This document shows positions 1 through 44,853 of a stretch of 44,853 bases of DNA, one piece after another. The translations under genes and the position numbers were made by a program. The notes beneath the pieces were generated by a model. That model did not search any database. It was not told the origin of the DNA and was given only the letters and a program-made list of their open reading frames with translations. How positions within the stretch are numbered: the stretch's first letter is position 1; every line of letters starts with the position of its first letter. The stretch is from an uncultured archaeon (GTDB taxonomy: Archaea > Aenigmatarchaeota > Aenigmatarchaeia > CG10238-14), in contig CAYMPD010000007.1 in NCBI GenBank assembly GCA_964392445.1, forward strand, positions 1 to 44,853. Direction: 5' to 3'.

Positions 1-664
1 TGCAAAAATTGCTATCTGAACTACAAAATGCCCCAAAATACCCTTCATTAAGACAGACATCATAACACGTTTCTCTTACACAAATTCCACTATCACAATA
101 TTCATTTCCTGCTATATGGCATTCACATGAGCCATCGCCATCACAATCTTCATAACCATCATCACAAACACATGCAGGCACCCATCCTAAACCACCACAT
201 CCAATCTTTTCTCCGCAATGCGCATTAATATCGCACCGAGCTCCATCACAATCTTCATCGATACAATCTATCTTACAGGCATTGTCGTTATCTGTATCAT
301 CACTACATGATGTTTCTGTTCCACAATCCCACCCACATGTATCACAACAACACCCAGCAGTATCTCCAGGGACTAACTGATCACCACAAACTGGAGTAAA
401 CGGACACACATGGAGCGAACTGCATTGGTAATGCACACAAGTTCCTGGTGGGCAATCTGCTCCAGCATAACAGACACTCCCATCATCTTCTTTACAAAAA
501 GCATTTTCCGACGTACATTCACCACATTTTCCTCCACATCCATCAGGACCACACTCCTTACCTTCACAGTCAGGAATACAAGATTGGGTAAAAACCAAGT
601 TGGGAGAAAGTAAAATGCCAATAATCAAGAAAATAGATATTTTTTTCACAAGTAATTTATTCAA
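1..664 (-). CDS. Secreted cysteine-rich surface protein, 3' end beyond window (missing from the ORF track)
   Basis: Hand translation from TTG at 664 (GGTGG upstream): MNKLLVKKISIFLIIGILLSPNLVFTQS signal peptide, then CIPDCEGKECGPDGCGGKCGEC and many more Cys motifs, open to position 1. The track's 373..621 ORF is a different frame. Confidence 0.8.
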   Translation of the reverse strand, partial: MNKLLVKKISIFLIIGILLSPNLVFTQSCIPDCEGKECGPDGCGGKCGECTSENAFCKEDDGSVCYAGADCPPGTCVHYQCSSLHVCPFTPVCGDQLVPGDTAGCCCDTCGWDCGTETSCSDDTDNDNACKIDCIDEDCDGARCDINAHCGEKIGCGGLGWVPACVCDDGYEDCDGDGSCECHIAGNEYCDSGICVRETCYDVCLNEGYFGAFCSSDSNFC

Positions 665-866
665 ATTCCCCCACCTTTTATCTATTAATTAATTTAACTT
701 ATATCTAAATCTTTGCTCCTTACTTATCTTGCTAGTAAATTTTTCGCTAAAAAGTCACTAAAACTAGATTCAAACTTAATATCATAGAAATTATTCTACG
801 CACTAAACTTTCGTTCCCAGTGAAGTTTTATATGCTAGTTTTGTTAGCTAGAAATAATTTCATATT

Positions 867-1049
867 TTATCCATGGACCTTAATTATCTTTGACTTAATC
901 TTTGACATCCCACCAGTAGGTTCAGCAAGAACATTATCACAAACCAAGCATCTAACAATTCTAGAAGCCTTATTGAAGACCATTTGTTCATTCTTACATT
1001 TAGAACACACTATTTCCAGGAATTTGCTTGTTGGTTGTTCTGTTATCAT
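867..1049 (-). CDS. rps27e: 30S ribosomal protein S27e
   Basis: SKFLEIVCSKCKNEQMVF...VRCLVCDNVLAEPTGG Zn ribbon; follows L44e as in the conserved archaeal cluster. Confidence 0.96.
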   Translation of the reverse strand: MITEQPTSKFLEIVCSKCKNEQMVFNKASRIVRCLVCDNVLAEPTGGMSKIKSKIIKVHG

Positions 1050-1059
1050 AAATTACACC

Positions 1060-1341
1060 TTATTTTTTAACAAGTTTAAACTTTTTGTTTCTGAATCCTT
1101 TACCTCTACTATGTTTTTTCCCACATTCTTTACATTTATACCTTAGATCTGTCCTTTTAACGCTTTTTTGATGGTCAGGTTTAGGTCTAGGAAAACTACC
1201 GTAGCCCTTGAGTTTTCTTAAATACCTTCTTTGACCTTGAGCCATCTTTCTTCTTTGTTTTTTCTTTACTTTTTCAACCTTATGATCAGTATGCTTTCTA
1301 CAAAACGGACAAAATACTCTTTGATCTTTTGGCACTTCCAT
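1060..1341 (-). CDS. rpl44e: 50S ribosomal protein L44e
   Basis: [13 protein letters not shown]...GYGSFPRP...[10 protein letters not shown]. Confidence 0.96.
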
Positions 1342-1343
1342 TT

Positions 1344-1898
1344 TTATTCAACCTCTTTTGCATTTCCTGACTTAATCATCAATTCTGCATTCCCAGCCGG
1401 TATTTCAGCTTTATCTCCTGGCTTGAATGGACCATATTTTTTAAGGTCAGAGCCAACAAACTCAGGTATATCTTCTTTGAATTCAACCTTTTTAAGTTTT
1501 GGTTTCTTCTTAGTTCCTTTAGTTTTTTTCCTTAATATATTTAAAGTCTTTTCCCTTTGGTATTTTAGCAGATCAACCAACTGTTTGAAGAATTTCTCCT
1601 CGATTTTATTGAGATTTTGTACTGGAATACCTGTTCTAGCCGCAAAAACCGATTGTTGGAGTATTTTAGTCTCTCTTCGGTTGTAAATATCTTCTAGAAG
1701 GTTTTGGATGTTTGTTAACTCTCTCTCAGCCATTTTATCCTTCTTTTTCTCGGCTAGTCTTCTCTTCTGGTCTAAATATCTCTTAGCTTTATCGTAGAAA
1801 TCATCTGGAATTTCAGATAATTTACTTTCGTACTGTTCTTTTCTCTGAATTTTTCTTATGTATTCGAAGGTTATTGCTTCTTCTTTTTCTTCGGGCAT
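1344..1898 (-). CDS. GINS complex subunit (Gins51/Psf1-like)
   Basis: Helical A domain (LSEIPDDFY...IYNRRETKI) followed by C-terminal B domain ([30 protein letters not shown]); usual position between primase and L44e. Confidence 0.88.
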
Positions 1899-2002
1899 AT
1901 ATTAAAATTAGGATTGAATATTGAAATAAGTCATATAATCTAATTGTTATTACTTTTTGATAGGAAGAAAGTTATAAATAGCTGTGTGATTTTATTGAGG
2001 TT

Positions 2003-2593
2003 ATGTCGAATATAAATCTTATTAAGAGTGTCTTGAACTCTTATTCCTCCCCAGCTGACTTAGAACGTTATGAAGACTTATTTAACTTTTTTAGACCTCT
2101 CTTGATCAGGGATAGAATCGAAAGATTAAAGTCCCCTAATTTATCTAATATATATTTTGAAATAGATGATGATGGATTAAAATATACGGGACTTATAGAT
2201 CCAAGAAATGTTGTTGAAAGAGAATTTTATGTGGGTCTTCTCCCAAACAGAGACCCCAGCGGCACTAGGACTAGATCAGACCAGATATTACCTATACAGT
2301 CAGGTATTATATCTCATAGAGGAATAAGAATATATCAGGATGATGATGAAGTGTGGAAACTAGAGATTGCCACTGAGCCTAATATCAGTCTATATAGAGG
2401 AGTATCAGAAAAGAACGGGAAGATAATATGTGAGGGTGAACTTGAAACGGGAAGATCCATTCCTCTAAGTCATTCAGGAAATACAATATTCGCTTATAAT
2501 GAAAAAAAACCCAAAAGTGGTAAGGAGATAAATATATCAGATTTATCATTCAGATTGTTTATATATCCACCCTATAATCGAAAAGTAACATAA
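2003..2593 (+). CDS. Hypothetical protein (196 aa)
   Basis: Long ORF with plausible composition; no motif recognised. Confidence 0.6.
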   Translation: MSNINLIKSVLNSYSSPADLERYEDLFNFFRPLLIRDRIERLKSPNLSNIYFEIDDDGLKYTGLIDPRNVVEREFYVGLLPNRDPSGTRTRSDQILPIQSGIISHRGIRIYQDDDEVWKLEIATEPNISLYRGVSEKNGKIICEGELETGRSIPLSHSGNTIFAYNEKKPKSGKEINISDLSFRLFIYPPYNRKVT

Positions 2594-2612
2594 TTAAAGA
2601 GAGGTCTCACAT

Positions 2613-3911
2613 TCAATAATCTCTGCTGGTCCATCCCTTCTTATTCCCTTTCAATTTCCTAAACACATAATTAATCGGATTTTTCAACCCCTCACAACAG
2701 TCACCAGCAATATCCCCAAGGATAGATTTGTAATAGTTCTCATTATCACAATTTGGTGGTAAAAGGTTTCTAGGTTGTCTTTTATGCCATCTTAACTGTG
2801 TATCAATGTATCTCTTAGAAAGTGGACTAGCATTTCTTTGATTCCATTCCTCCAGTTCTTTTTCTATCTCCTCCCAGGACCAACCCATGTTCTGTAAAAA
2901 GGTGATGAGAATGAAAACAGATCTTTTCCTACCATCTCTTAAACCTTGAAGTATTTGGTGAATACATGGTGGGAAGTACTTCTTAGGGACTTTTTTCAAT
3001 TTTCTTCTAGGTCCTTTGTATTCCTCTCTTTCTCGTTCTGTACTATATTTCTCAGACCAATCTAACGCCTCAGTAATTAACGCCGTCGCTTCTGTTAATT
3101 CGGGCTTTTCTCCAAGGAACTTAGTATCCAATTTAATTTTAAAAGATTCTGCGTTCTTTTTCTGAAAATCGTCTAGTTGTTCTAATTTCAACGGTAAACT
3201 AACCAACAGGGATTTTTCATGAAGACTGTAAGGAAGACGAAACATGTGACGAGAAGAAGCAACCATACTATCTAGTTCAACAAGTTTAAGTGGATTTAAA
3301 CCTTCTTTATCTATACAATCATGAATATTTTTTTCGACTCTTTCCGCAAGTTTGAGAGGATTATCAAGTTCAAGGAACCTTTCTCTCAGTGCTTCTTTAA
3401 TGTAATCTTTAAGATATTCTATTATTGCTCTAGCGGCATCAGGATAAAGTCTCTCTATTTTCTTCTCATTAATTGTATCAGGAAAAGACTCAAATGGAAC
3501 GCCTAAGTGAAAAGACTTACCACCAGTAAATTTGATCGAATAAGTGGTTATACCGTGATCATCTAAAGCCTCACATAAGGTTCTAACAGTTATTTTCGAG
3601 AGTTCAAAGTCCGGGCAATCAGGGTCAAGTATCAAATCCCATCCTATCCTAAGTTCATTCAGTTTTTCCAGAGTCATCCCAGACTCCAATCTCATAGGAC
3701 TAGACCATCTTTCAACAGAACCATGAAAACTCACCACGCCCTTCTTAACCATTTCCATTATATCATCGGGATAAGTAAGAACATTGGGTCTTTGGTCAAA
3801 TTTACCATTATCATAAACTCCTACTATTTCTCTGTCATTAGATACTGCCAACAAAGCCTTCTGTACCTCTTCTCGTGAGTAGTATTTCCACACTTTCAAG
3901 GAATTATTCAT
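2613..3911 (-). CDS. Fused DNA primase PriS-PriL (DPANN type)
   Basis: AEP motifs WDLILDPD, KFTGGKSFH and HMFRLPYSLHEKS, then a PriL-CTD-like tail (YFPPCI...DGRKR...LLPPNC...KNP). Confidence 0.9.
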   Translation of the reverse strand: MNNSLKVWKYYSREEVQKALLAVSNDREIVGVYDNGKFDQRPNVLTYPDDIMEMVKKGVVSFHGSVERWSSPMRLESGMTLEKLNELRIGWDLILDPDCPDFELSKITVRTLCEALDDHGITTYSIKFTGGKSFHLGVPFESFPDTINEKKIERLYPDAARAIIEYLKDYIKEALRERFLELDNPLKLAERVEKNIHDCIDKEGLNPLKLVELDSMVASSRHMFRLPYSLHEKSLLVSLPLKLEQLDDFQKKNAESFKIKLDTKFLGEKPELTEATALITEALDWSEKYSTEREREEYKGPRRKLKKVPKKYFPPCIHQILQGLRDGRKRSVFILITFLQNMGWSWEEIEKELEEWNQRNASPLSKRYIDTQLRWHKRQPRNLLPPNCDNENYYKSILGDIAGDCCEGLKNPINYVFRKLKGNKKGWTSRDY

Positions 3912-4013
3912 GAATTGTTATTGGGGTTGAAGGAATAAATTGGTTTTTTGTTACTACAATTTAGTTATTACAGTATAGAAATACTTATATAGTCGATTGA
4001 ATTATTATAGGAT

Positions 4014-4790
4014 ATGATTTTAGATCTATTAGGTATTAAAGGTAATAAAAACACCGAAAGAAGACTCAGAAGATTAACAGAAGAAAGAGATTATGATGAA
4101 TTATCTAGATTATTTAGAAGGGCTGGTTATCCGTTAATGCCAAGCGATTTCGAAGGTGTTAGAGTTGTTGATACTAGAAGTTTACCCACAACTTATGGAC
4201 CCAAATTAGGAGAAGTTTTCTCAGGTCTAGAACAACGTACCCTTGAATTTCCGTATGAGAGATGGGATGAAGTTGCTAGAAAGCTGGGTATAGAAGAATG
4301 GAGTGGAATGGCAGGTCTTGTCAATGGTGTTAATGTTATTTCAGATAGAGCGCCTCATGAGGATGCTCATAATTTTTTTGAAAGTTTAAGATCAGAGCCT
4401 TCAGATCCAGTTTTAAGATTACAGTATTATTTAATAGATGAAATAGCTGCTTGGTATCTTGATCATCTAACGGGAAGACGAAATATTCCAGATATGAATC
4501 GCTATCGTAGTTACTATACTCAACAACTATCCTGTAATACTATCTTAAGTCCTAAAGAAACAAGGGAATATGGCAAATTAGCTAGAAGAGTCTGTGAACT
4601 GGTAATAGAAAGAGATGTTGGAATAGAAGATTTTTGGGAAAAACTAAGTGATTCTAATGTTTATCTCAGATATCTACATGATTGGTTGGGAGGTTACACA
4701 GGACCTAATCTAACATATGATGAAATTTTCCCTCCATGGGTCCAAGAGACTATACAAAATAATAACAGAATGTATTCACAAATGAATTAA
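4014..4790 (+). CDS. Hypothetical protein with HExxH zincin-like motif
   Basis: APHEDAHNFF followed about 20 aa later by DEIAAW (possible third ligand); peptidase function is an inference. Confidence 0.5.
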   Translation: MILDLLGIKGNKNTERRLRRLTEERDYDELSRLFRRAGYPLMPSDFEGVRVVDTRSLPTTYGPKLGEVFSGLEQRTLEFPYERWDEVARKLGIEEWSGMAGLVNGVNVISDRAPHEDAHNFFESLRSEPSDPVLRLQYYLIDEIAAWYLDHLTGRRNIPDMNRYRSYYTQQLSCNTILSPKETREYGKLARRVCELVIERDVGIEDFWEKLSDSNVYLRYLHDWLGGYTGPNLTYDEIFPPWVQETIQNNNRMYSQMN

Positions 4791-4853
4791 AAAACCAATC
4801 AAACTTAAATTCTTAAACATTAAACCCTAATAAATCAAGGATAAGGTGAATGA

Positions 4854-5117
4854 ATGGGAAACGTAAGAACAAGTCACATCAAATTACTCTCAGAAAAACT
4901 AATAGAACTCCATCCCGACAAATTCTCCAAAGGTTTTGAAAAAAACAAAGAAGTTCTTGAAGAATTAATGAATTTTGAATCAAAAACAATCAGAAACAAA
5001 GTAGCAGGTTATATTACCCATAGTATTGATAAATTAGAAAAACTTGATTCACTTAAAGTAACTTACCAAGATCCTGAACCCGACAAAAGGAAAAAGAAAA
5101 AACGTAAAAAACGCTAA
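4854..5117 (+). CDS. rps17e: 30S ribosomal protein S17e
   Basis: MGNVRTSHIK...FEKNK...SKTIRNKVAGYIT; AAGGTGA RBS upstream. Confidence 0.96.
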   Translation: MGNVRTSHIKLLSEKLIELHPDKFSKGFEKNKEVLEELMNFESKTIRNKVAGYITHSIDKLEKLDSLKVTYQDPEPDKRKKKKRKKR

Positions 5118-5896
5118 ACAAACTCATAACTGACACTCATACTTGCACTAACTTCTATTGTTCCTGGACTAATTTGTGTTTCTGCTTCCATTGCTTCCCC
5201 CGCCTTTGCTAATGTATCATAATATCTGTAAACAGGTTGATAATAACTTGATTCACTGGCTCTTAGAACTCCCGTGATATCAACTCCTAGTCCATCTGCT
5301 ATTGCTTTTGCTTTAACTTCTGCATTTTTGGATGCTTCCTTTAATACCTGATTCCTATATTCTGCCTGTTTTTCATCTGTTAGCCCAAAATTGACTCCTT
5401 GGAATCTATTCGCACCCGCTGAAGCTGCAGCATCAATAACTTTACCTACATTGTCTATGTTTGTTGTCTTAACTCTAATCATTTGAGTTGTTTTATAAGA
5501 GATTATCTCATAGTAATTTTCTTCACTTCTCCAGTTTCTTATTGGTTGAACACTATATTGGTAGGTTTTGATATCTTTCTCCCAAATACCATTCGCTTTT
5601 AAAGCATTCATAACCTTTTCCATAGTTTCTGCGTTTAATTGCTGAGAATCTAAGGCATTTACCTCTTGTGTTTCCACTCCCAATATTATCTCAGCTTCGT
5701 TAGGATCTACTTTAAGGCTTGACTCACCTGTTACCTGGATGCTATTTTCTGGTTCCAGTGTTCCTCCTCCGCCAGTTATCTTTCCTTGTAGGTTAACATT
5801 GACTGGTTTAAGAACCACTAAACCCGCCATCGCTATTAGTCCCAAGACCAGCAGTACAAATACGAGCCCCTCAGTCTTTGTTTTCATATTTATCAC
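5114..5896 (-). CDS. SIMPL/DUF541 (YggE/BP26-like) membrane-anchored protein
   Basis: N-terminal TM helix; IQVTGESSLKVDPNEAEIILGV, VIDAAASAGANRFQGVNFGL, ISPGTIEVSASMSVSY; start may be ATG 5887. Confidence 0.88.
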   Translation of the reverse strand: MINMKTKTEGLVFVLLVLGLIAMAGLVVLKPVNVNLQGKITGGGGTLEPENSIQVTGESSLKVDPNEAEIILGVETQEVNALDSQQLNAETMEKVMNALKANGIWEKDIKTYQYSVQPIRNWRSEENYYEIISYKTTQMIRVKTTNIDNVGKVIDAAASAGANRFQGVNFGLTDEKQAEYRNQVLKEASKNAEVKAKAIADGLGVDITGVLRASESSYYQPVYRYYDTLAKAGEAMEAETQISPGTIEVSASMSVSYEFV

Positions 5897-5963
5897 TAGT
5901 AATGACTTGGTTAGGTATGTTTAAAAATTGTTAGGTTTTTGTAAGGATGAAACCGAACGATTT

Positions 5964-6212
5964 TTAAAGTTCGGAGATTGAATCTCTAATTGTCTCGAGT
6001 TTTGATTTTATCTCGCTTATTTTGTAGATTGAAAGTAGAATTAAAAGAATAGATACACTAATTGCTGCTGTTTTGATATCACTCGGAAGACTTAATACAT
6101 TCGTTATTAATCCCAAACTTGCCGCAAGACCAAGGTTACCCCATAATTTGAATTCTTCCACCATTTCTTTGTGTTCGAGATCCTTTGCGTTCTTTACAAA
6201 TTTTTTACTCAT
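5964..6212 (-). CDS. Small membrane protein
   Basis: Two hydrophobic segments; 4-nt overlap with upstream ORF. Confidence 0.6.
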   Translation of the reverse strand: MSKKFVKNAKDLEHKEMVEEFKLWGNLGLAASLGLITNVLSLPSDIKTAAISVSILLILLSIYKISEIKSKLETIRDSISEL

Positions 6213-6427
6213 TCAAAAAACCCAGAAAAACCGATTATTAATAGAACTAATCCTACTATCTGAACCACTGGTTTTGACACAAATGTCACGAGAGAAGTGA
6301 TAGTATCGGGTGATGCTAATAGAAAAGTTCCAAAAACAGCGAATGAAATTAACCATCTTTTCGAAATTTTTTTCTTAGATTTAGCCATATCAATATTTCT
6401 CTTTTCGGTCTTATAAATCATAATCAT
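6209..6427 (-). CDS. Small membrane protein (likely start ATG 6388)
   Basis: Basic N-terminus followed by two hydrophobic segments. Confidence 0.55.
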   Translation of the reverse strand: MIMIYKTEKRNIDMAKSKKKISKRWLISFAVFGTFLLASPDTITSLVTFVSKPVVQIVGLVLLIIGFSGFFE

Positions 6428-6434
6428 TTATAAA
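6427..6434 (+). promoter_or_regulatory. TATA box (TTTATAAA) for the sRNA; palindromic, so possibly bidirectional
   Basis: Lies at -31..-24 relative to G6458, the first base of the RNA terminal stem. Confidence 0.6.
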
Positions 6435-6457
6435 CTTTTATTCAACTAATCTTACTT

Positions 6458-6527
6458 GGGTCACGATGAAGAGACCATCCCAGACTGACCGAAAGGGAGG
6501 AAGACGGAGGTAGCTCTTGAGTGGCCC
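6458..6527 (+). ncRNA. Box C/D sRNA (2'-O-methylation guide)
   Basis: Terminal stem GGGUCAC/GUGGCCC; box C AUGAAGA 6466-6472; 12-nt guide; D' CUGA 6485-6488; CC-GAAA-GG hairpin; C' AGGAAGA 6498-6504; 12-nt guide; D UUGA 6517-6520. Both box pairs can form k-turns. Confidence 0.8.
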
Positions 6528-6558
6528 ATTATTTTCACATGAAAGGTGAGGGGAGAAA

Positions 6559-6960
6559 ATGAAGAAAGTTTTTGTATCATTTCGATTTACAGGGGAAGAT
6601 AAGAAAGAACTTAAAAAAATAATTCCTGAGATTCATAATTCCTTAGAAAAAATAGGTTATAAAGTTTACTCGACTATTTTTGATTCCGAAAAATTTAGCG
6701 AAGAAAATTGGACTGGTAAAGAAATAATGAAAAGGGTATTCAGAGAAATAGACAATTCTGATTTAGTTTTGTTCTTCGTCAGGAATTCAAAAGTAAGTCA
6801 AGGGATGTTAGTGGAATTGGGATATTCTCTCGCCAAGAAAAAGGAATTATTATTAGCTATCCAGAAAAATGTCAAAGAAAGTATATTCCGAAGACAAATA
6901 GATCAAGTAATTGAATTTGAAGATTTAGATGATTTAAAAGAAAAACTAGTAATGATTTAA
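6559..6960 (+). CDS. Nucleoside 2-deoxyribosyltransferase / Rcl-like family protein
   Basis: KVFVSF, IDNSDLVLFF, SQGMLVELGYSLAKKK; GGTGAGG RBS. Confidence 0.78.
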   Translation: MKKVFVSFRFTGEDKKELKKIIPEIHNSLEKIGYKVYSTIFDSEKFSEENWTGKEIMKRVFREIDNSDLVLFFVRNSKVSQGMLVELGYSLAKKKELLLAIQKNVKESIFRRQIDQVIEFEDLDDLKEKLVMI

Positions 6961-8108
6961 TCAACAATATACTTAACCTTATTTCCCTCCGAACTAATCG
7001 TACATTCCAAAAGGTCTTCAATTATCTCAACATATTTCTCCTTAGGAACACTTCTACCACCCAAACCAAGAATGTAATTATTAATTGTTCTCTTATAACC
7101 GTACATTAAAGATCGAATATCATGATAAATTATCCCACCATAACCCGGAGCAATGTTTTGATCACATACACCAATTCCAACAACATCGTTAAGAGCATCT
7201 TCTAGCTCCTTGAACGGGAATGGCCTGTAAACGGTTATTTTTACTAAACCTACCTTAATCCCTTTTTTCCTCGCTTCTAAAACCGCAGCCTTAGCAGTTG
7301 AAGTCATCGCACCAACAGAAACCAAAGCAACAACAGCATCATCCATCTTAAACCTCTCAATAACACCATAGTTGGTATTGTGTTTTTTATTCCACTGTTT
7401 GAACGTTTTCTTAATTATTCCAAGTGCATTTTCCATAGCTTTTTGCTGTTGTAGTCGGAATTCCATATATTCATCCATAACTGGTACTCCAAGATTCATG
7501 GGTTTATCAGGATCCAAATAAGTTAGAGGTTTATACTTCGGCAAAAATTTATCAACACTCTTTTGAGTGGGGATTTTAACTGGCTCCCGGGTATAACTAA
7601 GAATAAATCCGTCCAGATTAACAAAACAGGGAAGAAGTACTTTATGATCCTCAGCGATTTTGAAAGCCTGTAAAGTTAAATCCATTACTTCTTGATTGTT
7701 CTCAGTGAAAAATATCATCCACCCAGTATCTCGTTGATCAAGTATATCATTGTGATCAGTCCAAAGTGTTATCGGTGCAGACAAACCACGAGAAACATTA
7801 ATCATAACAATAGGTAATCTCATCCCAGAAGCCACATAAAGAATCTCATGCATAAGTAATAATCCCTGGGACGAAGATGCAGTAAATGTTCTTACGCCTG
7901 TAGCTTCAGAAGCAACTGAGGCTGACATGACTGAGTGTTCAGAATCAACGTCCAAGAAGTCCCCTTTAAACTTTCCATCTACTTTCCATTTGGCTAATGT
8001 CTCAATCAACTCAGTCTGGGGAGTAACGGGGAAATTGGGAACTACTTTTACTTTCGCTAATCGAGCTGCCCATGCTCCTGCCTCATTTCCATCCATTAAT
8101 TTTTTCAT
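6957..8108 (-). CDS. porA: Pyruvate/2-oxoacid:ferredoxin oxidoreductase alpha subunit
   Basis: DGNEAGAWAARLA, FPVTPQTE, SEHSVMSA, TASSSQGL, YRPFP, YILGLGG. Confidence 0.93.
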   Translation of the reverse strand: MKKLMDGNEAGAWAARLAKVKVVPNFPVTPQTELIETLAKWKVDGKFKGDFLDVDSEHSVMSASVASEATGVRTFTASSSQGLLLMHEILYVASGMRLPIVMINVSRGLSAPITLWTDHNDILDQRDTGWMIFFTENNQEVMDLTLQAFKIAEDHKVLLPCFVNLDGFILSYTREPVKIPTQKSVDKFLPKYKPLTYLDPDKPMNLGVPVMDEYMEFRLQQQKAMENALGIIKKTFKQWNKKHNTNYGVIERFKMDDAVVALVSVGAMTSTAKAAVLEARKKGIKVGLVKITVYRPFPFKELEDALNDVVGIGVCDQNIAPGYGGIIYHDIRSLMYGYKRTINNYILGLGGRSVPKEKYVEIIEDLLECTISSEGNKVKYIVD

Positions 8109-8407
8109 TTTTTACCACTCAACTCTCTATGAACCCAAACTATTGTACAGGATATCAAATACCAATAAACTATCCAACTTACCATCAAACTCACACCTTC
8201 GAAATAAAAACGGGTGGGTATCAAAACTCTAAATAAAGATAATTCAATCATTCTCATCGTTTTTGGAGGAGGTGTTATCCAAGATATGGAAAAAACTAAA
8301 GTTAGTAAAAAGAGGAGACAAACAACCAAAACTTTTCCTAAATCTGGTGTAAAAAATTGATTAAATCTTCTTTTTTTCATCTTATTCCAACCCCGCGCAC
8401 TCTTCAC
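8105..8407 (-). CDS. Small membrane protein
   Basis: Two TM-like segments; overlaps both neighbours. Confidence 0.6.
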   Translation of the reverse strand: MKSARGWNKMKKRRFNQFFTPDLGKVLVVCLLFLLTLVFSISWITPPPKTMRMIELSLFRVLIPTRFYFEGVSLMVSWIVYWYLISCTIVWVHRELSGKK

Positions 8408-8900
8408 TCATATATTCCCTAAGAGAACACCAGTCCTCATGGCACTGCTGAACCACTTCATAGTGTGTACAAAATATTTGTCCTAAAAATTGTAATATCC
8501 TTGATTTTATTTTCACACCAATTAATTTTCTCTTAGGTATTTCTTTGATAATAACATTAGTTTGGTATAGATTTGCAATAACATCTTTTTGCTCCTTTGA
8601 CAAATCATAAGCTCCTTCATCTTCCATATCATCGAGTATTCTCCTAAATTCTCCCTGACTTAAACATTCAACATCAACTTCATTACAAGTAATAATCATT
8701 CCATTCTCGTTAATCCCAATAGTGTAATCATCATAACTCTTCTCCAGTTCTTTACTGCTGATTTTTACAAAATTTTCAGACATTTTCAAAGGATCTAACT
8801 CCATAGGATGATGTAATTGGATAACATTTGGCTGGACTCTAGCATATACTCCAAAAAAACTGAAGAATACAATTAAACCAACAATTAATTTCCTAATCAT
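8382..8900 (-). CDS. Secreted hypothetical protein with Cys-containing C-terminus
   Basis: Signal peptide MIRKLIVGLIVFFSFFGVYA; overlaps the porD stop. Confidence 0.65.
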   Translation of the reverse strand: MIRKLIVGLIVFFSFFGVYARVQPNVIQLHHPMELDPLKMSENFVKISSKELEKSYDDYTIGINENGMIITCNEVDVECLSQGEFRRILDDMEDEGAYDLSKEQKDVIANLYQTNVIIKEIPKRKLIGVKIKSRILQFLGQIFCTHYEVVQQCHEDWCSLREYMSEECAGLE

Positions 8901-9228
8901 GTGTTTCTCTCACCTTCTTGATGCACCTAACCGGACAAACATCGGCACAAACCAAACAGCCTTTGCAAATACTGTAATCAATTTTTGGGTGTCCGTTCTT
9001 ATCAATTTTTATAGCAGATTCTGGGCAGGAAATCCAGCACTGACGACACTTGATACATTTTTTCTTGTCAATAACCGGTCTAAAAATTCTCCAACTACCT
9101 GTATTCCTCTTAACGCTACTACCCTTGGCTTCTATGTATGGTATTCCTTCCTTTCCTTTATACTCTATCTCTTCTATACCAACAGATTTCTTTTTCTTTT
9201 TGATTTTTTTAACTATTTTTTTAACCAT
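8893..9228 (-). CDS. porD: Pyruvate/2-oxoacid:ferredoxin oxidoreductase delta subunit (2x[4Fe-4S])
   Basis: NTGSWRIFRPVID, CIKCRQCWISCP, CKGCLVCADVCP; start reassigned to ATG 9228, which overlaps the porC stop. Confidence 0.92.
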   Translation of the reverse strand: MVKKIVKKIKKKKKSVGIEEIEYKGKEGIPYIEAKGSSVKRNTGSWRIFRPVIDKKKCIKCRQCWISCPESAIKIDKNGHPKIDYSICKGCLVCADVCPVRCIKKVRETHD

Positions 9229-9766
9229 GTACGCTATCATACCCCACTTTTGCTGCTCTTTTATTCGATTCAATAACCTTTTCAGAATATTTTTTCAACT
9301 TTTTCTCAATTGCCTTCTCAAGATTTTCAAGTGTTATTTTACTCTCTAATTTTTTCACAAGTAAGCCTAACATAACCGTGTTCGGAATAGGTTTACCTAT
9401 AATATCTAAAGCTATGGTCGTTGCATCCGTGCAGATGAAATTCTCTTTTCTATCAAATCCTAACTTATGTGCCCGATTAGTATTAACCAGAATTAATGTT
9501 AAATCATCAGTTCCTTTAAGCATTTTTTCAAAATCAAGTGTATCGTCCAGTATTACAACAATATCGGGTTTTGTAATATAGCCTCTCTCAAGTATCTGGT
9601 CCTTATCTATCCTCACAAAACTAACTACTGGTGCTCCCCGTCTTTCTGCACCATATAAACTGAAATCTTGTGTTCTAAATCCAGATAAGAATGCTGCTTT
9701 TCCTAGAACATGTGCACATGTTTTTACACCTGCACCTCCTCGGCCATGTATACGGATTTCTAGCAT
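9221..9766 (-). CDS. porC: Pyruvate/2-oxoacid:ferredoxin oxidoreductase gamma subunit
   Basis: EIRIHGRGGAG, YGAERRGAPV, PIPNTVMLG. Confidence 0.93.
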   Translation of the reverse strand: MLEIRIHGRGGAGVKTCAHVLGKAAFLSGFRTQDFSLYGAERRGAPVVSFVRIDKDQILERGYITKPDIVVILDDTLDFEKMLKGTDDLTLILVNTNRAHKLGFDRKENFICTDATTIALDIIGKPIPNTVMLGLLVKKLESKITLENLEKAIEKKLKKYSEKVIESNKRAAKVGYDSVHG

Positions 9767-9821
9767 TAACTCACACTAACTATTTGGTTTAGACTAATAT
9801 TAAGTTTTGTGTGGGTTTTTT

Positions 9822-10292
9822 TCAAGTGGTCTTATCAAGGATCAAATGACTCAAATAACCCCAAATTATAACCAAAAAATAAAGTCCAAACTCAAATCCC
9901 GAAAATTCGAACATCAACCAAAGTAAAAAAGTTAATAATGAGGAAATTACTAAAGAGAACCAGAGAGTATGTGTTATCCCACGATGTTTAGTTGGGAAGA
10001 ATCGAAAAACTAGGTAAATAAATACAAAAATCACTACTGAAGAAACAACAGAGGTCACAGAGAAATTAATTATCAAATAACCAACTAAAACTACAGCAAG
10101 AATTAACGATACATACTTACGAATATTACTTTTAGGTGTGTCGATATCAGGAAAAATAGTAGCAAGTAAATTAAATAAAAGAAGGAAAAGAATTAGAAAA
10201 GGGTCTTTAATCCAACCCTGACCATAAAGAGAAATCAGAATAACAATAACAAAAATTAAGTCAAAGATTAAATGAATTTTCCAAGATGGCAA
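9822..10292 (-). CDS. Membrane-bound metal-dependent hydrolase (YdjM/DUF457-like); integration target
   Basis: H near N-terminus, FPDID, HRGITH, GYLSHLILD; TTG start; first codons contain the att core. Confidence 0.82.
   Translation of the reverse strand: MPSWKIHLIFDLIFVIVILISLYGQGWIKDPFLILFLLLFNLLATIFPDIDTPKSNIRKYVSLILAVVLVGYLIINFSVTSVVSSVVIFVFIYLVFRFFPTKHRGITHTLWFSLVISSLLTFLLWLMFEFSGFEFGLYFLVIIWGYLSHLILDKTT
10277..10291. repeat. attL core TTTTCCAAGATGGCA
   Basis: Exact 15-bp match to 34029-34043; 56 bp upstream of the integrase ATG. Confidence 0.85.
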
Positions 10293-10317
10293 TCGACATC
10301 ACGTGCATTAACTGCTC

Positions 10318-10325
10318 TTAATAAA
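10318..10325. promoter_or_regulatory. Putative bidirectional TATA box (TTAATAAA/TTTATTAA) for integrase and reconstituted hydrolase gene
   Basis: 22 nt before the integrase ATG on + and 25 nt before the hydrolase TTG on -. Confidence 0.45.
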
Positions 10326-10347
10326 GTATTATGCCGTTGATTAATAT

Positions 10348-11541
10348 ATGTCAGATGAAGTGGATAAAGATATTCAAAGGTTCAAAAATCACATACATTC
10401 AATGTTAAATTCGGAAGAATTGCTAGAGTCACAAAGAAAAGTTCTTAAGAGATATGATAAGATGAACCAAGCAAACGAATTGGAGGTAAGAACAAGAAGA
10501 AATTATCTTTGTAATTTAAAATCCTTCAGCAAAGAAATAAAGAAACCATATAAAGAAATGACAAAGGATGATATAGTAGATTTTTGTGCTTATATTGATG
10601 AGAACTGGAAAAAGAACACAATTAAATCAGCTAAATTTACTATAAGAGCATTTTTTAAATGGTTATATGATTCTGATGATTACCCAAGTGTTGTGAGTTG
10701 GATAAAGCCAAAGTCTAGTCCTGGTAGTAGAAAGAACCGCGATGAATTATTAACTGAAGAAGAAGTTCTTAAAATGCTTAATGCAACTACTAATCCCAGA
10801 GATAAAGCCCTTATTATGTTATTATTTGAGATAGGGATAAGAGGAACACAAGCTAGTAGATTGAAATTAAAAGATGTTACTTTTGATGAGAACGGTGGTT
10901 TAATATTCATACGGGGGATGAAGAAAGGAAGAGATAGCAGGATAAGAACAATTCAATCTACCCCTTTTCTCAAGAATTGGATCAATAATCACCCAAGGAA
11001 GGATGATAGGGAAGCACCTTTATTCGTTTCATTGTATGCACCACACGGGAGATTTTATAGAGGTGGAATGTATCAAATGGTTAAAAGAGTGGCAAAAAGG
11101 GCTGGAATTAAGAAGAATGTTTATCTCCACCTTTTTAGACATTCCGCTATGACGAATTTAGTAGATCAGGGTTTTGTTGAGTCTGAATTGGAGATAATAG
11201 GTACATGGGTAGAGGGGTCAGAGGCAACAAAAATATATGTTCATCCTACTGAAGAAAGCGTAAATAAAAAAAGATTGAGGAAAGAAGGAATCTTTAAGAA
11301 GGAAGATAAGAAAACAGAGAAAATACTTAAACCTAAAAGATGCATTAAATGTGGTTTTGATAAAAACCCAGCGACAAATAAATATTGTGAGGAATGCTTC
11401 TTTCCATTGGATTCTAAGAGTGCTATGGAATTAGATGAAAAAAGGAAAGAGTTGGATAAGAAAATCGAAAAGTTACATCCTTTATTAAAGAAACTTGAAG
11501 AGAACCCAGACATTCTAGAAAAATTAAGCAACGCGAAATGA
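10348..11541 (+). CDS. Tyrosine recombinase/integrase with C-terminal Zn ribbon
   Basis: N-terminal core-binding region; EIGIRG (R), K in GMKK, HLFRHS (HxxR), GTW, KIYVH (Y); CIKC...CEEC. Confidence 0.93.
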   Translation: MSDEVDKDIQRFKNHIHSMLNSEELLESQRKVLKRYDKMNQANELEVRTRRNYLCNLKSFSKEIKKPYKEMTKDDIVDFCAYIDENWKKNTIKSAKFTIRAFFKWLYDSDDYPSVVSWIKPKSSPGSRKNRDELLTEEEVLKMLNATTNPRDKALIMLLFEIGIRGTQASRLKLKDVTFDENGGLIFIRGMKKGRDSRIRTIQSTPFLKNWINNHPRKDDREAPLFVSLYAPHGRFYRGGMYQMVKRVAKRAGIKKNVYLHLFRHSAMTNLVDQGFVESELEIIGTWVEGSEATKIYVHPTEESVNKKRLRKEGIFKKEDKKTEKILKPKRCIKCGFDKNPATNKYCEECFFPLDSKSAMELDEKRKELDKKIEKLHPLLKKLEENPDILEKLSNAK

Positions 11542-11542
11542 T

Positions 11543-12703
11543 CTACTCCCTCTCATGTTCTTTTAACAATTGAATAAAATACTTCTCCAGATTGCTACCT
11601 GGTAAAACATGAAATATCAATGTATTGCCACCACCAACATAGGGGGAACAGCTGGAATTAAACCTATTATCACTAGAAATCTGTTCCTCTGGGGTTTCAA
11701 CTTTGGGTGATAGGGTATGGGGGGTGTAGTTATATTTATCTCCCCTTACAAAACTTATGGGAATGGAAGTAACAAAATTATTAACTGAGTTAAAATGTTC
11801 CCCCAACAAACGCTTCATATATCCGTCCAAAATACTGTAAAGTCCAGAATTGAGACCTATATAAGTACCTCTCTTTCTCTTAAACTTTTTCAAGTAATTT
11901 TTGAATAATTTTATCTCAACCTTTACCAGTTTTTCTTCTTTCAGTATTTGTGAAATTGTATTAAATGGGATACCAGCGAGACCATCTAAGATTCCATTAG
12001 GATTAGGTTTATGTTTTGGGTGATAGAATTTTATTCTTGCACCATTTAGTTGAGAAAATTGTTTTAGGTCAGTGGAGATTTCACCTGCTACATACTTTAT
12101 CTTAGAGTCTTTATTCCTAATTGCTTTGCAGATTTCTGTTTGATCTGTAAGTTGTTTTACTATTTGTGCATTGTCAGGAATGGCTATGTGAGGGTATATT
12201 TTTTCAGTCAAATTCCGTAGGTCTTCATAATCAATGATAATAAATTTATAGACCTCGAGAATTGTGCATTCACCAACATCCACTTTGGGGAAGAACACTT
12301 TGTGTATCCGACCCTTGGATTCTTTTCTGTCTAATGTAGTGAAATCAGTAAGGAAACTCTCGATGCGTTTTGGTATAGTATAATCTCTTCTTAGATCTGT
12401 GAAATCAAAATATAACGCTTTCTTGTGGAAGGTTACATTACCCACTCCCTGTAGAAGGGACTGACAGATGGGGCACATCTGAACTGCGTTATACCTAACT
12501 TTTATAATTTCTGGATGTTTAGGACATGAAAGGAGTTTGAAAGTAAAAGATTTATTCTGTTTGTTTAACTTCTTCTCCGCCGCATTTAGTCTTTCATTCA
12601 TTTTATCAATGAGGTTAGTGTCTTCTGTGTCTTTTAACTTTACTGAATACCTACCATGATGAAGACCTGAACCATCTAATTCATAATACCTAAACTTACC
12701 CAT
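11543..12703 (-). CDS. Hypothetical protein with CPKH...CPIC Zn-binding motif
   Basis: 386-aa ORF, last gene of the leftward operon; function unknown. Confidence 0.6.
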   Translation of the reverse strand: MGKFRYYELDGSGLHHGRYSVKLKDTEDTNLIDKMNERLNAAEKKLNKQNKSFTFKLLSCPKHPEIIKVRYNAVQMCPICQSLLQGVGNVTFHKKALYFDFTDLRRDYTIPKRIESFLTDFTTLDRKESKGRIHKVFFPKVDVGECTILEVYKFIIIDYEDLRNLTEKIYPHIAIPDNAQIVKQLTDQTEICKAIRNKDSKIKYVAGEISTDLKQFSQLNGARIKFYHPKHKPNPNGILDGLAGIPFNTISQILKEEKLVKVEIKLFKNYLKKFKRKRGTYIGLNSGLYSILDGYMKRLLGEHFNSVNNFVTSIPISFVRGDKYNYTPHTLSPKVETPEEQISSDNRFNSSCSPYVGGGNTLIFHVLPGSNLEKYFIQLLKEHERE

Positions 12704-13013
12704 CTACACCCCTCTCCTTTCTATTGGCGTCTTCTCCTGATCTCAACTGATCCTTTTTAACTTTTAATCCACGGCAGTTCCACTCTAGAAATTCATAACG
12801 TTTAGCCATTGACTTCATACATCTACGTGTTTTACTTTTATCGAATGAGAACCAGGTAGCGAAATTTTTATAGAGTGATTTTCTCGAGATACTTCTTCCA
12901 AGTAAGAATTCCTGCTCGAAATTATTTTGTAGTCGTTCCAGCGCTATGGGAAGAAAATCAAATGATGAAGACTGTTCTTTATTAAGTTCTTTGTTCATAT
13001 ACATTATTATCAC
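12696..13013 (-). CDS. Small basic hypothetical protein (possibly wHTH)
   Basis: GGTGTGA RBS; overlaps the next gene. Confidence 0.55.
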   Translation of the reverse strand: MIIMYMNKELNKEQSSSFDFLPIALERLQNNFEQEFLLGRSISRKSLYKNFATWFSFDKSKTRRCMKSMAKRYEFLEWNCRGLKVKKDQLRSGEDANRKERGVDG

Positions 13014-13045
13014 ACCAATTCGTGAGAAGGCTTAGGGACCTTCTT

Positions 13046-13135
13046 TCATTTTTTCTTCTTTTCTATTAACTCCTCTATCCTTTCCAATGTCGTGATCCAG
13101 ATATCATATTTCTTTAATCGTTCTTCAGGTCTCAT
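13046..13135 (-). CDS. 29-aa microprotein MRPEERLKKYDIWITTLERIEELIEKKKK (below ORF-track cutoff)
   Basis: ATG overlaps the stop region of 13125..13418 and fills the operon gap. Confidence 0.5.
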   Translation of the reverse strand: MRPEERLKKYDIWITTLERIEELIEKKKK

Positions 13136-13418
13136 TTGCCATCAACTTCGCAATTTCTTGATCTTCATCATCATAACTAGAGATAGCCGGGATTTTTCTC
13201 CATCCTAAAATACAGATTCTTGTATTCGGTCTATCTTTTTTAGCACCTAATCTTCTCTTGAGCTCTTGGAGGTATTTGAGGGAGGAGACTTCCACATTAA
13301 GGATTATTCCATCATTAGATTCTGATATCTCAAAAAACGGAATCGAAAGTTTTGAAAGTATTTTGATTAAGTTTGGTTTTTGTCCTGTTATTTTTATTTT
13401 ACTTCTAATATGCATCAA
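13125..13418 (-). CDS. Hypothetical protein, first gene of the leftward operon
   Basis: Divergent from the wHTH regulator across a 78-bp gap. Confidence 0.55.
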   Translation of the reverse strand: MMHIRSKIKITGQKPNLIKILSKLSIPFFEISESNDGIILNVEVSSLKYLQELKRRLGAKKDRPNTRICILGWRKIPAISSYDDEDQEIAKLMANET

Positions 13419-13496
13419 ACCCCCTTCAAATATTAGCAGATAATTACAAAGTATTAGAAAGGGTAAAGCTTACTTTACCTTTTTTGGTGATAGAAT

Positions 13497-14441
13497 ATGT
13501 CAGAGAGGAAATCCAAGAAATCGGTTATACTCAAAAGAATAGCAAGATCTTATGGAAGTTATACGAGATTGAGGGATGACACAGGGGTCAGTGATAGGAC
13601 CTTATCCAAATGGTTAGGTGTTTTTGAAGAAAAGGGTCTAATTGAGAAAGTATTATCAAATGGAAGTATTGTTTATAAAATAACAGAAAAGGGATTGAGT
13701 TCATTAAAAAATGAAAAAAATAATATAAAACCTAAGAAAAAGACCAAGATATTCCAATCGTATAGAAGATATTTAGAAGATGAGAGGACATTCGATGCTG
13801 AACATCGAGAAATACATCCTCCCCGAACTAAGGATTATGATAAAGCCTATGATTTCGTACATTATTCTTATGTTGATGATAGTCCCAAGAAGATAACTAA
13901 AATTATGGAAGAATTTAAGATCGATGTGAGTCTAACTATTATCTATTCGCTCTTGTACGCAAAACCAATGAAAATTGATGAATTGTTTAATTTAATGTCT
14001 ATCTATCCAGGTATCACGAGAGAATACATAGAATCAAAAATAAATCTATTATTGGGAAAGGGAATTTTAGATACATTGACGAGACAGGAACTCAAAAATT
14101 GGGGAATAATTGATTTTAAAGATACTTATTATAACGTAAGATCTCATTTATTGATAAGATTCCTATTCGGAGATATATTTAATATTATTAATCTTAAACA
14201 ATCCAAAATTGACTTATTATTTGATTTCTTTGTTTCTAAAGAATTCAGAGAAAAATACAAGACTACATTCCAAGATGCTGAATCTATAGATATTTTTTCC
14301 TATTCAGAGAAATTGATATATCATGAAATATTGGATCGATTTAATGAAGACGTGATATTCTCAAATAATCTGATAGATATCTTCTTATCAAATAAAAGAA
14401 GGATTCCTTTGTCGATAAGATTGGGTAATGCAATAAATTAA
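13497..14441 (+). CDS. wHTH transcriptional regulator with long C-terminal domain (candidate repressor)
   Basis: YTRLRDDTGVSDRTLSKWLGVFEEKGLIEK...VYKITEKG winged helix; GGTGA RBS. Confidence 0.7.
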   Translation: MSERKSKKSVILKRIARSYGSYTRLRDDTGVSDRTLSKWLGVFEEKGLIEKVLSNGSIVYKITEKGLSSLKNEKNNIKPKKKTKIFQSYRRYLEDERTFDAEHREIHPPRTKDYDKAYDFVHYSYVDDSPKKITKIMEEFKIDVSLTIIYSLLYAKPMKIDELFNLMSIYPGITREYIESKINLLLGKGILDTLTRQELKNWGIIDFKDTYYNVRSHLLIRFLFGDIFNIINLKQSKIDLLFDFFVSKEFREKYKTTFQDAESIDIFSYSEKLIYHEILDRFNEDVIFSNNLIDIFLSNKRRIPLSIRLGNAIN

Positions 14442-14442
14442 C

Positions 14443-14967
14443 CTATCTTCTATGTGCCCTCGTAAAAGGTGAAGACCTCTCTCTCACTTTCAAAACTGTA
14501 AATGGTCTATGTCTATCGAAATCATAACCCTTTACTGCAAGAGACAAAGCCCAGAAATTGCTCAAGTCTTTGTTGATAATCTCATTGTTGTTACTGACAG
14601 CCCTGTTCGTTTCACTTATCAACTTCTTACAATTACTAGGTAAGATTAGTTCTTTACTCAAGAGCTTACCTTTAACAGAATCTATGAATGATTTCTTGTT
14701 ATCATCAGTGATCTTCTTATCTGTCCTTATACCTCTGTGAATATTACGGTCAATAACCAAGTTTCTACCTACTATAGTATTTGTGAGCAACCTATTCAAT
14801 TCCAAATCAAGTAAATACTTGGATATACTATCCAAATCTTGAGTTTCGGTTATCTCCTCAATTCTTAGTTTGCCGTTAGACTGTGATAGCAAAACTGAAC
14901 AGAATTCAAAGCTATCTTCGTTGAGATACACTCCACAATAATACCCTTCTAAATCTTTCTCACGCAT
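14443..14967 (-). CDS. Degenerate paralogue of the terminase RNase H-like nuclease domain
   Basis: Co-linear by eye with the C-terminal domain of the adjacent TerL; catalytic Asp positions not conserved. Confidence 0.55.
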   Translation of the reverse strand: MREKDLEGYYCGVYLNEDSFEFCSVLLSQSNGKLRIEEITETQDLDSISKYLLDLELNRLLTNTIVGRNLVIDRNIHRGIRTDKKITDDNKKSFIDSVKGKLLSKELILPSNCKKLISETNRAVSNNNEIINKDLSNFWALSLAVKGYDFDRHRPFTVLKVRERSSPFTRAHRR

Positions 14968-16232
14968 ACTTCATAATCCTCCGTAAACTTTTCCGCTACA
15001 TGATGCATTGGATTTCTATTAGCAAATACACATAAAGCCAGGGACATCACCATGTCGTCATGGTGCGGGTTTTTACTGAACTTGAAATTCCTCAGTTCGT
15101 TTATCAATTTACTGTCATTCGGAATTATTAATTTCTTGTTCTCGAACTTATTCCTCAGGAAGCTCAACAGATCCAACCTACTTTGCTTGGTGAATTTGAA
15201 CCCTTCCACTGGTAAACCTTTGTCTCGGATTTCCTCGAAAAGTGGTTCACCCAATCCCGTCTGATCAACAAGAATCTTGATGGGTCTGAAATTGTTGTTT
15301 ATCTGGTCTAGTACTTTCAACTGCTGGGAATAGTCAATCTTGTTGAACCTCTCGATATGAAATACCTTCAGATTGTTGGATTCAGTTCTTTGTACAACTG
15401 TGAATACCGAGAAGTCTTTGAGTTTAGCAAAGTCACAACCTACAAAATAAGTTCTGTCTTTTCCATGATTAACCATATCATATTCCTGAACACATGGGAG
15501 AATTAATGAATAGGGGAAGTAAGCGGTCTTCTCTTCCAGAAATTCGGCATTATACTCCTGCCTAAAGGTTAGTTCATCCATCTCATTTCTATCTTTTTCC
15601 AGATCCCTTTTGTTGATTGAAGGACATTGTTCTGATTTTATTTGCGACACAAAAGCACTCTTCCAGTTACTAAAGCATTCCCAGAAGAATCCTCGTTTTC
15701 CCAGAGGTGTTGATATTAACCATAAATTACCACCAGTCCGAATTAGCATTGGTTTGACAGCTCGATAATAAATTGAATCATCCTTGAAATGAGCAGCTTC
15801 GTCTATGTAAATAACGTCAGCAGAGTAACCAAGTATTGTTGAGATTGAATCTGGTAATGATATTATCCTAGAACCTGTGTCTAATTCTAGTTCGGTCTTA
15901 CTCCAGTTGTCAGAGTCTATACTGGGCTTCAGGAATTCATTAGTCTCTATTGTGGTCTTGATTTCTTTTAGGATTCTGACCGATTGTCTTAGTGAGGGCG
16001 AGAGTATCAACTGGAGGGAATTGGGTTGAGTAAACGCAGTATAGATGGACATAACTTTGATTACTGTTGATTTACCTGACTGTCGTCCCCAGACTAGGAG
16101 TTTGTTCTTAGAACTATCCAGAATTGCTTCTCTCTGATAATCATGTGGTTTGAAATCAAGAACTTGAGAAAGGAAGAAGATTGGATCTTGTTTACTTTTC
16201 TTCACAAATTCAGTTTTATCCATCATCACCAT
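14949..16232 (-). CDS. terL: Terminase large subunit
   Basis: Q-motif PHDYQ, Walker A GRQSGKS, Walker B IYIDEAAH, ISTP coupling motif, RQEYNAEF, nuclease VGCDFAK, LVDQTG, HDDMV. Confidence 0.92.
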   Translation of the reverse strand: MVMMDKTEFVKKSKQDPIFFLSQVLDFKPHDYQREAILDSSKNKLLVWGRQSGKSTVIKVMSIYTAFTQPNSLQLILSPSLRQSVRILKEIKTTIETNEFLKPSIDSDNWSKTELELDTGSRIISLPDSISTILGYSADVIYIDEAAHFKDDSIYYRAVKPMLIRTGGNLWLISTPLGKRGFFWECFSNWKSAFVSQIKSEQCPSINKRDLEKDRNEMDELTFRQEYNAEFLEEKTAYFPYSLILPCVQEYDMVNHGKDRTYFVGCDFAKLKDFSVFTVVQRTESNNLKVFHIERFNKIDYSQQLKVLDQINNNFRPIKILVDQTGLGEPLFEEIRDKGLPVEGFKFTKQSRLDLLSFLRNKFENKKLIIPNDSKLINELRNFKFSKNPHHDDMVMSLALCVFANRNPMHHVAEKFTEDYEVCVRKI

Positions 16233-16650
16233 CTTCGAATAGTTTGGATAATGTTAGATTCCCGGATAATTCTATGGACTTTGTTTGTTTTGGTGCTACA
16301 CCTAATTTCTGGAGGTTAAACACATAATCGTTCATTAATTTTCTCCTGAGTTTCATTATTCGGATACAGGAATTTACGTCGCCTTTTGCTTTGGCTTCTT
16401 TGTATAGATCCATTAATTCTTTTATGGAATTCTTGTGCGTGGTTTCTACTTCAACAAGTATTTGGGAATACTCTTCGTTTGATAATTGTTGTTTCAATTC
16501 TTTATCTAGTGCTTCAATATCTCTGTGGACCGTTCTTCTATTCACGTCTAGTTCTTCTGCTATTTCTGTGTTATTATATCCCTGGAAGAGTAATTCCATG
16601 ACCTTCTGTCTTCTGGCTACGACTTTCGGATGTGTGACATTCTGGGACAT
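16216..16650 (-). CDS. terS: Putative terminase small subunit (N-terminal HTH)
   Basis: QGYNNTEIAEELDVNRRTVHRDI HTH, helical middle region, overlaps the terL start. Confidence 0.7.
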   Translation of the reverse strand: MSQNVTHPKVVARRQKVMELLFQGYNNTEIAEELDVNRRTVHRDIEALDKELKQQLSNEEYSQILVEVETTHKNSIKELMDLYKEAKAKGDVNSCIRIMKLRRKLMNDYVFNLQKLGVAPKQTKSIELSGNLTLSKLFEDGDDG

Positions 16651-16701
16651 TTTATCTGGTAATATTTTGGTGCGTTAGATATTTAACTAACATACTAGGA
16701 G

Positions 16702-16740
16702 CGAGCATTTAACGAGGACGAAGTCCGAGTATAAAGCGAG
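16702..16740. repeat. CGAG x4 element with central GAC-GAA-GTC hairpin
   Basis: CGAG at 16702, 16713, 16726 and 16737 (spacing 11/13/11); arms CATTTAA and TATAAAG. Confidence 0.45.
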
Positions 16741-16841
16741 CTGGATGAATCGGATATCTGTAATTTATTTTTATATTTTAACAAGAACTTAATTAATGTT
16801 TGTAATCTTATAACTTATATGATTATCTCGAAGGGATATAA

Positions 16842-18161
16842 ATGACAGCTGAAATTGTGATAATGAACAAAGAAGCAATAGCTATTGCAGCCGATAGTGC
16901 GGTCACGATGATTGAGGAGGGGGGACAAAAAATTAAAACATCTGCAAATAAAGTTTTTACTTTGTCTAAGTATCACCCCGTTGGCATAATGGTTTATGGG
17001 GGAGCAATTTTTATGGGAATTCCATGGGAGACCATAATTAAGATTTACAGAAATAAATTGGGAAAAAAGAGGTTTGATACATTAAATGAATATACTGAGG
17101 ATTTCATAAAATTTCTAGATAATGGTAATCCATTATTCCCATCTTCTTTACAAGATGATTATTTAAAGAGCTCCATCTATGCTTACTTTAATTTTATTAA
17201 GATTAAAATCAAGGAAGAAGTAGAATCTAAAATTAATGAAAAGGGAGAGATCAGTAATAAAGAAATTAAAAAAATAGTATCGGAAATAATAAAAGAGGAT
17301 TATAGAACTTGGAACGAAACTGATAATATCTCATCTATTCCTGAAAAATATAATAGAGATATAATTGATAAGTACGGGAAGATAATTGATGAATCCATAG
17401 AAGAGATTTTTGAGGAATTACCCATGTCTAAAATCCTGTCAGATAAATTAAAAAAAATTGCAACGAGCTTATTTTCAAAATTTCCAGAAGGCGTTCAAAA
17501 AAGTGGAATTTCTGGTCTTGTTATAACTGGTTTTGGGGATAAAGAGACTTTTCCTTCAGTTAAATCGTTTTTTATTGAGGGAGTAGTTAATGATAGATTA
17601 AAATATAAAGAAGACGGGGATAGGTCTATGGAAATTAATTTTAAGTCAGGAGCCTCAATAATCCCTTTTGCTCAAAGTGAAATGGTAGAAATGTTCATGG
17701 AAGGAATAGATCCTTTCTATAGAAACATTGAGAAAAATTATCTATCTGAAGTTTTTAGTAAATATGCAGAAATAATTATTGATAGCATAGAAAAATATTC
17801 TAAAAATGAAAAAAATAAACTCAAAAAGAAACTGAATAAAATGACTAAAAAGATACTTAACGATCACAATGAAAAATTAGAAAACTACAGAAAGAGAAAG
17901 TATATTATCCCCGTTATAAATGTAGTTACGATGCTCCCAAAAGATGAGCTTGCAGCAATGGCAGAATCACTCGTAAATTTAACGTCCTTTAAAAGAAAAG
18001 TTACTATGGAAAGTGAAACAGTTGGTGGTCCAATTGACGTTGCTGTAATTTCCAAGGGTGATGGTTTTATATGGATTAAAAGAAAACATTATTTCAAGGG
18101 AGAACTGAACCCCCAGTTTTTTGCAAACTATTATAGAGGTGTGGGATATGAAAAAGAATAA
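16842..18161 (+). CDS. Putative Ntn-hydrolase (proteasome beta/HslV-like) with N-terminal Thr and large helical insertion
   Basis: M-T-AEIVIMNKEAIAIAADSAVT...NKVF and C-terminal ETVGGPIDVAVISKGDG match the two halves of the proteasome beta pattern. Confidence 0.62.
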   Translation: MTAEIVIMNKEAIAIAADSAVTMIEEGGQKIKTSANKVFTLSKYHPVGIMVYGGAIFMGIPWETIIKIYRNKLGKKRFDTLNEYTEDFIKFLDNGNPLFPSSLQDDYLKSSIYAYFNFIKIKIKEEVESKINEKGEISNKEIKKIVSEIIKEDYRTWNETDNISSIPEKYNRDIIDKYGKIIDESIEEIFEELPMSKILSDKLKKIATSLFSKFPEGVQKSGISGLVITGFGDKETFPSVKSFFIEGVVNDRLKYKEDGDRSMEINFKSGASIIPFAQSEMVEMFMEGIDPFYRNIEKNYLSEVFSKYAEIIIDSIEKYSKNEKNKLKKKLNKMTKKILNDHNEKLENYRKRKYIIPVINVVTMLPKDELAAMAESLVNLTSFKRKVTMESETVGGPIDVAVISKGDGFIWIKRKHYFKGELNPQFFANYYRGVGYEKE

Positions 18162-18324
18162 AAATAAAAAACAAATATTTCATTCCATAACAGATTTTGA
18201 AAAACATTATTTCCCGAAATCCTTCGAAGAAAATATTACAAAAAGGCAAACAGATGCTCGTAGTTTGGGGATTAATTTAGCAAAAGAATCCTTAGAAAAT
18301 ATGAGAAAACAGTTAATAAAATAA
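18148..18324 (+). CDS. Small basic protein (58 aa) coupled to the Ntn-like gene
   Basis: ATG 18148 with GGTGTGGG RBS, overlapping the upstream stop. Confidence 0.6.
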   Translation: MKKNKNKKQIFHSITDFEKHYFPKSFEENITKRQTDARSLGINLAKESLENMRKQLIK

Positions 18325-18332
18325 TAATTAAT

Positions 18333-18644
18333 TTATTTAGGAGAATAGAGTACGAGTAACATTTCCCTAACAAAGTTAATCAAGAACACGCTAGCAAGCA
18401 ACCAATAAGTAATGTGATAAGTTCTAGTATATTTCGTCCCCTTAAAACCAAAGTGGCTTGCAAGGAGAATGAATACTACTACCAATAACCCGTATATCCA
18501 CGCGATGGTATTGCCTCGGGAGAACATGAATCGCATGATCGGGTTTGCTTCAATCATTTTTTTGATCGGAACTGTCAGTGAGGCTATTACAAGTGATCCG
18601 ATAAAACTGATAGTGAAGATGGTTAATGGGATATAACGGTTCAT
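18333..18644 (-). CDS. Small membrane protein with EANP motif (DUF5658-like)
   Basis: Three hydrophobic segments; IEANPIM; family call from recall and weak. Confidence 0.5.
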   Translation of the reverse strand: MNRYIPLTIFTISFIGSLVIASLTVPIKKMIEANPIMRFMFSRGNTIAWIYGLLVVVFILLASHFGFKGTKYTRTYHITYWLLASVFLINFVREMLLVLYSPK

Positions 18645-18723
18645 GTTTATTGTTACATCTTTGTTAATAAATTGTTAATAGTTTGGTAGAAGATGTGAAT
18701 AATATTGCTAATAAAATGTAAAT

Positions 18724-18984
18724 ATGAAATGGAAACTTTACTCATTTGTAATTAGGTCTAAGAGAAGGAAGGATATATTGCTGTCTTTGGAAAAGGCTAT
18801 GACACCTACAGAGATAGGGGATAAGGTTGGAGCAAGTGTTTCTCATGTGTCTAGAACTCTATCTGATTTCCAAGATCGGGAATTAGTTGAGTGTGTTACA
18901 CCGAAGCAAAAGGTTGGTAGAGTATATAAGCTAACTGAAGATGGTATGGAAATTTTAGAATATCTTAAAAAGAAGGATAAATAA
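18724..18984 (+). CDS. ArsR/MarR-like wHTH regulator
   Basis: MTPTEIGDKVGASVSHVSRTLSDFQDRELVEC...RVYKLTEDG. Confidence 0.82.
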   Translation: MKWKLYSFVIRSKRRKDILLSLEKAMTPTEIGDKVGASVSHVSRTLSDFQDRELVECVTPKQKVGRVYKLTEDGMEILEYLKKKDK

Positions 18985-18986
18985 GT

Positions 18987-19397
18987 TTAATTTTCAATAA
19001 ATTTATTGATTATTTCCAATGCTTCTCTAGGGATCTTATGATCAATTTTTGTGATTTTGGATAATTCAAACCATTTAGCTTCATTTATTTCTTCGTTTGG
19101 AAATATTTTTTCTTTCGCTATAACTATGAAATTCAAAGATACAAATTGTATATTAGGTTTTTTGGGGTGGATAAACTCTTCATGGGATAAAAACTTCGTT
19201 TTCATGACCTTGAGGTCTAATTCTTCTTTCAGTTCTCTTAACAAAGCTTTTTCCACACTTTCACCATGTTCAACATATCCACCAGGTATGCTCCAAGACT
19301 TTCCCCACATACCATCAGATCTTCTAATCAATAAAATTTTGTTCTTTTTTTCGTTAAATATTATTCCAGCTGTTATCAGATCAACACTTTTTTTCAT
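18987..19397 (-). CDS. Nudix hydrolase
   Basis: Nudix box GGYVEHGESVEKALLRELKEELDL. Confidence 0.92.
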   Translation of the reverse strand: MKKSVDLITAGIIFNEKKNKILLIRRSDGMWGKSWSIPGGYVEHGESVEKALLRELKEELDLKVMKTKFLSHEEFIHPKKPNIQFVSLNFIVIAKEKIFPNEEINEAKWFELSKITKIDHKIPREALEIINKFIEN

Positions 19398-19407
19398 AAA
19401 TTAAACC

Positions 19408-19872
19408 TCATTCCAAAATTAACCCCCCATGATAAGTTCTCTCATATATTTCATCGGATCTAAAAAATATTCTCTCAGTTCCTTGAAATCTTTCTACATC
19501 ACCAACCACTTCATTTCTGTATTTAAATTCACCTTTTTGATGTAATTCAGGTCCCCTAAACGGCATGGAAGCATCTACTAAAGTTAGACATTCTTTAAGA
19601 AATCTAAATGTAGCTTTTGATAAATCCTCGTAACCTTCTCTCATTCCACCCATGTAATTCATTCCCCAGATCGGCTCATCATTTCTCCATACTATTTCCT
19701 GACCAATGTCATACCTACTCCCAAAGTAACTGTCTCTATATATGAATTCTCCCTCTTTGTATAGATAATCTTTTGATGCTGTTTTGGAAGAAGCAACTTT
19801 CTCTCCACCTGTTGCAAAAGTATTCCTTTTGGCTCTTGCGATAAATTCTGATAATTCTTTTGTATTAATCAT
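19408..19872 (-). CDS. DUF5680-like protein
   Basis: AKRNTFA...YRDSYFG...GQEIVW..DEPIWGMNYMG...FRGP...Y.GG pattern recognised from recall. Confidence 0.75.
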   Translation of the reverse strand: MINTKELSEFIARAKRNTFATGGEKVASSKTASKDYLYKEGEFIYRDSYFGSRYDIGQEIVWRNDEPIWGMNYMGGMREGYEDLSKATFRFLKECLTLVDASMPFRGPELHQKGEFKYRNEVVGDVERFQGTERIFFRSDEIYERTYHGGLILE

Positions 19873-20705
19873 TGAAAACCACCATGATGGAAATAAATTC
19901 GAGATTCTTTACCTAATCTTCTACATAACCTTTTTATTTCACCTTTTAAATCCCTCCAATACATCCTATCCCCCGATTCGTATATCTTTCTATATCTCGG
20001 TAAGAGTTCAGGTACATTTTTCTCTAAAAACCTATAAACTCTTCTACGATTTGTGGGCCTTAAATTCAGATTTTCAAACATAAAATAATCCACAAATGGA
20101 GCAGAGAGTTCTAGGATTTCATCTATTTCAGTTATATAAGGAAATATGGGAGAAACAAATACATAGGTTCTTATACCTGATCTTTTACATTTTTTCAGGG
20201 CGGATATTCTTTTTTTTTGGGAAGCTGCAACGGGTTCCAATTGTTTGCTATAATTCCTGTTTAAGGTTGCTATAGAGATACCAACAGTTACGTCATCAAA
20301 TCTTCTTAAGATGTCTAGATCTCTCGTTACTAAACCTGATTTTGTTAATATCTCAATACTTGGTTGCTCATTAACGAGTTCTTCGAGAATTCTCCTGGTA
20401 AGCCTATACCGACCTTCAAGTGGTTGATAAGGATCTGTTACTGAACTGAACAGTAATGTCTTCCCTCTATATTGTCCATGGGCATTTACTAATTCAGGTG
20501 CATTTATTTTAACATCAACAAAACTTCCCCATGGTTCATCATGACCCGTAAATCTTTTCATAAACTCCGAATAACAATAAACACAACCATGCTGACAACC
20601 TACATATGGATTCACAACGTAATCTGCATCTGGGAGCTTGCTTCTGGTTATTATTCCCTTTACATTAATTTCCCTCACTTTAGGTCTTCTACTCATCTCT
20701 TTCAC
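19869..20705 (-). CDS. Radical SAM protein, spore photoproduct lyase-like (COG1533)
   Basis: VNPYVGCQHGCVYCY (CxxxCxxC), SSVTDPYQPLE, ILTKS. Confidence 0.88.
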   Translation of the reverse strand: MKEMSRRPKVREINVKGIITRSKLPDADYVVNPYVGCQHGCVYCYSEFMKRFTGHDEPWGSFVDVKINAPELVNAHGQYRGKTLLFSSVTDPYQPLEGRYRLTRRILEELVNEQPSIEILTKSGLVTRDLDILRRFDDVTVGISIATLNRNYSKQLEPVAASQKKRISALKKCKRSGIRTYVFVSPIFPYITEIDEILELSAPFVDYFMFENLNLRPTNRRRVYRFLEKNVPELLPRYRKIYESGDRMYWRDLKGEIKRLCRRLGKESRIYFHHGGFQ

Positions 20706-21453
20706 CCAAGGTTTCTATAAAACATAATGCTCTTAAAAATATTTCTATAGTATCTACATTAAATACATTTTCTGGCATTAGTTCATATCCTACAGTTCCA
20801 CCGCCTTTTAAAACTTCTTTAATAATTGAAGTTTCACCTTCTATTCTATTATCTTCTGTAGTTCTCTCAAATAGCCTATCAATTCCATTAATTGTCCTTG
20901 GTGTATATCCAAATATCACTGGAGATTGCCCTACATATTTAACCTTCTCATCAATGCCTTTCACAACCCCCTCTTCAACATCCACCAACCCATCTCTAAT
21001 AAAATCATCATAAACAAAAGTTAATATATCATAATTTCCTTCCAAAAACCTTCTTAATAATCTTTGTGATGCATCTGGGCACCCAATAGTATCAGAATGC
21101 ATTAACATAAGAGCATCTTCGTATAAAGAAAAGGCGTCTCTTATATCTAAATATCTGTTCCCGTCAAAAACTCGCAGACTAACGTCATCCCTTCCTAATT
21201 CAGATACCCTACTAACCACCTTATCTTTTTGTGAAGAGAACGTAGAAACTACTATTTCATCGAGTTCTGCGGGAAGTGAAGCGATACTGTATTCAAGAAG
21301 AGCTTTTCCATTTACTGGTAGCAAGCATTTGGGGTTCATAGGATACCTTGACCACTCTCTTAATTCCATTAACTTTGGAATATCATCATAGTCGGGAATA
21401 CTATTTCTTAATCTATTTCCATATCCTCCCGCGAAAACAAATCCTCTAACCAT
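20689..21453 (-). CDS. Nucleotidyltransferase (NTP_transferase, GT-A fold)
   Basis: FAGGYGNRL...PKCLLPVNGKALLEY with an insertion of about 20 aa between the motifs; MHSD; FNVDT. Confidence 0.82.
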   Translation of the reverse strand: MVRGFVFAGGYGNRLRNSIPDYDDIPKLMELREWSRYPMNPKCLLPVNGKALLEYSIASLPAELDEIVVSTFSSQKDKVVSRVSELGRDDVSLRVFDGNRYLDIRDAFSLYEDALMLMHSDTIGCPDASQRLLRRFLEGNYDILTFVYDDFIRDGLVDVEEGVVKGIDEKVKYVGQSPVIFGYTPRTINGIDRLFERTTEDNRIEGETSIIKEVLKGGGTVGYELMPENVFNVDTIEIFLRALCFIETLGERDE

Positions 21454-21906
21454 TTATATCACATCCAGCAATTCCCGAACAGATTCTGTGACATAATCCC
21501 CGTTCTTAGCGTCTTCAAGACTAAACCATCTTACTTCAGCTATTTCAGATGAATCGGGCTTGATATCCCCTTTAGCTGTTACTACATAATTTAATGAAAC
21601 AAAATGTCTTACTAGCTCAATTCCATCATAAACTCTATTATTTTGGAATCTTAAAAAACTACATGAGTTCATATCCAAATTCAATTCTTCTCTTAATTCT
21701 CTTCTAAGGGATTCTTCTGGAGTTTCACCATATCTCATACGACCACCAGGAATACTCCATTTATCCTTCCACAATCCATCCGTTCTTCTTATTAAAAGTA
21801 TAGAGTCATAGTCCTGAATGGTCGCTACTGGTGAATATTGATTATCCACATAATTTCCTAAAATTATTCCAGCTACTACTACACTTACATCATCCAATTC
21901 TATCAC
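21454..21906 (-). CDS. Nudix hydrolase
   Basis: Nudix box GGRMRYGETPEESLRRELREELNL. Confidence 0.92.
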   Translation of the reverse strand: MIELDDVSVVVAGIILGNYVDNQYSPVATIQDYDSILLIRRTDGLWKDKWSIPGGRMRYGETPEESLRRELREELNLDMNSCSFLRFQNNRVYDGIELVRHFVSLNYVVTAKGDIKPDSSEIAEVRWFSLEDAKNGDYVTESVRELLDVI

Positions 21907-23060
21907 TCTATATATAACGGGTCTGATTTATCAAACATTCTTTCAAATGGGTCTTCCCTGTCACTATATAAATAAGCAAAAATTTTACAGTGAGGAGGAT
22001 TCTCATCTAAACGACCCCAGTATCGCCTTCCCTTTTCATTACTCAATAATTCATCAACACGGGTATCCACAAGGCTGCCTAACACAAATGCGTCATTTAA
22101 TGGTTCTCCTTTGGGTCCAATTGCCCAAGCATCCGTAAGCAATATTCCACGGGATGTCAAACCCAAACCTTCTCTGTATAAATTACAAGGATTTACACCA
22201 GAAGTATAATATAATCCCTTTAAAGCACATTGTAACTTAACTGTTGGGCTACCGAGTTTTGCTTCCATATCCATCAAAGTTTCAATAGCCCTTATATATT
22301 GATCTCTTGTTGGAATACCGTCTGTCTTTTCAAATCCCCTTCCTACTGGGAAGTATCTCATTGGTTCAACTACATCAATACCTGCACCATGAAGGTTTTC
22401 ATAAAGAAGCCTTAACAAACCTTCTTCAATATTTCTCATATGTAAGGGCATCAAAGCCATAATCCTCAACCCATCTCTTTTAAATAAGCTTGCTCTTCCC
22501 AGATTCTGGTTATTATAACCACTCGGTCTAATGGGATCGAATCTGCCATCAGCATTATCATACGTAAATTCCATCCCAGATATGTAAGGAACTAATTCTT
22601 CGGGTTCTCTCATGGCTAAACCAACTCCAGTTGTACTTACTCCTAAATTTTCTCTGCCAAATTTCTGAGCAGCATATCTAATAACTTCAAGATTATCAGA
22701 ACAGATGAGAGGATCTCCACCTGAAAAGTCCAATTCAAGTCTCTTACTACCTTCGAGATGATCTATAACCTGTAACTTTTCTTCTAATGTCAATTCTAAA
22801 CCCTGCTCTTGTCTGAATCTCTCTGCTTGGTCATATAAACTTAGACTTCCATCTCTATCTAGATAATCAGTTCGAGTTAGTCCTTCTGATCGTATTCTCA
22901 CCTCATCTCTATCTCTAGTGACATGTACAGCATCTACACAACAAATATCACAATCCCAAGGACAAATTGTACTAATATTCCAGATTATATCCAAATCATT
23001 TAAGTATGGGTTTGGGTCAGTTCCATTTCTATCGTCTGAAACTAGATCTGGATTTGACAT
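21903..23060 (-). CDS. Radical SAM protein with partial SPASM/Twitch-like C-terminus
   Basis: WNISTICPWDCDICC (CxxxCxxC), DFSGGDPL, STTG; C-terminal LQC...NPC...TDAW...PHC. Confidence 0.88.
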   Translation of the reverse strand: MSNPDLVSDDRNGTDPNPYLNDLDIIWNISTICPWDCDICCVDAVHVTRDRDEVRIRSEGLTRTDYLDRDGSLSLYDQAERFRQEQGLELTLEEKLQVIDHLEGSKRLELDFSGGDPLICSDNLEVIRYAAQKFGRENLGVSTTGVGLAMREPEELVPYISGMEFTYDNADGRFDPIRPSGYNNQNLGRASLFKRDGLRIMALMPLHMRNIEEGLLRLLYENLHGAGIDVVEPMRYFPVGRGFEKTDGIPTRDQYIRAIETLMDMEAKLGSPTVKLQCALKGLYYTSGVNPCNLYREGLGLTSRGILLTDAWAIGPKGEPLNDAFVLGSLVDTRVDELLSNEKGRRYWGRLDENPPHCKIFAYLYSDREDPFERMFDKSDPLYIE

Positions 23061-23116
23061 ATTTTACCCCCCCCATATTCCAAATTTGCTAGTTATACTT
23101 TTAAGTCTTATGTTTT

Positions 23117-23275
23117 TTATAACTCACTAATAGTTACATGAATTGAGCCTTTTTTCCCATCTTTTTTTATGTTTAATAGAAGCCGAGGAGACCTCTCAGT
23201 CTCCATCAACCCAGCAATCTCCGAACCAAACAGTTCTTCATTAACTCTTCTAACAGTTGTATTTACACTTTGCAT
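23117..23275 (-). CDS. 52-aa small protein (below ORF-track cutoff)
   Basis: MQSVNTTVRRVNEELFGSEIAGLMETERSPRLLLNIKKDGKKGSIHVTISEL; strong GAGGTGA RBS just upstream. Confidence 0.62.
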   Translation of the reverse strand: MQSVNTTVRRVNEELFGSEIAGLMETERSPRLLLNIKKDGKKGSIHVTISEL

Positions 23276-23498
23276 AGCACATCACCTCTGGGAGGACACA
23301 CACGGAAGGTTCATAATAAGAGTTACTGCGAAGCGGGAAGGATTAATTTAGAACCTGTGAGTTGATCTGGACAAGAGGGATGTGCGTATATGCGAAGTTA
23401 GAACAACTGAAAGGAAGATATCCACGGGACTCAAATATAGGATTGCCATTTATTTTTTTTGGATGGTTAGAATAATTTTTAGAGAAATAGAATAATTT

Positions 23499-23810
23499 TT
23501 ACATGATAAAAATAATTATCGTGATAGAGAAAGTTAGAAAGTAATATAAAAAAACGAGAACTCCGACTTTTTCTCTAAAATCGCTTTTTTCTGGATTTAT
23601 TAAACCTTTTATATCATTTACTAAATCACTTAAAAACCATATTGACAAACCTACTACTATTCCCTTTATGCAATATTTCCTTACAAGTGCTACATCTATA
23701 CTCCTAGTTTCGATAAATAAAGAGAGAATAAGGATTATACCAGATAAATACAGAATATATTTGTAGAAAGTACTAATGGCGAATTTTTGAAATAAACCCG
23801 GTGTTTTCAT
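23499..23810 (-). CDS. Small membrane protein
   Basis: Three hydrophobic segments. Confidence 0.65.
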   Translation of the reverse strand: MKTPGLFQKFAISTFYKYILYLSGIILILSLFIETRSIDVALVRKYCIKGIVVGLSIWFLSDLVNDIKGLINPEKSDFREKVGVLVFLYYFLTFSITIIIFIM

Positions 23811-23867
23811 AATATTTCTTTTATCTTAAAAATATAAATTTGGAAGAGCTCACTACTAAAGATATAT

Positions 23868-24476
23868 TCATAGATTACACCTATCACAATCCCCATTAAA
23901 CCTACAACTTCTGCATTTGTTGGCATTGGTTGTTGGTACTGGAACTCTTTTCCCGTTAAGAATGTCAAGTATTCTCTGCGTGGTTTCTTTGACCATATCT
24001 CTATGTCTGTTAGCAAACGGTTTCTCCCAAAACACTTGCTGAGTATCCCTGTTTCTTAGAACGGCTATAAGCGGCATTCCAGGATCAAGGTATTCCTCAA
24101 AAGCTAAACAATAGCCCCATACCTGCTTCTTGTTGGACATGTAAGCGTATGTGCCTGGTTTGTCGTCTATTATCACTATTTGACTTGGACTGAAATGCAC
24201 TTCATCTATAAGACCGTAAAGCAATTTTCCTCTTACTTCTAACTCTCTTGCGATTAGTGTGATTTTCTCCTTTTTAGATTTCTTCAGAGTTTGCTTGGGT
24301 GTTAATTCTAACTCTGCTTTCTTTTCATGCTCTTTTTCTAATTCAGAATGAACTTTTTTACCTAATTTCATTTTCTTTGTTTCTTCTGCTCTTACTCCCC
24401 TGACTCGTTCCAGGAAGATCTGATACTCACAATATGCTTGTGTGTTAAGTAGGCTTATTGGTATCTCGTTAATCAT
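23868..24476 (-). CDS. Solo Cas4-like PD-(D/E)XK nuclease with 4-Cys Fe-S motif
   Basis: AYCEYQ, GKKVH, GLIDEV, IIDDKP, QVWGY, KCRSCRFNGDC; no CRISPR array seen. Confidence 0.85.
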   Translation of the reverse strand: MINEIPISLLNTQAYCEYQIFLERVRGVRAEETKKMKLGKKVHSELEKEHEKKAELELTPKQTLKKSKKEKITLIARELEVRGKLLYGLIDEVHFSPSQIVIIDDKPGTYAYMSNKKQVWGYCLAFEEYLDPGMPLIAVLRNRDTQQVFWEKPFANRHRDMVKETTQRILDILNGKRVPVPTTNANKCRSCRFNGDCDRCNL

Positions 24477-24527
24477 TGGATTAGAAATGGTAGATTAATC
24501 TTTTAAGACTTAAGGAAATTCTCTTTG

Positions 24528-27500
24528 TTATTTATTACTATTAAACTCCTCAATAATCTTGATTTTTTCAGGATTAAGCCCATATAATTTATAAACTAAT
24601 TGATCAATTTCTTTTTCTAGTTTTTTGACTTTTGCTTGTTTCTCAGGATTATCTAAATATTCGCTATCTTTAGTTATCAAGAGGATTTTATCTACTAGTT
24701 TTATGATGTCTGAAGTATTTCGAAGGTCCTTTGGGATTGGGATTTTATCTAAATATTGCGTGTGATACTTGTAGAACCCTCCAGAAAACATCGGACTGAT
24801 ATTTCTTATGAAAAAATCTATTAAAGGACTATTCAAAAGGGCGGTAAATATTTTGTAATTTTCCAAATCTTTCTGTCGTAAGATTATAGCGTAACAGTCA
24901 TGGTCTATACACATGAAATTATTCTTGTCGCTAAAATCATCTAATGCAAAACGATTTCTCTTGGATAAATTTGGGGTAATTATTTTTTTGGTTGCAAACA
25001 CTTCTATAGTACGTGGGTTCCAAATCTCATACCACTCCTTTCCCGCTTTAATTACATACGTTCTTTTCTTAAGTTGAGATTTATGAGTTTCTAAGTAAGT
25101 TTTTGTATTTGGAAAATTATTTAAATTTACTAATGAGGTTTTCCCATCTCTTAATTCATATGGATAAATTACATAACGATTGTCCCATCCAATGAAATAC
25201 TTTTTGATTTTCCTACCTTTAGGTAACTTTTTGATTAATTCAGGTTCGAGATTATGTTTTTTTATCGTCTCTTTATTTACAAAATAAGCTTTATTATTCC
25301 CCGTAATTAGTCCTTCATAGATTTTTTCACTATGGGTAGCTAAATTATCATATTTACTACTTTTTAACTTTTTCAGGAGTTTTAATATCTTCTTGTTGAC
25401 AAAAACCCAATTGTTCTTATCCAAATTAGATTGGTTGTATTTAAACGATGAAATATCTTCATTTTCAAATTTAGGTAAGCCTTTGGATAGGTTTAAACTA
25501 TGTAACAAACTCGAAGAGATTTGTTTAACATTAGCATAATAGATAATATTATCCTCGAGCTTTTCCTTTCTAAGCAAAATTATACATGGATAATTAGTTG
25601 CCCCCTCAAAAACTCCTTTATCACTGAAATCTATATAGATATTAATTGAGGTATGCTTCAATATAAATTCACGTATCTTACGACCGTAATGGGTATTGGT
25701 AAATTTATTTGGCATGATATATGATATGCTACCTCTTTTTCTTAAGATTTTGATCCCTAATTCCGTAAAAAGCACATAGAGATCAAATTTCCCTTTGGCC
25801 GAAATGAAGTTTGACTTATAGGCAGACTTAATTTCTTTATCAATTGATTGTATTCTAACATATGGTGGATTTCCTATAACAACATCAAATCCCGGATTCT
25901 CCCTCTGAAAAACTTCTGCAAAATACAATTTCCATAAGAAAAATGGTTTTGCTTTGTTCTTTTTATATTGTTTTAATTTTTTCATGGATTTCTCATTACC
26001 CTGTTCTTTGAGTGTTTCTTCAATTAATTCCCATTCTAATCTGTTTATTTTTTCTTTATGTTCTCTCTTGAGTTTCCTATTTTGTTCATTGAAGAATTTC
26101 TTCTGTAATTTTTTTAGGTCTTTTAGTTTTATCTGAGATTCCCTTATTCTTCTTTGCACAGCTTCATTCAAAGTTAAATTCCTTTCATTGTTATTGAATT
26201 TTGAAATAATCTTCTCCTTCTTCTTTCTTAGTCGTCGAATTTTTCTATCTATATCTTTTAGATTCTTTTCATCGGAACCTTTTCTGGCAATAATTCCCTT
26301 CTCTTCATATAATTCATTAATTTCATTATCAATTTCTTTTATTTTAGGAGAAACTTTCTCTTCAACTTCCCCAAGTAATCTCTCATCAAAAAGCTTGATC
26401 CCTTCAAATTCTTCTAATAAACTGTTACCACACATTATCTTATGGTCTAGATTTGGTAAGGGATTAATATTGGTTATATCCGTCTCATCTACAATTAAAG
26501 ATAACCACATCCTCAACTTACAAATCTGTACAGCTGATGGTTCAATATCAACCCCGTAAAGAGAATCTTCTATTATCTTCTTCTTCATATCATAGACATT
26601 CTCTTCTTTCCCAGAATATATTGATAATATGGATTGAGCTTTCTTTATTTCTTTCAACATGCCGATAAGAAATGCACCTGATCCACATGCCGGATCAACT
26701 ATTTTTATTTTCCCTAATAGACTATTGATCCTTTCTTGATTTTTCTCAATTGAATTCGGAATTATGCTTTCTTCATCCACATCACGTAACTCCCCATATC
26801 TTCTCCTTTGCTCCTGTGCTCTTATTGTTCGATCAAGGACTACATCTCCCATTTGGACAAATTTCTTAATGTCTTTATGAGGTATAGATATGTTTGTTTC
26901 AAGGTAGTTTATTAAACTCTGCTGGCACATATAATGAACTATTTCTCTGGGAGTATAGTATGCACCTTTAGATTTTCTCTCTTTGACATCTAGCAGTTTC
27001 TCAAAAACTTTACCTAGCATTTCTGGATCAACAGCAACCTCCTTTTCTAATGGTTCATCTTCTTTTACCGTAAAATTAAACCTATCAAAGGTATCAAAAA
27101 TTTCCTTGAAAATGGAATTATCCAGAGTTATCTCTGTCCCAGCCCAATCGTAATCATTTATAGGTTCAAATAAACCACCATTCAAGAAAGGAATTTTACA
27201 ATTAAACCTGCTATAATAGTCATGGTTAGCTCTCCTATCTTCTGCCAATGCTTCATAAAACAAGGGTTCTAATATTTCGTTAAAAAAGTTATCGTAATGA
27301 ACTATTCCCTTTTCAAATAGTTTTCTCATGAAATCTTTAGGTCCTGTTCCCCATTTATAAAAACCTTCTCCTGGACTCTTTTTAACCCCGAGCCATCCCT
27401 TCTTTTGTAAGAAATATAGGAATACAATTTGTCCCAACAATTTTTTAGCAAAATCAATGGTAGAAATATTTTTCTTTTCAAACTCTCCTTTGACATATTT

Positions 27501-28148
27501 ATTCTTATTGAGCAATTTTTCTAGTTCCTCTTTTAAATCGAGATAAAGTTCTTTATACTTCTTAAAGAAGTCTTCTGTAACTTTTTCAATACTAAAGGAT
27601 TCTTCAATTTCATCAGAAAGAGGATTCATCTCATCTTCCATAATCAATTCCAAGAATTGTTTTCTACATGTATGGTTTGGCTCATTCGGGCCAACTAAGA
27701 ACGAGTATCTCTTTGCGGGAGTAAGTTCCTTTTTCACTTTAACTTTCCCAGATTCACCCTTAACAAGATTATATTCCATCTTAACAAAAGAAAAACGCCA
27801 ATCTACCGTATCATCATAGAAAGCAACTAACGCAGCTTCTTTACGCATTTTTCCAAGCCAATTAGCTACGAAATTTCTTTGCATAGTCCTAGCTCTGTTT
27901 TTAGAGGAGGTTCTCTTTAACTTAACAACAAGTACTTCCATTTCTTTAGAATTTTTATCCTTGTAATTTCCTATCTGTATAAATTCTTCAATATAGTTCT
28001 TGTACTCATTAGCGATATAATTTGTACAATCCCTTTCCTTGACTTTAAACTCATTAAGTAGCTCTTTAACAAATTTAACATACCTTTTCAAATCAAAATT
28101 AGTCTTGAAAGTTTCATTGAGTAATTTAATCGTATTTTCTCGGTTCAT
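24528..28148 (-). CDS. Type IIG (Eco57I-like) restriction-modification enzyme, N6-adenine MTase
   Basis: FLNGGLF, GAYYTPREIV, motif I DPACGSGAFL, motif IV GNPPY, TaqI-C-like TRD. Confidence 0.9.
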   Translation of the reverse strand: MNRENTIKLLNETFKTNFDLKRYVKFVKELLNEFKVKERDCTNYIANEYKNYIEEFIQIGNYKDKNSKEMEVLVVKLKRTSSKNRARTMQRNFVANWLGKMRKEAALVAFYDDTVDWRFSFVKMEYNLVKGESGKVKVKKELTPAKRYSFLVGPNEPNHTCRKQFLELIMEDEMNPLSDEIEESFSIEKVTEDFFKKYKELYLDLKEELEKLLNKNKYVKGEFEKKNISTIDFAKKLLGQIVFLYFLQKKGWLGVKKSPGEGFYKWGTGPKDFMRKLFEKGIVHYDNFFNEILEPLFYEALAEDRRANHDYYSRFNCKIPFLNGGLFEPINDYDWAGTEITLDNSIFKEIFDTFDRFNFTVKEDEPLEKEVAVDPEMLGKVFEKLLDVKERKSKGAYYTPREIVHYMCQQSLINYLETNISIPHKDIKKFVQMGDVVLDRTIRAQEQRRRYGELRDVDEESIIPNSIEKNQERINSLLGKIKIVDPACGSGAFLIGMLKEIKKAQSILSIYSGKEENVYDMKKKIIEDSLYGVDIEPSAVQICKLRMWLSLIVDETDITNINPLPNLDHKIMCGNSLLEEFEGIKLFDERLLGEVEEKVSPKIKEIDNEINELYEEKGIIARKGSDEKNLKDIDRKIRRLRKKKEKIISKFNNNERNLTLNEAVQRRIRESQIKLKDLKKLQKKFFNEQNRKLKREHKEKINRLEWELIEETLKEQGNEKSMKKLKQYKKNKAKPFFLWKLYFAEVFQRENPGFDVVIGNPPYVRIQSIDKEIKSAYKSNFISAKGKFDLYVLFTELGIKILRKRGSISYIMPNKFTNTHYGRKIREFILKHTSINIYIDFSDKGVFEGATNYPCIILLRKEKLEDNIIYYANVKQISSSLLHSLNLSKGLPKFENEDISSFKYNQSNLDKNNWVFVNKKILKLLKKLKSSKYDNLATHSEKIYEGLITGNNKAYFVNKETIKKHNLEPELIKKLPKGRKIKKYFIGWDNRYVIYPYELRDGKTSLVNLNNFPNTKTYLETHKSQLKKRTYVIKAGKEWYEIWNPRTIEVFATKKIITPNLSKRNRFALDDFSDKNNFMCIDHDCYAIILRQKDLENYKIFTALLNSPLIDFFIRNISPMFSGGFYKYHTQYLDKIPIPKDLRNTSDIIKLVDKILLITKDSEYLDNPEKQAKVKKLEKEIDQLVYKLYGLNPEKIKIIEEFNSNK

Positions 28149-31100
28149 TTATTTCCCCACTAAATATTCTGATAGAATAACCTCTTTGGGTCCTGAAAGA
28201 TCTGCTGCTGTTCCAGCTAAATTTTCCTTAAATAGGAGAGGAGAAACACCTGCCCTTATTCTTGCTAAAATCTTGAGAGGGTTTGTTTCTCTCTCTATTT
28301 TTTCTAATATCTTTTTAACGGTCTTCTTAGCTATTCCACCTTCTTTCAACAACATGTAAAAATCCTGTAAATATTCCTCATCTTCTTCTGTAAATTCTTC
28401 TGAGTTCCTAATAGCTTTCAATATCTTAATCATCTTCGCCTCATGACTTCTACCTCCAGGACTTTTTAATTCTCCACTGAGATCTGTGAAGACTCTATTA
28501 AATTCCTTTTTATTTTCCTCTAAATATTCATAGAAATCATCACCTAATTTTTCTCTCTTCACGTTTTTCTTAGATTCCAAAATTTCGGCAGCTTCAGAGA
28601 ATTCAAGCTCTTTGACTTCTTTATTTCCAGATTGGTAAATCTTTCTTAGTTTCCCCTTTCTAAAAAAGGTTAATAGGGAATTATAGTTCTCCTCGTATTT
28701 TTTTGCAGTCCTTGCTTTCTTAGGGAGTCTTTTAATTCTCTCGAACAATTTTTTATCATTATCTCTAATATCTCTTAAAAGTTTAAGATATTTCAGCTCT
28801 GGATCTTCTTCATCCTCACCTACAATTAATTCTTTAGAGGCTAATTTCGTGAATAGATCATGAGATTTTATTTCTTCATCAGTTAGTAATTTAGCATCAT
28901 TCCCAAGCATTTCAATAAAGGTTTTTATTTTCGCCTCTGCGGCTTCCTTTAAACCGATGTTCTTATTAATCGGACCAGCTGGGAAGAAATTATATGTGTA
29001 GATGTTATCGAATGGTGGACTCTTACTGACTCTATTTACACGTCCTACCCGCTGCATCATTTTAACTGGATTCCACGGAATATCATAATTAATAACAACA
29101 TTAGATCGATGTAAGCTAACACCCTCTGATAAAAGATCAGTGGAGATCAATATCCTTATATCATCCTTTTGCTTTTTCTTTGGGAGATTAGCATCATAAT
29201 TATCAATGACTTTTTTTCTTTCATATTCCGAAGAATCTCCTGAGATAGCCATAACCTTGTTTTCAAACTCGGGATCCAAGTTCTTTTCAACATATTCAGC
29301 TGTTTCTTTTGACTCTGTAAAGACAAGTAATTTATGTTTCTTTAGTATATTATCTTGTTTAAGTAATTCAATAAATTTCTCCAGTTTAGGATCGTGATTT
29401 ACCTCCCGCCACATATTTTCTATTTGTTCTAATATTTCACGATCATGCTTTAGATGCTTGATAAAATTAGATTTAAACTCTTCTGATGAATATCTTTGAG
29501 CTTTATCCTCCTCAATAAGTTTCTGCACAGCCTCGTCATTATCACTTTCCAATAATTCGAATATCTTGTTGATATGCTTCTTACTGGTAAAAACTTGTCC
29601 CTTTTCATACTCTTCAATGAATCTATCGTAAGCATGAATGAATCTATTTATAGATTTCTTAAATGCGAAAAAACTACTTTCCAATCTTTTCAAGAGCAGG
29701 ATTTTCATAAATCCACCCATGTTCTTCTGAGAAAGTTCTTCTGGTTGAGAAATATCCTTTTTAAGATATAATAAGGGCGTGTATCTCGCGTATTTGAATT
29801 TCTTCATTATTAGCTCAAGAGTTTTATCGAATATTTCATCCAACTTTCCATCAAAATGATAGAGAATTGGTTTTGGTTTTTTAACTTCAGGGAATTTCAA
29901 ACCTTGTTTTTCTAAATCCTTCTTATAATATTTAATTATACTACTCCTTGTTCTTCTTACCATTAAATGTCTTAGAACATTTTTTCTTATACTTCTAGCG
30001 TTCTCTTGGACAACTTCAATATATTTTTCCTTATCTTTCACTCTATCGAGATTCTTAACTCTTCTGTGAAGTCTTTTGAAATATCTTTCTAGATCTCTTA
30101 CTTTAGGATTAGGTAATGTTGATCTATGAGCCCTTTGGAACAATTTTATTTGAGATAAAATATCAAGAGGGGTATTGTTCATGGGTGTTGCTGAAACCAG
30201 TATAATTCTTTTACCTCTACATATCTCAAACAATTTCTCATACATTTGAGTCATTTCATTTCGGAATCTATGACTCTCATCAATAATTATGTTCTTGTAC
30301 TTACTTGGGTCCCTTGACAATACTTTATCTAGCTTCCCTATAGACTGGAAATGAGCACTGACTCGCACATCAAGAAATACATTGGGCCAAGAGCCGGGAC
30401 TATCTCTGTTCAGTAAATTTGGAGGAGCGATCACTAAAGTTCCACCATCCAACTCTTTTGCAAGTATAGCAGCGATATAAGTTTTTCCCAAACCAACTAC
30501 ATCTGAGACGAAGACACCACCATACTCTTCTAGTTTCATTTTAGCGTCTCTAACAGCATCCTTTTGATATTCCAAATCCATAACATTTTCCGGTAATCCT
30601 TCCTCGAATAATTCCCGTTTATCTATGTTGATTTTCTCTCTAAGGTATTCGTAAAGGAATTTAAGGTATAAATCATAAGGTGTGATTTCTTTATTTAACC
30701 ACGTTTTTTTCTTGATAATATCAACATACTTTTCCGATACATCAACAGAATTTTCCCATAGTTCATTAAACTTCTCCAGTGAAAATTCGTAATCTGATAT
30801 ATTCTTCAATTCTACATTAAATTCCAGGTTATCTTTCAGACCAGATTTCGTGAAATTACTAGAGCCCGTTATTACTCTCCCATCATCTCTATCCCCCCTT
30901 CTGAATGTCATTATATAAAGTTTCGCATGAATTTTTTTAGTGGGATAAGCCCTTATTTCTAATTTCCCAGATTTCAACCACTCAACAAATTTCTTAGCCC
31001 CTTTTTCAACTTTTTTAGAATCCTTGGAATATTCAAATTCTTCAATAGTTTTACTAGAAATACTCTTCTTGATTTCTTTGGAGGACCGATAAAAGTTATC

Positions 31101-31364
31101 TAGAGATTCTTCTTCCCTCGATTCTTGAATCAAATCATACGCTTTTTTCCCCGTACTTATACCAATGAGAACTCTTATCTTCTCTGTTTTTTCTAATGAC
31201 TCATAAAGTTCATGGAATCCTGTTGCACGAAAATAACCCACTAGACAGTCAAAGAAACGGGTGTCTTTAATCAAGTGAGAGAATCTATCTACTAGTCTTT
31301 TACCTTCTTCATTTGTGATGAAAGTTAAGTCAGTTGTCATTTTCGAACCCCTATCAATATACAT
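28149..31364 (-). CDS. PLD (HKD) nuclease-SNF2-like helicase fusion
   Basis: HAKLYI...GSSNFT; DVVGLGKT; IIIDESH; SATP; SEGVSL...NYDIPWNP...QRVGRVNR; likely start ATG 31340. Confidence 0.9.
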   Translation of the reverse strand: MYIDRGSKMTTDLTFITNEEGKRLVDRFSHLIKDTRFFDCLVGYFRATGFHELYESLEKTEKIRVLIGISTGKKAYDLIQESREEESLDNFYRSSKEIKKSISSKTIEEFEYSKDSKKVEKGAKKFVEWLKSGKLEIRAYPTKKIHAKLYIMTFRRGDRDDGRVITGSSNFTKSGLKDNLEFNVELKNISDYEFSLEKFNELWENSVDVSEKYVDIIKKKTWLNKEITPYDLYLKFLYEYLREKINIDKRELFEEGLPENVMDLEYQKDAVRDAKMKLEEYGGVFVSDVVGLGKTYIAAILAKELDGGTLVIAPPNLLNRDSPGSWPNVFLDVRVSAHFQSIGKLDKVLSRDPSKYKNIIIDESHRFRNEMTQMYEKLFEICRGKRIILVSATPMNNTPLDILSQIKLFQRAHRSTLPNPKVRDLERYFKRLHRRVKNLDRVKDKEKYIEVVQENARSIRKNVLRHLMVRRTRSSIIKYYKKDLEKQGLKFPEVKKPKPILYHFDGKLDEIFDKTLELIMKKFKYARYTPLLYLKKDISQPEELSQKNMGGFMKILLLKRLESSFFAFKKSINRFIHAYDRFIEEYEKGQVFTSKKHINKIFELLESDNDEAVQKLIEEDKAQRYSSEEFKSNFIKHLKHDREILEQIENMWREVNHDPKLEKFIELLKQDNILKKHKLLVFTESKETAEYVEKNLDPEFENKVMAISGDSSEYERKKVIDNYDANLPKKKQKDDIRILISTDLLSEGVSLHRSNVVINYDIPWNPVKMMQRVGRVNRVSKSPPFDNIYTYNFFPAGPINKNIGLKEAAEAKIKTFIEMLGNDAKLLTDEEIKSHDLFTKLASKELIVGEDEEDPELKYLKLLRDIRDNDKKLFERIKRLPKKARTAKKYEENYNSLLTFFRKGKLRKIYQSGNKEVKELEFSEAAEILESKKNVKREKLGDDFYEYLEENKKEFNRVFTDLSGELKSPGGRSHEAKMIKILKAIRNSEEFTEEDEEYLQDFYMLLKEGGIAKKTVKKILEKIERETNPLKILARIRAGVSPLLFKENLAGTAADLSGPKEVILSEYLVGK

Positions 31365-31368
31365 CTCG

Positions 31369-31602
31369 TTATTCTTTTAAAACCTCTTCACCCTTATCCG
31401 TTATACTTAAAGCAAAAGATCTTCCTTCACCCACTCTTTTAACAATCAAACCTAAATCCTCAATTGATTTCAAAGAAGTTGAAACAACCGGTCTTGAAAG
31501 TTTAATAAACTCCTGAACATCTTTAACTTGACAACCAGGGTTTTCTTTGATGAATCGTAAGATTCTGCTAGTTCTTTTTTCCATATTATCTATGTTAATC
31601 AT
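31369..31602 (-). CDS. Small wHTH protein (MarR-like), possible controller of the R-M module
   Basis: IKENPGCQVKDVQEFIKLSRPVVSTSLKSIEDLGLI...SITDKG. Confidence 0.75.
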   Translation of the reverse strand: MINIDNMEKRTSRILRFIKENPGCQVKDVQEFIKLSRPVVSTSLKSIEDLGLIVKRVGEGRSFALSITDKGEEVLKE

Positions 31603-31638
31603 TGTGAATTAATAGATTTAAAAAACTATGATTTATCT

Positions 31639-32862
31639 TCAATCTCCATCAAACTTCTCCCTATCACTAAGTTTTGACAAATACATCCTATAACTCTCTT
31701 CTACAGTCTGATACTCCTTTACTCTATCCACCAATTCCTTGCTCCACCCAAACTCCTCAGGATTACGAACTATTTTCCCAAGCGTCCTAACATTCAAGTT
31801 TGATACTTCCATCCACTTACCTGAATCCTTAATCAATCCATCCAGTTCATCCCTTCTCTTATCAGATGTTCTTGGGAACTTAGATATGCGATACAATTTT
31901 ACCCGGAGTTTTTCGTCATTTCCTCTTATTATCTCAACTCCTTCTTCCTTTGAATATGCTATCAATGCCTCCTGGACTTTAGATAATTCTTCTTCTATTT
32001 CTTTCACTAAAGTCTTCTTTTTCTCAGTTAGTTCAACATACTTATTCACAAGTTTGACTCCTGGTTCATTCAGATATTCATTGACTTCCATTTCTTCTGT
32101 CATTTTAATGTGCTTCCAAAGAGGACACATCTCCTGATATTCACACCATTTACATAAAGAAGTCTGGTTGGGTGGGAACTCCGTAGTGTTTTCTACTTTC
32201 TCTATTAATCTTAAAATCTCCCTTTTGAGTTCTTTTAAGTCTTCCTTTGTTCTCTCAGAAGTAATTATCTTATCAAACACCAAATAATGCCATACTAATT
32301 TAACACTCTTCACATCATCCCACATCTCTTTCAAGGCTAACTGATACAATGCCAACTGGGTATCATTATCTTTCTCTTCTTGGGTGGGTAGATTACCAGA
32401 GGTCTTGTAGTCGTGAATCCCGTAATTACTATCACCATCTTCGGACAACCTGTCTATATAACCAACCAATTCATTACCATTACCAAGATCAACAATAACC
32501 TGTTTCTCGGTAGCAAGGGTTTTATCCCCATCAAAAGGATGATGTCTATTCCAATAGTCTTCAATACACTTCTTTCCTAACTCCTTGTAATTCCCGGGTG
32601 TGTATTCCTTCCTGACTACAACCACATTATCCGTCCAATTCTTAGTCCATTCCTTTTCGTAGAAATTTAGAATATCCCGCAAGGAAACCTTCTTACACAT
32701 CTTGATATCATCATACAACTTTTCCAGTGTTTCATGAACCCTAGCACCCACGAATGATTCTATTCCTTCAACATCCGATTTCACTTTATCTATGTATTTG
32801 AGCTTGTATTTCAAAGGACAATTCTTGAACGTGGTTAGTCTTGAATGAGAATAGCGTGTCAT
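31639..32862 (-). CDS. RecB/AddB-family PD-(D/E)XK nuclease with Fe-S cysteines and C-terminal extension
   Basis: YSHSRL...CPLKY, GARVHETLE, GYIDRL, HDYKT, QLALY, CKWCEYQEMCP. Confidence 0.87.
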   Translation of the reverse strand: MTRYSHSRLTTFKNCPLKYKLKYIDKVKSDVEGIESFVGARVHETLEKLYDDIKMCKKVSLRDILNFYEKEWTKNWTDNVVVVRKEYTPGNYKELGKKCIEDYWNRHHPFDGDKTLATEKQVIVDLGNGNELVGYIDRLSEDGDSNYGIHDYKTSGNLPTQEEKDNDTQLALYQLALKEMWDDVKSVKLVWHYLVFDKIITSERTKEDLKELKREILRLIEKVENTTEFPPNQTSLCKWCEYQEMCPLWKHIKMTEEMEVNEYLNEPGVKLVNKYVELTEKKKTLVKEIEEELSKVQEALIAYSKEEGVEIIRGNDEKLRVKLYRISKFPRTSDKRRDELDGLIKDSGKWMEVSNLNVRTLGKIVRNPEEFGWSKELVDRVKEYQTVEESYRMYLSKLSDREKFDGD

Positions 32863-32911
32863 GTGTTAAATATTGTGGGTTAGAGTTAATAATGTAATCC
32901 TTCCCAGAACC

Positions 32912-32944
32912 CGAGCATAAAGTCCCGAAGGGACATTTAGCGAG
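32912..32944. repeat. CGAG-flanked GTCCC-GAA-GGGAC hairpin element
   Basis: CGAG-CATAAA-[hairpin]-ATTTAG-CGAG; architecture resembles 16702-16740. Confidence 0.45.
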
Positions 32945-32957
32945 GTAATTTATTCTA

Positions 32958-33239
32958 TTATTGATCAGAAACATTAGCGTAGGTAACTGTAACAGTAGGT
33001 GTCCTCTTCTTTGGATATATAGTTAGATCTATCTCGTTTGTCTCCCTCGCCGCTTCTGTCAATAATTCAGAGAGTTCCAAACTCTGACTTTTATCTAATC
33101 TCAAAGAAACTGTGGTGCCTCCCCATTCTTCCTTATCTTTCATCCAAAGTTTATCTGGTTTAATCGTTCCCAAATATTTCCTTTTAGTGCTTTTTTTAGC
33201 TTTCTTTTTATAGTCTTCTAAATCTATATCTAATTCCAT
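32958..33239 (-). CDS. Hypothetical protein (start reassigned to MELDID)
   Basis: GGAGGG RBS upstream of ATG 33239. Confidence 0.6.
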   Translation of the reverse strand: MELDIDLEDYKKKAKKSTKRKYLGTIKPDKLWMKDKEEWGGTTVSLRLDKSQSLELSELLTEAARETNEIDLTIYPKKRTPTVTVTYANVSDQ

Positions 33240-33255
33240 TTTCGATATCCCTCCT

Positions 33256-33408
33256 TTATTTTTTCTCATTAATTTCCTTTATCACGATATCTCCATTATG
33301 ATCAAAACCCACGACTAACTCCTGACCCTTCTCCCATTTCTTCAGTTTTACATACTGCTTTGGGATTGTAATTGAGTATCTATTTTTGACTTCTTGTAGT
33401 TTTACCAT
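33256..33408 (-). CDS. AbrB/MazE/SpoVT-type DNA-binding protein, 50 aa (missing from the ORF track)
   Basis: MVKLQEVKNRYSITIPKQYVKLKKWEKGQELVVGFDHNGDIVIKEINEKK fits the swapped-hairpin signature (xITIPK...W.xG..L......I.I). Confidence 0.8.
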   Translation of the reverse strand: MVKLQEVKNRYSITIPKQYVKLKKWEKGQELVVGFDHNGDIVIKEINEKK

Positions 33409-33925
33409 TATTAATCAACCATAGTTCAATTATATCGACACATATCTTTGGATTTAAAATAATTGTCTTGTATTTATGCAGTAATTGTTTTCCCTTTCTC
33501 AAAAATGCCTTTTCTTTTGTTACAAAAATATGACTTCCCCGCATTATATGTGTATTAAGATGCATACAATCTCTTATACTTCTTATCTTATTTTTTTCAT
33601 TCATCTTATCTAGATCTGGGAATATTAGCCTTTTTAGATCTTCAAGTCTTTTAGCATCTTTTTTACTACTAAAAACTGCGTGATCAAATCTAGAACTATC
33701 AAATACACCAAATCCAATGTCTTCTTCAAATCCACTAGTTTTTTTCAATTCTTTCTCTGTAATAGATTTAATTGGAGTGCCCCCGAACTTTTTTTCTGTG
33801 TCAAGAACATCAGTTTTTCTGATTTCAATAATCCCTTCCTCATGAAATTTTTCTAATCTACTAAGGTTTTCATCAGGTTTAAGTTGCATACAACATGTAT
33901 CAAAAGTAAGTGTTAGTCTTCTCAA
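33380..33925 (-). CDS. PIN-domain-like protein
   Basis: TFDTC (beta1 Asp), LDTE, RDCMHL...IFVTKEKAF acidic pattern; TTG start. Confidence 0.65.
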   Translation of the reverse strand: MRRLTLTFDTCCMQLKPDENLSRLEKFHEEGIIEIRKTDVLDTEKKFGGTPIKSITEKELKKTSGFEEDIGFGVFDSSRFDHAVFSSKKDAKRLEDLKRLIFPDLDKMNEKNKIRSIRDCMHLNTHIMRGSHIFVTKEKAFLRKGKQLLHKYKTIILNPKICVDIIELWLINNGKTTRSQK

Positions 33926-34028
33926 GTTCCCACCTTATACTAAAATCATAAATAGTAAAGAAATTATTTATACCAAAAATCATAAGATATTATAGTAAAA
34001 GAGTGGAATGCATAACAAGTCCTTTGCC

Positions 34029-34043
34029 TTTTCCAAGATGGCA
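34029..34043. repeat. attR core TTTTCCAAGATGGCA
   Basis: Exact match to 10277-10291; on the minus strand it reads ATG CCA TCT TGG AAA from 34044, the original 5' end of the hydrolase gene. Confidence 0.85.
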
Positions 34044-34117
34044 TCAAAAATAATAGTGTCTCTTTACTTAATAAACTTACTTAGACCTTAATTACCAAAA
34101 AATTCGTATTAAAATTC

Positions 34118-34351
34118 CTACTCCAACAATCCTCTCTCCCTCAGATATTCTCCCGTGTTCTTTTTAAAATCCTTCCCAGAGAACATATTCCTGAACAATG
34201 AATGACTACCCCTTAGTTGAGATTCGATCAATTTCTTTTGTTGCTTAAATAAACTATTATCAGTCTTTAGTTTTTCGGCGTACAATACAACATAATCCAT
34301 GTCAGTTTTCGGTTTTTCTCTGCCCATTAAATTCAACTCTATTTCAATCAA
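34118..34351 (-). CDS. Small hypothetical protein (start may be 34327)
   Basis: Overlaps the acetate-CoA ligase stop; helical and charged. Confidence 0.55.
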   Translation of the reverse strand: MIEIELNLMGREKPKTDMDYVVLYAEKLKTDNSLFKQQKKLIESQLRGSHSLFRNMFSGKDFKKNTGEYLRERGLLE

Positions 34352-35036
34352 TTATAATTCTCGCATCAACAGCAACAGTACCATCAGTCATAGCAAACAC
34401 AGGATTAATATCCAATTCTTTAATTTCTGGATTCTCTTCAAGCATACGAGAAGTTCTCATAAGAATATCAACTAAAGCTTTGAAATCCACCGGTGCTTTT
34501 CCTCTAATTCCCCTTAGAATCTTTACCCCTTTAATTTCAGATATCATTTCAACCGCGTCTTTTTCTTTTATTGGAACCACGCGAAAACTAACATCTTTGA
34601 ATACTTCCACAAAAATTCCACCTAGACCAAATAATATAACATGGTTAAAGGTAGGATCTTTTTTACCACCAATAATTACTTCTGGAGATTCAGGCAACAT
34701 CTTCTGAACAAATATTCCGTCTATTTTTGCTTTCGGTTTTTTCTTTTTTACCGTTTTTATCAGATTAATTAAACCTTCCCTCAGTTCTTTCTCATTTTTT
34801 ATTCCTACTTTTACTCCTCCAGCGTCTGTTTTGTGAAGTATGTCCCTGCTAACTACTTTTAGAACAACTGGATATTCAAATTTATTCGCAAAGTCTATTG
34901 CTGATTCTATTTCTTGGATTACTTCCCCTTCGACAACAGGTATACGATAATGCTCGAGAATTTGTCTTGATTCTAACTCTGTTAGGTTAGTTCTTCTTTC
35001 ATCTCTTAATTTGTTAAATATTTTTTGTGGCTTCAT
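34344..35036 (-). CDS. acdB: Acetate-CoA ligase (ADP-forming) beta subunit, ATP-grasp
   Basis: YPVVLKVVSRDILHKTDAGGV, DPTFNHVILFGLGGIFVEVFKD, ELDINP, VDARI. Confidence 0.92.
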   Translation of the reverse strand: MKPQKIFNKLRDERRTNLTELESRQILEHYRIPVVEGEVIQEIESAIDFANKFEYPVVLKVVSRDILHKTDAGGVKVGIKNEKELREGLINLIKTVKKKKPKAKIDGIFVQKMLPESPEVIIGGKKDPTFNHVILFGLGGIFVEVFKDVSFRVVPIKEKDAVEMISEIKGVKILRGIRGKAPVDFKALVDILMRTSRMLEENPEIKELDINPVFAMTDGTVAVDARIIID

Positions 35037-35117
35037 AAGATATATTTGGAGTTTAGATAATTAACCTTTTTGTTAATAAAATAAACTTATAATAATCTAG
35101 AAATTCGAATAGATTTT

Positions 35118-35918
35118 ATGAACCGTATAATAATCTTAGCCCTCTTTTTTGGTTTAATCATTACCGGTATTTTGGTTCAAAATCATAAGCAGATAAATTT
35201 CATTAGTGATACGAATCTCAAATTAAATTTACAAGAAGTTCCATTTGAAGAATTGTCTAGAGACTTTTATCCTCCATGTTTAAATCTTCCTCAATATCCG
35301 GGAAAAGGCTATGTGATAGCTAGTTTAGATGATTATGAGATACTAAGAGTAAAATATGCTCCTCAAGGTCCTTATATAAAATTCGAAACAGATGGAAATA
35401 AAACTGAATTCAAATTGCCCCATATACCTTCGGATTCAAATAATGACGGTGAACTTGGACCTGAGGATGTAATTGTATATGTTAGAAAACCGGATCACCG
35501 TCTTCGATGGTATTCTCCCTCACATAAATATCCTGCTGAAAAAATCCGTGAAGAAAACATCTTCACCGTAAATTCAGATACAATAATATTTTCTTCTCCA
35601 CCACCTCCAGGTTATGTAAGTATATCCGCTAGCAAGCTTGTGAGAGATGAGATTAATGGTATGAAATGTTCGATGTCTAACTTTGATTTTTCACAAAAAA
35701 GCTTAATAGGAAAATATTACTCTGGCAATGGCTGTTTTAAAGGATTTGAAAGAAAGGTTTATCGTGACGACACTAAAAAGAAGATAATTTATAGATATAA
35801 GGAAATATGGGAATATCCAAATTACGGATGCCCAGAGATTTTAATAACGCTTATAGATTGGATCTCGATACCTCGGATACCTGAAGGTTATGAGGTCAGT
35901 TTTGAAAAAAGTAAATAA
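35118..35918 (+). CDS. Secreted/membrane-anchored hypothetical protein
   Basis: N-terminal hydrophobic helix; EF-hand-like DSNNDGELGPED; several Cys. Confidence 0.7.
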   Translation: MNRIIILALFFGLIITGILVQNHKQINFISDTNLKLNLQEVPFEELSRDFYPPCLNLPQYPGKGYVIASLDDYEILRVKYAPQGPYIKFETDGNKTEFKLPHIPSDSNNDGELGPEDVIVYVRKPDHRLRWYSPSHKYPAEKIREENIFTVNSDTIIFSSPPPPGYVSISASKLVRDEINGMKCSMSNFDFSQKSLIGKYYSGNGCFKGFERKVYRDDTKKKIIYRYKEIWEYPNYGCPEILITLIDWISIPRIPEGYEVSFEKSK

Positions 35919-35945
35919 TAAACTTCAATATTCACAAATATTAAC

Positions 35946-36497
35946 ATGGGAAAAATTTCTATCATCATAATCGGACTTGTCCTTATTCTTTGTCTTACTT
36001 TTATTATTTTGTATATTCAAATACCGTCAAGAAAAATATCGCCTTCAATATCAAATAAAACAAATGATAAAACCAGCACTATTTCGACTGACAATACAAT
36101 AAATTACCCCAAATTCTCGGGGACCGATATTTCTATGTATCCCTTAGATTTTGAAAAGGAAAATGTTTACAAAACTAACCTGGAAAAAGAAGGAATAAAT
36201 CTACCTGAGTTTTGTATTAATATGGAAAAGACAATTCAATTATCTGCAATATACATGAAAAGAACGGGGTATAATTTAGATAATTATGCATTGTATTATA
36301 GTTCTGCAGGAAGTCATGGTGAAAGTTGGAGGTGGTTAGTAAACTTTGGAATTTCCAAAAAGGTATGGAATGTTCGTTACAAAAAGAAGGTAGATACTAA
36401 AGATGTAAATGCTATAGTTCATGCAGAAGAGTGTTCTGTTGGTATAAACTGTGATGGTAGTCTTTACAAACAAATTTATTGCAGCGTACCGGAATAG
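35946..36497 (+). CDS. Secreted/membrane-anchored hypothetical protein
   Basis: N-terminal hydrophobic helix, S/T-rich linker, Cys residues. Confidence 0.7.
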   Translation: MGKISIIIIGLVLILCLTFIILYIQIPSRKISPSISNKTNDKTSTISTDNTINYPKFSGTDISMYPLDFEKENVYKTNLEKEGINLPEFCINMEKTIQLSAIYMKRTGYNLDNYALYYSSAGSHGESWRWLVNFGISKKVWNVRYKKKVDTKDVNAIVHAEECSVGINCDGSLYKQIYCSVPE

Positions 36498-36504
36498 TAT
36501 AAAT

Positions 36505-37260
36505 ATGAACAGGAAAACAATAAAAATTTCTATTATTATTTTGAGTATAGTGATTAGTATCTCTCTTACCCTAAATAATAGAGACTTTCAGCAAGTGGTC
36601 CAAAAGATCCTTTTTCCAACAATTCAAACTACAAAAAATTTTGATCTTCAAGGTAGACACTATCAAGCTAAAATAGATAAAGAATGTTTACCTACCAATC
36701 CAGAAGGTTGTAGAAACCCTGGTTATTTTTCTTTTCATAGTGAAAATGGGAAACCAAAAGTTCAATTTTCACTACCGGGGAGCGATATAATCCAATCAAA
36801 TAGCTATACTCAAATCAGACAAAAAGTAAAAATTAACAGTATTCATGATGAAGTGATCTACATAACAATTAGTCCTGATGGTCAAGAATTAAGAGAAGAT
36901 AAAACTAATACAGTTTATTATCTGGAAGAAGATACTGATAATCTTCCCCCTGAAAATACTTATGACCCCAATGATCCTCTCAGCCGTCCTTATCCTCTAG
37001 ATTCGGATATTTCTCAACAAAATCTTGATACTTGTCAAATGGATATTGATTGTGTTCCCTTCCCCTCATGCCACTCTGAAATTTGTATAAATAAAAATTA
37101 CTTAAGTCATTATCCAAACAAAAGTACTTACAGTTGCACCGAAATATTTACACCTTGCGAAGCTACTTCAGCTGAATGTATCTGTGAAAATAATAAATGT
37201 GTTAATAGTCGTCTAGAAACAATAGTTTGTAGAGATTGGAAAGACAGGTTAAATGAATGA
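36505..37260 (+). CDS. Secreted protein with C-terminal cysteine-cluster domain
   Basis: Start reassigned to MNRKTIK; CQMDIDCVPFPSCHSEIC...CTEIFTPC...CICENNKC. Confidence 0.7.
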   Translation: MNRKTIKISIIILSIVISISLTLNNRDFQQVVQKILFPTIQTTKNFDLQGRHYQAKIDKECLPTNPEGCRNPGYFSFHSENGKPKVQFSLPGSDIIQSNSYTQIRQKVKINSIHDEVIYITISPDGQELREDKTNTVYYLEEDTDNLPPENTYDPNDPLSRPYPLDSDISQQNLDTCQMDIDCVPFPSCHSEICINKNYLSHYPNKSTYSCTEIFTPCEATSAECICENNKCVNSRLETIVCRDWKDRLNE

Positions 37261-38204
37261 CTATAAACAAAAGAAATTCAATGATTTTATTGTTCGTTCT
37301 AGTGATTGTTCTTCTTTTCGTTTTTAATGTAGATTTATTTTCGCCCGTAAAAGCAGCATTAACACCAGTAATGGTTTACAAAACCCGAGGGGATTATTAC
37401 AATCATGTTCCAGTTTATTATTTATCTGAAGACGAGACGGAAGTAAGTGGTTTTGCATCACCTAAAGATATTTGCAAAGGAGGGAAATGTCCCCGACCAG
37501 TTCGATTGAATCAAGGTTATTTGGCGGGAGGACCTGGGTTTATTGGACCGGATTCGGCTTTTCTTAGACTAACTTATGAAGAATATAGTCAACAAAATAA
37601 ATGGCCTTATGAGATGCTTCCAGATGGAATTTTAGACACTGATCCCTTTTTAGAACTTTACGATTGCAGTAATATAGTTCATATTGCCACTGTAATCGGT
37701 CCAGAAGATGAAGGGGAAATTGAGCAACTCAATGAATTAATTGAACATGGGTATTTGAAAAATTGTAAGCAATACATTGTTGGTGGTGAAAAAGTTAAGG
37801 AAATCAATTTTGAAATACCTAATCCTGCAGATACGGAAAGCAATCTAACATCTTGGTTTACAATTAAATTTAGTTCTTTAATAGAAAAGATAAAGAATTT
37901 CATCTCTGGAATATTCACAGATTGTCCACTAGGACAAAAATATATAGATTACAATAGACCAGATATCCCTTCGAGATGTTACACTCCAGCTCCAGATGCT
38001 GGAAAAGCTTGTTATCGATCGGCTGATTGTAGTAGCAAACACTGTATGGGTGATCAAAACGATTCGATAATTAAAAACTGTGATTTAAAACCTAATCAAG
38101 AAAATTATTGCCCTGGTGTATCTGGTATTTGCGGCGATGGAAGTGAAATAGGAGGGATTCGAATAGTCAGAAAAGATTATGTAGTCTGGAACCGTATTGA
38201 TTGA
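37257..38204 (+). CDS. Secreted two-domain protein with Cys-rich C-terminus
   Basis: Signal/TM segment; VMVYKTRGDY...VPV...AFLRLTYEEYS...DPFLELYDC domain; CYRSADCSSKHC. Confidence 0.7.
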   Translation: MTINKRNSMILLFVLVIVLLFVFNVDLFSPVKAALTPVMVYKTRGDYYNHVPVYYLSEDETEVSGFASPKDICKGGKCPRPVRLNQGYLAGGPGFIGPDSAFLRLTYEEYSQQNKWPYEMLPDGILDTDPFLELYDCSNIVHIATVIGPEDEGEIEQLNELIEHGYLKNCKQYIVGGEKVKEINFEIPNPADTESNLTSWFTIKFSSLIEKIKNFISGIFTDCPLGQKYIDYNRPDIPSRCYTPAPDAGKACYRSADCSSKHCMGDQNDSIIKNCDLKPNQENYCPGVSGICGDGSEIGGIRIVRKDYVVWNRID

Positions 38205-38248
38205 ATTGGTAAATCATCACTTAATAACATGTTGATATTCTACTCATT

Positions 38249-38851
38249 TTACTTTCTACCCATCAACTTCTCAAAGATAAACTTCTTAAAACCAGTAATA
38301 TGACCTCTCCTATCCATCCACATAAGAACAATAAACCCAAGGGTCCCAAGAGTAATAGTAATTTCCAAACCAAGACCGATCCATTTGAGCACACCACCAG
38401 CAAAAGCACCCAATGATCCAAGTATCAACATTCGAGGAAAAGCACCAAGAACAGTAGCAATCAAATAATCTCTAAAACTTAGCGAAGTAACACCAGTGAT
38501 ATAACTGATCAAATCAAAAGGGATAACTGGGATTAATCTAGTAACAAATATTCCAACTTTACCATGCTCGATTACCCACTCATCCAAATTCTCAATCCAA
38601 TCATCACCTACCAATCTCTCAACTATCGGTCTCCCACCCTTCCTGGCAATCCAAAAAGCGAGAATAGCACCAATAATAGTACCTATACCACCGAAAATAG
38701 TGATATCCAAGAGCTTGATCCCAATCGCGCCCGCAAAAACTATCATAGCCTCAGAAGGAATAGGAGCGATAATTGTTTGAATTATCATGACCACAAGAAG
38801 TCCCCAAGAACCATAAGTTTCAATGATTGGGATTAGTAGTTCTTCTAACAT
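38249..38851 (-). CDS. TVP38/TMEM64 (VTT/DedA) family membrane protein
   Basis: PIPSE...GAI.G; RLIPVIPFDLISYITG. Confidence 0.9.
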   Translation of the reverse strand: MLEELLIPIIETYGSWGLLVVMIIQTIIAPIPSEAMIVFAGAIGIKLLDITIFGGIGTIIGAILAFWIARKGGRPIVERLVGDDWIENLDEWVIEHGKVGIFVTRLIPVIPFDLISYITGVTSLSFRDYLIATVLGAFPRMLILGSLGAFAGGVLKWIGLGLEITITLGTLGFIVLMWMDRRGHITGFKKFIFEKLMGRK

Positions 38852-38882
38852 CTATAATCTTACTCCTCCGAATTAAAATAAT

Positions 38883-38972
38883 TAGTCCCGAGCGGATTCG
38901 AACCGCCGTCTAGAGGTATTTCCCTTCTTTAAGTCCAGAACCTCTTATGCTTGACCACTACACCACGGGACT
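38883..38972 (-). tRNA. tRNA-Gln(CUG) with 17-nt intron at canonical 37/38 (38918-38934)
   Basis: A1-U72 acceptor stem AGTCCCG/CGGGACT, anticodon stem AGAGG/CCTCT, TTCGAAT loop; BHB with UUCU/GGAA central helix and CUU-AAAG-AAG intron hairpin; no encoded CCA. Confidence 0.95.
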
Positions 38973-39022
38973 TTAACAAGAAATATTAGGGGTTAAGAAT
39001 TAATTAATTTATCAATGCCTTT

Positions 39023-39286
39023 CTAAGAATCATTTTTCTCCCAATTATATTTTTGAGGGAGTATCTCAGTTATCGCCAAATAGATTGAAAGTCCAGCAAT
39101 AGCAACCCAGGTCTCCAAAGAATACAATCTACGCTTAAGAATTACTTCAACAGGGGTATTCAAAGCTTTTTTAAATAAAGGATATTTACCACCACCTATC
39201 ACAAAAAATACCATATAAAAACCATAAATTATCTGAAAGAAAAAATTGATGATTATGATTTTATGAATTATTTTCCATCTTTTCAT
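39023..39286 (-). CDS. Small membrane protein
   Basis: Two hydrophobic segments. Confidence 0.6.
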   Translation of the reverse strand: MKRWKIIHKIIIINFFFQIIYGFYMVFFVIGGGKYPLFKKALNTPVEVILKRRLYSLETWVAIAGLSIYLAITEILPQKYNWEKNDS

Positions 39287-39349
39287 CCTTAAAACCCAAA
39301 GACAATTACAAGTTAAGATTAATTAAGTTTATTTCATATAATCAGTCTC

Positions 39350-40537
39350 ATGCTTGGGATAAAATACCTGCTTACGGAGGTAAAAAAGGAAAAGGAATTA
39401 ATGAGAAGTAGTTTACTTATGTTTATTGCAATCGGACTTCAATCTTTCACAAGTTTTTTGGTAAATCTAATCCTCGCAAGAATATTTATCCCAGAATCGT
39501 TTGGAAACTTTAAAACAACACTATATCTAATCACCTTTTTCACTGCTTTAATAGGTTTTGGTGCCCCGATCACACTCACAAAGTACATTGCACAATTCAA
39601 AACAAAAGAAAAAGAAAAAATAGCTTATATGACAAGATGGTTTTTAAAATTAAGGTTAGGTTCCTTTTTTGTTCTTTCTGTTTTACTCCTGATTTTTCTG
39701 AAACCAGTAACCATTTATTTCCTACACGACCCTTCATTGAGTTATCTAATCCTGTTTGGGTTTTCGTTAATCTTCGCAAATATTTTTGCTATATTACCGT
39801 CCATGACTTTGGGTTATGAAAATTTCAAGCTTTATTTGACAAGTAGAATAGTAATGAGTTTAAGTTCTTTGGTTTTTGGTATAGGACTTGGATATTTATT
39901 CGGTGTCCCTTACGCCATCCTCGGGTCCGGTATATCTAACCTTTTAGCTAACTTAACATGCTTAAAATTCTTAATCAAAAAAGATAGTTTCAAAAAAAGA
40001 GATGGTGTTTTTGGTGTTAAAAAAATCTTTTTCAAGTTCTCTTTTCCCATGTATGTCCTCCAAATTCCAAGTTTTTTCGGTAATGCGATCGTTCCATTAT
40101 TGAGTTTATTTTTCCCCATGGAATTAATAGGTCAATATTCATTTTCCTTTATTTTTTATCTCGCAGGACTAGTTTTGCCCATGTCTCTAGCAAATACCTT
40201 ATTACCTAGAAATTCGAGACTTGTTGGACTTGAAAAGGATAAAAAAGCCAGTGAGAGTTTAAAAAAAGTTTTTGTAGCATATACTGTAATCGTTGTACTC
40301 GGGATTATAGGGGTCTTATTATTAGGAAGATTGTTCTTGATAATAATCGCCCCAGAATATTTACCAGGTCTTCTATTTTTCAAAGTTTTAGTATCACTCG
40401 GACTAATAATGGGTTATATAGTTATTTACAATTCTTATCTCACGGCAAGGGAAAAGATCGGTAAGGTTGCTATATTAACACTAATCCAGAATTTAGTTTT
40501 GTTCTTGGTTAGCTTCTTCTTGTTGAGTAGTGTTTAA
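39350..40537 (+). CDS. Oligosaccharide flippase (Wzx/MOP family)
   Basis: About 11-12 TM segments; LARIFIPESFG, GFGAPITLTKYIAQ, GQYS motifs. Confidence 0.82.
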   Translation: MLGIKYLLTEVKKEKELMRSSLLMFIAIGLQSFTSFLVNLILARIFIPESFGNFKTTLYLITFFTALIGFGAPITLTKYIAQFKTKEKEKIAYMTRWFLKLRLGSFFVLSVLLLIFLKPVTIYFLHDPSLSYLILFGFSLIFANIFAILPSMTLGYENFKLYLTSRIVMSLSSLVFGIGLGYLFGVPYAILGSGISNLLANLTCLKFLIKKDSFKKRDGVFGVKKIFFKFSFPMYVLQIPSFFGNAIVPLLSLFFPMELIGQYSFSFIFYLAGLVLPMSLANTLLPRNSRLVGLEKDKKASESLKKVFVAYTVIVVLGIIGVLLLGRLFLIIIAPEYLPGLLFFKVLVSLGLIMGYIVIYNSYLTAREKIGKVAILTLIQNLVLFLVSFFLLSSV

Positions 40538-42861
40538 ACGATTTCAGCATAAGCTGATCCTATTTCCTCGTAACCTCTAGACTCATAATTATCAGATAAA
40601 CTACTCAAGAAATTCTTCATAAATCTTTCCTTCTCAGAATCCCATTTTTCGTTAGATTTTAAAATTTCAATTATATCTTTCAATTCTACTAAATAGGCTT
40701 TAATTCTAGAGGGTTCTATCACATAAGGAAGCATATTCAAAAGCTGATAAAATCTAACTGTTGTCTGAAGATCATCTATCGTCTTTTTATCTACTTTAAC
40801 CTCTTTTTCTTTCACTTTTGTAATTAATTTATTGATAACAAAATTTTGCCCTTGGACCACTGAATTCAACTTATCTACTCGTTCCTTAAGCCCCACCATT
40901 TTTTCTGACTCTACTCTTCTTACTTTTTCCAAAACATCGTCCACGAGAATATTCTGCCTTTCAATCACAGATTTAAGCTTATTAAATTTTCCAGTTAATT
41001 CCATCAAATCTCTTTCCAAGATATAGATGTCTTCCACATCCCTTGAATCAACTTTATTTTTCAAAGATTCTTTAAGATTTTCCAAATCCTGTTGGAGTTC
41101 TCTTTCAAATAGTTCTCTTTCTTTGACCTTATCTGTTATCCTTGAAGTCCATGTTGCTAACTTACCTACTTTTTCCAATAATTCGTTTTGATCGGCTGGT
41201 CTAGATATTTTTTTACTTATTTTAAGAAGATCGTTCATGAATTTTTCTTTCTTTGGATTCCAAGATCCTAATTCTTTCATTTTCTTGATAATAGATTTCA
41301 TTTCTTCAGAATATTCTTTTAATTTGACCTTATCATCCAAAAACGGAAGTATATTTAACAGTTGATAGAATCGGAGTGAGAGATCAATATTATTTAATTC
41401 TTCTATGTTGATATCAGGTATACTCTTTACCCTTTCCATATTACCAATTATGTCGGATATAACATTGTTTTGTTTTTCAACTATTTTCTTTATTCTCGTC
41501 ATATTCGCTGGTATTTCTTTAAACTCGTTAATTCTAGAAAGCCCTTCTTCTAAATTCGATGTTACTTGGTCTAGATTTTTAAAGTTCTTTAATCTTCTTT
41601 CGATTTTTCTGAGTTCTTTTATATCTTCTTTTGTTGAGGACAATGACCCATTCAATTGAACTATTTTTTGTCTATTTTCTTTAATTTTTTGATAATCTTC
41701 TTCTAAAGTCTTCACAACTTTTTTCAGAGTTTTATAATCAACCAGATCTGTTAATTTTTTATTAATGTTTTCTATTCTCTTCTCAAAATTATTAATCTTT
41801 GATTTAACCTCCCCTACTTCTAATAATTTCTCGTCTAACTGAGTTTCTTTAAGAAGTTTACCTACTTCCTCAATCCTATTCCTGCTTTCTGAAATACTCT
41901 CTATCTCCTTTTTCATTTCCTCCTTGAAATCTTTGACTTCTTTTGTCTTTGCAAAATCCTTCATTTTTATACTTATTTCGTCCAACATCTGAGTAATTTC
42001 TGTGGTAAGTTCATCGACCCTTAGTATTTTTTCCTTCTGTTTTTGTAATTCGTTTACTTTATCTGTGACCTCCGAGAATATAGACTCTACTTTTGCGGCT
42101 GTCCTGTCAGAATATTTTTTAGTTTCTTCAATTGACCTAATTTTTTTATCTATTTTTTCAGAAATTTCAACAAGATTTTCAAAACTCTTAATTTTTTCCA
42201 TTATCTTTCTATAATTCTTACTTTCTTTTTCCAAAGCCTTAACAAGATTCTCAATTTTTTCAATCTTTACCCTGTTTTCCATAATTTCCTGTTCTTTCTT
42301 TTCAAATCCTTTCTTCACTCTTAAAGGTTCGACATCACCAACAACTTCTTTTATCTCTTCAAAACTTTTTTCAATTTTACCGAAGGACCTGTCAGTGTCC
42401 ATTATCATACTTCTTAGTTCTCCTATCTCCTCAGAAATTTGAGCTATCCTATCATTTAAATCATCCTTATACCCACTAACAACGTCCAACTTACCATCCA
42501 ACTTTTCTGTTTTTAGGACAAGATCTGTTAAGGAGGCAATTTCATCTTTAGATTCTTTTGATTTTACTTCTTCGGTTTTTTTCCCATCTTTTATTTTCTG
42601 TTTAGGAATTTCTTTCATAACCCCATATTTCTCTTTGAGCTCTTCCTCTTTCTTTTTACGTTCCTTTTCTTTTTTTTGTTCCTCTGATTCTTCCTTTGGT
42701 TCTTCTTTCTTTTTACTTTTCTTTTCTTCTGAGGCCTCTTCGACTTTCTCTTTTTTCTCTTTAGGTTTTTTCTTATTTTTCTTATCCATCTTCAATGCTC
42801 TCTCCCTCATCTCTTTAATTAATTTTTCTTTGATGCTTTTATTTGATATTTGCACCACCAC
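40534..42861 (-). CDS. Long coiled-coil protein with two copies of a ~55-aa domain
   Basis: E/K-rich heptads; RFYQLLN(I/M)LP repeat; start overlaps the upstream stop. Confidence 0.75.
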   Translation of the reverse strand: MVVQISNKSIKEKLIKEMRERALKMDKKNKKKPKEKKEKVEEASEEKKSKKKEEPKEESEEQKKEKERKKKEEELKEKYGVMKEIPKQKIKDGKKTEEVKSKESKDEIASLTDLVLKTEKLDGKLDVVSGYKDDLNDRIAQISEEIGELRSMIMDTDRSFGKIEKSFEEIKEVVGDVEPLRVKKGFEKKEQEIMENRVKIEKIENLVKALEKESKNYRKIMEKIKSFENLVEISEKIDKKIRSIEETKKYSDRTAAKVESIFSEVTDKVNELQKQKEKILRVDELTTEITQMLDEISIKMKDFAKTKEVKDFKEEMKKEIESISESRNRIEEVGKLLKETQLDEKLLEVGEVKSKINNFEKRIENINKKLTDLVDYKTLKKVVKTLEEDYQKIKENRQKIVQLNGSLSSTKEDIKELRKIERRLKNFKNLDQVTSNLEEGLSRINEFKEIPANMTRIKKIVEKQNNVISDIIGNMERVKSIPDINIEELNNIDLSLRFYQLLNILPFLDDKVKLKEYSEEMKSIIKKMKELGSWNPKKEKFMNDLLKISKKISRPADQNELLEKVGKLATWTSRITDKVKERELFERELQQDLENLKESLKNKVDSRDVEDIYILERDLMELTGKFNKLKSVIERQNILVDDVLEKVRRVESEKMVGLKERVDKLNSVVQGQNFVINKLITKVKEKEVKVDKKTIDDLQTTVRFYQLLNMLPYVIEPSRIKAYLVELKDIIEILKSNEKWDSEKERFMKNFLSSLSDNYESRGYEEIGSAYAEIV

Positions 42862-44853
42862 TATTTCTTCCCACTATCTAATGATTTAGTTAATGAGTCG
42901 ATATATATTTTCGCCATCCTAAATCTTCCTTTCTTTAATTTATCTTTAGCTAACTTCAATTCTACATTAAATCCAAACACATCCTTCCCTGATTCCTTTA
43001 TTTTTTCAATTCTACCCTCTATCTCATTTAACATCTTCTCATATTTCCTATACATCTCTAATTCTTTATCAGGTATCTTATGAGGTGAGTGATAAGTCGG
43101 TCTGAAAGACACAAAATAAGGTTTACCTTTGTTATATTTTGGATTTTGCATCATTCCTATTCCTACCTCTAATTGTGTTACTCTCTTAGCATAATCCTCT
43201 CCAAACTTCTTTTCTATCCTCTGTAAATCACCAAGAGATTTTGTATGTAACTGAACTTCTGTCATTACATTACCTTTTATTGCCTCTTTGAAGTCTGACA
43301 ATACCTGTGAAGCCATTATTAATCCAATACCCCACTTACGGAACTCACGACAAGCTTTTTCCAAAGCAACATAACCTCCTTTACCACCATACTTCTCAAG
43401 TAATCTGTGAACTTCATCCAATACTATAACCATTTGAAGACTAGTTGATTCTTCCCATCCTTGCTCAAATATAGTATCAACAATGTTTCCAACGGCTTTA
43501 TCATACTCTCCAGGTTTTAGCTTATTTAAAGTAAAAATAGTTATTTCACCGGGGTTCATGTATTTCTTGAAATCAATCTTAACATTGGGGTCTTTTACTT
43601 CGTATATCATTCCTTTGTAAGGTTTCACTTCTCTAAGACCCATTCCAAATTTTTTATAATATTTCAAAAGATCATTATCTTTACACGGTCTAACAAATCC
43701 CGTCCACTGGGCGGTAGGATCAAACACGACCACAGGTATTTTCTTTTCCAACAATTCTTCCACAAAAACCATCGCCGAAACCGATTTACCCGAGCCTGTA
43801 GCTCCAGCCGTTAATACATGGGTCCTTAATTCTTTCATTTCAAAGGTAGCTTTTTTATCCATCTCCGCGATTTCTCCCAGCCATAATTCTCCCTTTGGTA
43901 AATTTTTGGGGTCAACCGGGAATATATACCTCCTTTTAGATGCTCTCCAATCTTTGTACAATTTCCTTACATAATAACCACCCAGTACAAGGCATATCAC
44001 TATAACTATTATAAAAATAACTCTAACCCTCCCCGAGGTCCAAAATGGTTTGACTACCCTAAAGGTATCAGCCGATGATATTGTCTCCCCCTGAAAACTT
44101 ATTTCAACTTCATAGGAATAATCACCAAGTGTTGCATTTTCAGGTATATGAATATTTTTAATCAAAGGTAAAGAAGCTTCTATTTCTCTACTCTCTTTCT
44201 CTTTGAATATTATATCCCCTGATTCTAACTGTTTTGAAATATAATTTAAAGTTACGTTAACTTTCTTTCTGTATCCTACATTATAAACTAAAACATGAAA
44301 AACAGCCGTATCATTTGGATGGACTTTTTTTGTCAATGATTCTACAACAACATCCAGATATAATGTCCCTGGGAAAGGTACTGTTATTGTTACTGGGACC
44401 CTTTGTGTATACCCTTCGGCCTTGACAACTATTTCACCTGTATAAACTGCCGGATCTGTGCTTCTAGGTATTGTAACATAAATTGGTATCATTTTTTCTT
44501 CATCAACATCCAATTGTACAAAATTTTCATCAATTGCTAAGTAATGGAAAATTGAACCACTGAAATGTATGGATGCGTTTAGTTTTTTATTATGTGTGTT
44601 CTTTATCCAAATAGCATATATATCCGATCTACCAGCTTCCATCTGAACATCTGTTAAATTAGTTTTGATATTAAAAGGTGGTCTCTCAGCCTTACCACAA
44701 TCTTCTGGACAATTATCAACATTCTCGGTTGCTTCACATATACCATTACCACATTCAGCAGATGTCCCACCTCCACCCCCACCTCCACCTCCAGAACCAC
44801 CTCCTCCATCACCATCATCCCCACTCCCGCCCCATGAAGGGCAATATTCAGCA
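42861..44853 (-). CDS. Surface protein-TM-HerA/DUF87-like ATPase fusion, 5' end beyond window
   Basis: Frame open from 44852 (AEYCPSWGGSGDDGDGGGG...CGNGICE..ENVDNCPEDC); Ig-like beta-rich domains; TM IFIIVIVICLVLGGYYV; Walker A GATGSGKS; Walker B IVLDEVH; RKWGIGLIMASQ. Confidence 0.88.
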   Translation of the reverse strand, partial: AEYCPSWGGSGDDGDGGGGSGGGGGGGGGTSAECGNGICEATENVDNCPEDCGKAERPPFNIKTNLTDVQMEAGRSDIYAIWIKNTHNKKLNASIHFSGSIFHYLAIDENFVQLDVDEEKMIPIYVTIPRSTDPAVYTGEIVVKAEGYTQRVPVTITVPFPGTLYLDVVVESLTKKVHPNDTAVFHVLVYNVGYRKKVNVTLNYISKQLESGDIIFKEKESREIEASLPLIKNIHIPENATLGDYSYEVEISFQGETISSADTFRVVKPFWTSGRVRVIFIIVIVICLVLGGYYVRKLYKDWRASKRRYIFPVDPKNLPKGELWLGEIAEMDKKATFEMKELRTHVLTAGATGSGKSVSAMVFVEELLEKKIPVVVFDPTAQWTGFVRPCKDNDLLKYYKKFGMGLREVKPYKGMIYEVKDPNVKIDFKKYMNPGEITIFTLNKLKPGEYDKAVGNIVDTIFEQGWEESTSLQMVIVLDEVHRLLEKYGGKGGYVALEKACREFRKWGIGLIMASQVLSDFKEAIKGNVMTEVQLHTKSLGDLQRIEKKFGEDYAKRVTQLEVGIGMMQNPKYNKGKPYFVSFRPTYHSPHKIPDKELEMYRKYEKMLNEIEGRIEKIKESGKDVFGFNVELKLAKDKLKKGRFRMAKIYIDSLTKSLDSGKK

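Follow-up and report, generated by a model that had tools for sequence, protein, structure and literature searches.

The segment from 10292 to 34028 in a 44,853-nt window (the whole stretch of DNA analyzed here) is, with a probability of about 0.88, a mobile element which was inserted site-specifically by its own tyrosine integrase into a YdjM-family gene. The window is part of a metagenome-assembled genome of 54 contigs belonging to a Candidatus Aenigmatarchaeota (DPANN) archaeon. The insertion has exact borders, its integrase gene and the target gene are both intact, and the corresponding site is empty in related genomes. All features are listed in Table 1.

Table 1. Features of the integrated element and its flanks, given in positions of the 44,853-nt window.
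Feature	Position	Strand	Evidence or remark
YdjM-family membrane hydrolase, target gene, 156 aa, intact	9822..10292	-	PF04307, E 6.7e-12
attL core, 15-nt identity	10277..10291		YdjM-family CDS nucleotides 2-16 on minus strand
Body of the integrated element, about 23.75 kb	10292..34028	.	missing between acdB and ydjM in relatives
Element-borne TATA-like box, TTTATTAAG	10317..10325	-	read from sequence; 26-34 nt upstream of TTG
Tyrosine integrase, 397 aa	10348..11541	+	PF00589 1.4e-21; PF13495 1e-10
386-aa ORF	11543..12703	-	adjoins integrase here and in one related element
Winged-helix protein, 314 aa	13497..14441	+	weak similarity to phage replication initiators and helicase loaders
Large terminase subunit (TerL), full length	14949..16232	-	phrog_2 1e-44; Terminase_6N and 6C matched
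Helix-turn-helix protein, small-terminase-like (TerS)	16216..16650	-	Terminase_5 4.1e-6; phrog_2538
439-aa cargo protein, phrog_5990 family	16842..18161	+	E 4.6e-125
Six-gene radical-SAM/Nudix/nucleotidyltransferase/DUF5680 operon, cargo	18987..23060	-	
Cas4-like PD-(D/E)XK nuclease	23868..24476	-	
Type IIG restriction-modification enzyme, 1206 aa	24528..28148	-	PDLC03596 5.4e-195; Eco57I 1.1e-39
HKD (PLD) nuclease fused to Snf2-type helicase, 1071 aa	28149..31364	-	PDLC01075 4.5e-45
PD-(D/E)XK nuclease, 407 aa	31639..32862	-	PF12705 1.5e-34
attR core	34029..34043		exact repeat of attL core
Native TATA-like box, TTTATTAAG	34067..34075	-	24-32 nt upstream of displaced ATG
Host right flank: small ORF (34118-34351) and acdB-like ATP-grasp gene (34344-35036)	34118..35036	-	PF13549 4.6e-80

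Borders of the element and empty sites in relatives

The 15-mer TTTTCCAAGATGGCA was found in two exact copies, which are the only ones in the window as well as in the whole assembly of 1.2 Mb and 54 contigs. The left copy covers codons 1-5 of the YdjM-family gene and lies 56 nt before the integrase gene, and the right copy is located just beyond the last foreign gene, followed at position 34044 by the A (complement T) that opens the native ATG, now displaced. A search of the window yielded no third copy with up to three mismatches, which rules out a second att site in tandem or nested arrangement. The outer flanks, when joined, read ATG CCA TCT TGG AAA ATT CAT (MPSWKIH), an N-terminus identical to that of the homologue in G004; the present junction reads TTG CCA TCT TGG AAA. 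Both the exact repeat and the restoration of MPSWKIH had been proposed in an initial annotation of this DNA and were confirmed.

When the inner ends are joined, the sequence is TTGCCTT-TTCCAAG-ATGGCAA, whose arms match at 6/7 positions, and the arms of attB match at 5/7 at best. The initial annotation had regarded these arms as the usual geometry of tyrosine recombinases. The 6/7 arms around the spacer TTCCAAG are present as described, but they are statistically weak as recombinase geometry: such arms with a spacer of 6-8 nt inside the core occur in 4.3% of random 35-mers from the window and are for this reason only suggestive.

In 10 related Aenigmatarchaeota genomes acdB is located directly upstream of ydjM, with or without the small ORF. 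These are G001-G004, G009, G010, and four more species at the loci L047, L048, L049, and L051, the remaining loci of L044-L052 being repeat finds of G001, G002, G004, G009, and G010. The gene ydjM starts in all 10 with ATG CCN TCN TGG AAR (MPSWK), the 23.75-kb body is missing between acdB and ydjM in every relative examined, and both core copies coincide with the synteny break. Empty sites with acdB next to the hydrolase gene, as suggested in the initial annotation, thus exist, and together with the core position their ATG-MPSWK starts bear out its placement of the insertion in the first codons of a protein-coding gene. The distance between acdB and ydjM is 4-8 nt in many relatives and about 300 nt in the genus of the host, where it includes the small ORF and a TATA-like box before the ATG. 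Locus L053 (G014) has the exact core at the start of ydjM and was considered as an occupied site, but it was rejected since its synteny differs: the gene upstream is GrpE-like, and an integrase is lacking.

Circular (attP) or empty (attB) forms of the same strain were not found in the contig searches. A 21-mer specific for attL/attP gave 0 matches in metagenome contigs, and a 21-mer specific for attP gave 0 matches in viral contigs; one metagenome match of the attP 21-mer lies inside a purA-like ORF on an unrelated GC-rich contig and was taken as chance.

That the repeat is coincidental, the island having been acquired otherwise and with other borders while the integrase is a bystander, is very unlikely. 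The AT-rich window contains nine distinct, unrelated repeat pairs of at least 15 nt, so that a repeat of this length is by itself no evidence and its position counts, and the inverted arms are weak as well. However, the copies sit exactly at the break with respect to the 10 empty sites, they restore the conserved ATG-MPSWK start when rejoined, and the spacing between core and integrase corresponds to that of family relatives; from base composition, the expected number of 15-nt matches between the two boundary intervals, which are narrow (about 70 nt x 190 nt), was estimated at about 5e-5. A misjoining of a free plasmid or virus genome into a chromosomal contig during assembly or binning is likewise highly improbable. 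Although the genome is a 54-contig metagenome assembly and integrases of this family are often found at contig ends, the shared sequence of just 15 nt is below the assembler k-mer length, the two junctions are independent and reciprocal, and the GC content is uniform across both borders. An ancestral state with the 23.8 kb, lost from all relatives by a deletion between the repeats, is only formally conceivable and has next to no probability, as 10 genomes or more, from several genera, would have had to undergo the same precise loss, and the content corresponds to typical mobile-element cargo with an integrase.

The integrase and its family

The integrase consists of a SAM-like N-domain, a catalytic domain, and a C-terminal CxxC..CxxC zinc ribbon, and its catalytic residues are complete (R165, K192/193, H261, R264, W287, and Y297). 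The best matches among solved structures are the XerA proteins of P. abyssi (4a8e, 8.6e-16) and T. acidophilum (5hxy, also aligned), which share the catalytic motifs. XerA serves in chromosome dimer resolution at dif and is not borne by elements. The integrase described here differs from it by a longer N-terminus, the zinc ribbon, and its position at an element border. SSV-type ("suicidal") integrases have attP within their own gene, so that integration splits it; this type was ruled out by the intact ORF and the upstream core.

The initial annotation had stated that most archaeal integrases of this kind target tRNA genes, and the related integrases indeed mostly adjoin such genes. The family relatives G015, G021, and G068 have elements of 7-8 kb which are flanked by direct repeats (13-15 nt) at tRNA 3′ ends, located 59-63 nt ahead of the integrase start. 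A tRNA 3′ end was found 48-80 nt before the integrase start at 6/8 further family loci. The repeats beside the integrases of G035, G096, and G090 comprise no convincing att site. In general, integrases of the same family are often located at contig ends.

The integrase of the element resembles these tRNA-targeting integrases of the same order in length (about 400 aa), domains, and its place as the first gene inside the element, with 30-38% identity, and their cores are likewise 13-15 nt long and end 48-80 nt before the integrase start. They differ in the target: in the family it is the 3′ end of a tRNA gene read toward the element, whereas here it is the 5′ end of a protein gene read away from it. 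In a tree of 25 integrases the one described here groups with three others without a tRNA neighbor. An excisionase was not recognized in the element.

According to the proposed mechanism, the integrase would recombine the attP of the element with the chromosomal attB, nucleotides 2-16 of ydjM. Strand exchange would take place inside the 15-nt identity and leave two direct copies, and the element end would provide the TTG start and the same TATA-like box, so that the target gene would be patched as in dusA/prfC elements. The element may be mobile at present.

The target gene and its new 5′ end

Integration replaced the start codon ATG by TTG (10292-10290) and left the 156 codons of the target gene otherwise unchanged. 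Since the 15-nt identity sets in only at the second base of the start codon, the gene begins with a TTG derived from the element; with the core in the first codons and the ORF intact, the reading frame at the 5′ end is restored by element sequence. The protein contains all residues which are invariant in an alignment of six family members, itself included. The element-borne box TTTATTAAG lies 22 nt before the ATG of the integrase on the opposite strand, and the nonamer occurs four times in the 44.8-kb window, two of these being the boxes before the native ATG and the new TTG. Both boxes are putative promoters. The presence of the same box at near-native distance suggests, on the basis of the sequence, that the element end supplies a replacement promoter, and the target gene is presumably still expressed. 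A bacterial promoter scan of the junction was set aside as not meaningful for an archaeon.

It is unlikely that the integration, though real, is disruptive. The gene would then be cut off from its ATG and promoter and be silent or poorly expressed, its intact frame would reflect a recent insertion, and excision would reactivate it as for skin/sigK or SpyCI/mutL. TTG serves less well as a start codon and is preceded, 7 nt upstream, by an ATG in another frame, for which reason the gene may indeed be under-expressed or silent. Moreover, ydjM follows acdB so closely in many relatives that both are probably co-transcribed, a linkage which an insertion would break, and the expression of bacterial dusA falls after integration (10.1101/2021.06.18.448947). 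In the genus of the host, however, about 300 nt with a small ORF and a TATA-like box already separate the two genes, the identical box near the same distance from the TTG is unlikely to be due to chance with four copies in 44.8 kb, and the invariant residues of the protein are all kept.

Insertion by a tyrosine integrase at the 5′ end of a conserved protein gene is known from dusA elements and the ICE SXT (prfC) of Proteobacteria, in which the frame is restored and a new promoter is provided, as demonstrated experimentally for IMEVchUSA3 (10.1101/2021.06.18.448947). The element would belong to the same type by its mode of action, with the core in the first codons and the frame restored. However, dusA/prfC elements replace about 35 N-terminal residues by divergent sequence, whereas the exchange is limited here to one base, the first of the start codon; their hosts are bacterial and unrelated, and in the DPANN archaeon the promoter effect is putative. 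Protein-coding genes have already been documented as integration targets in archaea (PMC6563490, PMC8371274), and 39.9% of proviruses overall are integrated in coding sequences (PMC13626063). The elements described in Thaumarchaeota have a tyrosine integrase and very short att sites, the shortest of 13 bp, and many of them are "cryptic integrated elements" (Krupovic et al., 2019; PMC6563490). Short att sites, protein-gene targets, and validation by empty sites in relatives are common to both, but in Thaumarchaeota 14/14 cases are 3′-distal with a new stop codon (PMC6563490), whereas here codons 1-5 are affected and a new start with its upstream region is gained.

Gene content and nature of the element

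The element is a mosaic of the integrase with the 386-aa core gene, terminases, and cargo for defense and nucleotide modification. Its TerL shows 31% identity to TerL of Meiothermus and Thermus phages, and homologues of the 439-aa protein are located at the ends of Streptococcus satellite prophages. Among the 27 ORFs, no Pfam or PHROG match to portal, HK97-fold major capsid, or tail genes was found, and the ORFs without assignment comprise about 1,150 aa in total, too few for a virion module. The radical-SAM/Nudix operon is missing from an otherwise similar module in G004:C47 and G000:C3. A virus region with TerL and portal genes is located on contig C9 of the same genome.

The 386-aa ORF, the only large one without an assignment, could conceivably encode a very divergent capsid protein. 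Its AlphaFold model, built from a two-sequence alignment, is unusable (pLDDT 32.7), an Atlas feature search gave weak leads only (0.86 to Rep-like clusters), and no similarity was found to the ORFs adjoining the integrases in G068 and G015. A single homologue with 58% identity was detected among 1.84 billion representative proteins. This homologue (P0121, 385 aa) is encoded on the same contig as an integrase with 78% identity (P0002), and the gene order matches, which makes this contig the one close relative of the element known.

Within the order, orthologues of TerL are present in 3/118 genomes and those of the 439-aa gene in 1/118, and for the 385-aa radical-SAM gene and the HKD-Snf2 helicase no orthologue was found in the family. 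For the five internal genes tested no orthologues were found in genomes of the same genus; they are not part of the core of the relatives. Their presence as a stable core in relatives had been named in the initial annotation as an outcome speaking against an element. Searches of IMG/VR with TerL, the 386-aa ORF, and the integrase yielded no relatives.

Judged by its genes, the element can be read as cryptic and capsid-less, being a satellite or else a head-tailed provirus in decay. With such proviruses and with PICI-like satellites it shares an integrase, packaging genes, defense cargo, and the lack of detectable virion genes. PICIs usually carry the small terminase only, whereas the element also has the full-length large one. 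A complete head-tailed provirus (Caudoviricetes) was rejected, since a large terminase is present but portal, capsid, and tail genes were not detected. It is rather doubtful that a head-tailed DPANN virus has in this element an active satellite without a capsid, which brings its own terminases and could be packaged by a helper such as that on contig C9. In this case the lineage of its integrase would have switched from tRNA 3′ ends to the ends of protein genes, and a patch of promoter and start codon would keep the host gene alive. Among the archaeal satellites in 10.1101/2025.02.15.638363 none is listed for a head-tailed archaeal virus. If this reading were true, no PICI-like satellite of a tailed archaeal virus would have been known before, and "repairing" integration at a 5′ end would be new to archaea.

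The insertion is real, yet it is a further example of an already known type of integration. Since short-core integration into coding sequences is well documented, the gain lies in range and detail and not in principle. In the Aenigmatarchaeota, for which few mobile elements were found described in the literature, an element is now precisely delimited by base-level borders and ten empty sites. Its integrase is compact and its attP/attB pair clean, with a core of 15 nt, and both could be tested in vitro; the element may represent an archaeal counterpart to the 5′-end patching by bacterial dusA/prfC elements. An integrase family which is mostly found on tRNA 3′ ends includes a branch with other targets, in this case the invariant MPSWK start of a protein-coding gene.

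Borders of the element and the unoccupied site

The 15-nt repeat TTTTCCAAGATGGCA, which the initial annotation had placed at both borders of the element, was found there in two exact copies, and no further copy exists in the whole assembly (1,215,121 bp, 54 contigs). No degenerate copy with up to three mismatches was detected in the window. The observation is thereby confirmed. By itself the repeat is at chance level, since nine distinct pairs of exact repeats of at least 15 nt are present in the AT-rich window; its weight comes from the placement of both copies. The left copy (attL) covers nucleotides 2-16 of the 156-aa ydjM reading frame and is separated by 56 nt from the integrase ATG, and the right copy (attR) is situated in the 190 nt that separate the last foreign-looking ORF from a small host ORF. 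Between two intervals of this size about 5e-5 matches of 15 nt are expected, as estimated from base composition.

Removal of nucleotides 10292-34043 rejoins the outer flanks and, as had been proposed, restores the start of the hydrolase gene (ATG CCA TCT TGG AAA ATT CAT), the first 15 residues being those of the same-genus genome G004. A homologue of the small ORF right of attR (78% identity) occupies the same place in G004. Every ydjM orthologue starts with ATG CCN TCN TGG AAR (MPSWK), and in several of them only a few nucleotides separate the acdB stop codon from the ydjM ATG. The empty site anticipated in relatives, in which acdB immediately precedes ydjM on a single contig, was identified in four genomes of the same genus (G001-G004) and two of the same family (G009, G010). 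The relatives of the same genus bear the name Candidatus Aenigmatarchaeota, which makes the host a DPANN archaeon. A wider scan with one genome per GTDB species showed the same order at 9/9 loci (L044-L052), five of which belong again to G001, G002, G004, G009, and G010 and four (L047, L048, L049, and L051) to additional species, giving ten genomes with an empty site. A further ydjM orthologue (L053, G014:C58:509-932) carries the exact 16-nt attB sequence; it is interrupted by a TAG stop codon and preceded by a GrpE-like gene in place of acdB.

A search of close relatives for orthologues of five internal genes found none. Matches to the large terminase (TerL) occur in three of the 118 genomes of the order and to the 439-aa gene in one, matches to the 385-aa radical-SAM gene and to the HKD-Snf2 helicase in the family are no more than weak, domain-level ones, and 1.84 billion representative proteins include just one homologue of the 386-aa ORF. 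The ten empty sites and the missing orthologues thus answer both objections that had been formulated against an insertion, namely that the internal genes are a stable core of the relatives or that acdB and the hydrolase gene are not adjacent there, and the interpretation as an insertion is supported.

Additionally, a second variable islet was observed in the right flank. Its four ORFs, none with a Pfam match, separate acdB from a VTT-domain gene, both of which are adjacent in G001, and the region adjoins a tRNA-Gln gene.

Features of the element and its flanks in window coordinates
Feature	Coordinates	Strand	Assignment
Pyruvate:ferredoxin oxidoreductase genes			left of target ORF
YdjM-family membrane hydrolase (target)	9822-10292	minus	PF04307
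Left core	10277-10291		TTTTCCAAGATGGCA
Integrase	10348-11541	plus	397 aa
386-aa ORF			unknown
Two small ORFs
Winged-helix protein			weak likeness to phage replication initiators
Large terminase, full length			phrog_2, 1e-44
HTH protein			small-terminase-like
439-aa protein	16842-18161		phrog_5990, full length, E 4.6e-125
DUF5658 protein, small HTH protein, 60-aa ORF (module)	18333-18984 and 23169-23418
Six-gene radical-SAM/Nudix/nucleotidyltransferase/DUF5680 operon	18987-23060
Cas4-like nuclease
Type IIG restriction-modification enzyme			1206 aa
HKD-Snf2 helicase			1071 aa
MarR-like protein
PD-(D/E)XK nuclease			407 aa
Two ORFs			unknown
Last foreign-looking ORF	33380-33925
Right core	34029-34043		TTTTCCAAGATGGCA
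Small host ORF	34118-34351		right of second repeat
acdB-like gene			ATP-grasp_5, right of second repeat
Variable islet, four ORFs	35118-38204	plus
VTT-domain gene	38249-38851
tRNA-Gln	38883-38972

Gene content and nature of the element

The element comprises about 27 tightly packed ORFs. Its TerL shares about 31% identity with the TerL of Meiothermus and Thermus phages and 30% with that of Halogranum tailed virus 1. Portal, capsid, protease, and tail genes were not detected among the element ORFs, and the ORFs without assignment, which total about 1,150 aa, are too few for a virion module. The element is classed here as a cryptic integrated element that carries packaging genes, putatively either a head-tailed provirus in decay or a satellite. 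Streptococcus satellite prophages, and some prophages as well, carry homologues of the 439-aa protein at their very ends, where accessory or defence genes are typically found.

The only related contig known (XBBZ8_ZJ, ENA sample ERZ24794676) shows the same order of integrase, 386-aa ORF, and small ORF; it starts 115 nt upstream of its integrase gene, whose product is 78% identical to the integrase in the window. The module of DUF5658 protein, small HTH protein, and 60-aa ORF was found (74-93% similar) beside a different integrase in G004 (C47:1-1610, L086) and as a fragment elsewhere in the source genome (C3:46454-47348, L087). The radical-SAM/Nudix operon, which splits the module in the window only, is missing at both places and therefore represents cargo inserted later; the element is a mosaic.

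Another contig of the source genome contains a head-tailed-virus module on the minus strand (C9:24720-32931, L071:4720-12931), with a TerL of 484 aa, a portal protein of 522 aa (phrog_9232, 2.4e-23), and downstream ORFs of 1170 aa and more than 1394 aa. This region may represent a provirus, or else a virus that was binned with the genome. A role as helper of the capsid-less element is conceivable, and nothing connects the two.

The integrase family and its target sites

The integrase has a SAM-like N-domain, a catalytic domain (PF00589), and a C-terminal CxxC..CxxC zinc ribbon at 332-350, and it possesses the residues R165, K192/193, H261, R264, W287, and Y297. Its best relatives of solved structure are archaeal XerA proteins (4a8e, 8.6e-16). 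An integrase of the SSV type is ruled out, since the gene is unsplit. Homologues (about 400 aa, 28-38% identity) are encoded in 68 of the 118 genomes of the order and further ones in many metagenome bins of DPANN and other archaea.

Many of the closest loci adjoin a tRNA gene read towards the integrase. ARAGORN identified tRNAs for Glu, Leu (three loci), and Asp, and three intron-containing tRNAs were found by the Rfam model alone (L025, L028, and L030). In 6/8 loci the integrase start follows the tRNA 3′ end at a distance of 48-80 nt. Where contigs were long enough, the second att copy was located. G015 and G021 possess elements of 7.4-8.2 kb with a 13-nt core (CCCATCCGAGGCT; L062 on G015:C11, L068 on G021:C10) at the 3′ end of an intron-bearing tRNA, which lies about 130-155 nt upstream of the integrase and was missed by ARAGORN and seen by eye; tRNA-adjacency counts based on ARAGORN only underestimate tRNA targeting in these archaea. 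In G068, a 7.8-kb element has a 15-nt core at the 3′ end of a tRNA-Thr gene. The cores in these three genomes end 59-63 nt before the integrase ATG. The element in the window, with its 15-nt core and 56-nt gap, shares this architecture, but its target is the 5′ end of a protein gene instead of a tRNA 3′ end. The family-wide geometry lends independent support to the 15-mer as the real core.

In a maximum-likelihood tree of 25 integrases, the window integrase pairs with that of G010:C1 (support 99/96), and this pair is joined by G076:C18 and G002:C179 (89/87). None of these four has a tRNA neighbor, and every tRNA-adjacent integrase of the tree falls into the other clade. The integrase of G010:C1 (L031, locus 2472-2546) starts 73 nt past the stop codon of a CDP-alcohol phosphatidyltransferase gene, which may be a 3′-end protein-gene target, the other end of that element being off the contig. 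This hints that the whole subclade uses protein-gene ends, a lead only, with the distal ends of the sister elements unassembled. Two integrase genes of the same family were also observed back to back in G013 (C2:23449-25919, L032), diverging from a 276-nt spacer, and may represent two elements at one common site.

The two reciprocal junctions have 15 nt in common, and the reading frames of integrase and target are both intact. Integration would have occurred by recombination of attP (GTCCTTTGCC-core-ATCGACATCA) with attB (ATTAAATGAA-core-TCAAAAATAA), presumably through the usual two-step strand exchange inside the 15-nt identity. The inverted arms around a 7-bp spacer described in the initial annotation (TTGCCTT / TTCCAAG / ATGGCAA) are present in attP, although 4.3% of random 35-mers from the window reach the same score; the arms of attB match at best 5/7. 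The crossover position is hypothetical.

Possible expression of the interrupted gene and comparison with known elements

The A of the ATG falls outside the core by a single base, and ydjM therefore now starts with an element-derived TTG, which is the first possible start because an in-frame stop codon is located three positions upstream. Located 7 nt upstream of the TTG, an out-of-frame ATG (10293-10299, minus strand) opens a 12-codon ORF overlapping the start of ydjM. In addition, the end of a Shine-Dalgarno-like GTGAT motif is found 6 nt before the TTG. Each of these features could influence how the patched gene is translated.

The nonamer TTTATTAAG is located 24-32 nt before the native ATG, and an identical copy at the element end lies 26-34 nt before the TTG and, on the other strand, 22 nt before the integrase ATG. 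Only four occurrences exist on both strands of the window. The position agrees with that of an archaeal TATA box of a short-leader or leaderless transcript. The likeliest reading of this arrangement is that the element end is shaped to keep the interrupted ydjM expressed; alternatively, the gene would be silenced until excision. For dusA-targeting elements, experiments have demonstrated such upkeep of the interrupted gene, and a statement to this effect exists for SXT at prfC (10.1101/2021.06.18.448947); the element in the window is proposed to do likewise.

In Thaumarchaeota, 14 of 68 elements reside in 3′-distal regions of protein genes; their att sites, as short as 13 bp, were confirmed through empty sites (PMC6563490). 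A review covers additional att sites in archaeal protein genes and states that none had been biochemically tested (PMC8371274). Among border-delimited proviruses across prokaryotes, 39.9% are located in coding sequences, and the lengths of the att cores show maxima at 14 and 47 bp (PMC13626063). Viruses and mobile elements of DPANN archaea were surveyed by Wu et al. (2024), as cited in PMC13573593. Archaeal integration into protein genes is already documented, and the element in the window is well delimited. Whereas the thaumarchaeal elements occupy 3′-distal gene regions, it occupies codons 1-5 of ydjM. Particular to it are the host lineage, this site with its single-base change of the start codon, the promoter look-alike, and an integrase family with mostly tRNA targets.

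Follow-up and report, generated by a model that had tools for sequence, protein, structure and literature searches.

On the minus strand of the window, by which we mean the entire 44,853-nucleotide (nt) stretch of DNA that was analyzed, a terS-like gene (16216 to 16650), terL (14949 to 16232), and a small open reading frame, ORF174 (14443 to 14967), form a tight operon. The terS-like gene overlaps the start of terL and encodes a protein with a helix-turn-helix and a coiled coil, which matches Pfam Terminase_5 (27.1 bits, over the cutoff) and the small-terminase family PHROG 2538. The terL product is complete (427 amino acids [aa]): it matches Pfam Terminase_6N and Terminase_6C as well as PHROG 2 (E = 1e-44) and, in an alignment of 58 homologs, has all of the invariant and near-invariant residues, with R50, G53, and K54 in Walker A, E145 in Walker B, and D267, D273, H391, D392, and D393 among the nuclease residues, all of whose acidic members are present. 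ORF174 specifies a 174-aa protein that appears to be a stand-alone, diverged, and inactive homolog of the RNase H-like nuclease domain of TerL. Its core (residues 7 to 148) resembles residues ~255 to 410 of TerL (15003 to 15470, minus strand) and is followed by a basic tail.

These genes belong to an inserted element. The POR, ydjM-like, (orf77), and ATP-grasp genes are contiguous in three genomes of the same genus (the empty site; loci L081 to L083), and in the window the ydjM and ATP-grasp genes are separated by an insert of ~23.7 kb (10.3 to 34.0 kb). It is flanked by a 15-nt direct repeat, TTTTCCAAGATGGCA, that duplicates the MPSWK start of ydjM, with the left copy, at the integrase end, occupying 10277 to 10291 and the right copy 34029 to 34043, both on the plus strand. 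Along with the packaging genes, the element carries genes for a tyrosine integrase, a winged-helix (wHTH) protein, and a PHROG 5990 protein, and a defense-like block on the minus strand (23868 to 32862) that comprises a Cas4-like nuclease, an Eco57I/MmeI-type methylase (1,206 aa, with a TaqI-like specificity domain), a PLD-SNF2 helicase (1,071 aa; PLD plus SNF2/DEAD helicase), and a PD-(D/E)XK nuclease (407 aa). Portal, capsid, protease, and tail genes were not detected with Pfam and PHROGs, in a scan that covered all but six ORFs at ~19.0 to 23.1 kb.

Two plus-strand genes border the operon. The 439-aa ORF at 16842 to 18161, transcribed divergently from terS, has an end-to-end match to PHROG 5990 (unknown function; E = 4.6e-125) and none in Pfam. 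At the other end, and convergent with ORF174, lies the gene for a 314-aa winged-helix protein (13497 to 14441) with weak PHROG matches (E = 6e-5 to 6e-3) to replication-initiator O-like and DnaD-like families; judged by these matches, it may be the replication initiator of the element. An archaeal model best fits the small-subunit rRNA of the host, whose genome is 1.2 Mb in size and 95% complete; the genomes of its relatives range from 0.3 to 1.3 Mb. The same genome holds a second head-packaging module (contig C9, locus L014, 721 to 8932) encoding, besides a DNA-binding protein, a 484-aa TerL and a 522-aa portal, along with ORFs of 118 and 1,170 aa. The C9 TerL is 29% identical to the TerL of the window and reads H-G-E where the family has H-D-D.

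The first-pass annotation had ORF174 overlapping the terL stop codon, and this arrangement holds. The ORF174 ATG (14967 to 14965) lies 19 nt within terL, whose TAG occupies 14951 to 14949, and in the shared segment (14949 to 14967) ORF174 is read in the -1 frame relative to terL. A TGA stands two codons upstream of the ATG; ORF174 is a separate ORF in a frame different from that of terL and is not fused to a packaging ATPase domain. A Shine-Dalgarno-like GGAGG motif (14978 to 14982, minus strand) lies within the terL coding sequence, 10 nt 5' of the ORF174 ATG. Elsewhere in this genome, GGAGG precedes 4% of long ORFs, against a background of 0.7%, mostly with spacers of 4 to 10 nt, and Shine-Dalgarno-like motifs are 5-fold enriched before long ORFs. 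No canonical slippery heptamer was found in the 19-nt overlap, where -1 frameshifting may yield a TerL-ORF174 fusion.

When ORF174 is compared directly with the adjacent TerL, BLASTP aligns residues 9 to 119 collinearly with TerL residues 262 to 379 (23% identity over 120 columns) at an E value of 8.9, which is not significant, and Smith-Waterman and semiglobal alignments give z scores of 2.5 to 3.0 that are matched by 42 of 3,000 and 81 of 3,000 shuffles, respectively. Sequence searches of Pfam, PHROGs, and the PDB returned no match for ORF174, with Pfam Terminase_6C silent at E ≤ 1, and hhalign against a full-length TerL profile assigned a probability of only 18%. The BLASTP value, the unmatched searches, and the full-length result are all compatible with a chance resemblance, in which ORF174 would be an unrelated small protein, or no gene at all, that aligns by accident. 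Comparisons at the level of the domain make this very improbable. With a nuclease-domain profile built from 58 TerLs, hmmsearch scored ORF174 at 12.4 bits, which none of 2,000 shuffles reached (maximum, 8.5), and hhalign aligned it over 139 columns with a probability of 85% (P = 6.4e-6; score, 37.0). That score is ~10 standard deviations above those of both shuffled and natural null sets, the first consisting of 400 shuffles of ORF174 (mean, 12.6; maximum, 23.2) and the second of 150 natural ORFs of 150 to 200 aa taken from this AT-rich genome (mean, 12.9; maximum, 21.7).

The hhalign match pairs ORF174 residues 7 to 148 with columns 6 to 161 of the 171-column profile, which amounts to the whole domain; it is collinear across every secondary-structure element, and the lengths of the segments agree, both of which argue against an accidental alignment. 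Independent methods concur: unguided MAFFT places ORF174 in the same register as hhalign, 19 of the 30 nearest ORF174 clusters in the ESM Atlas carry Terminase_6C (scores, 0.94 to 0.95) and consist of viral proteins of 161 to 187 aa, and Foldseek ranks a large terminase first, though not significantly, for the single-sequence model described below. Four blocks that the first-pass annotation had paired by eye between TerL and ORF174 were recovered in the same register by hhalign and by MAFFT. Judged on these alignments, ORF174 is a very distant but true homolog of the terminase nuclease domain, a conclusion that we hold with high confidence.

Directly after the last helix of the domain, within residues 146 to 166 (14470 to 14532), ORF174 reads K-G-Y-D-F-D-R-H-R-P-F-T-V-L-K-V, a stretch resembling the start of beta-1/beta-2 in the nuclease domain (G-x-D-F...D-F-S/T-V). 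It scores 0.4 bits by hmmsearch and 12.9 by hhalign, which are null-level values, and it may be the trace of a further tandem copy or a product of chance.

Among the columns of the TerL family alignment, five are at least 80% Asp or Glu, and in the hhalign register none of the five is acidic in ORF174 (Y14, S19, T62, L135, and S136). In the family, metal is bound by an Asp in beta-1, an Asp or Glu in beta-4, and an Asp-Asp pair in the C-terminal helix. TerL D267, the invariant first catalytic Asp of beta-1, corresponds to Tyr14 (codon at 14926 to 14928) in both the hhalign and the MAFFT registers, in agreement with the earlier reading that a Tyr had replaced this residue. TerL D273 corresponds to S19; D323, the second metal-binding acidic position, corresponds to Thr62 (14782 to 14784) or, in the MAFFT register, to Asn63; and D392/D393, the Asp-Asp of the HDD motif, correspond to Leu135-Ser136 (14560 to 14565) or, by MAFFT, to Lys133-Asp134. 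The HDD motif, likewise described beforehand as degraded, reads D-L-S in the hhalign register and N-K-D in that of MAFFT. Two of the acidic positions move by one or two residues in the MAFFT alignment, which leaves ORF174 with no more than a single acidic residue, Asp134, which could stand at the last catalytic position in that register. The loss of every conserved metal-binding acidic residue makes two-metal DNA cutting by ORF174 almost certainly impossible, and it is very likely that the protein is catalytically dead. The hydrophobic positions of the domain are largely kept, with ORF174 hydrophobic in 30 of the 37 family hydrophobic columns versus 14 of the 79 other columns.

The single-sequence AlphaFold model of ORF174 is poor (pLDDT, 38.6), with an order of secondary-structure elements that fits an RNase H-like fold (beta-beta-beta-alpha-beta-alpha...), and a Foldseek search with this model ranked the TerL of phage D6E first of 350,542 chains at an E value of 0.3, which is not significant. 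Supplying AlphaFold with an alignment of terminase nuclease domains gave a pLDDT of 79.4, and the top Foldseek matches were then TerL nucleases, with TM scores of 0.5 to 0.6 to the terminase nucleases of D6E, PhiV-1, G20c, T4 gp17, RB49, and herpesvirus. This result is circular, since the alignment consists of terminase domains, and the model indicates only that the ORF174 sequence is compatible with an RNase H-like fold. In the structural prediction proposed in the first-pass annotation as a check, the expected fold was thus obtained only with the terminase-domain alignment.

As to the origin of ORF174, its highest identity (22%) is to the neighboring TerL (P0002). After correction for composition, the z scores for P0002, P0008, and P0007 are equal (9.0, 8.95, and 8.8). 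A maximum-likelihood (ML) tree places ORF174 beside P0008 and P0044; its branch, at 2.98 substitutions per site, is 10 times the median, and the placement is not firm because the branch is so long. An approximately unbiased (AU) test did not reject a clade of ORF174 with the neighboring TerL (P = 0.33). Between the LINEL helix and HDD lies a beta-hairpin of 16 to 18 residues in ORF174 and 15 in TerL, against a family median of 26 and at least 24 residues in the nearest TerL homologs; the short hairpin is possibly a shared derived trait of TerL and ORF174. In TerL, this unusually short hairpin corresponds to residues ~377 to 391 (15003 to 15080), and in other terminases the hairpin has been linked to the regulation of nuclease activity.

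Identity, z scores, hairpin length, tree, and AU test together are compatible with a local duplication but do not prove one, and ORF174 could just as well be left over from a related terL allele that was replaced. ORF174 had initially been described as an inactive duplicate of the nuclease domain of the TerL just upstream. The part of this description that stands, on the strength of hhalign and its nulls, is that a stand-alone, apparently dead homolog lies directly 3' of an intact TerL; copying from this particular TerL is unproven, given the equal scores of P0008 and P0007 after correction and the position in the ML tree. The best identity and the short hairpin favor the clade of the neighboring TerL as the source of ORF174.

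Is ORF174 a gene or a decaying remnant? Its 174 codons contain no stops, whereas 200,000 shuffles of its DNA average 14.3 stops, with none stop-free, and its in-frame coding score of 0.19 is like those of terL (0.11) and ORF386 (0.14), as opposed to -0.4 to -1.9 for the five other frames. The first-pass annotation had reasoned that an ORF that is unique and shows pseudogene-like decay would count against a pseudonuclease. ORF174 is indeed without a homolog in the collections searched, but signs of decay are absent: the frame is open, the coding score resembles those of its neighbors, and the hydrophobic columns are kept. The retained core, open frame, coding-like codons, and GGAGG motif give it the look of a pseudoenzyme and not of a decaying pseudogene.

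An alternative is that ORF174 is an evolutionary relic, a 3' remnant of a previous or duplicated terL that has stayed open yet lacks a function, having arisen, for example, by partial tandem duplication or by the replacement of terL with a related allele. ORF174 would then not be needed, since the neighboring TerL has a nuclease of its own, and an ORF that is unique to its element, that has lost all catalytic residues, and that sits on a very long branch (2.98 substitutions per site versus a median of 0.29) is what such a history could leave behind. The element itself looks reduced, its portal and capsid genes not having been found, and the odd Arg/Pro/His-rich tail of ORF174 has a lower coding score (0.11). 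Yet neutral sequence of 35% G+C would be expected to hold ~14 stops at such divergence, and ORF174 has none; its changes avoid the hydrophobic core (30 of 37 columns), as random decay would not; its codon usage is as coding-like as that of its neighbors; and its Shine-Dalgarno motif lies at a working distance. Its orphan status says little in this regard, because the TerL lineage is unsampled, with no relative of the TerL of this element exceeding 37% identity. We consider a relic unlikely, albeit the most serious of the alternatives, and these sequence features suggest that selection has probably maintained ORF174.

Homologs were sought widely. Neither a word search of 5.8 billion proteins nor a phmmer search of 1.8 billion representative proteins found a homolog of ORF174, the protein searches returning ORF174 itself and a spurious match to a 2,416-aa repeat protein; there was none in 60 related genomes, and no second copy was found in its own genome. 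No second nuclease-like ORF occurred in 35 viral contigs from the nearest retrievable TerL clade, in which a Mu-like portal gene usually comes next after TerL, or in two further genomes, from the same order, that encode a related TerL. A search for related loci with the TerL of the element as the query found none among genomes or viral contigs, and one with P0008 likewise found none. The suggestion that a triplet of terS, terL, and pseudonuclease might recur in other archaeal elements thus found no counterpart in these 35 viral contigs and two genomes. Candidate cryptic nuclease copies 3' of TerL in relatives, including six viral ORFs, were rejected, with hhalign scores of only 7.5 to 17. ORF174 is the single example found, from one archaeal lineage, and our literature search found no published description of dead, stand-alone copies of the TerL nuclease domain.

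The best overall explanation, to which we assign a probability of roughly 60%, is that ORF174 is a translated, dead, and diverged nuclease-domain copy that would act by binding. ORF174 would be made from the terS-terL-ORF174 message, with its translation coupled to that of terL through the 19-nt overlap and its own GGAGG motif. We infer that the protein binds instead of cutting, as a noncatalytic accessory of the terminase of the element, and its most economical partner would be the terminase with which it is co-translated. Such an accessory would use the kept surfaces of the nuclease domain, together with its Arg-rich C-terminal arm, to contact TerL, DNA, or a portal, and these contacts would modulate cleavage or motor assembly. 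In phage D6E, the nuclease domain of TerL locks onto the ATPase site together with the arm that follows the last helix, and this arm has been proposed to dock on the portal (PMC5727402). ORF174 keeps the last helix of the nuclease domain and continues into a 25-residue Arg/His-rich arm (residues 150 to 174; 14446 to 14520) that has a calculated pI of 12 and is modeled with low confidence. The specific assignment of ORF174 to the terminase is more tentative and somewhat less likely than not.

A noncatalytic nuclease domain might also act against, or adapt the element to, another virus. If the element, lacking a capsid of its own, packages itself into the capsids of a helper virus, ORF174 could occupy or adapt the docking site on the portal or terminase of that helper. 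This corresponds to the portal-binding decoy of the first-pass annotation, whose proposed roles for ORF174 (regulator of headful cleavage, portal decoy, or terminase mimic) are all speculative. An integrase, TerS, and an intact TerL are encoded in the bounded 23.7-kb insertion, in which structural genes were not detected, the same genome contains a second TerL-plus-portal module (on contig C9), and the C-terminal part of TerL nuclease domains has been implicated in portal docking (PMC5727402), all of which would suit such a role. Weighing against it, ORF174 resembles the C9 TerL no more than it does the neighboring TerL, the strong basicity of its tail contrasts with the mixed or acidic tail of TerL, and both the interaction and the satellite behavior are putative; we regard this role as improbable. 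As a specific mimic of the C9 TerL, ORF174 was rejected on account of the equal similarity to its own neighbor. The wider version, in which ORF174 is a trans-acting mimic of the nuclease domain that would dock on a helper portal or terminase and bias packaging toward a capsid-less, satellite-like element, is similarly a long shot, but if true it would be a previously undescribed principle of interference or hijacking.

Defense systems offer a further conceivable target, for terminase sensors exist in both bacteria and archaea (PMC13601566), and a harmless look-alike of the nuclease domain could soak up those of the host (Avs or Upx type). SeAvs3 and KpAvs2 are examples of sensors that bind a natively folded nuclease domain, and viruses carry stand-alone paralogs of TerL domains, such as T4 vs.8 (PMC13601566). 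SeAvs3, though, reads active-site residues (PMC13601566), which ORF174 does not have; late coexpression with terL would be poor timing for a decoy; and the element sits integrated in its own host and carries defense genes for that host. We find an immune decoy highly implausible.

Among viral DNA motors, large terminases are the best studied, and we know of no role assigned to stand-alone, inactive copies of their nuclease domain. ORF174 suggests that the nuclease fold has persisted in the absence of catalysis, in an archaeal element with a terminase but without detected capsid genes. Were such copies to bind TerL, DNA, or portals, genome packaging would gain a layer of regulation or conflict, and this binding would provide a handle on the docking of nuclease domains in trans.

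Compared with the solved nucleases of Terminase_6C (PF17289), namely, those of D6E (5oe8 and 5oe9), G20c (5m1f), T4 gp17 (3cpe), RB49 (3c6h), and P74-26 (5tge), ORF174 is collinear over the whole domain with matching segment lengths. It shares a G in beta-1, F-T/S-V in beta-2, K-x-T...K, L-I-x-P, K-L-I-x-E, and an F-W-A-L-S-L-A helix. Unlike the Terminase_6C domains of large terminases, it stands as a protein of 174 aa that lacks an ATPase domain, has other residues in all five conserved acidic columns, and ends in a strongly basic tail, and it falls below the Pfam reporting threshold. By these sequence comparisons, ORF174 is a homolog of Terminase_6C and not a functional member.

Nuclease-domain genes that stand on their own also occur in a sister TerL clade in which the large terminase is naturally split. 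In at least 12 viral contigs from IMG/VR (L050 to L066), an ATPase-only gene of ~250 to 260 aa is followed by a nuclease gene of ~220 to 240 aa with an intact D...D...HDD. Like those subunits, ORF174 is a nuclease-domain-only gene situated directly 3' of a gene encoding a terminase ATPase, and overlap between the two genes is frequent in the split terminases. The subunits, however, retain D...D...HDD and are the only nucleases of their viruses, whereas ORF174 is apparently dead and follows a full-length TerL whose nuclease is intact. The possibility that ORF174 is itself such a subunit was rejected: its hhalign score against 10 stand-alone subunits is at the null level (12.9), the upstream TerL is complete (Terminase_6N plus Terminase_6C), and the catalytic residues are lost.

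A second parallel is with T4 vs.8, a stand-alone paralog of the TerL ATPase domain, with no known role, that is encoded beside a complete TerL (PMC13601566). ORF174 is likewise a single-domain TerL homolog beside a complete TerL, but the two differ in what was copied and what was kept: vs.8 copies the ATPase domain and retains the Walker motifs, whereas in ORF174 the copied domain is the nuclease and the catalytic residues are gone.

Follow-up and report, generated by a model that had tools for sequence, protein, structure and literature searches.

Validated radical SAM defences with phosphoesterase or nucleotide-enzyme partners include the pVips and Ophion (bioRxiv 10.1101/2025.09.30.679545). 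A different precedent is M6 gp53, an isomerase of N-alpha-glycinylthymine on DNA (PMC8989533), and COG1533 radical SAM genes have been found under SOS regulation in several bacteria (PMC8565304). Our studies concern an operon in a 44,853-nt stretch of DNA (the window) from an uncultured archaeon of the Aenigmatarchaeota. The operon encodes two radical SAM proteins (rSAM1 and rSAM2), two Nudix proteins (NudixA and NudixB), a nucleotidyltransferase-like protein (NTPtr) and a DUF5680 protein. No known multi-gene PADLOC defence system matched the operon, and no paper on the cassette, on DUF5680 or on the radical SAM mobile pair was found in the literature, in agreement with the earlier note, which knew of no such gene set in a described system. 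Our results show that this operon represents a rare and enlarged version of a cassette that recurs in archaea and bacteria and moves horizontally.

All six genes lie on the minus strand at positions 18987-23060 of the window, with the coordinates, junctions and domains first reported for them. rSAM1 (21903-23060, 385 aa) heads the operon, with a G-rich Shine-Dalgarno motif (GGGGGGGG) 6 nt ahead of its ATG, and is followed by NudixA (21454-21906, 150 aa), NTPtr (20689-21453, 254 aa), rSAM2 (19869-20705, 278 aa as annotated), the DUF5680 protein (19408-19872, 154 aa) and NudixB (18987-19397, 136 aa). rSAM1 and NudixA overlap by 4 nt, NudixA and NTPtr abut (0 nt), rSAM2 overlaps NTPtr by 17 nt and the DUF5680 gene by 4 nt, and a gap of 10 nt separates the latter from NudixB. 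The overlap between NTPtr and rSAM2 is probably 8 nt rather than 17 nt because an ATG at 20696, the likely true start of rSAM2, is preceded by a GGTGA Shine-Dalgarno motif. Convergent with the 3′ end of the operon is a gene for an 86-aa winged-helix protein (18724-18984, plus strand; HVO_A0261_N, E 2.5e-10), and its stop codon is 3 nt from that of NudixB. This protein may be a local regulator of the operon; wHTH or TrmB-like regulators of other kinds adjoin the cassette in sister loci, and no homologue of it was present beside L038, the related element described below.

The operon is cargo of an integrated virus-like island of about 24 kb, with approximate bounds at 9800 and 34300. Island genes include a tyrosine integrase (10348-11541), large and small terminases (14949-16650) and a phrog_5990 protein (16842-18161), and further cargo consists of a Cas4-like nuclease, an Eco57I/MmeI-type IIG restriction-modification (R-M) enzyme, a PLD-helicase and a PD-(D/E)XK protein. 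The host genes on either side, POR-gamma and ATP-grasp, are 24.6 kb apart here versus 1.3 kb and 3.3 kb in two same-genus genomes used as an island-free comparison (G001 and G004, respectively), both of which lack the island. No att repeat was found. The earlier view of a translationally coupled operon inside a mobile element, next to R-M and nuclease cargo, was thus borne out by the junctions, the integrase and terminase genes, the flank spacing and the cargo itself.

Gene content and recurrence could be observed directly. All six genes occur in the same order, at 60-81% protein identity, on a metagenomic element with unrelated flanks (L038/L046), so the arrangement is not a chance one. Nevertheless, the proposal that the six genes form one functional unit did not hold. 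The recurrent core is rSAM1, rSAM2, DUF5680 and one MutT-like Nudix, and the add-ons NudixA, a paralogue, and NTPtr, which has a single relative, were seen on that one other element only. The conserved co-occurrence that the earlier note had suggested looking for was found for four genes but not, beyond L038/L046, for six. Other DPANN-type contigs (L001, L007, L030, L039, L047 and L050-52) have the core genes in the order rSAM1-(kinase)-rSAM2-DUF5680-Nudix. rSAM2 accompanies rSAM1 at 32 of 83 unique loci and at 18 of the 36 with enough context, and is thus missing from half of the well-covered loci. Across pairs of loci, identity between rSAM1 proteins correlates with identity between rSAM2 proteins (Spearman 0.74, with 0 of 999 permutations as high). 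DUF5680 was found at 18 of the 83 loci.

The partner survey was anchored on rSAM1 at these 83 loci and genes were called by a simple ORF rule, so the partner frequencies are biased and approximate. Most partners are nucleoside or nucleotide enzymes. The families beside rSAM1 include a PreA-like dihydropyrimidine dehydrogenase with an Fe-S domain (14 loci), Nudix proteins (8), AAA_17 or adenylate-kinase-like proteins of the NMP-kinase type (7), PfkB ribokinase or nucleoside-kinase-like proteins (6), uridine-kinase-like proteins (4) and APH-type kinases (4). A HAD-IIA phosphatase also recurs, fused to rSAM1 once (L013), and PNP/MTA-nucleosidase-like proteins and MatE exporters are found nearby; MatE exporters and a polytopic membrane protein are among the genes of bacterial cassettes. 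Since all family matches fall under the curated equivalog cutoffs, the specificities of these accessory enzymes are guesses. Judged by gene neighbourhood, the cassette points to nucleoside or nucleotide chemistry. To this extent, the suggested pathway that makes, activates and detoxifies an unusual nucleotide found support, whereas the individual roles assigned to its enzymes were drawn from family names only.

Many carriers have reduced genomes (Aenigmarchaeota, Woesearchaeota, Nanoanaerosalina, Patescibacteria, Cardinium and Schmidhempelia), and L001 is located among translation genes. These observations would suit a salvage or housekeeping role in reduced-genome symbionts, recovering a modified nucleoside or a by-product of radical SAM chemistry (for instance, 5′-deoxyadenosine) or supplying a cofactor, and playing no part in conflict, as would the MTA/SAH-nucleosidase-like, ribokinase or ribose-1-phosphate-kinase-like and APH-type kinase partners. 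However, rSAM1 is present in only 1 of 61 genomes of the order, namely this one; the cassette is patchy across phyla and is island cargo here; two radical SAM enzymes would make a costly salvage route; and no curated salvage or cofactor family was matched. We consider this explanation quite unlikely.

rSAM1, a SPASM/twitch-class radical SAM protein of an unnamed family, serves as the hub of this family of cassettes. It matches Pfam Radical_SAM weakly (21 bits) yet has the cluster motif CPWDCDIC, and no curated family reached its cutoff in a curated profile search. It has a CX3CX2C motif (C33/C37/C40), and in a 27-sequence alignment the C-terminal C278, C292 and C358 are invariant; the protein probably holds a three-Cys auxiliary cluster. 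A word-index search returned 161 homologues of 40-81% identity, from Woesearchaeota to Streptomyces, Burkholderia and Cardinium. The AlphaFold model (pLDDT 90) most closely resembled SkfB (Z 24.3), SuiB (23.3), anSME (21.7) and PqqE (21.3), with CteB also among the top matches. These resemblances raise the alternative that rSAM1 is a peptide (RiPP) maturase and the nucleotide enzymes unrelated passengers. A 52-aa ORF (23117-23275, minus strand) is located directly upstream of rSAM1, as a precursor gene might be. Yet this ORF has no homologue at any other rSAM1 locus, and no conserved leader peptide or small ORF precedes rSAM1 across the loci, many of which lack any; in L001 the upstream spacer is just 138 nt. 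Further, no PqqD-like recognition domain, protease or ABC exporter recurs at rSAM1 loci, and the recurrent partners are nucleotide enzymes. A RiPP role is very improbable.

The structural matches of rSAM1 also included viperin (Z 21.1), BlsE (20.6) and MoaA (18.3). Assignment as viperin was rejected: rSAM1 scored 17 bits against NF038283, where the cutoff is 180, and 21.5 bits against PADLOC pVip, consistent with the earlier remark that it lacks the viperin N-terminal signature. An antiviral defence of the viperin or Ophion kind, in which rSAM1 would turn an NTP into a chain terminator during infection while the other operon genes supply, trim or buffer the analogue, has some points in its favour in addition to the precedents cited above. 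The operon is placed near R-M and nuclease genes, and R-M genes likewise flank L039. Actinobacterial rSAM1 genes share a 4-nt overlap with a caspase-HEAT gene that is preceded by an EACC1 gene, and a caspase-HEAT gene after EACC1 is a hallmark of conflict systems (PMC7159879). The PADLOC candidate PDC-S07 was matched by the two Nudix proteins (E 3.6e-15 and 3.2e-19). On the other hand, neither the viperin models nor any known multi-gene PADLOC system was matched, several sister cassettes are chromosomal, near ribosomal protein genes and TrmB-like regulators, and the exporter-bearing bacterial versions resemble metabolite clusters. Searches of phage, plasmid and IMG/VR collections returned no rSAM1 homologue. 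The defence role raised in the earlier note was not upheld by these results, and we regard it as unlikely.

rSAM2 (Radical_SAM, E 4e-16; motif CQHGCVYC) is, by sequence comparison, placed in the spore-photoproduct-lyase (SPL)/COG1533 clan, near "mobile pair protein B". With the "radical SAM mobile pair protein B" of a Bacteroides plasmid it shares 44% identity, and it scored 257.7 bits with TIGR04470, 161 with PA0069 and 142 with Rv2578c. The TIGR04470 cutoff is 410. Identification of the cassette as the TIGR04470/04471 pair was rejected. Because the only characterised relatives of rSAM2, SPL and M6 gp53, act on DNA and not on free nucleotides, a DNA-directed role is possible, and it is the main rival to nucleotide tailoring. 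rSAM2 would then act on a thymine- or uracil-derived base in DNA, in lesion repair or in the making or remodelling of a hypermodification, and would protect island or host DNA, for example from restriction, with the Nudix proteins serving pool sanitation only. The best PDB match of the rSAM2 family profile is SPL (E 0.006). The phage JM2 orthologue of M6 gp53, which has the published CTVGCAFC motif and is located in a thymidine-hypermodification cluster, aligns with rSAM2 over the whole core at 27% identity (E 2e-15). The SOS regulation of COG1533 genes, the virus-like island with its adjacent type IIG R-M system, and the presence of a P-loop kinase in sister cassettes and of one in the M6 cluster also fit. 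However, the island has no dUMP/dCMP hydroxymethylase, aGPT-Pplase or PLP enzyme, no other maker of a modifiable base turned up there, and the L001 P-loop kinase is not similar to the JM2 gene after the rSAM gene, a gene that may or may not be the M6-type kinase. The exporters and polytopic membrane protein of bacterial versions suit a diffusible small molecule, and the core chromosomal contexts of sister cassettes and the absence of hub rSAM1 from the virus and plasmid collections searched also speak against a role on DNA. We regard such a role as rather unlikely.

The remaining proteins were placed by family. NudixB (Pfam NUDIX, E 5e-21; intact box GYVEHGESVEKALLRELKEELDL) is the conserved MutT-like member of the cassette, with 63% identity to the terminal Nudix of L001; its best curated matches are MutT-, NudG- and NudI-type (d)NTP pyrophosphohydrolases, all under cutoff. 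NudixA (E 5e-23; intact Nudix box GRMRYGETPEESLRRELREELNL) is 38% identical to NudixB (E 1e-27), occupies its operon position only here and in L038/L046, and is a lineage-specific MutT-like paralogue. NTPtr just passes the MobA-like NTP_transf_3 cutoff (27.4 bits versus 27) and has an N-terminal FAGGYGNRLR loop. An exhaustive HMMER search of 1.84 billion representatives returned a single full-length relative (60% identity) and three further matches to short N-terminal stretches, and no PDB relative was found by sequence. It is best described as a putative, divergent GT-A nucleotidyltransferase-like protein, almost an orphan. The DUF5680 protein (PF18931, E 6.5e-34) is a small stand-alone domain whose model (pLDDT 93) has two repeats of a helix and four strands. 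No solved fold matched it (best Z 5.5), and the weak structural matches were UTRA/chorismate-lyase-type effector domains. Proteins of this fold in the ESM Atlas are mostly Bacillota fusions with an XRE helix-turn-helix domain, as in P0130. The usual place of DUF5680 as the C-terminal domain of XRE regulators fits ligand binding, and the protein is probably a small-molecule binder.

Based on these observations, we favour, with about even confidence, a mobile pathway for the tailoring of a phosphorylated nucleoside that is probably a pyrimidine. The fold class of rSAM1 takes in the nucleotide-acting viperin, MoaA and BlsE (Z 18-21), although its top matches are the peptide-modifying SPASM enzymes SkfB and SuiB, which the Z-score cannot tell apart from viperin or MoaA. 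The best hits of the Nudix proteins, (d)NTP pyrophosphohydrolases, also fit this pathway. The kinases and MTA-nucleosidase-like gene could instead dispose of 5′-deoxyadenosine. While mobility and family placement are observed, we infer the substrate, step order and biological role of this tailoring pathway as follows. rSAM1 would catalyse the radical reaction that commits a phosphorylated nucleoside, most likely a pyrimidine ribonucleotide, to the pathway, and rSAM2 a second radical reaction on the base or its substituent. The Nudix enzymes would convert the (modified) NTP to the NMP. NTPtr and the duplicated Nudix, which stand where sister cassettes have a P-loop kinase, may adjust the state of phosphorylation or activation, and DUF5680 may serve as a carrier, sensor or self-protection protein that binds either the product or an intermediate. 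Such a pathway would end in an unusual nucleotide or nucleoside that may serve in conflict, as an antiviral or antibiotic, or in protection of the element.

Six minus-strand genes occupy 18987-23060, in the positions described in the earlier note: rSAM1 (a 385-aa radical SAM protein, 21903-23060), NudixA (150 aa, 21454-21906), NTPtr (a 254-aa nucleotidyltransferase-like protein, 20689-21453), rSAM2 (a 278-aa radical SAM protein, 19869-20705), DUF5680 (154 aa, 19408-19872) and NudixB (136 aa, 18987-19397). The junctions were also as described, namely a 4-nt overlap, 0 nt, a 17-nt overlap, a 4-nt overlap and a 10-nt gap. The 17-nt overlap between NTPtr and rSAM2 is present as annotated, but a Shine-Dalgarno-like motif suggests that rSAM2 starts at an ATG at 20696; motifs of this kind were found ahead of four of the six operon starts. 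Pfam bore out the domains claimed, giving two Nudix domains, DUF5680 and a radical SAM domain that is clear in rSAM2 (278 aa) but weak in rSAM1 (385 aa), and both radical SAM proteins carry a CX3CX2C motif.

Searches with a word index found 161 rSAM1 homologues, and archaeal and actinobacterial members of the family share 40-50% identity. In an alignment of 27 sequences, 35 positions were invariant, including the cluster-binding cysteines and three C-terminal cysteines (C278, C292 and C358); K95, R178, R235, R241 and K359 are conserved too. A confident structural model (pLDDT 90) most closely matched SkfB (Z 24.3 over 294 residues, rmsd 3.5), followed by SuiB (23.3), anSME (21.7), PqqE (21.3), viperin (21.1; rmsd 2.6 over 247 residues), BlsE (20.6) and MoaA (18.3), although these Z-scores do not tell peptide-acting from nucleotide-acting relatives. 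Foldseek agreed with the class, and the SPASM domain PF13186 is precomputed on several of the homologues. By its motif, cysteines and structural matches, rSAM1 belongs to the SPASM/twitch class, with a CX3CX2C core and a C-terminal cysteine domain that putatively holds an auxiliary cluster. No curated family model was reached by rSAM1, a PDB sequence search gave nothing usable, and the ESM Atlas returned generic radical SAM clusters only. A pattern scan of IMG/VR and tblastn against phages and plasmids likewise gave no match. The family is well conserved, unnamed and without a solved structure, and we found no paper on it.

Two other readings of rSAM1 were considered and rejected. The first was a RiPP maturase; no conserved leader peptide precedes the gene, and no conserved small ORF was present 5′ of rSAM1 in those loci that extend 450 nt or more beyond it. 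In the window, the 438-nt spacer 5′ of rSAM1 does contain a 52-aa ORF (23117-23275, minus strand), which has no homologue in any related locus. The second was a role in molybdenum cofactor synthesis, a reading prompted by the MoaA-like fold of rSAM1 and the MobA-like match of NTPtr; neither MoaA nor MobA models were hit, and there are no MoaC, MoaD or MoaE genes nearby.

Viperin and rSAM1 are of the same broad structural class, and both adjoin nucleotide kinases or phosphohydrolases, often in islands. Prokaryotic viperins convert CTP, UTP or GTP to 3′-deoxy-3′,4′-didehydro-NTP. Nevertheless, rSAM1 is not a viperin, in keeping with the earlier note, which saw no viperin N-terminal signature in it: the score of rSAM1 against the curated model NF038283 was 17.2 bits (cutoff 180). 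The PADLOC model for prokaryotic viperins (pVip, PDLC02903) gave 21.5 bits (E 3e-5), and this match spans the cluster-binding region only. Further, rSAM1 carries at its C terminus an additional domain that viperin, a single-cluster enzyme, lacks. Three cysteines of this domain are invariant in 27 aligned homologues, and the extension aligns structurally with SPASM/twitch enzymes. The cassette also differs from pVip in having a second radical SAM enzyme and DUF5680.

The best curated hit of that second enzyme, rSAM2, was TIGR04470 (mobile pair protein B), with 257.7 bits where the cutoff is 410. Since rSAM2 falls below this cutoff yet is 44% identical over 261 residues to an annotated member, the 'mobile pair protein B' of a Bacteroides plasmid, it represents a sister family rather than a member. 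When a profile of the rSAM2 family was compared with solved structures, spore photoproduct lyase (SPL) came first (E 0.006), but the SPL model TIGR04070 gave just 21 bits (cutoff 400). Sequence comparison thus places rSAM2 in the SPL/COG1533 clan, with a likeness to SPL at clan level only. In this clan, the chemistry is hydrogen abstraction at or beside C5/C6 of thymine-type bases. Archaeal bicaudaviruses (records of Acidianus two-tailed virus) encode a radical SAM protein that shares 33% identity with rSAM2 across 73% of its length. This shows that, in contrast to rSAM1, the SPL-clan enzyme is present in archaeal viruses.

The radical SAM mobile pair, found for example on Bacteroides plasmids, consists of TIGR04471 (protein A) and TIGR04470 (protein B) and has been annotated without a characterized function. 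Both it and our operon place two adjacent radical SAM genes on mobile DNA. However, rSAM1, at 385 aa, is unrelated to the 222-aa protein A (an authentic protein A gave an hhalign probability of 2% against the rSAM1 profile), and no protein of the operon hits TIGR04471, the model for this protein of about 220 aa. The Bacteroides pair also comes after an MBL hydrolase gene, without DUF5680 or Nudix.

NudixA and NudixB, which are paralogues (38% identity), scored 82 and 75.5 bits, respectively, against PF00293 (cutoff 21.1). Both retain the catalytic Glu and Arg of the Nudix box (GX5EX7REUXEEXGU); only the late Gly is replaced, by N in NudixA and by D in NudixB. From these features, both belong to the Nudix hydrolase superfamily, where they resemble (d)NTP pyrophosphohydrolases of the MutT, NudG and NudI type without reaching any equivalog cutoff. 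The 254-aa NTPtr is a candidate NTP transferase. Its match to NTP_transf_3 (PF12804, MobA-like) is borderline (27.4 bits, cutoff 27) and covers residues 7-150 only; the N-terminal G-x-G-x-R nucleotide-binding loop is found there as FAGGYGNRLR. Only one full-length relative of NTPtr (60% identity) was present among 1.84 billion representative proteins.

DUF5680 was modelled confidently (pLDDT 93) as two repeats, each of one helix and four antiparallel strands. Foldseek gave no match to this fold at E <= 0.001, the best VIA-align Z of 5.5 was within noise, and PDB sequence searches with DUF5680 and NTPtr gave nothing usable. In the ESM Atlas, the fold mostly forms the C-terminal part of Bacillota regulators of the XRE type, the usual site of an effector-binding domain. 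Searches of phages gave no match; on plasmids of Bacillus and Rahnella, DUF5680 is a lone gene without a radical SAM gene, and the Rahnella copies adjoin genes of the glyoxalase/bleomycin-resistance type. DUF5680 may be a binder of small molecules that acts as a carrier, a sensor or a self-protection protein. A complex prediction for rSAM2 and DUF5680, made with alignments, scored 0.00, and we base no conclusion on it.

The recurrence expected from the earlier note was found for a smaller set of genes. The order rSAM1, rSAM2, DUF5680, Nudix recurs in DPANN-type contigs, but the six-gene set is the exception among cassettes. It is present in identical order on one other metagenomic element (L038/L046; 60-81% protein identity), where similarity ends at the 3′ end of the operon and the 5′ flank is truncated or has been rearranged. 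The shared order and the end of similarity indicate that the operon moves as a block. In L046 (1500-2906), the first ~76 codons of rSAM1 are missing, and a coding region with an MBL fold (HxHxDH) precedes the rest of the gene in continuous sequence; this junction reflects a rearrangement or else a chimera of the assembly. In other DPANN-type contigs, rSAM1 is followed by a P-loop kinase (AAA_17), sometimes together with a PfkB kinase, or by nothing, and then by rSAM2, DUF5680 and Nudix. One such cassette, L001, sits between ribosomal protein genes.

Genomes and metagenomes yielded 83 non-identical rSAM1 loci, whose neighbors we clustered. This census was anchored on rSAM1, genes were called by a simple ORF rule, and all partner assignments lie below curated equivalog cutoffs. 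The most frequent partner was rSAM2, at 32 of the 83 loci (18 of the 36 where flanking DNA was sufficient), followed by a polytopic membrane protein without a Pfam match (19 loci), DUF5680 (18) and a PreA-like dihydropyrimidine/dihydroorotate dehydrogenase with a 2x[4Fe-4S] tail (14). An unknown protein of ~290 aa was present at nine loci, TrmB-like regulators and Nudix at eight each, AAA_17 kinases at seven, PfkB kinases at six, caspase-HEAT proteins at five, and uridine-kinase-like proteins and APH-type kinases at four each. Further neighbors were MatE exporters, ATP-grasp proteins and PNP/MTA-nucleosidase-like proteins. The pairwise identities of rSAM1 are correlated with those of rSAM2 (Spearman 0.74; none of 999 permutations as high), which fits co-inheritance, with common host ancestry contributing too. 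In Streptomyces and other actinobacteria (L003/L004 4123-10091, L011, L013, L015 and L017), the array starts with EACC1 and continues with a caspase-HEAT protein of ~1150 aa, rSAM1 and a HAD-IIA phosphatase. Between the caspase-HEAT gene and rSAM1 there is a 4-nt overlap, seen in Streptomyces, and L013 has a single 708-aa ORF that joins rSAM1 to the phosphatase. This array resembles a conflict system employing the same radical SAM family.

In the window, the operon is carried by an island. The host flanks are genes for pyruvate:ferredoxin oxidoreductase gamma (POR-gamma) and an ATP-grasp protein, which lie 24.6 kb apart here but 1.3 kb and 3.3 kb apart in two genomes of the same genus; about 24 kb (9800-34300) were therefore inserted. 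An rSAM1 orthologue was present in only 1 of 61 genomes of the order, which is this genome. We found no convincing direct repeat (att) bounding the island. The insert encodes a tyrosine integrase (10348-11541) and small and large terminases (14949-16650), but no recognizable capsid or portal gene apart from a strong match to phrog_5990 (16842-18161), and it possibly represents a provirus in reduced form or a satellite-like element. After the operon come a Cas4-like nuclease gene (23868-24476) and, on the minus strand at 24528-31364, genes for an Eco57I/MmeI-type IIG methylase-specificity protein (1206 aa) and, directly after it, a 1071-aa protein in which a PLD nuclease is fused to an SNF2/ResIII helicase. 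The Cas4-like gene and a PD-(D/E)XK gene (31639-32862) flank this pair, and together they look like a DISARM- or type-ISP-like defense module on the same island. The only RNA element found with Rfam was a tRNA-Gln(CTG) outside the island (38883-38972, minus strand), whose 90 nt fit an archaeal intron. In the host flank, adjoining the POR genes, a 133-aa protein (6559-6960, plus strand) gave weak matches to nucleoside 2-deoxyribosyltransferase (E 1e-7) and TIR_2 (3e-4).

This setting and the actinobacterial caspase/EACC1 linkage would both suit a cassette devoted to antiviral defense in the manner of viperin or Ophion. The Ophion system consists of OpnA (radical SAM), OpnB (PHP phosphoesterase) and OpnC (PRTase), has a phage phenotype and is a proposed maker of interfering nucleotides (bioRxiv 10.1101/2025.09.30.679545). 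Like our operon, it combines a non-viperin radical SAM protein with a phosphoesterase and a nucleotide-metabolism enzyme, a likeness seen at the level of gene content; no PHP or PRTase domain was found in the rSAM1 neighbors scanned. Comparison with PADLOC-DB 2.0 matched the component set to no described system: both Nudix proteins match the single-gene candidate PDC-S07, and other matches were at E 1e-3 to 1e-5. A dedicated antiviral role is supported by no defense model and fits poorly with the chromosomal, regulator-linked copies of rSAM1. While plausible, we regard it as quite improbable.

In the main rival explanation, DNA would be the substrate of rSAM2 and hence of the cassette. In Pseudomonas phage M6, gp51-gp54 form a thymidine hypermodification cluster whose radical SAM isomerase, gp53, works on DNA, where it isomerizes N-alpha-glycinylthymine (PMC8989533). 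The gp53 orthologue of Pseudomonas phage JM2 is a 480-aa protein that bears the CTVGCAFC motif published for gp53 and is flanked by a PLP-type enzyme gene and a thymidylate-synthase-like gene. Over its core, the 278-aa rSAM2 is 27% identical (E 2e-15) to this orthologue, but its similarity to the mobile-pair B and PA0069 families is far greater. The SPL-type core is probably common to rSAM2 and gp53 orthologues; moreover, the element here is virus-like, sister cassettes carry a P-loop kinase, and both characterized relatives of rSAM2 act on DNA. However, the M6 cluster is without rSAM1, DUF5680 and Nudix, and the P-loop kinase of L001 has no similarity to the JM2 gene 3′ of the gp53 orthologue. 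Pfam and PHROG revealed none of the M6 companions (5-hmdU-forming enzyme/hydroxymethylase, 5-HMUDK kinase, aGPT-Pplase and PLP decarboxylase) in the larger ORFs of the island, a scan that covered nearly all ORFs of at least 90 aa, several of which have no family match and could be distant analogues. The lack in the island of an enzyme that would make a modifiable base argues against a role on DNA, as do the exporters and membrane protein of bacterial versions, and we consider this role rather unlikely.

The operon lies outside the viperin family, the TIGR04470/04471 mobile pair, SPL and the M6 cluster, the defining features of which, as tested, it lacks. The earlier note knew of no described system with this gene set, and literature searches on DUF5680, 'radical SAM mobile pair', COG1533 and combinations of these terms likewise brought up no description of the cassette and no paper on DUF5680 or the mobile pair. 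By analogy, its logic would resemble that of systems in which a radical SAM enzyme is combined with nucleotide kinases and phosphohydrolases. One such pathway to a nucleoside natural product is that of oxetanocin, with the radical SAM enzyme OxsB and the phosphohydrolase OxsA. Like OxsB/OxsA and the blasticidin enzyme BlsE (PDB 7vob), the cassette would perform a radical SAM step on a nucleoside or nucleotide, followed by trimming of phosphate; the MatE exporters of bacterial rSAM1 versions and the structural match of BlsE to rSAM1 are further points of likeness. In contrast, there is no membership at the sequence level, and DPANN versions are without an exporter.

Taken together, the most economical reading is a modular pathway that acts on a phosphorylated nucleoside, which in our estimate has about an even chance of being correct. 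Here, rSAM1 would be a hub with interchangeable kinases (NMP-kinase-like, uridine-kinase-like, PfkB and APH) and interchangeable phosphohydrolases (Nudix and HAD-IIA), teamed in bacteria with a PreA-like pyrimidine-ring reductase and exporters as well. Partners of these two kinds would be expected if the substrate needs phosphorylation for recognition and the product is then trimmed or released, and the PreA-like and uridine-kinase-like proteins point to a pyrimidine. NudixA and NTPtr hold the position of the P-loop kinase in sister cassettes, and we therefore infer that they adjust the state of phosphorylation or activation. A second radical step would be added by rSAM2, and a pyrimidine suits the chemistry of its clan at C5/C6 of thymine-type bases. 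Substrate, step order and product are all predictions from these associations.

A broader proposal, which is possible but which we hold only tentatively, is that rSAM1 is the founder of a new functional class among radical SAM enzymes, one that acts on nucleotides, and builds, with its SPL-clan partner, a modified pyrimidine nucleotide not seen before. In DPANN archaea, CPR bacteria and actinobacteria, cells and mobile elements alike would employ this product in conflict, as an antiviral or antibiotic nucleotide or in DNA hypermodification, with DUF5680 as a dedicated binding or immunity protein and the actinobacterial enzyme wired to caspase-type effectors.

Nucleotide-acting radical SAM enzymes such as viperin, MoaA, OxsB, M6 gp53 and Ophion OpnA have each brought new chemistry and often new mechanisms of immunity, and the gene partners of rSAM1 are almost all nucleoside or nucleotide enzymes. 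Once the product is known, both the ligand of DUF5680 and the role of the widespread SPL-like "DNA repair photolyase" paralogues outside sporulating bacteria would become testable. The cassette is one of few accessory pathways common to DPANN archaea and CPR bacteria, and the window shows that it is able to travel as cargo of an archaeal virus-like island.
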